NCBI GenBank assembly: GCA_964036045.1
Contig: OZ038378.1
Coordinates: 197,656,001-197,720,000 of the forward strand
Direction of reading: 5' to 3'
Length of the DNA: 64,000 bases
From: Eutreptiella sp. 'Long Island Sound 2002'
Taxonomy: Eukaryota > Protista > Euglenida
The notes below the pieces were generated by a model, which saw nothing but the letters and a program-made list of their open reading frames with translations, did no database searches and was not told where the DNA came from. Positions within the stretch are counted from its first letter, which is position 1, and the number at the start of each line of letters is the position of its first letter. A program made the position numbers and the translations under genes. Shown one piece after another: positions 1-64,000 of this stretch.

Positions 1-2
1 AC

Positions 3-500
3 AAGTTGGAGGCAAACACCCCGTTTCCGAACATCTCCCCGGGTGCAGCTATGGTGTACACCACTCCTGAGAAGGTGTCGTTGTCCAACGACGCCCTAGA
101 CAAGTTGGTGGATTTGGATCCTGTGGCCTTTGTTGCAGACGAGGCTCACAAGGTCGCCCGAAGTGACAAAACATTTGGGCAGCAATGGACGGAGCTTGGG
201 ATTTGCCGACAAAGACTGCCCACCGTGCCGTGGTACGCATGCACAGCAACGGCCACAACACCTGAGCAACAGGCCATTATCGACCGCCTACACCTTCAAA
301 ATGCAGTTAACGTCCGTGGCATTCTCTACCGAGAAGAAATATCAATGGATTTTCACCACTACGCTCAACCGGTGAAACCTCAAAGACGTCATGCTCCTGA
401 ACTTGGTCCTTCCCCTTGTAAGGGGCAAGACATTGATCTTTTTCACCAACGTCGAAAAGTGCACGAACATGGTCAATATGTTGAAGAAGAAGGGTTTTAA
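3..500 (+). CDS. RecQ-type helicase RecA1 lobe (motifs II-III), copy A, 5'-partial at window edge
   Basis: VYTTPEKV, VADEAHKV (motif II DEAH), CTATAT (motif III), LYREEI. Near-identical to 35285-35782. Homology continues in the +1 frame after ~375. Confidence 0.85.
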   Translation, partial: KLEANTPFPNISPGAAMVYTTPEKVSLSNDALDKLVDLDPVAFVADEAHKVARSDKTFGQQWTELGICRQRLPTVPWYACTATATTPEQQAIIDRLHLQNAVNVRGILYREEISMDFHHYAQPVKPQRRHAPELGPSPCKGQDIDLFHQRRKVHEHGQYVEEEGF

Positions 501-2790
501 AGTGGCGAGCTTCACTGGTGCAACACCATCTTCTACCCGTGAGGCCGTCCTTAAGGACTTGGAGCAAGGGCTCATCGATATTGTGTGCTGCACTGCTGCT
601 TTGGAAATGGGTTGGCATGTCCCCGGCTTGCGGACACTCATCTTCACCAGTGTGCCATCCTCCATAACGCAGCTGATTCAGCTATTGGGGCGCCTTGCCC
701 GCGGTACGTCAGATTGCGGGGAGGTTCACATTCTATACCACCAGCACTCCCTGCGTACCCTTGCCAACTGGCACAAAGACAAGGTCAAGGCCCATGCAAA
801 TTACCACCTCACCTTGAACGACTACACATGTATGTATATGTTGATGCACACCCCAGGTTGCCGGTGGCAGAATTCGTTCCAGCATTCCGACCACGTGCTG
901 TTGGAGCCTTGTGGCACTCGCTGTGATAACTGCGTGAAGAACAGGCCACCAACAGACGCGGGGTTTGTGCTTGGCCTCTTTCTTCCGGCTTTAGCCTTGT
1001 GCGACAAAAGCGACGGCATTTGCCTTGGGCACTGCTTAGACCTCATTCAAGGGGTGCGACCCAAAGACCATTACGAGCGATATGGGCAGGAGCTTTGTAA
1101 TGCTCTCTTTGAGGTGGGCATTGCTAGCCAGCATGCTTGCGGGAGCAAGGGCTCGAAAGACCAATGGAGGGCTGTCATCATGAAAGGCATGGATTGGGAG
1201 TTGGTGAAAGCGATCCCGAACATCGACAGTGTGACTATGAATTTGAAGCTTGGGGAAGTGGAGTTCAATGACAAAGACTCGTACATCCTACATTTGGAAA
1301 AGGCGTTGCCGCAAGCGCCTCAGAATTTAAGTGAGCATGCTGCAGATGCGCTGGAGGATGCCTACCCGCTTCCTATGACGACTGCTGATGTGAAGCGGCT
1401 ATTTCGTGGAACCCTTCTCACTGTAGATGAGGTGCACGCAGCCCAAATCGACCACTTCGCTTGGACTCCAAGGGAAACGCTTCGACTAAAGATTGAAGCT
1501 TGCGTGGTGATGCCATCAAATTCAGAAGTTTGCAACGTGAGCATTGCCGTGAATTCAAGGGGAAGATTGGAGCAAGCAGCGGGGACATGCGGTCTAGTGG
1601 CTGAGGACGGCTCTGCTGCTGGTGGCTACCGTTGCCAGCACTGCTATGCTGTTGCCATGTCCCTCGCACTTGAACAGTGCGAGAAGAAGGTGCCCGGACA
1701 ACGGCGCACGGTGTTAGAAGGCCCATCCACCCGAGCTCAGCGCCTACAAGCAAAGCCAAAGCTCCTTCAGCTTCTGGAGAAAAGGGAATATGTGAAGCTT
1801 GACAAGCCCATTGATTGTCCAAAGTGTGACACCTTGTACGTGGCAGAAGATGTGTACGACTTGCCTTATGGGACCGACGACATACTTCCAGCATCCCTTG
1901 AGCTAACACGGTCTAGCCACGTGAAGAAATATTTTGGATATGATGAAGGTTTTGGCTGCCACCTAGCCTCGCAGGCGTGGACTTGCGCTGGCGCGCTCGT
2001 TTGCAAAGCAAATTCCTGCCGGGCCAGGGACAACAACGCCCAAACCGTGATCTGCCAACATGGAGAAATGCAGAAAAAACGGTGTGACGTCCGCATTTTT
2101 CACCTCTACCCAGTTCTGTTCCAGGGGTCCGTGGAACCTGATGAATACAACCGCCTTCGACTTCTTGCATTAATCCGCAGAGGCACGTTGGAGTTGGCTC
2201 CTGGCGATGACCCACCCAGTGTGAATGGTTGGGCTGGACACTCTCACCCAGTGCTAAAAGCCTTCAAGCCGCCTACACACTTGGATGATGAGATCTTACA
2301 GTGGTTCATTGACGACCCCAATCTCACGCCCCGAGAGGCACTAATGAAGAAGCTGACAACCGGCAAGACACCGCCGGGCGAGAACACCATGTACACAAAC
2401 ACCATGAGGATTGAGCAGCTCAAAGAACGGGCTTTAGTGTTGAAGAGGGATGATTATGAAGATGCCCATCGTTTGTTGAAGCGGTGGCTCAAAGACGAGG
2501 CATATTGGCTGCCAGACGACATGACAAATTATCTTCGGTCTGTCAAAACCAACACGCCTGAAAGGCCTGTCTTTGCTAGTGACGGCATGTTGAAGATTGC
2601 GGCAAAAGGCAAGGTTTTGGAGGTTGACATAACATTTTGGGACCATACGTTTATGAAGTACCTTCTCAACATTGTGGTGTTTGACGAGGACTTGACCAAA
2701 TGGTGGACCACGTTCCGAATGGCTACCTCAAAGCAAGATGCTGGGTTTTATCATGAGGCATTTCTCAAGTTCCTCGACTTGACAAAGGAG
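376..2790 (+). pseudogene. RecQ RecA2 + RQC (Zn and winged helix) + SWIM-like + GCM-like + start of MULE transposase, copy A, interrupted by an insertion at 2791
   Basis: KTLIFF (IV), CTAALEMG (V), QLLGRLAR (VI); CRW...PCGTRCDNC (RecQ Zn); GTC-x13-CQH (SWIM-like); WTCAGALVC..C...C...C...GHSHP (GCM-like); VDITF (first catalytic D). The ORF track runs on to 4380 only because the insert lacks T. Confidence 0.8.
2220..2790 (+). repeat. 571-bp direct duplication, copy 1 (left flank of insertion)
   Basis: Matches 6378-6948 (offset 4158). The only difference seen is GACTTG versus GAGATG. Confidence 0.9.
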
Positions 2791-5700
2791 CACAGCACGA
2801 GGAAAAGAGCACCACAGCACGCAGACACCACCACCGGGCCAAAAACAGCACAGCCAACCAACAGCACAACACAGCACAGCACGACGGCCCACAGGAGGGC
2901 AAAGCAAGCCCCAACAGCACCGCAACACGACAGCAGAGCACAACAGCACAGCACCACGCGACAGCACAGCACCACAAAACACAACACAGGAAAGCAGGGC
3001 ACCACAGCAAACCACACCAACCACAGGGAAGCAGACCACGCGGCCAGACAGGGACACCGACACCGAAACACGCCACCAGCAGACAACCACGGGCCACCAG
3101 ACCCAGCACCGCACCTGTGCACACCACAGGAAACAGCACAACACACAGCAGCGCACCACAGCACCAGGCGCCAGCAACAGCACGCACCACACGAACAGCA
3201 CAACGCGAGCGCACCAGCACAGCGAAGCACAGCACCGCACAGAACGGAGAGCACAGGGAACGCACACCACAGCACCCCGAGACACACACAGCACAAGGCA
3301 GAGCGGCGAACAACAGCACGCACCACCAGGCCACGACAAAACACACACAGCACAGAGCACACAGCGCGGGGGAACACCGCAAAACACAGCGCCGCAGAGC
3401 ACAGGGCCCCAGGGCGACGGGCAGCGCCAGAGGGCACGGCGCAACAAGCAGCGGCACCAAGCGAGCGCAACACAGCACACGACAGCACAACACCGGGCGA
3501 CACAACACGCAGCAGCGCGGCGCAGCACCGCACCCAGGCACGCACAGCACAACACGGCACACAGCACCGAGCGGCAGGAACGAAAACCGCGCGACACAAG
3601 GGGGGGGGGGGGGGGGGGCAGCAACCACGCGGGAGCAGCCAACAGCCAGGCGGAAAGCACGAAAGAGGGACAAGCGCACGGAGAGCCGAGAAGCGGAAGG
3701 CCAACAAAACAAACAACGCAAGCGCCGAGGCCCAGGGCACCCGGGGCCGGAAACCAGAGAAAGCCGGAGACAACGGGGGCGCACGGAGGAAGAGGAAGAG
3801 GGAGAAAAAAAAAAAAAAAAAAAACACAAAGGCCACAAGCAGGAGCGAGCAAAACCGCCGGACACAAAGGTGGGGGGGGGCGGGGGAGCAACCACCAAAG
3901 AGCAGCCAACGGCCAAGCAGGAGACACAAACGAAGCGCGAGCCAGGCAGCGGGAGGCCGAGAAAAACAACCAACGAGGAACGGCAACAGCAGCGAAGGAG
4001 AGAGGGGCAACCCCAGCCCGGAGGGGGCCAAGCAAAGCAGAAAGACAAAGCGGCCAAAGGAAAGGGTGAGGCGCACCAGAACGCGCCCGGGAGGCCGGCC
4101 CGCCCGACCCGGCCAAGCAAAGCACGCACACCACCGCCGCCAGCGGACCCCAGCCAGGAGTGGCGGGGACCGCCCACCACCAGCGGCAGCGAAACCCAGC
4201 CAGGAGTGGCGGGGAGTAGCACACAGGAACCTCCGCCAGGAGTGGCGAGGAACCCCAACAACACACCACACACCACACCACACACCACACACCACCGCCG
4301 CCAGCGGACCCCAGCCAGGAGTGGCGGGGACCGCCCACCACCACCGGCAGCGAAACCCAGCCAGGAGTGGCGGGGAGTAGCACACAGGGACCTCCGCCAG
4401 GAGTGGCGAGGGACCAACCACGCCACACACCAACCACAACCCCAACAACACACCACCGCCACACACCACACACCGACGCCGCCAGCGGACCCCAGCCAGG
4501 AGTGGCGGGGACCGCCCACCACCAGCGGCAGCGAAACCCAGCCAGGAGTGGCGGGGAGTAGCACACAGGAACCTCCGCCAGGAGTGGCGAGGGACCAACC
4601 ACACCACACACCAGCCACAACCCCACCAACACACCACCGCCACACACCACACACCACACACCACCGCCGCAAGCGGACCCCAGCCAGGAGTGGCGGGGAC
4701 CGCCCACCACCAGCGGCAGCGAAACCCAGCCAGGAGTGGCGGGGAGTAGCACACAGGAACCTCCGCCAGGAGTGGCGAGGGACCAACCACACCACACACC
4801 AGAACAACCCCACCAACACACCACCGCCACACACCACACACCACACACCACACACCACACACCACACACCACCGCCGCAAGCGGACCCCAGCCAGGAGTG
4901 GCGGGGACCGCCCGCCACCACCGGCAGCGAAACCCAGCCAGGAGTGGCGGGGAGTAGCACACAGGAACCTCCGCCAGGAGTGGCGAGGGACCAACCACAC
5001 CACACACCAGCCACAACCCCAGCAACACACCACCGCCACACACCACCGCCGCCGGCAGACCCCAGCCAGGAGTGGCGGGGACCGCCCACCGCCACCGGCA
5101 GCGAAACCCAGCCAGGAGTGGCGGGGAGTAGCACACAGGAACCTCCGCCAGGAGTGGCGAGGGACCAACCACACCACACACCAGCCACAGAGCAAGCGCC
5201 AGCAGAGGAAAGGCAAAGGGAGGTACAGCCAGGCGGCCCCCCCCCCCCCCCCCCCCCAAAAAAAAAGGGGGGAGGGGGTGGGCGCGCGAAAAGAGCCCAC
5301 AGCCACCAAACCGCCGCCAACAACACAGAAGGGGGCCAAACCCCCCACCCAGAGGGCACCGAAGACAGGACCCCCAAACAGGTACAGGGGGACCACCCAG
5401 CCAAAACCGGCGACACCAAGCCAGGAACAGCGGCCCAGCGGGAAAAGGAGCACCGAAACAAGCAGAGAAAAAAAAAAAAAAAAGCCAGCAGCCCAGCCCG
5501 AAAGAAAGGAGACGGGGGGAGAGACCACAAGGCCCGGGACGGGGACACCCAGCAACCGGAAAAAAAAAAAAAGCGCAAACAACACAGCCGGACAACCCAG
5601 CCAAGAAGGGCGGGGCACAGCCGAGACCCGGGCCCGGCACGCACGCCCACACCGCACACCGAAACCGGAAACGGCGGAGGGCAAGGGAAACGCGCACGAA

Positions 5701-6377
5701 ACCACACAGGTCCCGAAAGCAGGCCGACACCAAAGCCCAACCACGAACAGCACAAACAGCCGGCAAAAGAGGGACAACACCACAAACCGAGCCCAAACAC
5801 ACCCACCCAAGACCCCAGCCACAACAGGCAGGGGTAAACAAAACCCACCACCAAACGCAACCCGGACCCAACCACAAACGCAAGCCAACAGTAGGAAACC
5901 CAGTGCCCACAGCCCGGGCACTGAGGTAGCCCGTGCCATGCAGGTGACCCGGCCAAACGAGATCCGGAGCCCGGGGGTAAGGCTGCATCCTAAGGCCAGC
6001 GCTGCTTTGGGACTCGAGGCGGAGCGTGCGACACCCAAGCGCCTCGGAACCCTAGTACCAAGAACATGCATGCATGCCTTGGGAACGGGATACGCCAGGA
6101 AGTCCGGTGAACCCCTAGGGTTCCGCCCAAAGGAGGGGACGTGCGCAAGCACGGGGGCCCACCCTCCCGGCGAGACAAGCACGTCACGCTGGCGGCGATC
6201 AGCCCTCCCGGTGTAGCCGGGGGCCGCTTTGTTGGGGGCCAAAAGTCAGGTCTAGCGGGATGTAAGCCGCCTCCCCTCTTCACGCGCGGAGCCTCTTCCT
6301 GTTCGTCACAGGGGCGACGCCAGGGGGAACCATGGGGCGCCTCTCCACGACCGAGTGCACCTACCTACCTACCTACC
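2791..6377 (+). mobile_element. 3.6-kb non-coding insertion, probably a non-autonomous non-LTR retroelement with a (CTAC)n 3' tail
   Basis: Breaks the transposase ORF exactly after GACAAAGGAG. The body is T-depleted and low-complexity, followed by a ~450-bp GC-rich unique 3' part, and it ends in CACCTACCTACCTACCTACC. No RT or other protein motif is visible. Confidence 0.55.
4134..5190 (+). repeat. Six-copy minisatellite (~120-bp core built of three GCCAGGAGTGGCG subrepeats, plus variable CA-rich spacers)
   Basis: The core CGGACCCCAGCCAGGAGTGGCGGGGACCGCCC...GGAACCTCCGCCAGGAGTGGCGAGG recurs near 4140, 4300, 4480, 4670, 4880 and 5055. Confidence 0.9.
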
Positions 6378-6948
6378 TGTGAATGGTTGGGCTGGACACT
6401 CTCACCCAGTGCTAAAAGCCTTCAAGCCGCCTACACACTTGGATGATGAGATCTTACAGTGGTTCATTGACGACCCCAATCTCACGCCCCGAGAGGCACT
6501 AATGAAGAAGCTGACAACCGGCAAGACACCGCCGGGCGAGAACACCATGTACACAAACACCATGAGGATTGAGCAGCTCAAAGAACGGGCTTTAGTGTTG
6601 AAGAGGGATGATTATGAAGATGCCCATCGTTTGTTGAAGCGGTGGCTCAAAGACGAGGCATATTGGCTGCCAGACGACATGACAAATTATCTTCGGTCTG
6701 TCAAAACCAACACGCCTGAAAGGCCTGTCTTTGCTAGTGACGGCATGTTGAAGATTGCGGCAAAAGGCAAGGTTTTGGAGGTTGACATAACATTTTGGGA
6801 CCATACGTTTATGAAGTACCTTCTCAACATTGTGGTGTTTGACGAGGAGATGACCAAATGGTGGACCACGTTCCGAATGGCTACCTCAAAGCAAGATGCT
6901 GGGTTTTATCATGAGGCATTTCTCAAGTTCCTCGACTTGACAAAGGAG
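6378..6948 (+). repeat. 571-bp direct duplication, copy 2 (right flank of insertion)
   Basis: Begins TGTGAATGGTTGGGCTGG directly after the (CTAC)n tail and matches 2220-2790. Confidence 0.9.
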
Positions 6949-8184
6949 ACCGACCCGAATTTCAATCCTTTGCAGTGGCTAACAGTGGTCATGGATTTTT
7001 CGCAGGCCCAGCTCAAGGGACTGAAGTCCGCTCAGAAAGAGTACCTAAAGAAGCAAAACATTGAGTTGTCCGATGATGAGTTTGAAGCCTTTGTGGTCCG
7101 GGTGTTCCAAGGATGCCTACTTCACTTCCTGCGATGTGTGGAGGAGTGGTCCAACAAGATAGACAGCGAGATTGCCTCTGCAATGTTCAAAGAACGATGC
7201 AGGGCCATTCCTTCCATGTCAAAGGAGGCACGTGCGGAGATGTGGGATTGGCTGACAAAGCATTACAAAGCCCTTGAGGGTTTCATAAAGTTCTGGCGTG
7301 CACCGGAGGTGGATGCGTTGCTTTGTCATTTGCATCAAGGGAAGACGTTTGCGGACTGGGTAGCTAGCACGCGGGATAGCAATGCGGTGGAGAGCAGTCA
7401 TCGACCAGTGAAGGCGAAGGGCAAAAGCTTGGTTGACAAGTACCGTATTGTCACGGAAACTGATGCCCTAGTTGGTTTGCAGAGGCAAAACGTGGAACGG
7501 TACTCTGACACAGTAGCGGATAGGTTTTGGGTATTGCGGACAAGACAGAAGGCTCCGGCCAAGGAACGACAACCAAGGGGCGACCGCTATGTCAACGATG
7601 GGAAACCTAAGAAAGGTACCAAGAGAAAGGGCACAAGTGCCGAGGCAAAACCTCGTTCCAAGAAGGTGCGGTTCAACGAGGAACCCGCAGAGTTGCATGA
7701 GTACTCGCAACCGTCACAAACTCAAAACACACCTGGAACTCAAAGCACAACCGACGTCATTCCTTCGGAAGATGATGATATGGCCTTGACGCAGAATCCA
7801 TGTGGTGCTGCAGAGACTCGACAAGTCACATTGAAGCATGTAAAGGATTCACCTCCCGCCCTCAACAGCATTATGGCAACGTATACCACCGACAAGTCCA
7901 AAGTTTGGTTTGCCTTTGCACGCGAAGAGATGAAGAGCGGCTGGAAGGTTGATTGGGTGGAAAAAATTGAGGGACTTGACGTGCATTATCGGGTTGACAA
8001 GCTGGCACGTGACAAGCGTGACAAGGTGGAAATGGAGTGTATCGCTGTGACACAAGTCCCATTTTCCTGTGAGTGTGGTTTCCGGAACGTAACGGTGCAG
8101 ACATGCCAGTGTAGAGTGGTGCAAATCACCAAGGACCACCTAAAGTCTTGCATCAGTTTGGCGAAGAAGCATAACAAGAAGTGA
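6379..8184 (+). CDS. Mutator/MULE-family DDE transposase catalytic region and C-terminus (copy A, separated from its N-terminus)
   Basis: VDITF (D), VVMDFSQAQLKGL (D), GCLLHFLR (CxxH), DSNAVESSH (E) occur in Mutator order and spacing. They are followed by a basic NLS-like stretch KPKKGTKRK..KKVRF and a C-terminal CxC-x9-CxC. The ORF-track start at 6355 lies in the insert tail. Confidence 0.85.
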   Translation: MNGWAGHSHPVLKAFKPPTHLDDEILQWFIDDPNLTPREALMKKLTTGKTPPGENTMYTNTMRIEQLKERALVLKRDDYEDAHRLLKRWLKDEAYWLPDDMTNYLRSVKTNTPERPVFASDGMLKIAAKGKVLEVDITFWDHTFMKYLLNIVVFDEEMTKWWTTFRMATSKQDAGFYHEAFLKFLDLTKETDPNFNPLQWLTVVMDFSQAQLKGLKSAQKEYLKKQNIELSDDEFEAFVVRVFQGCLLHFLRCVEEWSNKIDSEIASAMFKERCRAIPSMSKEARAEMWDWLTKHYKALEGFIKFWRAPEVDALLCHLHQGKTFADWVASTRDSNAVESSHRPVKAKGKSLVDKYRIVTETDALVGLQRQNVERYSDTVADRFWVLRTRQKAPAKERQPRGDRYVNDGKPKKGTKRKGTSAEAKPRSKKVRFNEEPAELHEYSQPSQTQNTPGTQSTTDVIPSEDDDMALTQNPCGAAETRQVTLKHVKDSPPALNSIMATYTTDKSKVWFAFAREEMKSGWKVDWVEKIEGLDVHYRVDKLARDKRDKVEMECIAVTQVPFSCECGFRNVTVQTCQCRVVQITKDHLKSCISLAKKHNKK

Positions 8185-10609
8185 TTTCTGCAAGCGCGCT
8201 CAACAGTTGCATCGAGGGTTTCATGACCCTTGCCATGGGAGGCCCAAGTGGGCATGGCAGGTCAACATATAATATGCATCAAAGAATTGAACTCATGAGA
8301 TTTCGCTCCGCTGTGTTCTTTCTTTTTTGTTGAAATCACAAGCTCGCAGCAGTGGACAACCATGCTTGGCCTTGGTAGTAAAGTATAAATTGTGGATCTT
8401 CCGAGCACTCATGGGGTTCTCCCAAGCACCTTTGAATCACAAGTTTGCAACATATCTGCACTGCAAAGTCAAGTCATGCCGGTTGGCACATGATTTATGC
8501 ATTAGAGGACCAAATCACATGTTTGGGATATTCCTCTCTTTTGTTTGAATGAGAAGGTTGCAACACCTACGACCGCACTTGCATTTGCTGGTCATTGATC
8601 ACTCCCATGGTCATGGTCAAGGGAAGATAGGTTCCCTCGAACCGGTTCCTCTTCCATTTTTCTTCTTCGCCGACTCCTTTGTCCACACATTCAACCTTAT
8701 TTGTTTTGCCCACATGATTCAATCCACCCATCCCCCCACCAAGCAATTCATGGGGAGACGGGAGCTGGACTACAAGAGATGACAGAGGTGCATAGCCATA
8801 ATGTGAGGACTCACAAGTGCTCACATGTTGTGGACCCCTCATCTATGACGTCTGGTCCTTGTCGAACCGTGATTGCCCGCTGTGAGCACTTTCGTCTTCT
8901 TTCTCCCCTTGTAGGCCATAGTTTTGCTCCCAACAAGTACCTCAATCTCCTCTTGGGGTGTATTTTGTGGCGGGGACTTCCCTGAGTCGTTCCTGACTGA
9001 TGATAAGGCCACATAATACTCTTGACTGCGCCCACACTTGTTCCTTGAGCTTGTCTTTCGAGTAGTACCCCCCCCCCTACATCCCACATCTCTCCCCGTT
9101 ACCGTAGTCATCTATGCAGGCTTGAGTGAACGCTTTGGCAATCCCCCCCCCCTATTTTCTCTAATTATCGGCCGGTTGGCCCACTCATAGTTCCCCCTTC
9201 TATCCCCCCCCCCCCCACAATGCGGGAAGCCACCCTTAAGCAGGTTGTTGGATCACAATTTCCCTTCCTTCTACCTTCCCTCTTTTCCCATGTGTCTGGC
9301 AGCCCACACACTTGGCAACCCCGTAATTCTATTGCTAGCCCCAGGTTGCAGAGATGAGGCAATTGAACGTGTGATGTAGCCAATGTAATTTTGTTTCTTG
9401 AACTGTGCATTTTCTGTCCCATACCTCCTTGCCGTCACCTCCCCATCCACCGTGACCCATGCTTTGGGATGTGGGTGAATCTTTGTATAATTGGGTCAGG
9501 GACAGTTTATAGTATGGTGTCGATTTATGTTGAGAAAAAACGGTTGCAAAATATTTGCGCGAATGGTGGTGGTTTGGGTTCTACCCATTTCTTCACTCGT
9601 GACACAACATTTTTGCGCTCTTTGGCCGCGCGCATATTCGTTCTCATCAAATTTCCACTTATCTTATTACAAGAGCATCTTCAAAGTTATAAACGCCCCC
9701 AAGACATATGAGCAATTACAATATTTGCGATGTACCTTGGAAATGGGGGATGCCCATTTTGTTTTTTCTCATCTTGTGATCTTTGAGTTTGCTCAAGCTT
9801 TCATGCTCACAGTATGTCTTCTCCTAGCAAAGGCTGTGAGTGCAACCTGATGCATTGGCTGTTGTGGAAGTGTGAAAATAGCAAGTTGGCATCTATCCCT
9901 ATGAGAGGATTCTGCCATATTTTTTAGTGGTGCCTTGTTTCTTTTGCAAATCACAAGATTGCATATCCGCCCACAACCGTGTCATGAATTCTAGGTTGAA
10001 CCCTTGAAAATGGCACAATTTTGTGACCAACCCAAGTTACGGAGAAGTTTTTTTGTGCATGTGTTTGTTGACATTTGCACTACTTTGTCATTTGATGCCA
10101 TGGCATGCCACTTAACAACCCTAAACAGTGCAACATGTCTGCGAAACGGTTCTTCGGTCTCACTGTCCTCTTTAAATACCACCCCCACGCAGTTTATGGC
10201 CCACGCGATGCCGGTTCCTAAATTGCAAGAAACACATCACGTGGTGCTGCACTGCGGTTGGGAGGGCGACACATGGTCAGCAGACAGCATGCACTTCCGC
10301 ATTTGAATTCGCGTATTCTCATCCTGCGCCGATGCAGAACGAAAGGGTGGGGGCAGAGGAATACAATTCAGCCACAAATTATAGCAAGCCTGAGGCGCCA
10401 TGAATTGGCGCATGAGTGTGACAGAATAGCACGTCTGTGGTGACAGCGATAGGTTAACCAGCTACGGTTGCGATGGAACGTTGTGCTAATCCCTCAAGTT
10501 TGTGGTGCCCCATACCATTGATGTCCTTGGGATTGGCTACGTGTCCTTCAGACTGCAACAAATGCTTTGAGTTTTTGCTTTGTTTGTTTGTGGAGAGTTT
10601 GTGTCCCAG

Positions 10610-10920
10610 ACCCGTACACACCCTAATACCCAACACATTGGTGGACTTCAATTTGTTGCCAAGCGTGCGAACCTGCCACGGGAAATGAAGTGTTGATGGG
10701 GTGCAGTAACACTCATCGTAGCTGACCCCACTCGTTATCTAATTCAATAGTTCATTTGACCCTGAATTGCCACACTTGTCATTCCCCAAAATTTTGGGCT
10801 GAATGGACCCGCCATATCCGAGCACCATGCAAATTACCAAAGCACATTAGCAGACTTCAAATTGTTGCCAAGCGTAGGAACCTACTATGGGAAATGAAGT
10901 ATTGAGGGGGTAAGGTAGAA
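10610..10920 (+). repeat. Two diverged monomers of the ~150-bp satellite
   Basis: GACTTCAAATTGTTGCCAAGCGTAGGAACC..ATGGGAAATGAAGT and GTAACACTCATCGTAGCTG match the array at 13036. Confidence 0.8.
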
Positions 10921-13035
10921 TGAAAAGTGATGGCACGCGGCAGTGGTATGCAGCAATTGCACCTTGTGGATGCCACATGGACGGCACATCCCGGGGGCCA
11001 TGCCACTTTTGCGGGCTAGGTTGGGCCATAGTGACGGGCCCTTCCCTAGTAGCGTTGGTGTGGCTGAAGCATGCCATGGTGCAAGGTGCATTACGAAGGC
11101 ATGGCACCTATCTTGACAGCGCACGCTCACCGCGAATATGTGTTTCTTCATGGCAAGACATTACGGAACTGATCGGCATTGTTTGTTTCACATAGTTGCA
11201 TGATTGGGGAGAGGGCGCCTTGGTGGATGCTTCTCTTTCACAGGTTTCAGCCCAACTCTGCGCTCGACCATGCTTAAAACGCCATGAACTTGAAATTAGC
11301 GAGCAGTGGACTCAATATGTGCCTATGGACGGTGCCCCAAAACTACGTCCGTTTTCAGTGCAGTTGCATTGGGAAAGGCCCTCCACACACTCAATGTGTG
11401 TGCACAAGCTGGCAACCATCTTCCACAGTTTTCAACCCACTGTAGCATGTTGTGGGTCACGTACTCCGCGTGCGGTGCTGCATACAAGTCCATTGGGCAT
11501 TGCAAAGGGTGGTCTCCAAAGAAGCATGCTCCTTAGTGAAATGAGATCTTTCCCTTTTCTTTGAAAAACCTTTGCTACCCCTCCAATGCAGGAAAACGAT
11601 GGTGCGCTGCAGCTGTTTCAGAGGAGTTTGCACCACTTTGTGTAGAGGTAACCCACAGTGTCACGAGAGGCAAAGCCGATATGCCAAATTTTTGTACGTA
11701 CAGCAAGTACGCACGACTAAAGGACGTCTCGTCACTGCGGATGGAGCCCTGGAAGGCTCACCTTGATTGAGAGTGTTTTGACAGCGCTGCCCGCCATGAG
11801 CTTCTAGAGCTGACACACTCGATGGCACACAAGTGTGGGGAACATGTGCGCAATGCATTCCACGCCGTGCATTGCGTGGTTCGTTGTTTCGGGGGGTTGT
11901 GTTAGACGTACCGCCTAGAGTAATTTCCTTGCACACCCATGAACAGTAAACCTTCATTGTGGTCAAAGCATCACTGCACATTTGGACTTGGTAGCTGGTC
12001 CGGATTTCTCCCGTCTACTATCCCTACTTTCACCGCTGCCCATTTCTTTTCTTTTGTGCAGTGGCAGTCTCCCAAATGAATGGCTTCGTCAAGGTTGGTA
12101 TGGGCAATGCCTATGAGGAGAAGAGCAAAGTGATGGTAGAGTGGCCTGGAAAAGGCCTGCGGCCACAAAGACAAGCTGAATGCCGAGAGGATGCAGCACG
12201 AGGAGGCAAAGGAGGCCCATTGATGAGCTGCACAAAGCCCCAGGCCAAGGCCAAGAGGTGCTTGGTGTTGTCAGTGGGATCTTTGAACCACCCACTCCTG
12301 AACCCTCCTTTGCCTTGGATAATCTGGTGGTGGTGGACTTGAAATTGCTGCCAAGCCCAGGAACCCGCCATGGGATAAGAAGTATTGATAGGGTGAGGCT
12401 GGTCAGGCCGGTCATGAAGGTCCCCCCACGGGGGGGGGCAGTAGCACCACATGATTGTAGCATGAAAACCGAACCAATTCCAATATAACCTATTTTCCTT
12501 CGGCGCCTTCAAGGACTGGGGGCCTTGTTGTTCTTGGCACGGGCAGAATGGGCACTTTTGGGACGGACAACCCACCAGTGTGGTACTGCTTCTATAGCAG
12601 AGAATGAGGCGTGGTGGGAAATAGCAGTCCTGTAGTTGAGGGACACCATTCCCTTACAACCTACTTTACAAATTACCAATCACAACAGCCCCTCATTTCC
12701 CCAAACCTTTAACCTAAAACCGCCTGGTACCTGATTAAGTACCTAATTAAAATAATACCATCGGAACGGAAGTGTTCGTTGGACCGAGAGGGGGGGGTTC
12801 CCGCTTTTTTGTCAAAGTGACAATCCCCCTATAGGGGGGATGATGACAAGGGTGGGGGGTAAGTGAGACGTGGGAGGGGCGGGGTGTACTGTGGCAGCAG
12901 AGGATGAGTGTAGAATGTCGATACCCGTGCTCATAGGTCCATCATTGCAGCCACCCCATTGCTGGCGCTTACACGTTCGGAGGGTGCTCTCCAATACATC
13001 TGATGTGCACACTAGGTGAGACGTGAAAGCATGCG

Positions 13036-15071
13036 GTAACACTCATAGTAGCTACGCGGAAAACTTTGGATTGAGTGAACCCGCTATATGCAGTCACCAT
13101 TTAATCTACCTAGACACACCGGCGGACTTGAAATTGTTGCCAAGCGGATGAAGTTGCCATGGGGAGATGAAGTGTGCGGCAACACTCATAGTAGCTGCCC
13201 CGAAAACTCCAGGCTAAATGAACCCGCTATATAGGAGGGCTATGTAGGCTACCTAGAGGCACCGGTGGACTTGAAATTGTTGCCCAGCATAGGAACCCAT
13301 CATGGGATAAGAAGTGTTGAGAGTGTCAGGTAATACTCATAGTAGCTGCCCCCCCTCAAAAAAGTTTCGGGCTGAATGGACCCACCATATCCAAGCACTA
13401 TGCAACCTACCTATGTACACAAACTAGCGGACTTGAAATTGATGCCAAGCATAGGAACCCACCATGGGATAAGCAGTGTTTGGAGTTTGAGGTAACACTC
13501 ATAGTGGCAGCCCCAAAAATTTGGGACTGAATGGTGCCGCTATATTCGAGCACTATGCAATCTACCTGTGTGCATTCATTGGCGGCCAAGCATAGGAACC
13601 CACCATGGGGAAGGAAGTGTTGAGAGGGTGAGGTAACACTCATAGTAGCTGCCCCGAAAACTCTAGGCTGAATGAACCCGCTATATAGGAGGACTATGTA
13701 GACTACCTAGACGCACCGGCGGACTTGAAATTGTTGCCCAGCATAGGAACCCACCATGGGATAAGAAGTGTTGAGAGGGTGAGCTAATACTCATGTAGCT
13801 CCCCCCCCCAAAAATTTTGGGCTGAACGGAGCCGCCATATCCATGCGTTATGCAATCTTCCTATGTACACACCTTGGCTCACTTGAAATTGTTACTAGAG
13901 AGGGTAAGGTAACACTCACAACAGCTTCCCGAAAAATATTTGGGCCGAATGGACCCATCATGTCCAGGCACTTTGCAAACTACGTGGACGCACTGGAAGA
14001 CTTGAAATTGGTACCCAGCATAGGAACCAACCATGGGAAACGAAGTGTTGAGGGGCTGAGGTAACACTCATAGTAGCCGCCCCACAACTTTGGGGTGAAT
14101 GGATCCGCCATTTCCAAGCACTATGCAATCTACCTATGTACACACACTAGCAGACTTGAAATTGTTGCCAAGCATAAGAACCCGCCATGGGATAAGAAGT
14201 GTTGAGAAGGTGAGGTAACACTCATAGTGCTGCCCCCCCCCCCCCAAGAAAATTGTGGGCTGAATGGACCGCATCCGAGCACTATGCAATCTACCTATGA
14301 AACTTCATTGGCGGACATATCCAGGCACTATGCAAACTACCTAGACGCACTAGCGGACTTGAAATTGTTCCCAGACATAGGAGCCCACCATGGGACAAGA
14401 AGTGTTGTGAGGGTGAGGTAACATTCATAGTGGTGGCCCAAAAAGAATTGAGGCGAGTGGACCCACCCAGACACACTAGCGGACTTGAAATTGTGGCCAA
14501 GCGTATGAACGCACCATGGGAAATGATGTTTTCAAAGGTTGAGGTAACACTCATAGTAGCTGCCCCCCCCCCCCGCCCAGAAAATTGTGGGCTGAATGGA
14601 CCGCATCCGAGCACTATGCAATCTACCTATGAAACTTCATTGGCGGACATATCCAGGCACTATGCAAACTACCTAGACGCGCTAGCGGACTTGAAATTGT
14701 TCCCAGACATAGGAGCCCACCATGGGACAAGAAGTGTTGTGAGGGTGAGGTAACATTCATAGTGGTAGCCCAAAAAGAATTGAGGCGAGTGGACCCACCT
14801 AGACACACTAGCGGACTTGAAATTGTGGCCAAGCGTACGAACGCACCATGGGAAATGATGTTTTCAAAGGTTGAGGTAACACTCATAGTAGCTGCCCTCA
14901 AAAATTGGGGTTGAATGGACCCGCCATATCAAACTGCCAGTTAATCTAGACACAGCGGCACACTTGAAATTAATGCTAGGCCCGGTAGCCTCATGGAGGT
15001 TGAAGCATTGAGAGCGTGCTGTAACACTTACAATAACACTCATAGTAGCGACCCCAAAGATTTTGGGGCGT
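13036..15071 (+). repeat. ~140-165-bp satellite array, forward arm, including a ~332-bp higher-order dimer duplication at ~14230-14900
   Basis: Recurring GTAACACTCATAGTAGCTGCCCC...CTGAATG...GGACTTGAAATTGTTGCCAAGCATAGGAACCCACCATGGGATAAGAAGTGTTGAG. The near-identical ORFs at 14291 and 14623 are 332 bp apart. Confidence 0.9.
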
Positions 15072-15909
15072 GCGCACCAAACCTCAAATTGACTGGGCTC
15101 TGTGCCTTCGTTCATTGGTCTCAAAGTGAAACGGACACTGGAACGCGCACCACACCTGTCCCCCTCTCCTCCCCAACAAGCAAGCACCCCATGCATATCA
15201 GCACTGCTGATGGGTCAACATCCTGCGCTGGGCCACATGTTCGTTGCCATGTCAGAACTCCTTTCTGATGTGTCTGGGCCATGTTAGGTCAATGCATTGC
15301 ATGGGGTTATTCGGGTGTGCACTTGCATGCCCCTTTGTTCAGCTTTCAAGTTAAATAATGAATTTGAAGTGCAATTCAGAAGTCAAGCTCAATTGAAGTT
15401 CAGAATTCAATGAGCATTAGTTGATTTTTTGCAGGTTGTGCCGGTTTTGTGCTTGTTCTTGTATCATAACGTTCTTTGTACTTTGACGTGTGGTTGCAAC
15501 AGGGAACTCTGAATGGGTTTGTTCCATTTCGCTGCAATGCCTTGTTACATTTTAATTGATGTGTCGTTTTGAAAGTTGCTTTTGGTTCTGCCTTTTTTTG
15601 TGTTACAGGTTTCGAAGTTGATTTGTGCAAACAAAGGGCGAATATGCAGGTTGCTGCATGTCAGATGTTTGTCTTATAATTCATCAATGCGCGCTTTTAC
15701 AGATTTTGCAAATGTTCATTCTTTTGTGTTGCGCTTCCTCCACTGTGCAGTGTCCGTTTCACTTTGAGACCAATGAACGAAGGCACAGAGCCCTGTATCG
15801 GGGCCCTGTACGTGGGCACTGGGCACGTCCCTGGGAATCTGAAACATGGTTGCTTGTGCCCTTTCCCCTTCTCTTCTGCCTAATTGACGGCTGGGGCAAT
15901 CAACAACAA

Positions 15910-18900
15910 TGCGTCTAGGGAGATTGAATGGTGGCTAGATATGGCAGGCCCATTGAGCCCACAAATTTTTGGTGCAGCTACTATGAGTGTGACCTCATCC
16001 TCTCAATACTTCATATCCCAGCATAGGAACCCACCATGAGACAAGAAGTGTTGAGATGGTAAGGTAACAGTCATAGTGGCCGCCCCAAAAATTTTGGGGC
16101 TCGTAGACCCGCCATATCCAAGCACTATGGAATCTACCTGGATGCACTGGCAGACTTGAAATTGTTGCCAAGCATAGGAACCCACCATGGGATAAGAAGT
16201 GTTTTGAGTGTGAGGTAACACCCATAGTGGCAGCCCTAAAAATTTGGGGCTGAATGGACCCACCATATCCAAGCACCATGTAATCTCCCTAGACGCACTA
16301 GTGGATTTGTTGATTGTTGCTCAGCGGAGGATCCTACCATGGGATAAGAAGTTTTCAGACCTTAGAGCTTGCGGCAACACCCATAGTAGGTGCCCCAAGA
16401 ATTTCTGGGCTGAATGAACCCGCTATATCAAGGCACTATGCAATGCACCTGGACGCGCTGGCGGACTTGAAATTGTTGCCAAGCATAGGAACCCGCCATG
16501 GGGTAAGAAGTGTTGAGATGGTGAGGTAACTATCATAATAGGCGCCCCAAAGATTTTTGGGTGAAAGGACCCGCCATATCCAGGCACCAATGCAGTGTAC
16601 CTAGACATACTGGCGGTCTTGAAATTGTTGCCAAGCCAAGAAACCTGCCATGGGCAACGATTTCAAGTCCGCTAGTGCATCTAGGTAGATAGCAGAGTGC
16701 CTGGATATGGCAGGTTCATCGCCCCAAAATTTTTGGGGTCGCTACTATGAGTGTTATTGTAAGTGTTACAGCACGCTCTCAATGCTTCAACCTCCATGAG
16801 GCTACCGGGCCTAGCATTAATTTCAAGTGTGCCGCTGTGTCTAGATTAACTGGCAGTTTGATATGGCGGGTCCATTCAACCCCAATTTTTGAGGGCAGCT
16901 ACTATGAGTGTTACCTCAACCTTTGAAAACATCATTTCCCATGGTGCGTTCGTACGCTTGGCCATAATTTCAAGTCCGCTAGTGTGTCTAGGTGGGTCCA
17001 CTCGCCTCAATTTTTTTTGGGCTACCACTATGCATGTTACCTCACCCTCACAACACTTCTTGTCCCATGGTGGGCTCCTATGTCTGGGAACAATTTCAAG
17101 TCCGCTAGGTAGTTTGCATAGTGCCTGGATATGGCAGGTCCATCGCCCCAAAATTTCTGGGGCGGCTAGTATGAGTGTTACCTTACCTCACCGTCTCAAC
17201 ACTTCCTATCAGGGGGTCCATAAGGGACTATATGTTTCTTTTGTTAAGGACCGCACTTGGGGACCACCCCAAGGGACCATCAGCCGCCCACCACAAACCG
17301 CTGCCGTCCGCCACTCGCCACCAACCGCCAACCGCCAACGGCGATCAACCGCCAACCACCAAACACCACCAAACACCATCAACCACCAATCTCCAACCAC
17401 CAACCGCCACCATCCGCTACCAATCGCCACGAACCGCCGGTCGCCCACTGCCAACACATGGTGTGCCTGCGCCCGCGGGCTTTTTTGGAAAAGCTGTGTA
17501 ATGCAGCACTTTTTTCCCCCCCATTAAGGACCACTCTGCTTTTTATCCCATGGTGGGTTCCTATGCTTGGCAACGATTTCAAGTATGCCCATGCGTTTTG
17601 GTAGATTGCACAGTGCCTGGATATGGCGGGACCATTCAGCCAAGAAGTTCCGGAGCAGCTACTATGGGTAATGCCCCGCGTTGTCAACCATTCGTTTCCC
17701 ATGCACTTGGCAACAATTTCAAGTCCGCCAATGAAGTTTCATAGGTAGATTGCATAGTGCTCGGATGCGGTCCATTCAGCCCACAATTTTCTGGGGGGGG
17801 GGGGGGCAGCTACTATGAGTGTTACCTCACCTTCTCAACACTTCTTATCCCATGGCGGGTTCTTATGCTTGGCAACAATTCCAAGTCCGCTAGTGTGTGT
17901 ACATAGGTAGATTGCATAGTGCTTGGAAATGGCGGATCCAGAGGGTAAGGTAACACTCACAGCAGCTGCCCGAAAAATATTTGGGCCGAATGGACCCATT
18001 ATATCCAGGCACTTTGCAAACTACGTGGGCGCACTGGCGGACTTGAAGTTGGTACCCAGCATAGGAACCAACCATGGGAAACGAAGTGTTGAAGGGCTGA
18101 GGTAACACTCATAGTAGCCGCCCCACAACTTTGGGGTGAACCTCTCTGGTAACGATTTCAAGTGAGCCAAGGTGTGTACATAGGAAGATTGCATAGTGCA
18201 TGGATATGGCGGCTCCGTTCAGCCCAAAATTGTTGGGGGGCAGCTACATGAGTATTAGCTCACCCTCTCAACACTTCTTATCCCATGGTGGGTTCCTATG
18301 CTGGGCAACAATTTCAAGTCCGCTGGTGCGTCTAGGTAGTCTACATAGTCCTCCTATATAGCGGGTTCATTCAGCTTGGAGTTTTCGGGGCAGCTACTAT
18401 GAGTGTTACCGCACACTTCATCTCCCCATGGCAACTTCCCCCGCTTGGTAACAATTTCAAGTCCGCCGGTGTGTCTAGGTAGATTAAATGGTGACTGCAT
18501 ATAGCGGGTTCACTCAGTCTAGAGTTTTTGGGGCAGCTACTCTAAGTGTTAGTGCATGCTTTCAACTTCAACATCCTGTGCTTGGCCACATTTTCAAGTC
18601 CGCTAGTGCGTCTAGGTGGGTCCATTCGCCTCAAAAATTTTGAGGCAGCTACTATGAGTGTTACCTCACCCTCTCAACACTTCCTTCCCCATGGTGGGTT
18701 CCTATGCTTGGCCGCAAGTGAATGTACATAGGTAGATTGCATGGTGCTTGGATATGGTGGGTCCATTCAGCCCCAAATTTTTGGGGCTGCCACTATGAGT
18801 GTTACCTCACACTCAAAACACTTCTTATCCCATGGTGGGTTCCTATGCTTGACAACAATTTCAAGTCTGCCAGCTCATCCAGGTAGATTCCATAGTGCTT

Positions 18901-19070
18901 GGATATGGCGGGTCTACGAGCCCCAAAATTTTTGGGGCGGCCACTATGACTGTTACTTTACCATCTCAACACTTCTTGTCTCATGGTGGGTTCCTATGCT
19001 GGGCAACGATTTCAAGTCCGCTAGTGCATCTAGGTAGATAGCAGAGTGCCTTGATATGGCAGGTCCATCG
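15910..19070 (-). repeat. Same ~150-bp satellite, mainly inverted arm (forward block at ~16020-16645, re-flipped block at 17941-18140)
   Basis: ~16720-17130 is the near-exact reverse complement of ~14660-15071, and 17700-18560 mirrors ~13040-14320. Confidence 0.88.
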
Positions 19071-19762
19071 CCATGCCAATTTTGCTGTGTTTGGATGAGT
19101 CGCTTTTGTTGTTTCGCTCTGGTGTTGCATTGATTAGTTTCGCTTTTGTAGCGCTTTTGTTTTTCAACTTCATTCACGGATGTGATGCGATGCAAGCTGT
19201 TCCTCCACCCGCAAAACAAACGTATTCAAAAGCGAAAAACAAAAGCGAGATGACTGTCGAAATATCAACAAAACAAAAGGGGCGTTTTCCACCTGTGACA
19301 CGAACAAACAGATTCGAAAGCGAAAAGCGAGACTCAAATGACTTCACAAAAACGACACAGAATGCACGTGTCTTTGCAACAAAACACAACAAAAGACCTT
19401 ACATTCAAGTGCGACGCAAGTGGATTGTTGAGTGGTGATTGCAAGCGTGCAGGTTCATGTTTCCAATGCTGTGTTTGCATTGTTTTCGAATGCTTGTAGA
19501 CTGTCCTTTTTGTTTTCGAGTTCTGTTTTTGTATATTGCAGGTGCTTGTGCGTTCAGTTCACTTGCCGCTGGTTCCACTGCCGGTTCGGCAAACAACAAT
19601 TCCACCGAGGAGTTTTCCAGAGAGCAGCGTGTCTTTCTGCGGGTGTGTGGTCAGTACATGGAAGAAGAATGACAGTGATCCCCACTGTTTGCCTGTCCAC
19701 ACAAGCAGTGTGTCGTGGTTGCTGAGTGGGGACCTCTTTTCAGACGCAGAGTGATCCAGCCA

Positions 19763-20173
19763 GGTTTTTCTGCTCATTTCTTCTGCAATGCAAAGTGCCA
19801 CCCACCTTCCTGTACATTGCTGCAGTGTCTGACAGCCATAGTCATCAACTCCTGGGACATTTGCATCCCATCACATCCGTTCCTGCATTGCATGCTCATT
19901 TTCTGGAGATTTGGCAGTCTGCCCAGTCAGTCCCAAGTTCCAGATTCCTTGCTCAGATTTTGTTCACAGGGAGGTTTTTTCACGGTTTTTCCTGCTCATT
20001 TCTTCTGCAGTGCATTGTGCCACCCACGTGCCTGTGCTGCAGTGTCTGCCAGCCATAGTGATCAACTCCTGAGAACCCTGCATTCAACACATCCGTTCCT
20101 GCATTATATGCTCATTTTTTGCAGCTTTTGCTGTCTGCCCAGTCAGTCCCAACGTTCAGATTCTTTGCTCAGA
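19763..20173 (+). repeat. Diverged ~220-bp tandem duplication
   Basis: CTGCTCATTTCTTCTGCA...CAGCCATAGT..ATCAACTCCTG...GTCTGCCCAGTCAGTCCCAA...TTGCTCAGA occurs twice. Confidence 0.8.
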
Positions 20174-21859
20174 CTTTGGTTAGAGGCATTATTCGGCGCA
20201 CAAAGCCGAGTGGTATTGCCTCGTAGAGGTTGTTTTCAAGCACTACTCAGTGGGTGCACAATTTTGCCCATAATTTCATGCTCTAGTTTTGCTCTTTCCA
20301 AATATCTTCAGATGGCGGTCAACATGGATGGACCAAGGTGCGCACAGGGAGGGATGCTGGTTCGGTATTTGTTTGGCATGTCCAAAAATGGCACCAAAAA
20401 AAAGATTACCCCCTGCAGCCCCCCCTCATGCATGTGTCATGCATTGCATGCATCCCCCCCCCCCCTCCCACCGTTTCTGCCATTTTTGCCTCCAGGCCCT
20501 ATCAAGGAAAGCTGAATGAATCAACACCGAGAATGAAGGCCCGCTAAGGGTGAGGGTCCAATAAGGACCAAAGAAGCAGGCATGAAGCTTTGGGTGTACA
20601 TTCTTAGCACCCAAGGGGTTCACATATGATTTTTGTAGTTTGTGGCTTGTTGTTTTTGCATGCTTTGTTTTTTTTTTTTATAAGATATTGTATGTACAAC
20701 CTTGAATCGTCGTACAAACACCCATATGCCAAATTTTCACACTGTACAATGCACCACTTGCGAGGTAGATGCTATTCACTATTTTCACCTTGTACAATGC
20801 ACCACGTGCCAGATAGATGCTATTCACTAACCATTGCATGACAAGAAAATTTTTGTTGACAGGTTTCAGCTAGACCTGGGCACTCCATCCGTGGGAGCAT
20901 TATACAAGCCACGTGCCAAGTGGCATTGACGATGGCTGGTAGAGGCAGAGCCGGTACTGACGTCAGCTTTCGGGGATCTCGTTTGTGTTGTTATTAGGTT
21001 TTCTTTGCAAGTAGTATGTGGTCACTTTCCGCGCCATTGCATATTCCAGCAAGTACATGTAACATTTGGAGGCATGTAGATTTATTTTTTAAAATTTTCT
21101 TTATGTTCTGTTGATTTTTTTGCAATTCTTTTCCCAAAAATGTGTTGGTAGCAAGGCAAGTCAAGGGAAGCAAAGAAACATCACACAAGCATAAGGTCAT
21201 GGAGGGTTCATGGTAATCAAGGTTGTTCATGGTTGAAGTTAACAGCACGGTTTCATGGTATAAGGAGTATGGGTGTTGTTTTTGGCCCCGTTAGATGCAA
21301 TGTACTTTGCATACAACCATGCATAGGGAATGTTATGATGCATCTGCCCCCCTATTTTCCACCTAAGTAGATGTCACGTAAGTGGCCGTCACGAACCGGG
21401 TGCACACATGCACTCCCCATAGATGAGTGTGTTGGCCAATTGGGCAGTTGCGTTGGGTAAGTGTGGTGGCCACTTGGGGACCCAAAGTGGAAATCAGGGT
21501 AGATGCATAGGACACAGGGTGTCGTGTGTCAAAGCGGGGTCCTCCCCATATATGGATGAAAGGCCATGGGCTAAGACGAAACATAGCCATCCAGCCAGCC
21601 CTAAGTGGTACAATCAAGTTATCATTTCAATTTTTGCTGTCATAAAAGTGCGATGGGGTTGTTCATGCTATTTGACATTGAGCTTTTTCGTTTTGGATGT
21701 TTGGCACTCCAGCCACACAAACATACAATCTATGCATCACAACGTCACAAAATGTGCCCATTGCCACACCTATGTATGTGGAACCTTTGTGATCCTTAAC
21801 CCTGCTGCTATTTGATGGCTGGACTCATTAGATTTTCATTGAGCGCACCGTACAATGGT

Positions 21860-22130
21860 ACATCATACTAGGTAGGACAAAAAGTTGAAAAAGTGGTATA
21901 TCATGCTAGGACAGCAAGCTGGCCGTGAAGATTGTGGTGGATCATGCTAGGGCAACAAGTTGAGATAGCGGTGTATCATGCTAGGAGAACAAGTTGCCCC
22001 GCACCATCATGGTGAATCACGCTAGGACAATAAGTTGTCTTGCACCATCATGGTACATCATGCTAGGGCACGCTAGGACAATAAGTTGTCTTGCACCATC
22101 ATGGTACATCATGCTAGGGCAACAAGTTCA
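21860..22130 (+). repeat. Minisatellite of ~7 copies of motif ATCATGCTAGGRCAAYAAGTTG with short variable spacers
   Basis: Motif seen directly; the same array is at ~50520-50795. Confidence 0.8.
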
Positions 22131-22749
22131 CCCCCAAGACTAATTGCCCATGTCATGAGCTAGACTAATTGAACTATAAGAAACATGACCACCCCCCGTC
22201 AACTTTGCTTGTCATCTAGTCCAATAATTCTTTTGACCCTTAGTCCACGCATACGTCAAAGCACAATATACAGTGCACGGCAATCAAGTGACCGTAATCA
22301 CCGTATATGGAGAACTCGGACATCACCAGCTCCACTCCAGACACCAAAGACAGTCGGATCACAGGAGAATGAATCAATCGCGAACGAATCAATGGTGAAC
22401 ATATCTATGGTGGCCAAATCACGAGTGAACGGATCAACCGTGAACAAATCAATAGAGATTGAATCAATGGTGAACAAATCACTCAAACCCACAACACTAC
22501 CTCCTCTCAAAAACCCTCAAAAGAAGGCAAAAGCGGCGAGCAAGCCACCCCGAGGCTACCAAAAGGAGCCATGCCGAGGTAATGGGGCCGGCGGTGGGTA
22601 TGTGTAGTCCTAATAAGGGCATGACACACACATAGAGTCATGCCGCCAACATGAGGTGACTGCTATACTCCCTAGGGAAACACCCCCCCGAATATACACT
22701 GCCCGGCCAATACCAATACCAATACACACACGCGAGCGCGCAGACATAT

Positions 22750-22811
22750 GCACAGACACAGACACAGACATAGACACAGACGCAGACACACACACACACA
22801 CACACACACAC
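22750..22811 (+). repeat. (CAGACA)n/(CA)n microsatellite
   Basis: Seen directly; a second copy is at ~51415-51473. Confidence 0.9.
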
Positions 22812-23350
22812 TACGTGAAGGAGACCAAGAAACCTGAACCCACTGTGGATAGCGGGCAAACAGGGCACTTGTCAAAACAGCTCGTCGGGCCAAAAAAGAA
22901 AAAAGTGTCATCGAGGCTAGGCGCCTTTCTGAGGGACAGCAAGAACGGGGATGGCAGTGTTCTTCCACCTCTGCAGAGTCATATCAGCCCCCTTGTAGTC
23001 TTGTTGCCCCTAGCTCTAAGGAGAGAAGGAAGTTGTATACCTTGCAGCATTGCTTACATGCTCCTAGTCCAGTCATCAAGTGCAACTTCAACCACGGCAG
23101 GACCTCAACCCCAAACTGACACCATTCCAAGGCAAACCAGTTCCATGGGCCCATACCCACACCCTTCAGCCGGACTGCATGCAACCACAGCTGCACACAA
23201 TGTGCAACACACGGGTAAACGCAATGCAGAGATCGATTGGTGGCATATCCCAAACACAAAGCACGTCGGTGACAGCTGACCAATCGGTAACATTTGCCCA
23301 TGTCCACAGCACCAATCCAATATCTCATGCCATACAATCACCACAGAACA

Positions 23351-23520
23351 TGTGTACATAGGTAGATTGCATAGTGCCCGGATATTCATTCGGCCCAGAA
23401 TTTTTGGGGCGGCGACTATCAACATTACCGCATATTCTCTACACTTCACATGCCATGGCATGTTCCTATGGTGGGCAACAATTTCAAGTCTGCCAGTGCG
23501 TCTAGGTAGATTGCATAGTG
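23351..23520 (-). repeat. Solitary inverted monomer of the ~150-bp satellite
   Basis: GTACATAGGTAGATTGCATAGTGC...GGCAACAATTTCAAGTCTGCCAGTGCGTCTAGG. Confidence 0.75.
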
Positions 23521-25429
23521 ATGTCCACGCACATCGAAAGAGGGGAATGTGACCTTGTGGTCAAGTAACTCAATGAACAAGCAAAAGGCGTGAAGAAGGA
23601 GTTGGGGGATGAGAGAGGGATGAGACCCCCCTCTCCCCCCCCCCCCCTCCTCTCTTGTAGTACATCGCTGTTTGGGTCCCCGGGGACATTTAGCGGTGGG
23701 GGCGGGGTGGGGTGGGATAAACTATTCTGTGGTAAATGTTCCATGGTGGTTGAGCGGGGGGGGGGCGTAGGATCGAGGATTTCACATCAAATGCACAAAA
23801 CGGATTGGAATGGCGCACTAATCATGCAGTCAGAGTCCATGTCAAGAAGTGTGCCCTTCTTGGTTCATCCCCGGTTGGAAATTAGTTCACGGCCCCCAAT
23901 ATGTATGCTAAAGCTCAATCCCCACCCCTACTCACAAAAATTCAGTCCTCATCTGCTAGCATATTGGATACCCCTCTTGACAACACTTTTCCTCTCCTTT
24001 GTCAAAGTGAAACAACAGTGCAACATAATTTCAAAACGGGATGCGGCGTCTTAGTAGTTCTTTTGCACATATTCACTCACGCAGTGGAAATGTTGTTCTC
24101 TTCATGTGGCCAGGTATGCCAGGCTTTGAAGGAGGCTCTTATGATAGGCTGCTCCAGGACTTATGACAGTTTGATGAACACCATCAATGCTGACATTGGA
24201 GGAGCACCAATTTGCCAACTGCGGTCCCTTAGTGTGTGTGGCTGACATAAAGGTTGGGCACATTTTTCCTAGTTCCAAGAAATTAGGTGGGGGATTAGCT
24301 CATGAGCGAACTCTGTTGAAGATGTGTCGTAATTATTGACAACGCGTACTTGCTGCAATAATGATGGTCAACAACATCGCCCACAGACAACACCAAATGA
24401 AAAGCAAGCTTGGATCCCCCCAAGCAAAACTCCATACTTGATGCAGCTTTTACACTGTTACATTTCGGCATAACGTTTCATTTCCCTTATGCCGACTCAT
24501 ATGTCGGCCTATAGGTCCTCATTCGAGATATTTGTGATTGATCTTTCTGAGCCCAATAGACGGAGTAGCTCGGCTAGCACTGAAGAGCAGTGATTCATTT
24601 TTAGGGCCCTTTCACGGCTTGAGGATCAGAGATTTGTGGCACCGTGTGTCCTTTGGTGAAAGCATTCAACCCGCACACCAGAGGCTTCGTATGCCTTCGC
24701 CCCCCCCCCCCCCCCAGTCAAGCCCCCTCGGGCGAGAGGGCAATGGCACAATGGCCATCACAAGCTGCTTTGTAGAACAGACATTGTACACCACAATGCC
24801 TCCAGAGAACGTTTCAAAGGTCCAAGGAGTGCAATGGTCCAAGACGTGCACATGAGCTTGGACACGGATGTCTTGCAATTGCGCTATGGCGATCGTGTGA
24901 AATGTGACATTGATGCACCCCCCCACCCTGAAGCCTGAAGCCTGAAGCCGGCTCGCATCTCTACCGTTCCTGGGCAGCATGTGTGGCAGTTCAAGATTGT
25001 GTGGGACCCCAATAGGCAAATTTGCACTATCTTTGTTCAGCAATAGGGACAGGTAGCAGATTGATGATTCAGTGCTGTGCATTGTGAGTATTTTCTTTTT
25101 TGCATCATGTGCATGACCCATCAGCATCTGCACATGTCGGTGTGTATCCTGAAGCCTTGTACAGCAAGCGACCGATAAGCCACGGATTTTGCCTCGGAAG
25201 GGCTTGGTGTGTGTTGTGCAATTGCCCCCCCCCCCCCCCCCCACTGGTGCATCACTTGACGCCTCCCCTCCCCCCCAAGGGTAGGCATGGCATTTGATGT
25301 ACTAGTGCAGGCTCGCGGTGGTTTTTCTGGCACTGTGTGTTCAAAACAAATGAAGTCGTGTCACTGTGTCATGATCTTCATCGCTTTGTCGGTGTTGCAT
25401 GCAATCCCCTTGTTGAGACAGCAGTTTGG

Positions 25430-25710
25430 TGCACTTGAACCCAAACACGCTAGCAGACTTGAAACTGATGCCATCGATGTACACTTGGAGTAGCTGCCCC
25501 CGAGTTTGTGGACCACATGAACCTCCATGTACAAGCAATTGCAATGTGCGCAAACACAACAGTGGATGTCATATTGTTGCCGAGCAAAGGAACTCACCAT
25601 GGGACACAAAGTGTTGGAGGGGCCAAAGCGCCACCCCACTAAAACCCGTAGACTAAATAGATACATATTATCTAGGCACTGTGCATTCCACCCAAATGTT
25701 TTGGGGCCGG
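25430..25710 (+). repeat. Degenerate satellite monomers directly upstream of the Ulp1 gene
   Basis: ACACGCTAGCAGACTTGAAACTGATGCC, GTAGCTGCCCCCGAG, CCATGGGACACAAAGTGTTGGAGG. Confidence 0.65.
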
Positions 25711-25837
25711 TGAAATTAACGCGTCATGTACGCCACTGCCTCCTTGTTAAGTTGAAGAGCCGTGAGTGCTCACTACGCTCAAACCGCACACAACGTGTTC
25801 CACAATCTTAGAGTGTTTGTCATTGTTAGTAGTCACC

Positions 25838-28800
25838 ATGTCTAATGGCGTCGCCAACAAATTGACGGAGGCGGCGCTGCAGGCACAGGAGAAGTTGGAG
25901 CGCCTCTTGTTGAAAAAAAGGATTCGGAATGGGGAAACAAATCAGGTGTTGTGCCTTGTTGCTTGCAGCTTGCCTTGCTTAATTGAACTCTTAGGACATG
26001 GATCTTTGCAAGTTGATAAATCTTTTCATGATTCCTGCAGACTGAATGCGAATGAAGGGACCTTGACGTTGCATAGGAAGCCGTTAGGGAACTATTAGAG
26101 TTCTTCTTTTGGAATGCACAAATTTACATGGCACCCTTTGTCCACGCATTAGCTATGTACCTGAATGCACGTATGTGGGACACGTGGCGGGGTTTGGGGG
26201 GTTCCAATGTTTCAAAGCACTACCATTTTCATTTCAGACAGTACCGAGGGCCACGTCCACGACCAGTGCTGGTGTGTCCATCACCGCGACCAACACAAGC
26301 AACATTGCCGCTGCTGCGCATCAACCGCTTTCACCATCCTCAGCATCTAAACCTAGCCCAAAACCTTGGCCCCATGAAATTGCGCATCCGGCGGAGTTGG
26401 TTCCAGCGCAGGGTACAAGGGATGATGCTCAAGTGCCAAAGGTATGTGTTGGTGTCCATATTGAATTTCATGGAATCAATTTTGAGTTCACGTGTGCAGT
26501 GATTTACCCATTTAGCACAAGTGACAAGGCTTTGCAGCAATCACCGGCATGTCCACGACGAGTCCCGCTACAGCCGCGGCTACCATGCTGATTCGTACTA
26601 CCACCCAACCTGAAGTGCGGTCACTGCAACCAATGTTTAGCTCTGACGCTCATCTCGTGATGTTGCCCTTCCGGCAGAGATGGCTTTGGAGGAGATTAGG
26701 GAGCAGCATCAATGGCCAACGGTGTGTGCTTCATGTTTGCATCCAAATCATGTAGATGCCCTTTTTGAGTCTGGCAATGCTATCACTTCGTGCTTGCACT
26801 CATAGAGGGCACCAACTCATAGCACTCTTTTGTTCTCTTAGTCCACGTCCAGTGCCGGCACTGACACTACGACCGTTGTGGCCACTCCCAACACACTCAA
26901 CATCGGCGCTGCTAGCGTGGGCACCCCCGACACCACCACGCCTCAATTGCCATTGCCAAATTCACGTTCTAAAGCAAGCCCGATGGACGTGGATATGGAG
27001 GAGGCTGCTGAGAATGGAGGGAACGATGTTTTTACCGAGGCTGATGACTTTGCGCTAGTAAGTGCGGCAGACCTTGACCGGTGTATCAATGTTGCGGGGT
27101 CTCATCGGGGATGGCTAAATGCCCAAGTCATCGACTACTATTTGTCTCACTTGAGCTCTGACATTGCTTTTCTTCCTTTGTCAGTGGCCACAATGCTGAA
27201 AAACGGGCCTGAGAAGGTTGCTACCGAGATATTTAGGAAGTCACAATTGCTGGGTAAAAAGATTTTTTTCCCAGTGCACACCGGAAATCATTTTTTTGGT
27301 GTTTTGGTGCTACCCGTTGGACTGGTCATTCATTTGTGTGTTTTCAACTCGGGCCGCGGTGGGGCAGCATTCATCTCTCGGCAAATGTGTGACAAAATCC
27401 AGATGTTTCTAATGGCAAGGAGATCCATTGAGCCGAATGCCCCAACGCTCCATTTTGGTGAAGTCAACATGGTCCCGGTTCGAAAGCAAGATAATAATAG
27501 GGACTGTGGGGTATTTGTATGCTGGTTTGGCAAGCTCCTTGCACATGAACGTTCAGGGATAGTGCCCAAACTGCAAGAATGTCTATTCTCCCATCTTCCC
27601 CTTCGATCAACCGAACTCTTCCCGGATTTCAACCCGACTGCTTTTCGGCAAGAGCTGCATGGGGCCATCTCACGATTTCTGGGACGAAGCTCCACCCGAG
27701 GTACATCCCACGAGAGAAGCCAGTGTAAGCAAGGTGAAGCGGTAGTTGGATATAATGATTTAGTTGAAGCCACACATGCAACCCCACCTGAAGCCACGGC
27801 TTTTGTCCCTGTCCCAACCACAGCCGTAGTGATAGGCTCAGCCCAAGCACCAACGCCGGCCCCATCCCCGGCCCTAGCCCTAGCCACAGACCCAACCACA
27901 ACCCCGGCCCAAGGCGTCCTTTCCGCCACAACCTCCGCCAACGCCCAGACCGCGGTCCCTATACCAGCCCAGGCCACAGCCCATGCCAAATCTACCCGGC
28001 AAGCCACAATCCCAGCCCTTGCCGCAGCCGCATCCCCAGCCCAAGCATCAGCCGGAGCACCAACCGCAACCACAACCACAACCCCAACGCCAACTCCATC
28101 CTTGGCCCCAACCCAAGGATCACCCGTCACCACAATTGTAGCCACACCCCAAGCCCTAACCCCAGCCCCATCCCCACAACCCCCCCGAGCCCTATCCTCC
28201 GAGTCAGCTTCAAGCCCAATTGCGGGAATAACCCTAGCCCCCAACCCAGCCCTGGCCTCAACGCTAGCCCCATGCACAATCACAACGACAACCCCAACCC
28301 TAGCAACCGCCACTACCACAGCCCTAGCCCCATCCTTAGCCCCAACCACAACCGCGGTTCAAGTTCCAGTGCAAGCCCCAACCACAACCCCAACAACAAC
28401 TCCCGGCCCCACCCGAGCCCTGGCCCCGTCCACAATGCCAGCCGCCTCCTTTGCCCCAACCCCAAGTCCATCCGCCGCCATAGCTCCATCCTTAGCCCCA
28501 GCGACAACCATAGCCACAACCGTCAGCGCGGCTCCAGCCCCAGCCCTGGTTGCTATCCCAGCTTCAACCCGGGCCACAACCCTAGCTCTGGCCACACCCC
28601 AAGCCACAACCACAATGCTATCCCCACCCATAATTCTGATTGCAGTCTCGAGTGATAGGGTTAGGGGACTCCAAGATGTGGAGAGTGAATTGGGAACACG
28701 AGCGGACAGTACGGGGAAGGGGACTCAAAATGGGATGGAGGAGGCCTCCCCTGTTGCAGCCCTTTGTGTCGCCGATCAAGTGGCAAGAGGTGTTCTGAAG

Positions 28801-29799
28801 GTAGGTGATAAGGTTCGGGTTCTTTGGGCTACACCATTAGGTCCCAACAAAGATGGCCCAACCGCTATGTATTTTTCCAAGGAGGAAAGGACAAGAAAAT
28901 TTAGTTGGATCTTTGGAAGCGGCAGGCCTGGCGGGGACTTTGTTGAAGGTGTCCCCGTTGGACTCTCTACTATTCCGTGGCCATGTTCAGGGGAATGCAA
29001 GTTGGACATGGTGTTGGTTCGGGGGCTTTTTTTTGTGAGTGCACTTCGACAAATGGAAGGACAACTTGGGCAAGCAAACTCCTCCGGAGAATGGGACACC
29101 ACCATTCGACCTGTCAAGGAGTATTTCAACAACCCTGAGGACGTCATTGCTTTCGAGATGAATGTTCCGAGCGAACGGCTACTGAAACTTGATCGACCCG
29201 ACACTGACCCACTTATGGCGCAGCTTAACCTTGTTGCTTTGGTTGAATACCGGCAAGGTTTTTCCACTGACCTCCTAGCTCGCCATTGGCAAGGCAACCT
29301 CCCTGAGCCTTTGAGCCGCCATGTTGCGCTAACCTTCTTGCGCCGCATATGCATAAACCGCTTCTTGGAGCCGGAAGCACCCGATGCTTGCACTAAGCCT
29401 GCACCAAAGGGTCAGGCCAAGCGAACCGCGCAGGCAAAAGATATGCGAAGAGATGTCCGAGGTACAGGGGGTGCCTTTGATGGGGTGGGCCACTGCCTTG
29501 TTGTCATCGCCCAAGCAACAAGGAGTGAGGGTGGGTTGGAATGGGAGGTTGAGATTCTTGAGGCAGGAGCTGCCACTTCTTCAGTCATTGGACGAGTGTG
29601 CAAGCTCCTTGTCAGCATAGTGCGTAGGGCGGTGCCTGGCGCGAATGTGAAAGTTCAACGATGGACCCAGCCCGACTTCCGACGCCAGGTCCCCACGCCT
29701 TTGAATCCAACAAAAAAGGTCCGACGAGCAGCAGATGGGCAGCCACGTTGTGGCTTCACTGCAAGCAAAATTTTGGGAGCCCTAGCACGGGACGGTTAG
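25838..29799 (+). CDS. Multi-exon Ulp1/C48 (SUMO/Ub-like) protease gene with a Pro/Thr/Ala-rich linker and further C-terminal domains
   Basis: Main exon 26842-29799 (acceptor TTCTCTTAG, in frame): GWLNAQVIDYY, IFFPVHTGNHFF (His), VFNS, RKQDNNRDCGVF (oxyanion Gln, Cys). Putative 5' exons flanked by GT/AG at 25838-25945 and 26678-26721; the exons between them are unresolved. Confidence 0.8.
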
Positions 29800-30390
29800 C
29801 TGAATCTCAATGAAGTCACCCAGGAGCGGTACGATGTTTTCACTGTTGAGGAGTGCTATGCACTCCTCGAAAGTCTTCACAAATGGATGGAAGGGCTCCT
29901 GCTACAGAGGGCTCAGCGGTCTGAGCACTTCTACAAGGTCATGGCAACGTTGTCGGCAGATCTAAAGGCAGCAGATGCGGAAGCCAGGATTGTTCAACCC
30001 TGCCCCGACATTGATATTGTGAGGATGTTAGCAGTGTGCCTAGGGGGGCGGGGGAGTGCCAAACCTCATTTCTTGTTTACATCTCCCTCCCACGAGGAGG
30101 GAAGTTTCGACAGTTTTGTGAAGTGGTGGCAAGGCACTAGGGCGTATACAAATAAGGAAACATTTGTTCAGGGCATGGCATCGAATGAGGTGCGGCAGCA
30201 GGGTTGGTTGGTTTGGTTCCCCGTGGGTAGCCCCATTTCACCTCAAGGACTTCACCATGCGAAGGAAAATGGGCATGGTGGCAGCAGGATTGGGGCGGGG
30301 AGGCCTCAAAAACTTGCTTATAAACGAAAGCGAATCTTCTCCAAGCCAAGAAAGGGTCATGGAGGCAGCAACATGGTGAGCTCCAACTAA
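29800..30390 (+). CDS. In-frame continuation of the Ulp1 gene beyond a single TAG; unknown domain ending in an AT-hook-like GAGRP motif
   Basis: Same frame as 26878-29799 and open from 29800 to 30390 (..ARDG*LNLNEVTQERYD..); contains HGGSRIGAGRPQK..KRKR. Confidence 0.5.
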   Translation: MNLNEVTQERYDVFTVEECYALLESLHKWMEGLLLQRAQRSEHFYKVMATLSADLKAADAEARIVQPCPDIDIVRMLAVCLGGRGSAKPHFLFTSPSHEEGSFDSFVKWWQGTRAYTNKETFVQGMASNEVRQQGWLVWFPVGSPISPQGLHHAKENGHGGSRIGAGRPQKLAYKRKRIFSKPRKGHGGSNMVSSN

Positions 30391-31706
30391 GTGTTGCGTA
30401 GATTACATTTTTTTTGGCCTTTAGTCAATGACCGCATACCCCTTTCTTGATTTGCATTGTGTGGAGCCGTTGCCCGTGATTACACCTATTATGGTGAAAA
30501 ACCCTCAATGTGATCAAGTGCACCAACCATGTTTCGACCTAAATGGCAAAGAAGGCGTTCGCGTGTTCTCCATTCGCTCCTTCCACTATTTGTTTTGCAT
30601 GTTGGCCTCCATTGGCCGTTCGCATACAATTTGTTACATTCGCACAAGGATCAGGAGGTTGCAACATATGTATACTCGATGGTTGTCCATACTCCACTTT
30701 GCCGCAAATGGGATTTGGGTGGTCTTTGTATGATCTGGTGCTAACCCATTTGCCACTTGTCGTGTTGGACGATGGACATGTGTTACAAATTAAAAAAGGG
30801 CGCCTCAAGTGTGACGTGATATGGTCGTTCCATGAAGAGTTAATAAATTTGCTTAGAATCTTTGCGCTGCACAACCGTGTCATGAATTCATGGTTGAACA
30901 TTGAGCAAAGTTTTGTGAATGGCCCAAATTTCTTTTGTGTATGTGCTTTTTAACCTTTGTAGTGTCATCATCATCTGATGCATGTGTTTCCATGCACACC
31001 ACTCAACAACTCTAAATAGCATCAACGTTCGAACTGTCTGTTTAACGGCTTTGGCTTTGCACTTTTAACGCTTGCAGTGATATCACCATTTGATGCATGG
31101 TATTCCATGGCTCACCACCTAGCAACTCTAAGGAGCACAACACCCCCTTGAGCAGGTTTATGGGTTTTGTTTTTTGGTCCGGTTGGTTAACCACAACGTT
31201 GTATTCTTTTCCTTAGATAGATGCATGGACAATGAATGTCATCACTCAGTGCAGTGTTCCTAAAGATTTTTCAATACAATCCTTGTACATGAGAGAAAAT
31301 CCCAACCGGCACCATGCAATTGTCCCAAATGCACTTGCACACTTGAAAATTCCAAGCATAGTAACCAGCCATGGGAAATAGATGTGAGCAAGTGAGTCAC
31401 CGATCAGCGTAGCTCCCCCCCCCCCCCAATTTTGGATTTGTGGAGGAAATGCAATCTTACCAGACCTATGGGCGGCAGGGGCCATCGACTTTGGGGGTTT
31501 CCATACCCTCCGGTGGTGCGGGGTGACCCCACGGTTTTTCTATGTCCCCGAATTTGGTGAACATGATGATTGCAGTTCAACCAAACCCCTGCTAGGATTA
31601 AGGTGGCACCTAGTCAAAGTGGTAAAACTTTGAGTGTTGGTTGTGTTTGTACACTTGTTGTCTTGCCCAAGGTATGTTGCTATGACCACGGGCTAAAATT
31701 CTTCAT

Positions 31707-32067
31707 TTCCGATTGTTTGGCAGGTTTTGCCGCTCTGCCTGCAATTTTTTTGTACAATAAAGAACGCCTGCCCCTTTTTCCAAGCCCAAAATTGACGGGT
31801 CATTCTTGAAATAACACCCCCTCTTTTTTCTGATCCCCCAAAAGGAGAAAAAACATCAGTGTGTCTGATTGCACTAGAATGTTGCATTCCGATTGTTTGG
31901 CAGGTTTTGCCGCTCTGCCTGCAATTTTTTTGTACAATAAAGAACGCCTGCCCCTTTTTCCGAGCCCAAAATTGACGGGTCATTCTTGAAATAACACCCC
32001 CTCTTTTTTCTGATCCCCCAAAAGGAGAAAAAACATCAGTGTGTCTGATTGCACTAGAATGTTGCAT
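31707..32067 (+). repeat. Near-perfect 180-bp tandem duplication
   Basis: TTCCGATTGTTTGGCAGG... starts at 31707 and at 31887. Confidence 0.95.
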
Positions 32068-32199
32068 GTTGATTGTGGCATAGATGCATCCGCTACGCAC
32101 GGTCTTCGTTACAACCCGGCAAAGGTTTCCGACAATTCAAGACCGTGGGTTTGTGTGATGTTATTCTATGATGATATTTGACAAGGCAAGTTGGACGGG

Positions 32200-33710
32200 G
32201 TGGAGGTATGGGATGCACTGGTCCACCCCCCGATTGGGAATGGTCGTGAAGTGTGGGAACGGTCGTTGGGAAATGATTTGTTGACGAGGTGAGGAATCAC
32301 CAAGAGTAGCTGCCTCCGGACTTGTGGACCAAATGAACGCACCAAAATGGGGCACCATGTAAGGGACCCAAACACACTAGCGGACTTGAAATTGTTCGCA
32401 ACTTCAGAAACTCGCGTTGGGAATGGAAGCGTTCATGGGTCAAGTGGCACACACACTAGCTGCCTGGCAAATGCTGGACGGAATGCACACCCCACATCTT
32501 CACGCTATGTAACCTACCCAAACACACCATCGGATTTGAAATTCTCGTCAAGTGTAGGATCGTACGTTGGGAAATGAATTGTTGACGTGGTGCGGTATCA
32601 CCTGGAGTAGCTGCCCATACACTTCTGGATAAAATGGTCGCCGAATGCCCGAAATGCCCGACGGAATGGACACACCATAGCTTGGAGCCATGCAATCTAC
32701 TCAAACACAGTGCCGAACTTGAAATTGTCATCAAATGTAGGATTTTGTTTTCGGAAATGAAGTGTTCATGGAGTCAAGTATCACTCACAATATCTGCCCC
32801 TAGAATGCAGGACGGAAAGGACACACCGTACCTTGGAGCCATGCAATCTATCCAAACACACCGCCGGAATCGAAACTGTCCACAAGTGTAGGAGCTTGCG
32901 TTGGGAAATGAAGTGTTGATGGGGTCCAGTAACACCCATAGTAGGTGCCCCGAGAATGGTGGACGGAATGGACACACCATGCCTTAGCGCTATGCAATTT
33001 ACCCAAATCAGCCGCCGGACTTAAAATGGTTATCAAGTGTAGGAACTTGCGTTGGGAAATGAATTGTTGACGGGGTGAGGTATCACCCGCAGTAGACGCC
33101 CCCGGGCTTATGGACGAAATGGACGCTAGAATGCTTGACGCAATGGACATGTCATATCCAGGCGCTATGCAATCTACCCAAACACACCTCCGGACTTGAC
33201 ATTGTCGTCAAGTGTACGAACTTACTTTGGGAAACGAAGTGTTAATGGAGTTAAGTATTAATAGCCATAATAGCCATCTCTTGGCGCTATGAAATGCACC
33301 TAAACACGCCGCCGGACTTGAAATTATCGTCCAGTGTAGGAGCTTGCGTTGGGAAATGAAGTGTTCATCGGGTGAAGTAACACTCATAGTAGCCGCCCCT
33401 AGAATGCCGCACGAAAGGGAGACACCATATCCGGGCAGTGTGGAATCCACCCAAACACGTGAGAGTGAGGCAACACGCATAGTAGCTGCGCACAAACATC
33501 TAGGCTACATGCACCCGCCATATCCGGGCACTACGGAATCTACCCAAATGCAATGACTGCCTTCGCATTGTTTCTCAAGGTACAAACTGAATGTGCAGGG
33601 GATGAGGCAACACTCATAGTGGGTGCCCCCACCATTTTGGACTGCATGCACCCTTTTATGCGGGCAGTGTGCACTAGCACTCAAACTTACGTGGTGACCC
33701 CATAGATGCG
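32200..33710 (+). repeat. Diverged array of the ~150-bp satellite ending just upstream of the SET-RecQ start codon
   Basis: Recurring AAACACACC..CGGACTTGAAATT...GTAGGA..TTGCGTTGGGAAATGAAGTGTT...GTAACACTCATAGTAG. Confidence 0.8.
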
Positions 33711-33767
33711 GGGCAAGCATTGGTTCCTATGTCTTTGTCCTCAGTTGTTTTTTTCCTGCAATTTACC

Positions 33768-35782
33768 ATGAACGGCCACCCTTTGCAAGCCCAATTTGAT
33801 CTTCTGGTTCAAACCAAGTTGCTACCACAGTATGGTACTGTAGCCAAGCAGCTGGTGGTGAAACCCTCCTTGTTGAATGATGCCGGCAATGGGTTGTTCA
33901 CAAACTGCCTCATCAAGAAGAACGAGCTCGCTACCTTTATGGAGGGACGGCTAATAGCCCGTGATGAAGCAATGGAAACCATTAACTCCAAAGGGGACTC
34001 ATCCTACTACCGTACACTAATCAGGTCTCATGTGCCATTGACCCTATGTGCTTCCTCCACCAAGTTTTGTGGGATTTCATCCAATGCTTTTTGCCAATGT
34101 GCTCTACATATTCTGCTGCATTTTGCAACACTCTCAAGTGCATTTGACCACCCAAAGCCGGAAGGCGCTTAAATTGGTACTCCTGACAGTAGTGGGCAAT
34201 TACGTTGTTGGCGCAATGGGAGATCTCGCCGGGGAAAACATCCATGCATGACGTGGAGGGCAATATTTTTATCCCGTCCTTGCATTCGTCCCACATGTTC
34301 CACAGTCAACAATTGGGAATTGATGGTATTCGACAACCGCCTTTGGGCAGGAGTTTTGGCGCAGCATCTTTCGCCAATGATGCCGGCAAATTTTGCAATG
34401 TGAAATTCATTATTAAGGAATTTCATGAAGGATGTCTACCCGTGTGCTTCTTGCAAGCATTGCGAGATATTAAGCCGGCAGAGGAGTTATTTGTCAGTTA
34501 CGGCTCCACCTACTGGGATCGCTCCGAGCACATGGTTACTGTTACAGAGGATCCCAATGGCTTAGTACAATCACACATGGCCCCCAGCCCTCAACCAAAA
34601 GAGACGTCAGAAAATCAGTTGAACAGTCAGCTTGACAGCCACGCAATCAGCGAATCACACAACGAGCCAAGTGATAAGGCAGCCAGCAACATAGACACCC
34701 CTACGAACATACAGCCAGGGGACCACCAAGACGGCCACCCAATTAGCCAATTGGGCAACGCGTTAGGCAGCCGGTCAGCCAACGGACCTACCGACCAGCC
34801 AAACAATCAGGTGGACAGCCATTCACAAAGCCGGATAGATGTTTCGGCCGGTCAGTCCTTGGCGGGTCAAGCACACGGTGAGGACGATGATGACGAGGAT
34901 GATCTTGATGCACAAATTGCAGAAGCTCAGCGCCACTTTGATGCTCTACTTGAGAGGCGCGTGCATCCCTACGATACAAAGATAAAGGTGGAACCTGATT
35001 GCTACGATTCGCAACACATCGACCAGGGACCGGATTGGGGCGCTGAAATTGCGGCGGCGGAGCATGCCCTTGGCAAAGTACTTTATCCGCACCAAAAAAA
35101 GACCTTGCGTGCCCTACTCAACGGCCGTGACGTGCTTTGTGTTTCGGGAACTAACAGTGGCAAGTCACTCCCAGCCCAAATGCTTGCGCACATCACTCGT
35201 AAACCGGTGATTGTTTTTGAGCCTTTGCGAGCAATTATTACCACACAGCTACAGGAATGTGAACGGTTAGGGATTGCGGCGTACAAGTTGGAGGCAAACA
35301 CCCCGTTTCCGAACATCTCCCCGGGTGCAGCTATGGTGTACACCACTCCTGAGAAGGTGTCGTTGTCCAACGACGCCCTAGACAAGTTGGTGGATTTGGA
35401 TCCTGTGGCCTTTGTTGCAGACGAGGCTCACAAGGTCGCCCGAAGTGACAAAACATTTGGGCAGCAATGGACGGAGCTTGGGATTTGCCGACAAAGACTG
35501 CCCACCGTGCCGTGGTACGCATGCACAGCAACGGCCACAACACCTGAGCAACAGGCCATTATCGACCGCCTACACCTTCAAAATGCAGTGAACGTCCGTG
35601 GCATTCTCTACCGAGAAGAAATATCAATGGATTTTCACCACTACGCTCAACCGGTGAAACCTCAAAGACGTCATGCTCCTGAACTTGGTCCTTCCCCTTG
35701 TAAGGGGCAAGACATTGATCTTTTTCACCAACGTCGAAAAGTGCACGAACATGGTCAATATGTTGAAGAAGAAGGGTTTTAA
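33768..35782 (+). CDS. SET domain + acidic linker + RecQ helicase RecA1 lobe (exon 1 33768-34024, intron 34025-34305, exon 2 from 34306), copy B
   Basis: SET-N: VVKPSLLNDAGNGLF..IKKNE..GRLI. SET-C: GIDG..GAASFAND..NVKF..QALRDIKPAEELFVSYGSTYW. A GT..AG phase-2 intron joins them in frame (AG|T = Ser). RecQ motifs: PHQ (0), SGTNSGKS (I), EPLRAIITTQ (Ia), DEAH (II), TATAT (III). Confidence 0.85.
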
Positions 35783-37208
35783 AGTGGCGAGCTTCACTGG
35801 TGCAACACCATCTTCTACCCGTGAGGCCGTCCTTAAGGACTTGGAGCAAGGGCTCATCGATATTGTGTGCTGCACTGCTGCTTTGGAAATGGGTTGGCAT
35901 GTCCCCGGCTTGCGGACACTCATCTTCACCAGTGTGCCATCCTCCATAACGCAGCTGATTCAGCTATTGGGGCGCCTTGCCCGCGGTACGTCAGATTGCG
36001 GGGAGGTTCACATTCTATACCACCAGCACTCCCTGCGTACCCTTGCCAACTGGCACAAAGACAAGGTCAAGGCCCATGCAAATTACCACCTCACCTTGAA
36101 CGACTACACATGTATGTATATGTTGATGCACACCCCAGGTTGCCGGTGGCAGAATTCGTTCCAGCATTCCGACCACGTGCTGTTGGAGCCTTGTGGCACT
36201 CGCTGTGATAACTGCGTGAAGAACAGGCCACCAACAGACGCGGGGTTTGTGCTTGGCCTCTTTCTTCCGGCTTTAGCCTTGTGCGACAAAAGCGACGGCA
36301 TTTGCCTTGGGCACTGCTTAGACCTCATTCAAGGGGTGCGACCCAAAGACCATTACGAGCGATATGGGCAGGAGCTTTGTAATGCTCTCTTTGAGGTGGG
36401 CATTGCTAGCCAGCATGCTTGCGGGAGCAAGGGCTCGAAAGACCAATGGAGGGCTGTCATCATGAAAGGCATGGATTGGGAGTTGGTGAAAGCGATCCCG
36501 AACATCGACAGTGTGACTATGAATTTGAAGCTTGGGGAAGTGGAGTTCAATGACAAAGACTCGTACATCCTACATTTGGAAAAGGCGTTGCCGCAAGCGC
36601 CTCAGAATTTAAGTGAGCATGCTGCAGATGCGCTGGAGGATGCCTACCCGCTTCCTATGACGACTGCTGATGTGAAGCGGCTATTTCGTGGAACCCTTCT
36701 CACTGTAGATGAGGTGCACGCAGCCCAAATCGACCACTTCGCTTGGACTCCAAGGGAAACGCTTCGACTAAAGATTGAAGCTTGCGTGGTGATGCCATCA
36801 AATCCAGAAGTTTGCAACGTGAGCATTGTCGTGAATTCAAGGGGAAGATTGGAGCAAGCAGCGGGGACATGCGGTCTAGTGGCTGAGGACGGCTCTGCTG
36901 CTGGTGGCTACCGTTGCCAGCACTGCTATGCTGTTGCCATGTCCCTCGCACTTGAACAGTGCGAGAAGAAGGTGCCCGGACAACGGCGCACGGTGTTAGA
37001 AGGCCCATCCACCCGAGCTCAGCGCCTACAAGCAAAGCCAAAGCTCCTTCAGCTTCTGGAGAAAAGGGAATATGTGAAGCTTGACAAGCCCATTGATTGT
37101 CCAAAGTGTGACACCTTGTACGTGGCAGAAGATGTGTACGACTTGCCTTATGGGACCGACCGCAAAGGACCAAATCACATGTTTGGGATATTCCTCTCTT
37201 TTGTTTGA
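35658..37208 (+). pseudogene. RecQ RecA2 + RQC + SWIM-like region, copy B; GCM-like and transposase domains deleted at 37160
   Basis: Matches 376-1878, then jumps through a 5-nt filler CGCAA to the equivalent of 8506 (3' UTR), giving a short spurious tail RKGPNHMFGIFLSFV*. Confidence 0.85.
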
Positions 37209-40200
37209 ATGAGAAGGTTGCAACACCTACGACCGCACTTGCATTTGCTGGTCATTGATCACTCCCATGGTCATGGTCAAGGGAAGATAGGTTCCCTCGA
37301 ACCGGTTCCTCTTCCATTTTTCTTCTTCGCCGACTCCTTTGTCCACACATTCAACCTTATTTGTTTTGCCCACATGATTCAATCCACCCATCCCCCCACC
37401 AAGCAATTCATGGGGAGACGGGAGCTGCACTACAAGAGATGACAGAGGTGCATAGCCATAATGTGAGGACTCGCAAGTGCTCACATGTTGTGGACCCCTC
37501 ATGTATGACGTCTGGTCCTTGTCGAACCGTGATTGCCCGCTGTGAGCACTTTCGTCTTCTTTCTCCCCTTGTAGGCCATAGTTTTGCTCCCAACAAGTAC
37601 CTCAATCTCCTCTTGGGGTGTATTTTGTGGCGGGGACTTCCCTGAGTCGTTCCTGACTGATGATAAGGCCACATAATACTCTTGACTGCGCCCACACTTG
37701 TTCCTTGAGCTTGTCTTTCGAGTAGTACCCCCCCCCCTACATCCCACATCTCTCCCCGTTACCGTAGTCATCTATGCAGGCTTGAGTGAACGCTTTGGCA
37801 ACCCCCCCCCCTATTTTCTCTAATTATCGGCCAGTTGGCCCACTCATAGTTCCCCCTTCTATCCCCCCCCCCCCCCACAATGCGGGAAGCCACCCTTAAG
37901 CAGGTTGTTGGATCACAATTTCCCTTCCTTCTACCTTCCCTCTTTTCCCATGTGTCTGGCAGCCCACACACTTGGCAACCCCGTAATTCTTTTGCTAGCC
38001 CCAGGTTGCAGAGATGAGGCAATTGAACGTGTGATGTAGCCAATGTAATTTTGTTTCTTGAACTGTGCATTTTCTGTCCCATACCTCCTTGCCGTCACCT
38101 CCCCATCCACCGTGACCCATGCTTTGGGATGTGGGTGAATCTTTGTATAATTTGGTCAGGGACAGTTTATAGTATGGTGTCGATTTATGTTGAGAAAAAA
38201 CGGTTGCAAAATATTTGCGCGAATGGTGGTGGTTTGGGTTCTACCCATTTCTTCACTCGTGACACAACATTTTTGCACTCTTTGGCCGCGCGCATATTCG
38301 TTCTTATCAAATTTCCACTTATCTTATTATAAGAGCATCTTCAAAGTTATAAACGCCCCCAAGACATATGAGCAATTACAATATTTGCGATGTACCTTGG
38401 AAATGGGGGATGCCCATTTTGTTTTTTCTCATCTTGTGATCTTTGAGTTTGCTCAAGCTTTCATGCTCACAGTATGTCTTCTCCTAGCAAAGGCTGTGAG
38501 TGCAACCTGATGCATTGGCTGTTGTGGAAGTGTGAAAATAGCAAGTTGGCATCTATCCGTATGAGAGGATTCAGCCATATTTTTTAGTGGTGCCTTGTTT
38601 CTTTTGCAAATCACAAGATTGCATATCCGCCCACAACCGTGTCATGAATTCTAGGTTGAACCCTTGAAAATGGCACAATTTTGTGACCAACCCAAGTTAC
38701 GGAGAAGTTTTTTTGTGCATGTGTTTGTTGACATTTGCACTACTTTGTCATTTGATGCCATGGCATGCCACTTAACAACCCTAAACAGTGCAACATGTCT
38801 GCGAAACGGTTCTTCGGTCTCACTGTCCTCTTTAAATACCACCCCCACGCAGTTTATGGCCCACGCGATGCCGGTTCCTAAATTGCAAGAAACACATCAC
38901 GTGGTGCTGCACTGCGGTTGGGAGGGCGACACATGGTCAGCAGACAGCATGCACTTCCGCATTTGAATTCGCGTATTCTCATCCTGCGCCGATGCAGAAC
39001 GAAAGGGTGGGGGCAGAGGAATACAATTCAGCCACAAATTATAGCAAGCCTGAGGCGCCATGAATTGGCGCATGAGTGTGACAGAATAGCACGTCTGTGG
39101 TGACAGCGATAGGTTAACCAGCTACGGTTGCGATGGAACGTTGTGCATATCCCTCAAGTTTGTGGTGCCCCATACCATTGATGTCCTTGGGATTGGCTAC
39201 GTGTCCTTCAGACTGCAACAAATGCTTTGAGGTTTTGCTTTGTTTGTTTGTGGAGAGTTTGTGTCCCAGACCCGTACACACCCTAATACCCAACACATTG
39301 GTGGACTTCAATTTGTTGCCAAGCGCGCGAACCTGCCACGGGAAATGAAGTGTTGATGGGGTGCAGTAACACTCATCGTAGCTGACCCCACTCGTTATCT
39401 AATTCAATAGTTCATTTGACCCTGAATTGCCACACTTGTCATTCCCCAAAATTTTGGGCTGAATGGACCCGCCATATCCGAGCACCATGCAAATTACCAA
39501 AGCACATTAGCAGACTTCAAATTGTTGCCAAGCGTAGGAACCTACTATGGGAAATGAAGTATTGAGGGGGTAAGGTAGAATGAAAAGTGATGGCACGCGG
39601 CAGTGGTATGCAGCAATTGCACCTTGTGGATGCCACATGGACGGCACATCCCGGGGGCCATGCCACTTTTGCTTGCTAGGTTGGGCCATAGTGACGGGCC
39701 CTTCCCTAGTAGCGTTGGTGTGGCTGAAGCATGCCATGGTGCAAGGTGCATTACGAAGGCATGGCACCTATCTTGACAGCGCACGCTCACCGCGAATATG
39801 TGTTTCTTCATGGCAAGACATTACGGAACTGATCGGCATTGTTTGTTTCACATAGTTGCATGATTGGGGAGAGGGCGCCTTGGTGGATGCTTCTCTTTAA
39901 CAGGTTTCAGCCCAACTCTGCGCTCGACCATGCTTAAAACGCCATGAACTTGAAATTAGCGAGCAGTGGACTCAATATGTGCCTATGGACGGTGCCCCAA
40001 AACTACGTCCGTTTTCAGTGCAGTTGCATTGGGAAAGGCCCTCCACACACTCAATGTGTGTGCATGAGCTGGCAACCATCTTCCACAGTTTTCAACCCAC
40101 TGTAGCATGTTGTGGGTCACGTACTCCGCGTGCGGTGCTGCATACAAGTCCATTGGGCATTGCAAAGGGTGGTCTCCAAAGAAGCATGCTCCTTAGTGAA

Positions 40201-43200
40201 ATGAGATCTTTCCCTTTTCTTTGAAAAACCTTTGCTACCCCTCCAATGCAGGAAAACGATGGTGCGCTGCAGCTGTTTCAGAGGAGTTTGCACCACTTTG
40301 TGTAGAGGTAACCCACAGTGTCACGAGAGGCAAAGCCGATATGCCAAATTTTTGTACGTACAGCAAGTACGCACGACTAAAGGACGTCTCGTCACTGCGG
40401 ATGGAGCCCTGGAAGGCTCACCTTGATTGAGAGTGTTTTGACAGCGCTGCCCGCCATGAGCTTCTAGAGCTGACACACTCGATGGCACACAAGTGTGGGG
40501 AACATGTGCGCAATGCATTCCACGCCGTGCATTGCGTGGTTCGTTGTTTCGGGGGGTTGTGTTAGACGTACCGCCTAGAGTAATTTCCTTGCACACCCAT
40601 GAACAGTAAACCTTCATTGTGGTCAAAGCATCACTGCACATTTGGACTTGGTAGCTGGTCCGGATTTCTCCCGTCTACTATCCCTACTTTCACCGCTGCC
40701 CATTTCTTTTCTTTTGTGCAGTGGCAGTCTCCCAAATGAATGGCTTTGTCAAGGTTGGTATGGGCAATGCCTATGAGGAGAAGAGCAAAGTGATGGTAGA
40801 GTGGCCTGGAAAAGGCCTGCCGCCACAAAGACAAGCTGAATGCCGAGAGGATGCAGCACGAGGAGGCAAAGGAGGCCCATTGATGAGCTGCACAAAGCCC
40901 CAGGCCAAGGCCAAGAGGTGCTTGGTGTTGTCAGTGGGATCTTTGAACCACCCACTCCTGAACCCTCCTTTGCCTTGGATAATCTGGTGGTGGTGGACTT
41001 GAAATTGCTGCCAAGCCCAGGAACCCGCCATGGGATAAGAAGTATTGATAGGGTGAGGCTGGTCAGGCCGGTCATGAAGGTCCCCCCACGGGGGGGGGGG
41101 GTAGCACCACATGATTGTAGCATGAAAACCGAACCAATTCCAATATAACCTATTTTCCTTCGGCGCCTTCAAGGACTGGGGGCCTTGTTGTTCTTGGCAC
41201 GGGCAGAATGGGCACTTTTGGGACGGACAACCCACCAGTGTGGTACTGCTTCTATAGCAGAGAATGAGGCGTGGTGGGAAATAGCAGTCCTGTAGTTGAG
41301 GGACACCATTCCCTTACAACCTACTTTACAAATTACCAATCACAACAGCCCCTCATTTCCCCAAACCTTTAACCTAAAACCGCCTGGTACCTGATTAAGT
41401 ACCTAATTAAAATAATACCATCGGAACGGAAGTGTTCGTTGGACCGAGAGGGGGGGGTTCCCGCTTTTTTGTCAAAGTGACAATCCCCCTATAGGGGGGA
41501 TGATGACAAGGGTGGGGGGTAAGTGAGACGTGGGAGGGGCGGGGTGTACTGTGGCAGCAGAGGATGAGTGTAGAATGTCGATACCCGTGCTCATAGGTCC
41601 ATCATTCCAGCCACCCCATTGCTGGCGCTTACACGTTCGGAGGGTGCTCTCCAATACATCTGATGTGCACACTAGGTGAGACGTGAAAGCATGCGGTAAC
41701 ACTCATAGTAGCTACGCGGAAAACTTTGGATTGAGTGAACCCGCTATATGCAGTCACCATTTAATCTACCTAGACACACCGGCGGACTTGAAATTGTTGC
41801 CAAGCGGATGAAGTTGCCATGGGGAGATGAAGTGTGCGGCAACACTCATAGTAGCTGCCCCGAAAACTCCAGGCTAAATGAACCCGCTATATAGGAGGGC
41901 TATGTAGGCTACCTAGAGGCACCGGTGGACTTGAAATTGTTGCCCAGCATAGGAACCCATCATGGGATAAGAAGTGTTGAGAGTGTCAGGTAATACTCAT
42001 AGTAGCTGCCCCCCCTCAAAAAAGTTTCGGGCCGAATGGACCCACCATATCCAAGCACTATGCAACCTACCTATGTACACAAACTAGCGGACTTGAAATT
42101 GTTGCCAAGCATAGGACCCCACCATGGGATAAGCAGTGTTTGGAGTGTGAGGTAACACTCATAGTGGCAGCCCCAAAAATTTGGGACTGAATGGTGCCGC
42201 TATATTCGAGCACTATGCAATCTACCTGTGTGCATTCATTGGCGGCCAAGCATAGGAACCCACCATGGGGAAGGAAGTGTTGAGAGGGTGAGGTAAAACT
42301 CATAGTAGCTGCCCCGAAAACTCTAGGCTGAATGAACCCGCTATATAGGAGGACTATGTAGACTACCTAGACGCACCGGCGGACTTGAAATTGTTGCCCA
42401 GCATAGGAACCCACCATGGGATAAGAAGTGTTGAGAGGGTGAGCTAATACTCATGTAGCCCCCCCCCCCAAAATTTTGGGCTGAACGGAGCCGCCATATC
42501 CATGCGTTATGCAATCTTCCTATGTACACACCTTGGCTCACTTGAAATTGTTACTAGAGAGGGTAAGGTAACACTCACAACAGCTTCCCGAAAAATATTT
42601 GGGCCGAATGGACCCATCATATCCAGGCACTTTGCAAACTACGTGGACGCACTGGAAGACTTGAAACTGGTACCCAGCATAGGAACCAACCATGGGAAAC
42701 GAAGTGTTGAGGGGCTGAGGTAACACTCATGGTAGCCGCCCCACAACTTTGGGGTGAATGGATCCGCCATTTCCAAGCACTATGCAATCTACCTATGTAC
42801 ACACACTAGCAGACTTGAAATTGTTGCCAAGCATAAGAACCCGCCATGGGATAAGAAGTGTTGAGAAGGTGAGGTAACACTCATAGTGCTCCCCCCCCCC
42901 CCCCAAGAAAATCGTGGGCTGAATGGACCGCATCCGAGCACTATGCAATCTACCTATGAAACTTCATTGGCGGACATATCCAGGCACTATGCAAACTACC
43001 TAGACGCACTAGCGGACTTGAAATTGTTCCCAGACATAGGAGCCCACCATGGGACAAGAAGTGTTGTGAGGGTGAGGTAACATTCATAGTGGTGGCCCAA
43101 AAAGAATTGAGGCGAGTGGACCCACCCAGACACACTAGCGGACTTGAAATTGTGGCCAAGCGTATGAACGCACCATGGGAAATGATGTTTTCAAAGGTTG

Positions 43201-46200
43201 AGGTAACACTCATAGTAGCTGCCCCCCCCCCCCCCGCCCAGAAAATTGTGGGCTGAATGGACCGCATCCGAGCACTATGCAATCTACCTATGAAACTTCA
43301 TTGGCGGACATATCCAGGCACTATGCAAACTACCTAGACGCGCTAGCGGACTTGAAATTGTTCCCAGACATAGGAGCCCACCATGGGACAAGAAGTGTTG
43401 TGAGGGTGAGGTAACATTCATAGTGGTAGCCCAAAAGGAATTGAGGCGAGTGGACCCACCTAGACACACTAGCGGACTTGAAATTGTGGCCAAGCGTACG
43501 AACGCACCATGGGAAATGATGTTTTCAAAGGTTGAGGTAACACTCATAGTAGCTGCCCTCAAAAATTGGGGTTGAATGGACCCGCCATATCAAACTGCCA
43601 GTTAATCTAGACACAGCGGCACACTTGAAATTAATGCTAGGCCCGGTAGCCTCATGGAGGTTGAAGCATTGAGAGCGTGCTGTAACACTTACAATAACAC
43701 TCATAGTAGCGACCCCAAAGATTTTGGGGCTTGCGCACCAAACCTCAAATTGACTGGGCTCTGTGCCTTCGTTCATTGGTCTCAAAGTGAAACGGACACT
43801 GCAACGCGCACCACACCGGTCCCCCTCTCCTCCCCAACAAGCAAGCACCCCATGCATATCAGCACTGCTGATGGGTCAACATCCTGCGCTGGGCCACATG
43901 TTCGTTGCCATGTCAGAACTCCTTTCTGATGTGTCTGGGCCATGTTAGGTCAATGCATTGCATGGGGTTATTCGGGTGTGCACTTGCATGCCCCTTTGTT
44001 CAGCTTTCAAGTTAAAAAATGAATTTGAAGTGCAATTCAGAAGTCAAGCTCAATTGAAGTTCAGAATTCAATGAGCATTAGTTGATTTTTTGCAGGTTGT
44101 GCCTGTTTTGTGCTTGTTCTTGTATCATAACGTTCTTTGTACTTTGACGTGTGGTTGCAACAGTGAACTCTGAATGGGTTTGTTCCATTTCGCTGCAATG
44201 CCTTGTTACATTTTAATTGATGTGTCGTTTTGAAAGTTGCTTTTGGTTCTGCCTTTTTTTGTGTTACAGGTTTCGAAGTTGATTTGTGCAAACAAAGGGC
44301 GAATATGCAGGTTGCTGCATGTCAGATGTTTGTCTTATAATTCATCAATGCGCGCTTTTACAGATTTTGCAAATGTTCATTCTTTTGTGTTGCGCTTCCT
44401 CCACTGTGCAGTGTCCGTTTCACTTTGAGACCAATGAACGAAGGCACAGAGCCCTGTATCGGGGCCCTGTACGTGGGCACTGGGCACGTCCCTGGGAATC
44501 TGAAACATGGTTGCTTGTGCCCTTTCCCCTTCTCTTCTGCCTAATTGACGGCTGGGGCAATCAACAACAATGCGTCTAGGGAGATTGAATGGTGGCTAGA
44601 TATGGCAGGCCCATTGAGCCCACAAATTTTTGGTGCAGCTACTATGAGTGTGACCTCATCCTCTCAATACTTCATATCCCAGCATAGGAACCCACCATGA
44701 GACAAGAAGTGTTGAGATGGTAAGGTGACAGTCATAGTGGCCGCCCCAAAAATTTTGGGGCTCGTAGACCCGCCATATCCAAGCACTATGGAATCTACCT
44801 GGATGCACTGGCAGACTTGAAATTGTTGCCAAGCATAGGAACCCACCATGGGATAAGAAGTGTTTTGAGTGTGAGGTAACACCCATAGTGGCAGCCCTAA
44901 AAATTTGGGGCTGAATGGACCCACCATATCCAAGCACCATGCAATCTCCCTAGACGCACTAGTGGATTTGTTGATTGTTGCTCAGCGGAGGATCCTACCA
45001 TGGGATAAGAAGTTTTCAGACCTTAGAGCTTGCGGCAACACCCATAGTAGGTGCCCCAAGAATTTCTGGGCTGAATGAACCCGCTATATCAAGGCACTAT
45101 GCAATGCACCTGGACGCGCTGGCGGACTTGAAATTGTTGCCAAGCATAGGAACCCGCCATGGGGTAAGAAGTGTTGAGATGGTGAGGTAACTATCATAAT
45201 AGGCGCCCCAAAGATTTTTGGGTGAAAGGACCCGCCATATCCAGGCACCAATGCAGTGTACCTAGACATACTGGCGGTCTTGAAATTGTTGCCAAGCCAA
45301 GAAACCTGCCATGGGCAACGATTTCAAGTCCGCTAGTGCATCTAGGTAGATAGCAGAGTGCCTGGATATGGCAGGTTCATCGCCCCAAAATTTTTGGGGT
45401 CGCTACTATGAGTGTTATTGTAAGTGTTACAGCACGCTCTCAATGCTTCAACCTCCATGAGGCTACCGGGCCTAGCATTAATTTCAAGTGTGCCGCTGTG
45501 TCTAGATTAACTGGCAGTTTGATATGGCGGGTCCATTCAACCCCAATTTTTGAGGGCAGCTACTATGAGTGTTACCTCAACCTTTGAAAACATCATTTCC
45601 CATGGTGCGTTCGTACGCTTGGCCACAATTTCAAGTCCGCTAGTGTGTCTAGGTGGGTCCACTCGCCTCAATTTTTTTGGGCTACCACTATGAATGTTAC
45701 CTCACCCTCACAACACTTCTTGTCCCATGGTGGGCTCCTATGTCTGGGAACAATTTCAAGTCCGCTAGGTAGTTTGCATAGTGCCTGGATATGGCAGGTC
45801 CATCGCCCCAGAATTTCTGGGGCGGCTAGTATGAGTGTTACCTTACCTCACCGTCTCAACACTTCTTATCAGGGGGTCCATAAGGGACTATATGTTTCTT
45901 TTGTTAAGGACCGCCCTTGGGGACCACCTGAAGGGACCATCAGCCGCCCACCACAAACCGCTGCCGTCCGCCACTCGCCACCAACCGCCAACCGCCAACG
46001 GCGATCAACCGCCAACCACCAAACACCACCAAACACCATCAACCACCAATCTCCAACCACCAACCGCCACCATCCGCTACCAATCGCCACGAACCGCCGG
46101 TCGCCCACTGCCAACACATGGTGTGCCTGCGCCCGCGGGCTTTTTTGGAAAAGCTGTGTAATGCAGCACTTTTTTCCCCCCCATTAAGGACCACTCTGCT

Positions 46201-49200
46201 TTTTATCCCATGGTGGGTTCCTATGCTTGGCAACGATTTCAAGTATGCCCATGCGTTTTGGTAGATTGCACAGTGCCTGGATATGGCGGGACCATTCAGC
46301 CCAGAGGTTCCGGAGCAGCTACTATGGGTAATGCCCCGCGTTGTCAACCATTCGTTTCCCATGCACTTGGCAACAATTTCAAGTCCGCCAATGAAGTTTC
46401 ATAGGTAGATTGCATAGTGCTCGGATGCGGTCCATTCAGCCCACAATTTTCTGGGGGGGGGGGGGGGGGCAGCTACTATGAGTGTTACCTCACCTTCTCA
46501 ACACTTCTTATCCCATGGCGGGTTCTTATGCTTGGCAACAATTTCAAGTCCGCTAGTGTGTGTACATAGGTAGATTGCATAGTGCTTGGAAATGGCGGAT
46601 CCAGAGGGTAAGGTAACACTCACAGCAGCTGCCCGAAAAATATTTGGGCCGAATGGACCCATCATATCCAGGCACTTTGCAAACTACGTGGGCGCACTGG
46701 CGGACTTGAAGTTGGTACCCAGCATAGGAACCAACCATGGGAAACGAAGTGTTGAAGGGCTGAGGTAACACTCATAGTAGCCGCCCCACAACTTTGGGGT
46801 GAACCTCTCTGGTAACGATTTCAAGTGAGCCAAGGTGTGTACATAGGAAGATTGCATAGTGCATGGATATGGCGGCTCCGTTCAGCCCAAAATTTTTTGG
46901 GGGCAGCTACATGAGTATTAGCTCACCCTCTCAACACTTCTTATCCCATGGTGGGTTCCTATGCTGGGCAACAATTTCAAGTCCGCTGGTGCGTCTAGGT
47001 AGTCTACATAGTCCTCCTATATAGCGGGTTCATTCAGCTTGGAGTTTTCGGGGCAGCTACTATGAGTGTTACCGCACACTTCATCTCCCCATGGCAACTT
47101 CCCCCGCTTGGTAACAATTTCAAGTCCGCCGGTGTGTCTAGGTAGATTAAATGGTGACTGCATATAGCGGGTTCACTCAGTCTAGAGTTTTTGGGGCAGC
47201 TACTCTAAGTGTTAGTGCATGCTTTCAACTTCAACATCCTGTGCTTGGCCACATTTTCAAGTCCGCTAGTGCGTCTAGGTGGGTCCATTCGCCTCAAAAA
47301 TTTTGAGGCAGCTACTATGAGTGTTACCTCACCCTCTCAACACTTCCTTCCCCATGGTGGGTTCCTATGCTTGGCCGCAAGTGAATGTACATAGGTAGAT
47401 TGCATGGTGCTTGGATATGGTGGGTCCATTCAGCCCCAAATTTTTGGGGCTGCCACTATGAGTGTTACCTCACACTCAAAACACTTCTTATCCCATGGTG
47501 GGTTCCTATGCTTGACAACAATTTCAAGTCTGCCAGTGCATCCAGGTATATTCCATAGTGCTTGGATATGGCGGGTCTACGAGCCCCAAAATATTTGGGG
47601 CGGCCACTATGACTGTTACTTTACCATCTCAACACTTCTTGTCTCATGGTGGGTTCCTATGCTGGGCAACGATTTCAAGTCCGCTAGTGCATCTAGGTAG
47701 ATAGCAGAGTGCCTTGATATGGCAGGTCCATCGCCATGCCAATTTTGCTGTGTTTGGATGAGTCGCTTTTGTTGTTTCGCTCTGGTGTTGCATTGATTAG
47801 TTTCGCTTTTGTAGCGCTTTTGTTTTTCAGCTTCATTCACGGATGTGATGCGATGCAAGCTGTTCCTCCACCTGCAAAACAAACGTATTCAAAAGCGAAA
47901 AACAAAAGCGGGATGACTGTCGAAATATCAACAAAACAAAAGGGGCGTTTTCCACCTGTGACACGAACAAACAGATTCGAAAGCGAAAAGCGAGACTCAA
48001 ATGACTTCACAAAAACGACACAGAATGCACGTGTCTTTGCAACAAAACACAACAAAAGACCTTACATTCAAGTGCGACGCAAGTGGATTGTTGAGTGGTG
48101 ATTGCAAGCGTGCAGGTTCATGTTTCCAATGCTGTGTTTGCATTGTTTTCGAATGCTTGTAGACTGTCCTTTTTGTTTTCGAGTTCTGTTTTTGTATATT
48201 GCAGGTGCTTGTGCGTTCAGTTCACTTGCCGCTGGTTCCACTGCCGGTTCGGCAAACAACAATTCCACCGAGGAGTTTTCCAGAGAGCAGCGTGTCTTTC
48301 TGCGGGTGTGTGGTCAGTACATGGAAGAAGAATGACAGTGATCCCCACTGTTTGCCTGTCCACACAAGCAGTGTGTCGTGGTTGCTGAGTGGGGACCTCT
48401 TTTCAGACGCAGAGTGATCCAGCCAGGTTTTTCTGCTCATTTCTTCTGCAATGCAAAGTGCCACCCACCTTCCTGTACATTGCTGCAGTGTCTGACAGCC
48501 ATAGTCATCAACTCCTGGGACATTTGCATCCCATCACATCCGTTCCTGCATTGCATGCTCATTTTCTGGAGATTTGGCAGTCTGCCCAGTCAGTCCCAAG
48601 TTCCAGATTCCTTGCTCAGATTTTGTTCACAGGGAGGTTTTTTCACGGTTTTTCCTGCTCATTTCTTCTGCAGTGCATTGTGCCACCCACGTGCCTGTGC
48701 TGCAGTGTCTGCCAGCCATAGTGATCAGCTCCTGAGAACCCTGCATTCAACACATCCGTTCCTGCATTATATGCTCATTTTTTGCAGCTTTTGCTGTCTG
48801 CCCAGTCAGTCCCAACGTTCAGATTCTTTGCTCAGACTTTGGTTAGAGGCATTATTCGGCGCACAAAGCCGAGTGGTATTGCCTCGTAGAGGTTGTTTTC
48901 AAGCACTACTCAGTGGGTGCACAATTTTGCCCATAATTTCATGCTCTAGTTTTGCTTTTTCCAAATATCTTCAGATGGCGGTCAACATGGATGGACCAAG
49001 GTGCGCACAGGGAGGGATGCTGGTTCGGTATTTGTTTGGCATGTCCAAAAATGGCACCAAAAAAAAGATTACCCCCTGCAGCCCCCCCTCATGCATGTGT
49101 CATGCATTGCATGCATCCCCCCCCCCCCTCCCACCGTTTCTGCCATTTTTGCCTCCAGGCCCTATCAAGGAAAGCTGAATGAATCAACACCGAGAATGAA

Positions 49201-52012
49201 GGCCCGCTAAGGGTGAGGGTCCAATAAGGACCAAAGAAGCAGGCATGAAGCTTTGGGTGTACATTATTAGCACCCAAGGGGTTCACATATGATTTTTGTA
49301 GTTTGTGGCTTGTTGTTTTTGCATGCTTTGTTTTTTTTTTTATAAGATATTGTATGTACAACCTTGAATCGTCGTACAAACACCCATATGCCAAATTTTC
49401 ACACTGTACAATGCACCACTTGCGAGGTAGATGCTATTCACTATTTTCACCTTGTACAATGCACCACGTGCGAGATAGATGCTATTCACTAACCATTGCA
49501 TGACAAGAAAATTTTTGTTGACAGGTTTCAGCTAGACCTGGGCACTCCATCCGTGGGAGCATTATACAAGCCACGTGCCAAGTGGCATTGACGATGGCTG
49601 GTAGAGGCAGAGCCGGTACTGACGTCAGCTTTCGGGGATCTCGTTTGTGTTGTTATTAGGTTTTCTTTGCAAGTAGTATGTGGTCACTTTCCGCGCCATT
49701 GCATATTCCAGCAAGTACATGTAACATTTGGAGGCATGTAGATTTATTTTTTAAAATTTTGTTTATGTTCTGTTGATTTTTTTGCAATTCTTTTCCCAAA
49801 AATTTGTTGGTAGCAAGGCAAGTCAAGGGAAGCAAAGAAACATCACACAAGCATAAGGTCATGGAAGGTTCATGGTAATCAAGGTTGTTCATGGTTGAAG
49901 TTAACAGCACGGTTTCATGGTATAAGGAGTATGGGTGTTGTTTTTGGCCCCGTTAGATGCAATGTACTTTGCATACAACCATGCATAGGGAATGTTATGA
50001 TGCATCTGCCCCCCTATTTTCCACCTAAGTAGATGTCACGTAAGTGGCCGTCACGAACCGGGTGCACACATGCACCCCCCATAGATGAGTGTGTTGGCCA
50101 ATTGGGCAGTTGCGTTGGGTAAGTGTGGTGGCCACTTGGGGACCCAAAGTGGAAATCAGGGTAGATGCATAGGACACAGGGTGTCGTGTGTCAAAGCGGG
50201 GTCCTCCCCATATATGGATGAAAGGCCATGGGCTAAGACGAAACATAGCCATCCAGCCAGCCCTAAGTGGTACAATCAAGTTATCATTTCAATTTTTGCT
50301 GTCATAAAAGTGCGATGGGGTTGTTCATGCTATTTGACATTGAGCTTTTTCGTTTTGGATGTTTGGCACTCCAGCCACACAAACATACAATCTATGCATC
50401 ACAACGTCACAAAATGTGCCCATTGCCACACCTATGTATGTGGAACCTTTGTGATCCTTAACCCTGCTGCTATTTGATGGCTGGACTCATTAGATTTTCA
50501 TTGAGCGCACCGTACAATGGTACATCATACTAGGTAGGACAAAAAGTTGAAAAAGTGGTATATCATGCTAGGACAGCAAGCTGGCCGTGAAGATTGTGGT
50601 GGATCATGCTAGGGCAACAAGTTGAGATAGCGGTGTATCATGCTAGGAGAACAAGTTGCCCCGCACCATCATGGTGAATCACGCTAGGACAATAAGTTGT
50701 CTTGCACCATCATGGTACATCATGCAAGGGCACGCTAGGACAATAAGTTGTCTTGCACCATCATGGTACATCATGCTAGGGCAACAAGTTCACCCCCAAG
50801 ACTAATTGCCCATGTCATGAGCTAGACTAATTGAACTATAAGAAACATGACCACCCCCCGTCAACTTTGCTTGTCATCTAGTCCAATAATTCTTTTGACC
50901 CTTAGTCCACGCATACGTCAAAGCACAATATACAGTGCACGGCAATCAAGTGACCGTAATCACCGTATATGGAGAACTCGGACATCACCAGCTCCACTCC
51001 AGACACCAAAGACAGTCGGATCACAGGAGAATGAATCAATCGCGAACGAATCAATGGTGAACATATCTATGGTGGCCAAATCACGAGTGGACGGATCAAC
51101 CGTGAACAAATCAATAGAGATTGAATCAATGGTGAACAAATCACTCAAACCCACAACACTACCTCCTCTCAAAAACCCTCAAAAGAAGGCAAAAGCGGCG
51201 GGCAAGCCACCCCGAGGCTACCAAAAGGAGCCATGCCGAGGTAATGGGGCCGGCGGTGGGTATGTGTAGTCCTAATAAGGGCATGACACACACATAGAGT
51301 CATGCCGCCAACATGAGGTGACTGCTATACTCCCTAGGGAAACACCCCCCCGAATATACACTGCCCGGCCAATACCAATACCAATACACACACGCGCGCG
51401 CGCGCAGACATATGCACAGACACAGACACAGACATAGACACAGACGCAGACACACACACACACACACACACACTACGTGAAGGAGACCAAGAAACTTGAA
51501 CCCACTGTGGATAGCGGGCAAACAGGGCACTTGTCAAAACAGCTCGTCGGGCCAAAAAGGAAAAAAGTGTCATCGAGGCTAGGCGCCTTTCTGAGGGACA
51601 GCAAGAACGGGGATGGCAGTGTTCTTCCACCTCTGCAGAGTCATATCAGCCCCCTTGTAGTCTTGTTGCCCCTAGCTCTAAGGAGAGGAGGAAGTTGTAT
51701 ACCTTGCAGCATTGCTTACATGCTCCTAGTCCAGTCATCAAGGGCAACTTCAACCACGGCAGGACCTCAACCCCAAACTGACACCATTCCAAGGCAAACC
51801 AGTTCCAAGGGCCCATACCCACACCCTTCAGCCGGACTGCATGCAACCACAGCTGCACACAATGTGCAACACACGGGTAAACGCAATGCAGAGATCGATT
51901 GGTGGCATATCCCAAACACAAAGCACGTCGGTGACAGCTGACCAATCGGTAACATTTGCCCATGTCCACAGCACCAATCCAATATCTCATGCCATACAAT
52001 CACCACAGAACA
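37166..52012 (+). repeat. Second copy of unit segment 8506-23350 (3' region, satellite foldback, minisatellites)
   Basis: The ORF track repeats at a constant offset of 28660-28663, with only scattered substitutions and homopolymer-length changes. Confidence 0.95.
41696..47733. repeat. Copy B of the forward and inverted ~150-bp satellite arrays
   Basis: Same organisation as 13036-19070, including the internal re-flipped block. Confidence 0.9.
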
Positions 52013-52683
52013 CGTCAGTGATGGCAAATGAATTAGTACCACCATTAACAAATCCGCGGAATACGGAACCGCAGAGAATCCCGAACACAGCGCAGCATGG
52101 TGAATTCCCTCTGCACCGTATTGCTGGTATCCCTGTTGCGCGCAATTATGGTGCATAGTTTTCGGCACTTGTATTTCTGTTTTGTTGTGTCAGACATATT
52201 CTGTCTGGGGCGATGTGTGGGGCGTGATTGTCTCTCACCAGACTGAATATCTCTTTCAACAACTGCAACGGAGATTTTGTTTGAGTTGGTGCCCCCATCA
52301 TTGGCGCCGAAGACAGGCTAGTCACTAGGACTACGATGTGCACATGCCGGCATGCAAAGGCGATGTCAACCATATCCACAGGAGCACGGTGCAGCAAGAG
52401 CCTGAACACAGGCACTGAGGACAGGCACGCCGCATGTCCCAGCGGCCGTACCAGCGGGTACCTGCACCTGCATAGTAGAGCGCACCCCTGCAGTAGGTAC
52501 GTACCTGCGCTCGCCTGCATACGCGTGCCAGCGCACCATTTACAGCTTCAGATCCGCCAGAAGGTCCGCCAGATGCAGAATTCATTCCAAAACCTGCAAT
52601 TCCTTCCGTTCCATGGTGATGATGTTGAAGTGAAAATGGATATCCAGATTACTCCATTCATTCGTCTGGTACAGGTGCCCTTG

Positions 52684-53700
52684 AGTTTTTTGGCTTCAGC
52701 CAAGCAGTTGAAGACGTCCCCCCTATTTTGAGGGTGCTGGATGCGAAAAGGCATGTTGTAGGCAGACCCAGATCACGAAAAGACAATTTACAGCATCCGT
52801 ATGCACCAAAAGTTGCCATTTTTCACTAAAAAAAACGGCCAAAAATGGCCGTTTTTTTGGTCAAAAATTGATTTTTTTGGCTTCAGCCAAGCAGTTGAAG
52901 ACCCCCCCCCCTACTGTGAGGGTGCTGGATGCAGAGAAGCATGTTGTAGGCAGACACAGGTCACGAAAACACAATATACAGCATCCGTATGCACCAAAAT
53001 TTGCCATGTTTCATGCAAAAACGGCCAAACATGGCCCTTTTTTGGTCAATATTTGAGTTTTTTCGCTTCAGACAAGCAGTTGAAGACCCCTCCCCCTATT
53101 TTGAGGGTGCTGGATGCGAAAAAACTGGTGGTAGAGGCATATAGATCACGAAAACACAATTTAAAGCATCCGTATGCACCAAAATTTGCCATTTTTCATG
53201 AAATAACGGCCAAAAATGGCCGTTTTTTGGTCAAAAACTGAGTTTTTTGGCTTCAGATAAGCAGTTGAAGAACCCACCCCGATTTTGACGGTGTTGGATG
53301 CGAGAAAGCAGGTTGTAGAGGCAGACAGATCACGAAAAATCCATTTAAAGCATGCGTATGCACCAAAATTTGCCATTTTTCATGAAAAAACGGCCAAAAA
53401 TGGCCGGGTTTTTTGGTCAAAAATTGAGTTTTTTGGCCTCAGACAAGCAGTTGAAGAACCCCCCCCTATTTTGAGGGTGCTGGATGCGAAGAAGCAGGTT
53501 GTAGAGGCACACAGATCACGAAAACTCCATCTACAGCATCCGTATGTACCAAAATTTGCCATTTTTCCATGAAAAAATGGCCAAAAATGGCCGCTTTTTG
53601 GTCCAAAATGGAGTTTTTTTGGCCTCAGACAAGCAGTTGTAGACTACCCCCCCCCTGTTTTGAGGGTGGTGGACTCAACAAAACGTGCTCTGCAACGTTT
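52684..53700 (+). repeat. ~186-bp tandem repeat, ~5.5 copies
   Basis: TTTTTGGCTTCAGACAAGCAGTTGAAGACCCCCCCTATTTTGAGGGTGCTGGATGCG...CAGCATCCGTATGCACCAAAATTTGCC...GGCCAAAAATGGCC. Confidence 0.9.
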
Positions 53701-53779
53701 TGGAGCAAGTTATCGAGTGTTTCGGAGCCGCCTTAACCAAATAACCGCATGTTTTGCCCAAAAATGGCCAAAAAATGCC

Positions 53780-54345
53780 ATTTTTTTTGGCCTGAAACAG
53801 TGTTTTTGGGGCCTGAGTGGTCAGTAGTAGGGCCCCATATCCTATTTTGAGGGTGCCGGACTCAAAAAAACGTGTTTTGCAAGGTTTTGGAGCATTTTAT
53901 CGATTGTTTTTGAGCCACCATCACCAAAAAACCGCTTTTTTTGGCCTAAAACAGTGTTTTTGGGGCCTGAGTGGTCAGTTGTAGGGCCCCATACACTATT
54001 TTGAGGGTGCTGGACCCAAAAGAAAGTGTTTCGGAAGGTTTTGGAGGATATGCTCGAGGGTTTCAGGGACGCCATAACCAGAAAACAACTTTTTTGGCCA
54101 AAAGTGGCCAAAAAATGCCATTTTTTGGCCTAAAACAGTGTTTTTGGGGCCTGAGTGGTCAGATATAGGGCCCCATACCCTATTTTCAGGGTGCTGGACT
54201 CAAAAAAGCGTTTTTTTCAGGGGTTTTAGGCAAATGATCAACGATTTGGGAGCCACCATCACCAACAACCCACATTTTTTTGTCCAAAAATGCCAATTTT
54301 TTTGCCTAAAACAGCATTTTTGGGGCATGAGTGGTCAGTTGTAGG
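53780..54345 (+). repeat. ~155-185-bp tandem repeat, 3-4 copies, related to the neighbouring arrays
   Basis: TTTTTGGCCTAAAACAGTGTTTTTGGGGCCTGAGTGGTCAG..GTAGGGCCCCATA..CTATTTTGAGGGTGCTGGAC. Confidence 0.85.
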
Positions 54346-54352
54346 GTCAAAA

Positions 54353-55270
54353 AAATGAGTAAATGAGGGTTTTGAAAATGTTTTAATGAGGACCCCCCCT
54401 ATTTTGGGGGCGCTGAATCCAAACAACATGCCGTTAGAGTCCAAGGATTTGCTTTTTGGGTACTTTTTGAGTAAAGGTGTATGCAGGTAGTTAGTGCCAC
54501 GTCTGGTGAAATCTGGTAACCCCCCCCCCCCCGGGGGCCATTTTTGGGGAAAATGGGTAAATCAGGGTTTTGAAAATGTTTTCATGAGGACCCCTCCTAT
54601 TTTGGGGGCGTTGAATCCAAAAAACAAGCCGTTAGAGTCCAAAGATTTGCTCTTTGGGTACTTTTTGAGTAAAGGTGTATGCAGGTAGTTAGTGCCACGT
54701 CTTGTGAAATCTGGTAACCCCCCCCCCCCCCGGGGGCCATTTTTGGGGAAAATGGGTAAATGAGGGTTTTGGAAATGTTTTCATGAGGACCCCCCCTATT
54801 TTGGGGGCGCTGAGTCGAAAAAACATGCCGTTAGAGTCCAAAGATTTGCTCTTTGGGTACTTTTTGAGTAAAGGTGTATGCAGGTGGTTAGTGCCACGTC
54901 TTGTGAAATCTGGTAAACCCCCCCCCCCGGGGGGCCATTTTTGGGGAAAATGGGTAAATGAGGGTTTTGGAAATGTTTTCATGAGGACCCCCCCTATTTT
55001 GGGGGCGCTGAGTCGAAAAAACATGCCGTTAGAGTCCAAAGATTTGCTCTTTGGGTACTTTTTGAGTAAAGGTGTATGCAGGTAGTTAGTGCCACATCTG
55101 GTGAAATCTGGTAACCCCCCCCCCTGGGGGGGCTTTTTTTGAAAAAAATGGGTAAATGAGGGTTTTGGAAATGTTTTCATGAGGAACCCCCCTATTTTGG
55201 GGGCGCCGAATCCAAAAAACATGCCGTTGGAGTCCAAGTAATAGGTTTTTGGGTACTTTTTGAGTAAAGT
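54353..55270 (+). repeat. 198-199-bp tandem repeat, ~4.6 copies
   Basis: AAATGGGTAAATGAGGGTTTT... starts at 54353, 54551, 54750, 54948 and 55146. Confidence 0.95.
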
Positions 55271-55289
55271 GACGTTTTGGCCCGTAAAA

Positions 55290-58200
55290 TCATAGGTGCA
55301 GGGAAGCGGCGCCGTACCTGAACAAGGTGCGGGCCACGTACCCGGTTGGAGTCACCGAACTGGACGCGGCACTCCACCTTCTACATCCATCCCACGAGGA
55401 CTTGAAAGTGGGTGAAGTCACGGTATTCGTTGAAGGCGTGCGGGAGACGCCCACCCGCCCCCGCCCAACCAACCCGGTGTACGACGGCACCAGGCCGATC
55501 CCCCAATAAGCCGTCGTGTGCGAGGGATTCCCCAGAGAGCCCACCTGGTGTCCCACCCTCCCGCCGGCCACACACGCGCCCCGCGGCTGGACCAGCCCGC
55601 ACATGTCCCCCCCCATCTCGAGGACCAGGGGTGCCTACCACAGAGGGCATGTCCTCTGGCAAGAGGGCCCGGACACCCGCCTGCTCCTCCCCCTCGTCAC
55701 GACCCGCGGGGACCCGGAGCGGGTCCTGGGGGTCGACCCCTCCCACCTCTACGGGGCAGCGCCGGTGCCCGGCCCCCCCCTCCCGACGCCAGAGGCGCGG
55801 GACGGGGTGCACGCTTTCCTGCGAACACAGGGGGTCAGCGCCGTTATGGGGGTCCACCTTGTGCTGCTCCCCCCGGCATCGCTCGATGGCCCCCGGGGGC
55901 CCAGGGCCCTGAGCCCCACAACAGACTAGGAGCTGTGGCGCGACGTGTCGGCCGCGTGGCTCGCCAGCCTCCCGCCCCAGTGCCGGTGGATGACCACCAA
56001 CCCCTGCTGAAACGGAACCAGCACAGCCGCCAGCCCCCCCCTTTCATCCCCCCCTCCCCCCCGCGCAGCACTACACGGCACTGCCCACGGCACGCCACTG
56101 ATAGGAGGTAGCGGTACGGACACGCCTGCGACCACGCATGCCTACCAGGATCACAGGGATGTCGGACTCCGATGGCTCCCCCCAGCGGGACGACAGCCAC
56201 CACTGCCGGTCCCGCTCCCGTTCCCCAGTTTCCGCGGGATACGTGGGGGAGACCGTCGCGGAGCGCGAGGAGCGGCGGCTGGCGGGGGCCGCAGTGCCGG
56301 TCAGGCCGCCGGTTCAGCAGCCCCGGGCGGCCCCCGCCGACCCCGAGCCGCCGGCCCAGGAGCCCGTGCCGGCCGAGGAGGCCGCCCCTGCCGCTCAGGC
56401 CGCGGCCCCTGCCGCCCCGCCCCCGGAGGAGGCCCCAGGTGCACAAGGAGCTGAGACTGCGGCGCCGGCACGTCGCCGGCGCGGGTGACAGGGCGCGCGC
56501 GGGCCCCGAGCGCCTCGCCGAGAGCCGCCGCAGCCGCAGCGGAGCGAAGGGAGGGCGCCACAGTACCGTGCCCACACCAAGCCAAGCCACACCAACACCA
56601 GCCCCCCGAAGCCGTACCCGCCCAAGGCCGCCTTCCCCAAGGGGAGGCCGCGGCCCGTTGGCCCCCCGGCGCCTACGCGTACGCCGCCGGGCATCACACT
56701 GCCGCAGCTGCAGCGGCAGCAAGACGCCCGGCGCGTGATCCAGGAGGGGGGCCACGGCGCCGGGCGGGGCAGGGTACCAGCCACGGGAGCGCAGAGCGAG
56801 GGGCGGGAGGCGACAGGGGGAGCACCCAGGGACGGACGCAGGGGACGGGGCAGGGCGCACACGGCAAGGAGAGAGGGCAAGGGCACGGACACGGCACCAA
56901 GGCCAGCGGCAGCGGGGGAGAACAGGCACACAGGGCAGGCCAGAGTGCGAGCAGCGGACGACGGGACGCAGGACACAGCGGGGAAAGGGCAAGGGGACGG
57001 GAAGGATGCGGGCGCGAGCAGCAGCGCCACGGGACGGGCGCAATGACATGTGCAGGGCGCCACGGCTGGCGGCGTCAGGGCGCACGGGGCTGGCCAGGGC
57101 GCGGTCAGCGGACGAGGACACAGCCAGGGACACGGGCAAGGACGCGGGAAGGGCAGGGGCGTCAGCGGAATGGGCAAGGGCATGGGTGACAGAGGTCGGG
57201 ACCGGCGGCACATGCCAGAAGGCAAAGCTGAGGGAGTGCGCCCGAGCCAGGGGCTAGGGGCCGGGACGGGACCCAGGGGCAAGGTGGGGAAGGGTGACAT
57301 AGGCCCCCGGGGACAGGCAGGGCGGGGCGTGGGGGCAAGGGGGGACGGGCAGTGCGTAGGGCGAGGGACCGGGAGCGGGGCGCCCCCGCAACCGGACGTC
57401 CAGCCGGTGCGGTGCATACCCCCCGGTATCCAACAGATGCCGGCGCACCCCATCCACTACCACCACCACCACCACGCCCACCTCTACAACATCGACCCCG
57501 ACGCGGGGGACCTAGTCCTCCCCCAACCCCCCCGACCCCCCTACCAGCCGGCCCTCCAGCCGCACTGCGGCGCCCCGCGCGGCCCCTCTCCCGCGGCACG
57601 AAGGCCGAGGGCGGAGCCGGCGCGGATGGCTGCTGCCCTGGCGGCGCGGGGGTTTGGCGCGGCGCAGGCGCCACAGGCGCAGGAGCCGCAGGAAGAGCCG
57701 GCACGGGGGGCAGAGGGGACCCGGGGCCATTGGGCCCGGGACTGGGACGCGATCCGGGACCCCCTGGTCGTTGAGGTGTATGAGTGGCTGAGCTGGGCCA
57801 CCTCGGGGACCACCAGGGGGTTGAGGAACTGGCAGTTCCATTCCGTGCTCCTCCGGAGGGACTGGGGGAACCGGAAGGTGCCCCCGGGGGGTCGGATGGC
57901 CCAGGAGGACCACGAAAGGGTTCTCTGAGCTGTGATTCGGGTGGGGAGCCGACCCGACCGGCTTTCTTGGAGGGGGGTGCGGTGCTCCGCGTCACAGATG
58001 CAGAGGCCAACAACTGGCCCCTCCGGGCCCTGCACACCGCCCTCACCCAGTGCTGCTACCGCCGGAGGAACCCGCCGCCGCCGGAGCCCCAGCCCCCACA
58101 CAAGCAGCGGCTATGGTCCCGGGCGGCGGGCATAGGGGGGGGGGGAGAGGACAAGCGGCGCGGGACACCCCACCGGCAGGCCTGGGCCCCTTGACCCAGA

Positions 58201-58610
58201 GCTCTCCCCCACCCCCCCCTGCGGTTCGCACAGCGGGAGGTTGTGCGCCGCCCCCGGTAGGGGAGAGGATGGGAGACACAAACACGCCGACGCGCGCAAC
58301 GCGGGGATCCCACTGACCCGCAGACCGGTAACCAAGAACTGTGCATATCATCTGGGCGAAGGCAGCCAGGGGTGTCTGGGGCTTGGTACATGTCTTCACC
58401 CACAAGCTGTTTTTCACAAGGGACATCATGGATGATGATGCAGTCCCCAAGCATTTTAGCGTCCCAGAACCCAAGCCTAAGCCTAAGCCGAAGCCAGCTC
58501 CAAAGGCAACCGCAACACCGAAGCCTGGCCCCAAGGGGCAGCACAGACAGGAATACAGGATGGTGCATCACAGGAAGAAGGGTTTCGCACCTCAGCCAGT
58601 TGAACAGTAG
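55290..58610 (+). pseudogene. GC-rich degenerate coding-like sequence, probably a decayed mobile-element ORF; family unidentified
   Basis: Same-frame ORF pieces are split by single stops (55327-55509 and 55516-55929). Protein-like stretches (WDAIRDPLVVEVYEWLSW; FFTRDIMDDDAVPKHF) alternate with low-complexity tracts. No diagnostic motif was recognised. Confidence 0.3.
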
Positions 58611-58814
58611 ATCATCCCATGCACGTCCGAAGGCACGCTACAGCCCAGTCAGCTGAGATTCACTCCTTTGGTGTTCATTTGTCAACGTGGTTAACTGTTG
58701 CAAAGGAGCCTTTGCTTGGTAGCTCTGGTTTTTGATTTGGTTTGCTACATTCGATGCTTGGTAGTGTAAGTGCTGTGTGGCTTGGGTGCATTCGTATTTG
58801 GTGTCTTGGTGGTT

Positions 58815-60152
58815 GACTTGACCAAATGGTGGACCACGTTCCGAATGGCTACCTCAAAGCAAGATGCTGGGTTTTATCATGAGGCATTTCTCAAGTTCCT
58901 CGACTTGACAAAGGAGACCGACCCGAATTTCAATCCTTTGCAGTGGCTAACAGTGGTCATGGATTTTTCGCAGGCCCAGCTCAAGGGACTGAAGTCCGCT
59001 CAGAAAGAGTACCTAAAGAAGCAAAACATTGAGTTGTCCGATGATGAGTTTGAAGCCTTTGTGGTCCGGGTGTTCCAAGGATGCCTACTTCACTTCCTGC
59101 GATGTGTGGAGGAGTGGTCCAACAAGATAGACAGCGAGATTGCCTCTGCAATGTTCAAAGAACGATGCAGGGCCATTCCTTCCATGTCAAAGGAGGCACG
59201 TGCGGAGATGTGGGATTGGCTGACAAAGCATTACAAAGCCCTTGAGGGTTTCATAAAGTTCTGGCGTGCACCGGAGGTGGATGCGTTGCTTTGTCATTTG
59301 CATCAAGGGAAGACGTTTGCGGACTGGGTAGCTAGCACGCGGGATAGCAATGCGGTGGAGAGCAGTCATCGACCAGTGAAGGCGAAGGGCAAAAGCTTGG
59401 TTGACAAGTACCGTATTGTCACGGAAACTGATGCCCTAGTTGGTTTGCAGAGGCAAAACGTGGAACGGTACTCTGACACAGTAGCGGATAGGTTTTGGGT
59501 ATTGCGGACAAGACAGAAGGCTCCGGCCAAGGAACGACAACCAAGGGGCGACCGCTATGTCAACGATGGGAAACCTAAGAAAGGTACCAAGAGAAAGGGC
59601 ACAAGTGCCGAGGCAAAACCTCGTTCCAAGAAGGTGCGGTTCAACGAGGAACCCGCAGAGTTGCATGAGTACTCGCAACCGTCACAAACTCAAAACACAC
59701 CTGGAACTCAAAGCACACCCGACGTCATTCCTTCGGAAGATGATGATATGGCCTTGACGCAGAATCCATGTGGTGCTGCAGAGACTCGACAAGTCACATT
59801 GAAGCATGTAAAGGATTCACCTCCCGCCCTCAACAGCATTATGGCAACGTATACCACCGACAAGTCCAAAGTTTGGTTTGCCTTTGCACGCGAAGAGATG
59901 AAGAGCGGCTGGAAGGTTGATTGGGTGGAAAAAATTGAGGGACTTGACGTGCATTATCGGGTTGACAAGCTGGCACGTGACAAGCGTGACAAGGTGGAAA
60001 TGGAGTGTATCGCTGTGACACAAGTCCCATTTTCCTGTGAGTGTGGTTTCCGGAACGTAACGGTGCAGACATGCCAGTGTAGAGTGGTGCAAATCACCAA
60101 GGACCACCTAAAGTCTTGCATCAGTTTGGCGAAGAAGCATAACAAGAAGTGA
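58815..60152 (+). pseudogene. 5'-truncated MULE transposase, copy C (lacks the first catalytic Asp)
   Basis: Homology starts abruptly at GACTTGACCAAATGG, downstream of VDITF. The rest matches the copy ending at 8184 almost exactly. The ORF-track start at 58770 is in unrelated DNA. Confidence 0.88.
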
Positions 60153-63100
60153 TTTCTGCAAGCGCGCTCAACAGTTGCATCGAGGGTTTCATGACCCTTG
60201 CCATGGGAGGCCCAAGTGGGCATGGCAGGTCAACATATAATATGCATCAAAGAATTGAACTCATGAGATTTCGCTCCGCTGTGTTCTTTCTTTTCTGTTG
60301 AAATCACAAGCTCGCAGCAGTGGACAACCATGCTTGGCCTTGGTAGTAAAGTATAAATTGTGGATCTTCCGAGCACTCATAAGGTTCTCCCAAGCACCTT
60401 TGAATCACAAGTTTGCAACATATCTGCACTGGAAAGTCAAGTCATGCCGGTTGGCACATGATTTATGCATTAGAGGACCAAATCACATGTTTGGGATATT
60501 CCTCTCTTTTGTTTGAATGAGAAGGTTGCAACACCTACGACCGCACTTGCATTTGCTGGTCATTGATCACTCCCATGGTCATGGTCAAGGGAAGATAGGT
60601 TCCCTCGAACCGGTTCCTCTTCCATTTTTCTTCTTCGCCGACTCCTTTGTCCACACATTCAACCTTATTTGTTTTGCCCACATGATTCAATCCACCCATC
60701 CCCCCACCAAGCAATTCATGGGGAGACGGGAGCTGGACTACAAGAGATGACAGAGGTGCATAGCCATAATGTGAGGACTCACAAGTGCTCACATGTTGTG
60801 GACCCCTCATCTATGACGTCTGGTCCTTGTCGAACCGTGATTGCCCGCTGTGAGCACTTTCGTCTTCTTTCTCCCCTTGTAGGCCATAGTTTTGCTCCCA
60901 ACAAGTACCTCAATCTCCTCTTGGGGTGTATTTTGTGGCGGGGACTTCCCTGAGTCGTTCCTGACTGATGATAAGGCCACATAATACTCTTGACTGCGCC
61001 CACACTTGTTCCTTGAGCTTGTCTTTCGAGTAGTACCCCCCCCCCCTACATCCCACATCTCTCCCCGTTACCGTAGTCATCTATGCAGGCTTGAGTGAAC
61101 GCTTTGGCAATCCCCCCCCCCCTATTTTCTCTAATTATCGGCGGGTTGGCCCACTCATAGTTCCCCCTTCTATCCCCCCCCCCCCCCCCCACAATGCGGG
61201 AAGCCACCCTTAAGCAGGTTGTTGGATCACAATTTCCCTTCCTTCTACCTTCCCTCTTTTCCCATGTGTCTGGCAGCCCACACACATGGCAACCCCGTAA
61301 TTCTATTGCTAGCCCCAGGTTGCAGAGATGAGGCAATTGAACGTGTGATGTAGCCAATGTAATTTTGTTTCTTGAACTGTGCATTTTCTGTCCCATACCT
61401 CCTTGCCGTCACCTCCCCATCCACCGTGACCCATGGTTTGGGATGTGGGTGAATCTTTGTATAATTGGGTCAGGGACAGTTTATAGTATGGTGTCGATTT
61501 ATGTTGAGAAAAAACGGTTGCAAAATATTTGCGCGAATGGTGGTGGTTTGGGTTCTACCCATTTCTTCACTCGTGACACAACATTTTTGCACTCTTTGGC
61601 CGCGCGCATATTCGTTCTTATCAAATTTCCACTTATCTTATTACAAGAGCATCTTCAAAGTTATAAACGCCCCCAAGACATATGAGCAATTACAATATTT
61701 GCGATGTACCTTGGAAATGGGGGATGCCCATTTTGTTTTTTCTCATCTTGTGATCTTTGAGTTTGCTCAAGCTTTCATGCTCACAGTATGTCTTCTCCTA
61801 GCAAAGGCTGTGAGTGCAACCTGATGCATTGGCTGTTGTGGAAGTGTGAAAATAGCAAGTTGGCATCTATCCGTATGAGAGGATTCAGCCATATTTTTTA
61901 GTGGTGCCTTGTTTCTTTTGCAAATCACAAGATTGCATATCCGCCCACAACCGTGTCATGAATTCTAGGTTGAACCCTTGAAAATGGCACAATTTTGTGA
62001 CCAACCCAAGTTACGGAGAAGTTTTTTTGTGCATGTGTTTGTTGACATTTGCACTACTTTGTCATTTGATGCCATGGCATGCCACTTAACAACCCTAAAC
62101 AGTGCAACATGTCTGCGAAACGGTTCTTCGGTCTCACTGTCCTCTTTAAATACCACCCCCACGCAGTTTATGGCCCACGCGATGCCGGTTCCTAAATTGC
62201 AAGAAACACATCACGTGGTGCTGCACTGCGGTTGGGAGGGCGACACATGGTCAGCAGACAGCATGCACTTCCGCATTTGAATTCGCGTATTCTCATCCTG
62301 CGCCGATGCAGAACGAAAGGGTGGGGGCAGAGGAATACAATTCAGCCACAAATTATAGCAAGCCTGAGGCGCCATGAATTGGCGCATGAGTGTGACAGAA
62401 TAGCACGTCTGTGGTGACAGCGATAGGTTAACCAGCTACGGTTGCGATGGAACGTTGTGCATATCCCTCAAGTTTGTGGTGCCCCATACCATTGATGTCC
62501 TTGGGATTGGCTACGTGTCCTTCAGACTGCAACAATTGCTTTGAGTTTTTGCTTTGTTTGTTTGTGGAGAGTTTGTGTCCCAGACCCGTACACACCCTAA
62601 TACCCAACACATTGGTGGACTTCAATTTGTTGCCAAGCGCGCGAACCTGCCACGGGAAATGAAGTGTTGATGGGGTGCAGTAACACTCATCGTAGCTGAC
62701 CCCACTCGTTATCTAATTCAATAGTTCATTTGACCCTGAATTGCCACACTTGTCATTCCCCAAAATTTTGGGCTGAATGGACCCGCCATATCCGAGCACC
62801 ATGCAAATTACCAAAGCACATTAGCAGACTTCAAATTGTTGCCAAGCGTAGGAACCTACTATGGGAAATGAAGTATTGAGGGGGTAAGGTAGAATGAAAA
62901 GTGATGGCACGCGGCAGTGGTATGCAGCAATTGCACCTTGTGGATGCCACATGGACGGCACATCCCGGGGGCCATGCCACTTTTGCTTGCTAGGTTGGGC
63001 CATAGTGACCGGCCCTTCCCTAGTAGCGTTGGTGTGGCTGAAGCATGCCATGGTGCAAGGTGCATTACGAAGGCATGGCACCTATCTTGACAGCGCACGC

Positions 63101-64000
63101 TCACCGCGAATATGTGTTTCTTCATGGCAAGACATTACGGAACTGATCGGCATTGTTTGTTTCACATAGTTGCATGATTGGGGAGAGGGCGCCTTGGTGG
63201 ATGCTTCTCTTTCACAGGTTTCAGCCCAACTCTGCGCTCGACCATGCTTAAAACGCCATGAACTTGAAATTAGCGAGCAGTGGACTCAATATGTGCCTAT
63301 GGACGGTGCCCCAAAACTACGTCCGTTTTTAGTGCAGTTGCATTGGGAAAGGCCCTCCACACACTCAATGTGTGTGCATGAGCTGGCAACCATCTTCCAC
63401 AGTTTTCAACCCACTGTAGCATGTTGTGGGTCACGTACTCCGCGTGCGGTGCTGCATACAAGTCCATTGGGCATTGCAAAGGGTGGTCTCCAAAGAAGCA
63501 TGCTCCTTAGTGAAATGAGATTTTCCCTTTTCTTTGAAAAACCTTTGCTACCCCTCCAATGCAGGAAAACGATGGTGCGCTGCAGCTGTTTCAGAGGAGT
63601 TTGCACCACTTTGTGTAGAGGTAACCCACAGTGTCACGAGAGGCAAAGCCGATATGCCAAATTTTTGTACGTACAGCAAGTACGCACGACTAAAGGACGT
63701 CTCGTCACTGCGGATGGAGCCCTGGAAGGCTCACCTTGATTGAGAGTGTTTTGACAGCGCTGCCCGCCATGAGCTTCTAGAGCTGACACACTCGATGGCA
63801 CACAAGTGTGGGGAACATGTGCGCAATGCATTCCACGCCGTGCATTGCGTGGTTCGTTGTTTCGGGGGGTTGTGTTAGACGTACCGCCTAGAGTAATTTC
63901 CTTGCACACCCATGAACAGTAAACCTTCATTGTGGTCAAAGCATCACTGCACATTTGGACTTGGTAGCTGGTCCGGATTTCTCCCGTCTACTATCCCTAC
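58815..64000 (+). repeat. Third copy of the unit (equivalent to ~6847-12027), running off the window
   Basis: The ORF track repeats at an offset of 51968-51974. Confidence 0.95.

Follow-up and report, generated by a model that had tools for sequence, protein, structure and literature searches.

Self-comparison of the window, by which we mean the whole 64,000-nucleotide stretch analysed here, gave large colinear repeats at 99.3-99.8% identity, organised as three co-oriented copies (A, B and C) that are more than 99% alike. Positions 1-1878 pair with 35283-37160 (99.84% identity), 8506-23350 with 37166-52012 and with 60474-64000, the latter match running on past the window, and 6851-12027 with 58819-64000. 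Three similar copies in the same orientation had been originally predicted, and this was confirmed, but they are not in register: the offset from A to B is 35,282-35,286 bp in the left half and 28,660 bp in the right half, and the offsets from B to C and from A to C are 23,308 and 51,968 bp. Copy B is devoid of positions 1879-8505 of copy A (6.6 kb), and copy C of the entire left half, since it starts inside the transposase gene, at a point that corresponds to position 6851 of A. Unrelated repeats part the copies, over 1.1 kb between A and B and 7.9 kb between B and C, this second gap being made up of a segment X and 6.8 kb of other repeats (S). When 50 kb were added on each flank, the order of segments read R-end X S T / sat181 U P Q R X / P (Q deleted) R X S / Q' R X S T, with zero Ns across the 164 kb. 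Rfam gave no match in the window.

All features other than junctions are given on the plus strand. In copy A, segment P begins 11.9 kb upstream of the window, and only its end is present (1-1878), which corresponds to the Helicase_C half of a fused helicase-transposase gene. This gene carries an A-specific disruption of 4,158 bp (2791-6948), composed of a 3,587-bp insert, holding a GC-rich satellite of 161-208 bp, and of a 571-bp repeat of positions 2220-2790. The transposase part, of the IS256/Mutator DDE type according to motifs of the family alignment and predicted fold, is found in a 609-aa frame (6355-8184), which the insertion severs from the helicase part. Dispersed copies of the family are free of the disruption, as judged by a conserved 14.55-kb spacing between probe matches. 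Segment R (8506-22258), the non-coding 3' half of the element up to its 3' terminus, shows 99.35% identity to its counterpart in B and 99.27% to that in C, and contains repeats of 126-334 bp, mostly ~151-bp; close to its end lies the 3' terminal inverted-repeat segment (22110-22247). The DNA that follows (22259-23350) is X, foreign repeats flanking the element and outside it.

Copy B is joined to the end of X by junction J1 (23349-23350). Its segment P (23349-37160), 99.56% identical to that of copy A, holds a Ulp1-like protease ORF and helicase ORFs. At junction J3 (37161-37165), the 6.6-kb deletion of the equivalent of 1879-8505 has taken the transposase out of this copy, and segment R, matching copy A, then runs from 37166 up to the 3' terminus at 50920. 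A mosaic of foreign repeats, X and S, parts B from C (50921-58814), and ends at junction J2 (58815-58818). The 5'-truncated copy C, which matches A and B, begins at 58819 with the tail of the transposase gene (a 460-aa frame), followed by R, which extends past the window to a 3' end at window coordinate 74232.

Genes of the element and transposase classification

Pfam searches detected Helicase_C in the copy A ORF 391-2790 (E=7e-17), and in copy B Peptidase_C48, the Ulp1-like protease (26878-29799, E=7e-6), DEAD (34205-35782, E=2e-13) and Helicase_C (35673-37208, E=4e-17), these last two ORFs sitting in different frames. No domains were found by Pfam in the other ORFs of P, in R or in the A-specific insert, nor in S; a GCM domain was not found, and SET gave one weak match (E=0.013). 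Best PDB sequence matches for the copy A helicase were BLM and RecQ, and the enzyme is probably a RecQ-like SF2 helicase. A Helitron-like rolling-circle element was considered and rejected: Helitrons combine an HUH Rep domain with a Pif1-like SF1 helicase, whereas the helicase here is SF2 (DEAD plus Helicase_C) and no HUH Rep domain was found by Pfam in the ORFs of the window.

Intact copies of the family encode helicase and transposase in a single fused frame of 1,703-1,705 aa. A relative from elsewhere, P0006, has a colinear fusion of 1,666 aa with a RecQ zinc-binding domain, its SWIM match being weak. No description of a RecQ-like helicase fused to a transposase was found in the literature searched. 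The copy that we regard as the founder of the local cluster (see below) has a frame of 1,216 aa, and shares a frameshift with the local copies, all of which are coding-dead.

In the family alignment A1, the catalytic motifs of the transposase read D..TF, VVDFSxAQ (with D214 invariant), GCxVH and TTNAxESxN, and a CxxH is present at 254-257, C254 and H257 being conserved at 90% or more. The AF2 model of the core (pLDDT 85-98) has the order beta-beta-beta-alpha-beta-alpha-beta, so that an RNase H-like D, D, E core with C/DxxH after the second D is seen. Foldseek gave ISCth4 as best match to the predicted structure (6xgx and 6xg8, E=2.8e-4, probability 1.0), and VIA a Z of 13.7 over 235 residues (rmsd 5.4) for ISCth4, with 10.1 for Hermes, 9.3 for the P element and 9.0 for RAG1 among other DDE folds. 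Because of these motifs and of ISCth4 being the best fold match, the protein is assigned as a predicted DDE transposase of the IS256/Mutator superfamily. The Pfam MULE profiles PF10551 and PF00872 did not match 6355-8184 even at E<=10. PF10551 matched 6 relatives out of 32, none of them reaching the cut-off of 27.6 bits (the best had 21.9 bits, E=2.5e-4), and PF00872 matched 2 of the 32. Neither the transposase ORF nor its family profile found anything meaningful among PDB sequences, and the MULE alignment used for the profile-profile comparison (hhalign) with the MULEs of this genome was, at Neff 1.1, too shallow to be informative.

Extent and ends of the giant element

Genome-wide searches were run with short unique probes. 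The repeated DNA proved to be a family dispersed over several chromosomes, with 13 copies or more that are 96-100% alike; a probe on the Q-R junction gave 12 full-length and 4 partial matches at 97-100%, and one on the start of P gave 13 copies. As copies on several chromosomes are 99% or more identical, the family is probably young and the element seems to have been active very recently. Near-identical copies are also held by the small unplaced contigs C554, C598 and C764.

The left edge of copy B is not an end of the element, all 12 other copies extending at least 1.3 kb further upstream. A junction from the 181-bp satellite (sat181) to U is common to all other copies, which have arrays of 11-31 kb there. 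In every mapped copy the array is bordered by the 5' inverted end on one side and by U on the other, its length (4.6 to >30 kb) differing more than six-fold between copies. On the other side, the 3' terminus is fixed, since 24 loci outside the cluster cease matching at 22256-22258 while the query continues. Upstream of the 3' ends, ~138-bp inverted matches were found at six loci: at 88-89% identity and 21.7-72 kb away in five copies, and at 87% and 50.7 kb away in the local cluster. Lengths from inverted end to 3' end are thus 72.0, 40.4, 39.5, 27.3 and 21.7 kb elsewhere and 50.7 kb locally; copies with both a 5' inverted end and a 3' end include the one at C1:161530301-161602286, two at C1:84.2 Mb, and those on C23 and C11. 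No inverted end was detected within the window and its 50-kb flanks (164 kb), including upstream of copy A.

The anatomy of the element, from 5' to 3', consists of the inverted ~138-bp end, the 181-bp satellite array, the GC-rich minisatellite U, the gene for the Ulp1-like protease, the 1,705-aa helicase-transposase gene, and a non-coding, repeat-laden tail of ~14 kb. Most probably it is a giant DNA transposon with TIRs that belongs to the IS256/Mutator superfamily, and at about 40-72 kb it is far bigger than the 31-kb unit. The original prediction of a giant cargo-carrying MULE was right as to identity and, if anything, understated. Mapping of the genomic copies, which it had called for, did reveal a dispersed family with inverted ends, but these are not at the edges of the 31-kb unit. 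That unit was seen at this one locus, its breakpoints are arbitrary and neither of its edges resembles an element end, which is the outcome that the original prediction had itself named as counting against it, and which here tells against replicative or concatemeric transposition. The ~31.1 kb that had been read as a base period is just the size of the segment duplicated at the A/B junction (-11937 to 23350, minus the 4,158-bp insertion private to A).

A complete copy of 50.7 kb, which we call the founder, was located at C1:~197510316-197561058, 95-146 kb upstream of the window. Partial upstream copies were observed at C11 and C598, and a second pair of copies in the same orientation, 56 kb apart, with a spacer of 16.5 kb and 8 derived sites in common, at C1:84.2 Mb.

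Junctions and origin of the local copies

The repeats that flank the local copies have lives of their own. Two C9 loci have X together with S in the absence of the giant element, and the start of X is a boundary in 5 loci. S contains 185- and 198-bp satellites and a block of 74% GC, and splits into at least 2 older families, of 79-94% identity, present at many loci. X, S and T are best seen as independent repeat families, and the idea that they were parts of the element was rejected on this ground. It had been stated that no flanking DNA separates A from B; this is wrong in detail, as the element already stops at 22258, and the stretch 22259-23350 (X) comes from these other families.

None of the left edges of the copies is an element end: that of A is T/sat181, that of B joins X to mid-P, and that of C joins S to the middle of the transposase gene. 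At the base level, as read from the assembly alone, J1 (X/P) has a 2-bp microhomology, CA, J2 (S/Q') a 4-bp filler, GACT, and J3 a 5-bp filler, CGCAA, while one further join is blunt. Such joins may well be products of end-joining or template switching, which they resemble. The S/Q' junction recurs ~146 kb upstream (C1:197568758/861), and was assembled twice, in differing contexts. Five copies in the cluster, and none elsewhere, have the full junction between 3' end and X. Five derived substitutions are common only to A, B and the founder, and the local copies are otherwise nearly star-like, with 8-10 private changes each per 4 kb. We conclude that a single founder insertion most likely lies behind the local copies, because they share the junction of 3' end and flank, the five private substitutions and the frameshift.

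The window would then contain three broken pieces of one giant Mutator-type insertion, copied locally by nested tandem duplications with arbitrary breakpoints, and we hold this to be probable. It sits in what appears to be a cluster of rearranged DNA, 235 kb long or more, that would have grown from the founder upstream, three nested duplications having copied pieces of it together with the neighbouring foreign repeats X, S and T. The first duplication would have run from mid-transposase to the end of S, making junction S/Q'. The second, of ~107.7 kb, would have started within the satellite array and stopped where T ends, which would account for T/sat181. Inside the block so made, 31 kb reaching from mid-element to where X ends would have been duplicated in turn, making X/P; afterwards a 6.6-kb deletion would have struck B and a 4.2-kb gain A. 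We infer this order from junction parsimony, with a single site and a single indel to back it, and the repair pathway from the look of the joins. Of the two readings offered in the original prediction, it is therefore segmental tandem duplication of a transposon-rich block that the single 3'-end/X junction, the presence of S/Q' in two blocks and the five shared substitutions bear out. The case differs in nothing essential from ordinary nested tandem segmental duplication, in which breakpoints are likewise arbitrary, with microhomology or filler, and derived copies share junctions and private substitutions; what is unusual is to find three events within ~235 kb, seemingly in a short time.

The other reading was that a ~31-kb element moves replicatively, or as a concatemer, by means of its own helicase, leaving whole head-to-tail units through a rolling circle or tandem multimer. 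The co-orientation of the copies and the fusion of an SF2 helicase to the transposase are in its favour, as is the closest solved relative, ISCth4, a member of the IS256 family, which transposes by copy-out/paste-in. However, element ends delimit none of the units in the window, and the true 5' end was missing from all 164 kb examined, the units are of unequal length with foreign DNA between them, and the junctions are unique, non-homologous and inside the element. Moreover, no junction abutting an inverted end to a 3' end was present among the genome-wide matches, the RecQ-like SF2 helicase comes with no HUH Rep domain by Pfam, and the local copies are coding-dead. A concatemer of whole elements is already contradicted by this junction anatomy, and is extremely improbable. 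An assembly artefact, with haplotypes or collapsed or expanded repeats laid out in tandem by mistake, is slightly less so, and still very unlikely. The region is highly repetitive, the three unplaced contigs hold near-identical copies, the local divergence between copies (0.3-0.7%) could equal heterozygosity, and the junctions are known from the assembly alone. Against this stand the absence of Ns in 164 kb, the private substitutions and private large indels of each copy, the non-homologous joins with filler bases, which are not expected from overlap-based misjoins, and the S/Q' junction assembled twice in different contexts.

More serious, though on balance unlikely, is the proposal that the transposon itself triggers the duplications, which in part overlaps with nested duplication from one founder. 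Here, aberrant ('alternative') transposition would take place in S phase with ends on sister chromatids: DNA that has already been replicated is put ahead of the fork and copied again, in some cases as a rolling circle, until this re-replication aborts and its broken ends are sealed to one another. Partial copies of the element and its flanks end up in tandem, the same product as a nested duplication from another cause. Reversed-ends transposition of maize Ac yields a transposon between duplicated flanks (PMC3744419), and transposition-mediated re-replication gives rise to composite insertions, 14-24 kb long, in which an internal junction has 0-3 bp of microhomology (PMC4270019). In keeping with this, the founder lies between two direct copies of one 1.56-kb host segment (X plus S[1-466]), X-S being single at two C9 loci; local junctions show 0-2-bp microhomology or short filler; a near-simultaneous, star-like origin suits one burst; and there is another local pair at C1:84.2 Mb. 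On the other hand, J1, J2 and T/sat181 involve no element terminus, as breakpoints of alternative transposition do, the frameshift shared by founder and local copies means that the protein must come from other copies, and the precedent comes from hAT elements, not Mutator. The founder's duplicated flank and the C1:84.2 Mb pair hint, all the same, that the element may promote local duplication. A generalisation, that local amplification is a recurrent by-product of the movement of the giant element, by alternative transposition or re-replication, is more doubtful again; pointers to it are the duplicated flank, the three near-simultaneous duplications, the pair of copies at C1:84.2 Mb, and the partial upstream copies on C11 and C598.

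Relation to known systems and significance

With MULEs the element shares a DDE transposase with D / D / CxxH / E and a fold nearest to the IS256-family ISCth4, weak matches of 6 of the 32 relatives to PF10551, long imperfect terminal inverted repeats (~138 bp here), internal-deletion derivatives (here 21.7 and 27.3 kb) and, with those MULEs that carry Ulp1, a Ulp1/C48 protease gene alongside. It differs from them in that a single frame of 1,705 aa unites the transposase with a RecQ-like helicase, and in that the ORF of the window reaches no Pfam MULE threshold. Rehavkus elements, reported only from arthropods and annelids (PMC6446971), also have long inverted termini and a variable, greatly expandable subterminal tandem-repeat array, comparable to the 181-bp array beside the 5' end here; Rehavkus-associated repeats reach up to 80 kb in Tribolium (bioRxiv 10.1101/2024.12.02.626372; PMC6446971). 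Unlike in Rehavkus, the ORFs of the gene gave no match to a PHD finger at E<=10 and the array is seen at one end only, and the helicase fusion and Ulp1 gene are not described for Rehavkus. For AcademH, with an Academ-type transposase and a helicase, the literature searched had passing mentions only, and the fold and motifs of the present element point rather to IS256/Mutator. As to the maize Ac/Ds duplications and composite insertions, the likeness lies in a transposon between two copies of one flank, and in partial element and flank segments joined at 0-3-bp microhomology (PMC3744419, PMC4270019); the local breakpoints are off the element termini, and the superfamily is Mutator versus hAT.

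The array is thus probably the product of ordinary nested tandem duplication, and no novel form of replicative transposition need lie behind it. The element is notable in itself, as a putative Mutator-superfamily transposon of the cut-and-paste type whose 40-72 kb exceed several-fold the length commonly given for MULEs, and which combines a helicase-transposase fusion, a Ulp1-like protease gene and a highly variable satellite array. It offers a natural system for the mobilisation of very large DNA transposons, the role of a transposase-linked helicase, and the seeding of satellites by transposon-borne repeats, and the locus supplies base-level junctions for the study of how duplications pile up around giant elements. 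If amplification were indeed a by-product of their movement, these elements would act in this genome as engines that drive segmental duplications of 50-100 kb.

Layout of the repeats in and around the window

Comparison of the window with itself, repeated with 50 kb added per side (164 kb in total), revealed large co-oriented repeats of 99.3-99.8% identity at several offsets. On the forward strand (+), positions 1-1878 recur at 35283-37160 (offset 35,282), 8506-23350 at 37166-52012 (28,660), 37166-40687 at 60474-64000 (23,308), 6851-12027 at 58819-64000 (51,968) and 2220-2790 at 6378-6948 (4,158). The predicted base period of ~31.1 kb did not survive this comparison; 31.1 kb is the length of the sole segment duplicated at the A/B join, minus a 4,158-bp insertion private to A.

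With negative coordinates denoting positions upstream of the window, the 50-kb-flank comparison gave, upstream-most, an R end, X, S and T in that order, followed by a 181-bp satellite (sat181, -18470..-13823) and then segment U, upstream of copy A's P. Copy A consists of P (-11937..1878), Q (1879..8505), R (8506..22258) and X (22259..23350), and copy B of P (23349..37160), R (37166..50920), then X and S (52013..58814). Copy C begins with Q', a partial Q (58819..60473, matching 6851..8505), and continues through R, X, S and T to 89228, after which the DNA is unique. Of the original prediction of similar, same-orientation copies, the orientation, the 99.3-99.8% identity and the colinearity stand, but the lengths are unequal, B lacking Q, and C lacking P and most of Q. 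Nor do A and B abut without flanking DNA: X (1.1 kb) parts them, and X plus S (7.9 kb) lie between B and C.

We considered X, S and T as parts of the element and rejected this, as they are repeat families of their own. S comprises at least two older families with many copies (79-94%), and two loci on contig C9 carry X with S but no giant element. X-S is present there once and without interruption at either point, which lets these loci serve as paralogous empty sites. The T tail is a separate, more abundant repeat, unlinked to dispersed element copies; T itself holds a 1,025-aa ORF (L011:4976-8053, window -25024..-21947) with a weak group-1 glycosyltransferase match, below cut-off (E=3e-5).

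A dispersed family and its ends

Genome searches show that the repeated DNA is a dispersed, young family whose element exceeds 31 kb. Probing with the Q/R boundary gave 12 full-length and 4 partial matches (97-100%), at several sites on C1 and on C2, C4, C11, C23 and small contigs, and a start-of-P probe found 13 copies. Because all copies except B, among the loci returned by the latter search, extend at least 1.3 kb further upstream, matching A's upstream region, B's left edge is a breakpoint inside the element. The sat181/U junction is common to the dispersed copies, with arrays of 11-31 kb there versus 4.6 kb in A. At 24 loci outside the cluster the match ends at window 22256-22258, though the query ran on into X, and this position marks the 3' terminus. 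With a 200-bp probe of this terminus, the same copies also showed inverted matches of ~138 bp at 88-89%, located a long way upstream of their 3' ends. Pairing both ends implies an element of 72.0 kb at C1:161.53-161.60 Mb and two of 40.4 and 39.5 kb at C1:84.2-84.3 Mb; deletion derivatives come out at 27.3 and 21.7 kb. Sizes quoted for MULEs are far below this (PMC6431247, PMC13359780). The inverted end is absent throughout the 164 kb. The subterminal tandem array recalls Rehavkus (PMC6446971; bioRxiv 10.1101/2024.12.02.626372), but a PHD finger is absent from this element.

Several other structures were noted. A 20-kb structure at C15:19315075-19335412 has a 3'-type terminus on each side, the two inverted relative to each other. 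On one side the terminal 164 bp recur as an inverted copy at 99%; on the other, a 5.8-kb 181-bp array is followed after 24 bp by a normal 3' end. The structure could have been derived from the family as a double-ended or foldback form. Long 181-bp arrays apart from mapped P/Q/R (C25:14473337-14504397, C15:19329414-19335199) may have been seeded by the transposon-borne repeat or be remnants of deleted elements. Non-coding R (13000-19100 and 41700-47750) carries dense 126-334-bp repeats, many of ~151 bp, in both orientations, with near-perfect inverted pairs among them (for example 14648-15070 versus 16720-17133, 97%); these could be binding sites, MITE insertions or a foldback structure.

Probable local copying of one founder insertion

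A complete, 50.7-kb copy, the founder, lies 95-146 kb upstream of the window (inverted end C1:197510330-469, 3' end 197561058). In its region (C1:197508754-197562700) the same 1.56-kb host segment is seen on both flanks, the upstream one (X plus S[1-466]) reaching the 5' inverted end and the downstream one being X and S again. The complete 3'-end|X junction was found only in the five copies of this cluster, and S|Q' is present twice, in the window and about 146 kb upstream. Over 3.55 kb aligned from 11 close copies, five derived substitutions are common only to A, B and the founder, each with 2-6 private changes. In all three the reading frame is also interrupted, by a shared break, between DEAD and Helicase_C; ORFs 34205-35782 and 35673-37208 of the window overlap in different frames, and the founder's open frame has 1,216 aa versus 1,703-1,705 aa in five other copies.

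Read at base level, X|P shows microhomology of 2 bp (CA), filler of 4 bp (GACT) and 5 bp (CGCAA) sits at S|Q' and at B's deletion respectively, and T|sat181 is blunt; no element end was found at any of the four. Three nested tandem duplications account for the arrangement most economically. The first would have copied the stretch running from Q6851 through S, the second a ~107.7-kb block that starts within the satellite and stops where T ends, and the third the 31-kb P-to-X piece; the deletion in B, the insertion in A and, in the upstream block, large insertions would have come afterwards. Among the four local R-end copies the pattern is almost star-like: each has 8-10 private changes in 4 kb, and one site and one indel favour A+B versus copy0 (a further local R-end copy)+C. 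The duplications therefore followed in quick succession, and their order rests on junction logic, not phylogeny.

The best-supported reading, which we hold to be likely, is ordinary tandem segmental duplication via end joining or template switching. The original prediction had proposed a segmental duplication of a transposon-rich block as one option, and the cluster-only 3'-end|X junction, the twice-present S|Q' and the five shared substitutions uphold it. The other option, concatemers of whole elements or helicase-driven replicative transposition, is contradicted by the junction anatomy. The transposon itself could have triggered the duplications: alternative transposition of maize Ac leaves the element between direct copies of a host segment (PMC3744419), and the founder does sit between two such copies, of X + S[1-466], while transposition-mediated re-replication yields composite insertions whose joins have 0-3-bp microhomology (PMC4270019). 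However, element ends take no part in any of the three duplication joins, and we regard this variant as rather doubtful. Misassembly of the array is very improbable, since non-homologous joins with filler and private indels and substitutions argue for real paralogues.

At C1:84220795-84317238, two complete copies of 39.5 and 40.4 kb point the same way, lying 56 kb apart and separated by a 16.5-kb spacer. They have 8 derived substitutions and a transposase-frame break (527 aa) in common and give a second example of the element being duplicated locally. The second R copy of the upstream block is split by about 15.6 kb (C1:197571778-197587407); its two match ends share 5 bp (query 2914-2918), suggesting that an insertion generated a 5-bp target-site duplication. 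Copy A's transposase gene is broken at 2220-6948 by a 3,587-bp insert that consists mostly of a 161-208-bp satellite, rich in GC and with a strong A/C skew. Two direct copies of 571 bp of the gene (2220-2790 = 6378-6948) bracket the insert, and a (CCTA)n run stands at its right join. The arrangement resembles a duplication-insertion more than a target-site duplication left by a transposon.

The helicase-transposase gene

ORF pieces were searched separately and never joined. Pfam identified Peptidase_C48 (Ulp1) in ORF 26878-29799, DEAD in 34205-35782 and Helicase_C in 35673-37208 and 391-2790, BLM and RecQ being the best PDB sequence matches of the helicase. The 609-aa frame that follows (6355-8184) had no match in Pfam or PDB sequence searches, and an exhaustive HMMER search of 1.84 billion representatives turned up only 56 relatives. 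Among these, P0006 (1,666 aa) runs colinear with the window ORFs, starting with DEAD, Helicase_C and RecQ_Zn_bind and passing through a region homologous to the 609-aa frame to a weak SWIM finger. The family alignment has D..TF, an invariant D214, CxxH and an ES motif; PF10551 was hit sub-threshold in 6 of 32 members, with no rival transposase family, and a protein-language-model look-up pointed in the same direction. In an AlphaFold model an RNase H-like core is predicted with confidence; its closest structure is the IS256-family transposase ISCth4, named beforehand as the expected match (Foldseek E=2.8e-4; VIA Z=13.7, 235 residues, rmsd 5.4; comparison structures Hermes 10.1, P element 9.3, RAG1 9.0). 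By predicted fold and motifs, the element belongs to the IS256/Mutator superfamily, and it would work as the members of that superfamily do.

The helicase-transposase fusion is real, because in five copies the transposase lies within a single open frame of 1,703-1,705 aa, a length reaching back to the helicase ORF start; the literature search found no report of a helicase-Mutator fusion. Every copy of this cluster is coding-dead: A by frameshift and insertion, B by frameshift and transposase deletion, and C as a 460-aa tail only. Distant transposase relatives (32-36% identity, frames up to 1,290 aa) occur at C13:23612093, C17:38003144, C9:30798637, C6:32722387, C4:84456671 and C4:110.04-110.12 Mb, which shows that a wider group of such elements is present in this genome.

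Follow-up and report, generated by a model that had tools for sequence, protein, structure and literature searches.

RecQ helicases have been described previously in two kinds of DDE transposon, AcademH and KolobokH (PMC9587614, PMC10045372). AcademH (Kojima 2020), as summarised in PMC10045372, is a DDE transposon with a RecQ-like SF2 helicase which is thought to be active in transposition. The locus described here likewise couples a DDE transposon to a RecQ-like SF2 helicase but, going by that summary description of AcademH, differs in having a Mutator/IS256-type core with a CxxH motif, together with a putative SET domain and a Ulp1 gene. KolobokH, which has been reported from fungi only (PMC9587614), resembles it in combining a RecQ helicase with a CxxH-type DDE transposase. 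However, in KolobokH and Kolobok-1_CCri (PMC9587614) the helicase lies downstream or on the opposite strand and the target site duplication (TSD) is TTAA, whereas here a single ORF holds both, with the helicase at its N-terminal side, and the flanks differ from TTAA.

The Mutator-like elements (FB-NOF, the Ulp1-carrying MULEs and the domesticated FAR1/FHY3/ZSWIM) bear a likeness to the locus in the catalytic fold with its D-D-CxxH-E residues, a putative zinc-finger region before the core, the Cys cluster after it and the Ulp1 protease within the element, whilst the foldback elements share with it the long inverted arrays of repeat units. They differ in that a fused RecQ and, probably, a fused SET have been added here, and in that neither the classic long terminal inverted repeats (TIRs) nor TSDs of 8-11 bp were seen. 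A link between SET domains and transposons is known from SETMAR, HarbingerS and Plavaka PAG2 of red algae (bioRxiv 10.1101/2025.02.11.637652), in all of which a lysine-methyltransferase fold travels with a DNA transposase. In Plavaka and HarbingerS, however, SET is a separate accessory gene and the superfamilies are others, and SETMAR is a host fusion with mariner, whereas in the present element SET would form the N-terminus of the transposase. Finally, in En/Spm (CACTA) the first exon of TnpA/TnpD can be joined to a large internal ORF or can bypass that ORF and continue in exons further downstream; here, by contrast, only the skipping isoform was seen, in one contig, and the transposase belongs to a different superfamily. 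No description of a RecQ fusion, with or without SET, was found for Mutator elements in the literature searched (exclusive of Repbase and Dfam), and the word "helicase" is absent from both the 2019 pan-eukaryote MULE survey (PMC6446971) and the 2026 arthropod survey (PMC13359780). Given the earlier RecQ examples in AcademH and KolobokH, the novelty of the locus is narrower than a first-pass annotation of this DNA had implied.

We interpret the locus as a transposase gene carried by a giant DNA element (>30 kb) that is present in multiple copies and that, when intact, would encode a single protein of ~1,750 residues running from SET to a Cys cluster. The modules would follow one another as SET (split by an intron), acidic linker, RecQ with a four-Cys zinc module, Cys/His-rich stretch, Mutator/IS256 DDE core, basic NLS-like run and a beta-rich module with the Cys cluster; to this module order and the giant-element reading, taken jointly, we assign a probability of about 0.7. 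The window (the whole 64,000-nucleotide stretch of Eutreptiella DNA that was analysed) holds three copies, A, B and C, all of which are defective, dead relics within a segmental-duplication cluster. Their features are as follows.

33745..34024, + strand: exon of copy B encoding the N-half of the putative SET domain, with the start codon at 33768; an RNA contig from run X1 spans 33744-34026, its non-matching ends falling just after an AG and just before a GT.
34025..34305, + strand: proposed GT..AG intron of 281 nt which splits SET, placed by reading the sequence; no such intron was seen in RNA.
34306..37160, + strand: long ORF of copy B, comprising the SET C-half, acidic linker (from 34877), helicase (GKS Lys at 35162, DEAH at 35420), four-Cys zinc module (from 36141) and the beginning of the Cys-rich middle region; the ORF breaks off at 37160.
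35665..35666, + strand: site of a 2-nt deletion in copy B which shifts the frame, placed by alignment to the intact copy L001.
1..2790, + strand: first part of copy A, starting at the window edge, with the helicase, the zinc module, a middle region rich in Cys and His (from C1009 at 1984 to H1096 at 2245) and, at 2626-2628, the first of the catalytic Asp residues (D1223).
2791..6948, no strand: insertion of 4,158 nt in copy A, made up of 3,587 nt with only 3% T and a duplicate of the 571 bp at 2220-2790.
6949..8184, + strand: second part of copy A, with D1293 (6994), C1333/H1336 (7114/7123), E1425 (7390), the basic NLS-like run (7603), the beta-rich module, the Cys cluster (8062) and a stop at 8182-8184.
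58819..60152, + strand: copy C, a 5'-truncated stump consisting of the last ~440 codons of the ORF.

Copies A and B are near-identical where they overlap (A 1-1878 matches B 35283-37160 at 99.84%) and share a lesion, the 2-nt deletion of B being found also in A, after base 383 in the alignment to L001; in run X3 the majority of DNA contigs have two further bases, AG or GG, at this site. Copy B has lost the 3' part of the gene by deletion, and copy A is interrupted by its insertion, which repeats A 2220-2790 at 6378-6948 and is absent from L001. The possibility that the T-poor part of this insertion was local sequence converted from T to C was tested and ruled out.

An intact copy is present in another assembly of the same organism (L001:10001-15067), where a single uninterrupted ORF encodes a protein of 1,688 aa (P0005) at 99.4% identity to the window copies. 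The ORF is colinear with B 34244-37160, followed by A 1879-2790 and A 6949-8184, and the joining of copy B to copy A put forward in the first-pass annotation is therefore correct; that annotation had also allowed for intact copies revealing separate genes, and the intact copy has one gene. When the exon 33768-34024 is added and the intron 34025-34305 removed the product is 1,753 aa, in line with the ~1,750 aa originally proposed, and the acidic linker, basic NLS-like run and C-terminal Cys cluster that were read from the relics are all present in the sequence. The ORF fragments at ≥90% identity number 22 on seven contigs, and copies span 96 to 99.8% identity, the one intact ORF being among them. 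Purifying selection acts over the whole of the long ORF, with a Ka/Ks between the L001 and L002 copies of 0.40 across 1,683 codons and of 0.31-0.52 for its individual parts (0.46 for the SET C-half and linker); the value of 0.83 for the short first SET exon derives from six changes only. Word-indexed homologue searches found nothing besides the gene itself when the transposase part or the C-terminal half was the query, and only generic RecQ/BLM proteins when the query was the helicase part.

The helicase segment can be assigned with solid sequence support to the RecQ family of SF2 helicases, as had been proposed at the outset. It matches the Pfam families DEAD (6.7e-15) and Helicase_C (1.7e-17) and, by phmmer against the PDB, E. 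coli RecQ (E 2e-29, residues 26-452), followed by BLM (1.7e-27), RecQ1, RecQ5 and WRN; the Walker A motif GTNSGKS (residue 302) and DEAH (residue 393) are both present. The zinc and winged-helix region predicted to follow was borne out in its zinc part, a four-Cys module (C634, C651, C655 and C658) inside the stretch that aligns with E. coli RecQ up to residue 452, with a Pfam RecQ_Zn_bind match that is below threshold here (E 0.21), 0.0026 in the related protein P0021 and 4.2e-5 in the lineage L011. The winged helix fared less well: the E. coli domain is aligned over its first part only, and Pfam gave no match for RQC or HRDC. Both domains are also absent from some RecQ proteins.

The order of helicase followed by transposase is not confined to the copies in the window. 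P0021, a metagenomic protein of 1,666 aa at 26% identity, is colinear in the helicase (E 7e-25) as well as in the transposase (E 6e-30), L011 can be aligned across 988 aa (E 1e-98), and L010, a lineage at 63% identity, has the order SET C-half, helicase, transposase. The arrangement thus occurs in two further lineages from this genome as well as in one metagenomic protein, making four lineages with that of the window, and as it recurs in divergent lineages we regard it as defining a family.

The assignment of the SET domain is weak but consistent at the sequence level. Both halves match only SET proteins in the PDB: 16 of the 17 phmmer matches of the N-half are to SET7/9, at the start of its SET domain, and all 24 matches of a C-half profile are to SET/PR proteins, each of them weak (E 0.3-1.7). 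The Pfam SET match falls below threshold (E 0.006, 17.3 bits against a cut-off of 22.4) and covers the C-terminal 26 positions only. The C-terminal ELxxxY motif is present as EELFVSYG, but the cofactor N-H motif has become N-D, with FAND aligned to the FINH of SUV420H2 and His replaced by Asp. Whether the SET domain named by the first-pass annotation is part of the transposase depends on splicing, for which one further feature is required.

48205..48232 (19542 in copy A), + strand: start of a downstream exon, to which the free end of the X1 contig matches exactly; a pyrimidine tract and tgcag lie immediately before it.

In the single X1 RNA contig the donor at 34024 is used and the SET exon runs directly into 48205, ~14 kb further along, so that the helicase-transposase ORF is left out; the first 18 nt of the contig, at its 5' end, match nothing in the DNA examined, and no RNA over the long ORF was found in the runs searched, which are tiny. 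Of the single fusion originally claimed, RecQ and DDE in one ORF stands, but the only junction seen in RNA bypasses that ORF. This canonical GT..AG junction invites a different reading, in which the helicase-transposase starts at the ATG at 34244, the SET exon belongs to another spliced product and the in-frame SET C-half is a relic, and the altered N-H motif, the sub-threshold Pfam score and the fact that SET was not seen in P0021 or L011 are all in its favour. We nevertheless consider it unlikely. Removing 34025-34305 puts the SET exon in frame with the long ORF, and both the donor and the acceptor of this frame-restoring intron are conserved in L001 and in L002, a copy at 96% identity. The SET C-half is itself in frame with the helicase, retains both FAND and EELFVSYG in L010 and, with the linker, has the Ka/Ks of 0.46 given above, whilst the RNA evidence amounts to one 327-nt contig from a 4-Mb run, in which a rarer isoform may go unseen. 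SET is probably part of the same polypeptide as RecQ and the transposase.

The gene sits within a much larger repeated unit, the features of which are given below.

26878..29799, + strand: ORF for a Ulp1-type C48 cysteine protease, upstream in the repeat unit of copy B (Pfam Peptidase_C48 E 7.4e-6, 26.4 bits against a cut-off of 20.7).
22230..22256, also 50892-50918, + strand: recurrent 3' junction of the repeat unit, ending ...TTAGTCCACGCATAYGT
23351..23520, + strand: first of the ~170-nt repeat units, lying at the left margin of the unit of copy B.
13094-14830 (- strand) and 16650-19048 (+ strand): inverted arrays of the ~170-nt unit.
22257..23350, repeated at 50919-52012 after B, no strand: spacer X of 1,094 nt between units A and B.

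The ~170-nt units carry an 18-nt core motif which occurs 51 times against 0.02 expected. Position 23351 was considered as the 5' end of the element and ruled out, because other copies extend further upstream: ctg9051 and ctg9616 share additional repeat units there, as well as a 181-nt satellite. An early suggestion had been to look for intact copies bounded by a TIR and TSD; an intact ORF was found, in L001, but neither kind of boundary was: the surroundings of the gene in L001 are free of inverted repeats, the 3' terminal 22-mer has no counterpart in inverse orientation within 379 kb of loci, and no TSD is seen at the recurrent 3' junction.

The copies lie in tandem segmental duplications, and for this reason copy number alone is no proof of transposition. 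It could be argued that the locus is no longer a transposon but a domesticated or decaying gene family that has multiplied through tandem and segmental duplication, the 30-kb unit being no longer mobile. Such a history would fit with the layout of [unit][X][unit][X], which is seen in the window and again in ctg9616, with the identical frameshift common to A and B and with a recurrent 3' junction that has no TSD or TIR. However, that junction abuts five unrelated flanks on five contigs (the window and four others), three of the flanks beginning CATCC; the flanking sequences include CATC, TACT and CAAA, and none is TTAA. Several divergent lineages exist side by side, the copies (intact ORF included) are 96 to 99.8% identical, and the Ulp1 cargo and subterminal repeat arrays are both typical of large DNA transposons, all of which makes an immobile gene family distinctly improbable.

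The DDE core is of the Mutator/IS256 superfamily, with an RNase-H fold, as judged from its structural model together with its conserved residues. The catalytic residues D1223, D1293, C1333xxH1336 and E1425 are nearly invariant among 53 relatives: in those that are informative, D1223 is kept in 37 of 38, D1293 in 48 of 48 and E1425 in 33 of 33, all three aligning with P0021, and C1333-x2-H1336 in 42 of 44. The AlphaFold core has a pLDDT >90, and Foldseek against the PDB places ISCth4, of the IS256 family, at the top (8e-5), its VIA Z-score of 13.5 exceeding those of Hermes (10.4), the P element (9.7) and RAG1 (9.1). Matches to AFDB clusters are to MULE- and GCM-domain proteins (1e-14 to 1e-11), the best 30 Swiss-Prot model matches are without exception NOF, ZSWIM, FAR1/FRS, alpha3 or IS256-family transposases, and the Atlas feature and shape searches lead to MULE families. 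In profile searches, Pfam MULE (PF10551) and Transposase_mut (PF00872) gave no match on this protein up to E 5, Pfam MULE matched 3 of the 53 relatives, below the cut-off (best 1.2e-4), and NCBIfam gave no IS256 match. The D-D-CxxH-E MULE core described initially is nonetheless verified by residues, model and structural neighbours, and the Academ-type score which the first-pass annotation had named as a refuting outcome was not seen in these comparisons. That the core might be Academ- or Kolobok-type, and the element an ordinary AcademH or KolobokH member, is suggested by the RecQ helicases described within those superfamilies (PMC9587614, PMC10045372, PMC3627910) but, on the comparisons made with PDB, AFDB and Swiss-Prot models, is very improbable indeed, as each named structural neighbour is Mutator/IS256-type, the helicase is upstream of the transposase and not downstream as in KolobokH, and the 3'-junction flanks are not TTAA; the CxxH motif, moreover, is not listed for Academ (PMC9587614).

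Between helicase and core, the Cys/His-rich stretch resembles the DNA-binding finger of WRKY-GCM1 type that Mutator transposases usually have, a likeness drawn from its Cys/His pattern, which is shared across three lineages, and from Atlas features for the GCM, FAR1, FLYWCH, DBD_Tnp_Mut and WRKY-GCM1-type families (language-model scores only, ≤0.89). AlphaFold gave a pLDDT of 27 for residues 590-1110 from a four-row alignment, and a profile search of the PDB with the middle region returned a chance match only. Pfam SWIM and GCM have no direct match on this protein, and SWIM reaches 18.9 bits against a cut-off of 19.6 in P0021 only, so that the SWIM-like and GCM-like modules are best treated as candidates and leads for further work.

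Taking the locus as the transposase gene of a giant element, a mechanism can be envisaged in which the zinc modules would bind the arrayed ~170-nt units with their 18-nt core motif, and the DDE core would perform the cutting and joining of DNA. The tethered RecQ motor may unwind or branch-migrate ends which are prone to repeats and hairpins, or steer repair of the donor gap, and the SET module might, provided that it is both spliced in and active, mark local chromatin or the protein itself. We would tentatively go further, at somewhat less than even odds, and propose a new Mutator lineage in which RecQ (and, in one branch, SET) has been fused permanently to the transposase, residing in foldback-like elements of at least 30 kb with Ulp1 and spliced in the manner of En/Spm so as mostly to skip the ORF.

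From the literature searched we know of no earlier Mutator transposase with a chromatin writer of its own, and a built-in SET would, if true, be the first known to us. Helicases are now found beside three DDE superfamilies, Academ, Kolobok and, here, Mutator, which speaks for the association of helicase and transposase being a solution arrived at repeatedly rather than by accident. Possible roles of RecQ include the opening of the ends of very long, repeat-rich elements, the resolution of hairpins and the repair of donor sites; a single-chain version with an intact ORF would permit a direct test of what the RecQ motor contributes to cut-and-paste chemistry.

Self-comparison of the window reveals three related copies, A, B and C, of the candidate SET-RecQ helicase-transposase gene, and its list of open reading frames (ORFs) contains the frames which the first-pass annotation had joined across copies B and A as one gene.

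Related segments of the window
1-1878: copy A, equivalent to 35283-37160 of copy B (99.84% identity)
8506-23350: copy A, equivalent to 37166-52012 of copy B
6851-12027: copy A, equivalent to 58819-64000 of copy C
2220-2790: duplicated at 6378-6948 inside copy A, flanking 3.6 kb

That joining was correct, because a near-identical locus of the same organism from another assembly (L001, 99.4% identity to the window) is colinear with B to 37160, then with A 1879-2790 and then with A from 6949, without the insertion in A, and encodes P0005, a protein of 1,688 amino acids (aa), in a single unbroken ORF (L001:10001-15067). With proteins clustered at 90% identity, P0005 and the C-terminal ORF fall in one cluster of 22 members, which come from seven contigs of a single ENA assembly. 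Relative to L001, 2 nt are missing in both A (after 383) and B (after 35665); past this lesion B has lost all sequence up to the equivalent of A 8505, A carries an insertion of 4,158 nt, and C retains the last ~440 codons only. At 35665 most contigs of a DNA run (X3) have an additional AG or GG, and therefore the intact frame is the common genomic state. Strand bias is extreme in the insertion in copy A, where T makes up 108 of the 3,587 nt at 2791-6377 (3%, with C at 37%, A at 32% and G at 28%), and the 571-bp duplication lies on its flanks; its origin as a T-to-C converted copy was rejected, with no source among the fetched sequences.

The helicase was rightly named as RecQ. Pfam returns DEAD (6.7e-15) and Helicase_C (1.7e-17), and the best match among PDB sequences is Escherichia coli RecQ (2e-29, residues 26-452), followed by BLM, bacterial RecQ, RecQ5, WRN and RecQ1, with RNA helicases twenty orders of magnitude weaker. 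Motifs GKS and DEAH and a four-Cys module (C634, C651, C655, C658; P0005 numbering) are present, whilst no RQC or HRDC domain was detected in the helicase.

For the transposase core, a Pfam scan of the protein gave no MULE, SWIM or GCM match. When 1.84 billion representatives were scanned exhaustively with HMMER, no more than 60 relatives reached E 1e-3 or better. With the relatives' alignment, AlphaFold modelled the core at pLDDT above 90. The best solved structure is the IS256-family ISCth4 transposase (Foldseek 8e-5), with a Z-score of 13.5, above those of Hermes (10.4), the P element (9.7) and RAG1 (9.1); the AlphaFold database clusters matched are MULE- and GCM-domain proteins (1e-14 to 1e-11), and all of the best 30 Swiss-Prot models are NOF (FB-NOF), ZSWIM1/3/9, FAR1/FRS/FHY3, K. 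lactis alpha3 or IS256-family transposases. Atlas searches by feature and shape concur with the Mutator-type matches, and D1223, D1293, C1333xxH1336, N1422 and E1425 are nearly invariant within the family. We conclude that the core, as first proposed, belongs to the Mutator superfamily; the refuting outcome, a core closer to Academ than to MULE, did not arise among these structural neighbours.

On aligned sequence, the helicase-transposase fusion is conserved across lineages, because three relatives align in the same order. The metagenomic P0021, a single ORF of 1,666 aa, is colinear with P0005 (helicase 25% identity, E 7e-25; transposase 26%, E 6e-30), with a near-threshold SWIM match after the core. 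Two further, divergent lineages occur in the same genome as the window copies: L011 (ctg10901), whose 988-aa alignment (E 1e-98) begins in the helicase C-lobe and reaches the catalytic Glu, has DEAD and RecQ_Zn_bind matches and no SET domain seen, and L010 (ctg9440; 49-67% identity) retains the order SET C-half, helicase, transposase. L010 is decayed and inverted in part. Between L001 and its 96%-identity copy L002, Ka/Ks is 0.40 over 1,683 codons (0.31-0.52 when the parts of the long ORF are taken separately; 0.83, on six changes, in the short SET exon 1), and a rough chi-square against neutrality of about 21 suggests that part of their divergence accrued during selection on a working protein.

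RecQ helicases are already known beside DDE transposases in AcademH and KolobokH, and also from Kolobok-1_CCri (PMC9587614, PMC10045372, PMC3627910), whereas the core here is Mutator-type; SET accessory genes are known from Plavaka, HarbingerS and Helitrons (bioRxiv 10.1101/2025.02.11.637652). The word "helicase" is absent from a 2019 pan-eukaryote (PMC6446971) and a 2026 arthropod (PMC13359780) survey of MULEs.

The gene sits in a unit of >30 kb, and the window locus consists of clustered segmental duplications, each a unit followed by spacer X, which also follows two more units in ctg9616.

Features of the repeat unit and its spacer
26878-29799, plus strand: Ulp1/C48 protease ORF, 973 aa, upstream of the gene on the same strand
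13094-14830, minus strand: array of ~170-nt units
16650-19048, plus strand: array of ~170-nt units
23351-23520, plus strand: first ~170-nt unit, at the left edge of unit B
32988-33546, minus strand: array of ~170-nt units
22257-23350: spacer X, 1,094 nt, after unit A
50919-52012: spacer X, 1,094 nt, after unit B

The Ulp1 ORF does not keep the same frame in the window and in L001, and a frameshift may therefore be present in each copy; besides its protease domain the ORF has a long Ala/Thr/Pro-rich linker. An 18-nt core motif of the ~170-nt unit (TAGGTAGATTGCATAGTG) was observed 51 times vs 0.02 expected, and the arrays are arranged as large inverted blocks whose arms are up to 99% complementary, reminiscent of foldback elements; among Swiss-Prot models the transposase is structurally closest to NOF of FB-NOF. 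On five contigs the 3' junction (after 22256) continues into five flanks unrelated to one another, of which three begin CATCC. Position 23351 was rejected as the true 5' end, other copies extending into further units and a 181-nt satellite, and no TIR was found around the L001 gene, no inverted copy of the 3' terminal 22-mer in the fetched loci, and no TSD at the 3' junction. A 207-aa ORF in spacer X has no Pfam match. The satellite adjoins the element in two contigs as an array of at least 4 kb (L003/ctg9051 1-4118; L004:1-1567), and an array of ~20-nt repeats comes after it. Between unit B and truncated copy C, at 52013-58818, are tandem repeats (periods close to 185 and 198 nt) and a 74% G+C block. 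An LTR-retrotransposon pol ORF (1,615 aa; RVT_1, RNase H, rve) lies in the flank of another copy (L016:10237-10366).

Upstream of the long ORF, a frame opening at ATG 33768 reaches a GT at 34025, and an AG at 34305 puts the long ORF back in frame; removal of this proposed 281-nt intron, whose donor and acceptor are kept in L001 and L002, would give a predicted protein of 1,753 aa. RNA holding the locus came from tiny runs only. One 327-nt contig (run X1) spans 33744-34026 and continues exactly at 48205 (19542 in A), preceded by a pyrimidine tract and AG; the SET exon is therefore a real spliced exon with its donor in use. This canonical GT..AG splice (34024 to 48205, ~14 kb, in one RNA contig) bypasses the entire helicase-transposase ORF, much as the tnpA transcript of En/Spm skips the TnpD ORFs. 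The contig's 18-nt 5' end (GAGTGTCTATTTCTTTTC) has no match in the window or the 23 fetched loci (379 kb).

The SET fold is a credible assignment from profile matches: the N-half has 16 of 17 PDB matches to SET7/9, at the domain start, whilst the C-half matches SUV420H and the end of the Pfam SET profile (below threshold, E 0.006), and its two-lineage profile matches SET or PR proteins in 24 of 24 cases (each E 0.3-1.7). Its N-H cofactor motif is N-D in both lineages compared, so that the module is no more than a putative methyltransferase.

The proposed SWIM-like and GCM-like modules of the middle region are best treated as candidate leads. By language-model features the region resembles the families GCM, FAR1, FLYWCH, ALS2CR8 and DBD_Tnp_Mut, with no score reaching 0.9; C1009, C1015, C1032, H1034, C1042, H1094 and H1096 are invariant over three lineages, and three Cys and one His of the SWIM-like stretch are kept between P0005 and L011. 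The region was modelled at pLDDT 27 and its PDB search gave no match. Further on, at P0005 residues ~1585-1630 (window 7870-8007), a beta-rich module (pLDDT near 80) lies ahead of a CxC..CxC cluster, and in the model it resembles by eye a small chromo/Tudor-like barrel, which, if true, would pair oddly well with the SET domain.
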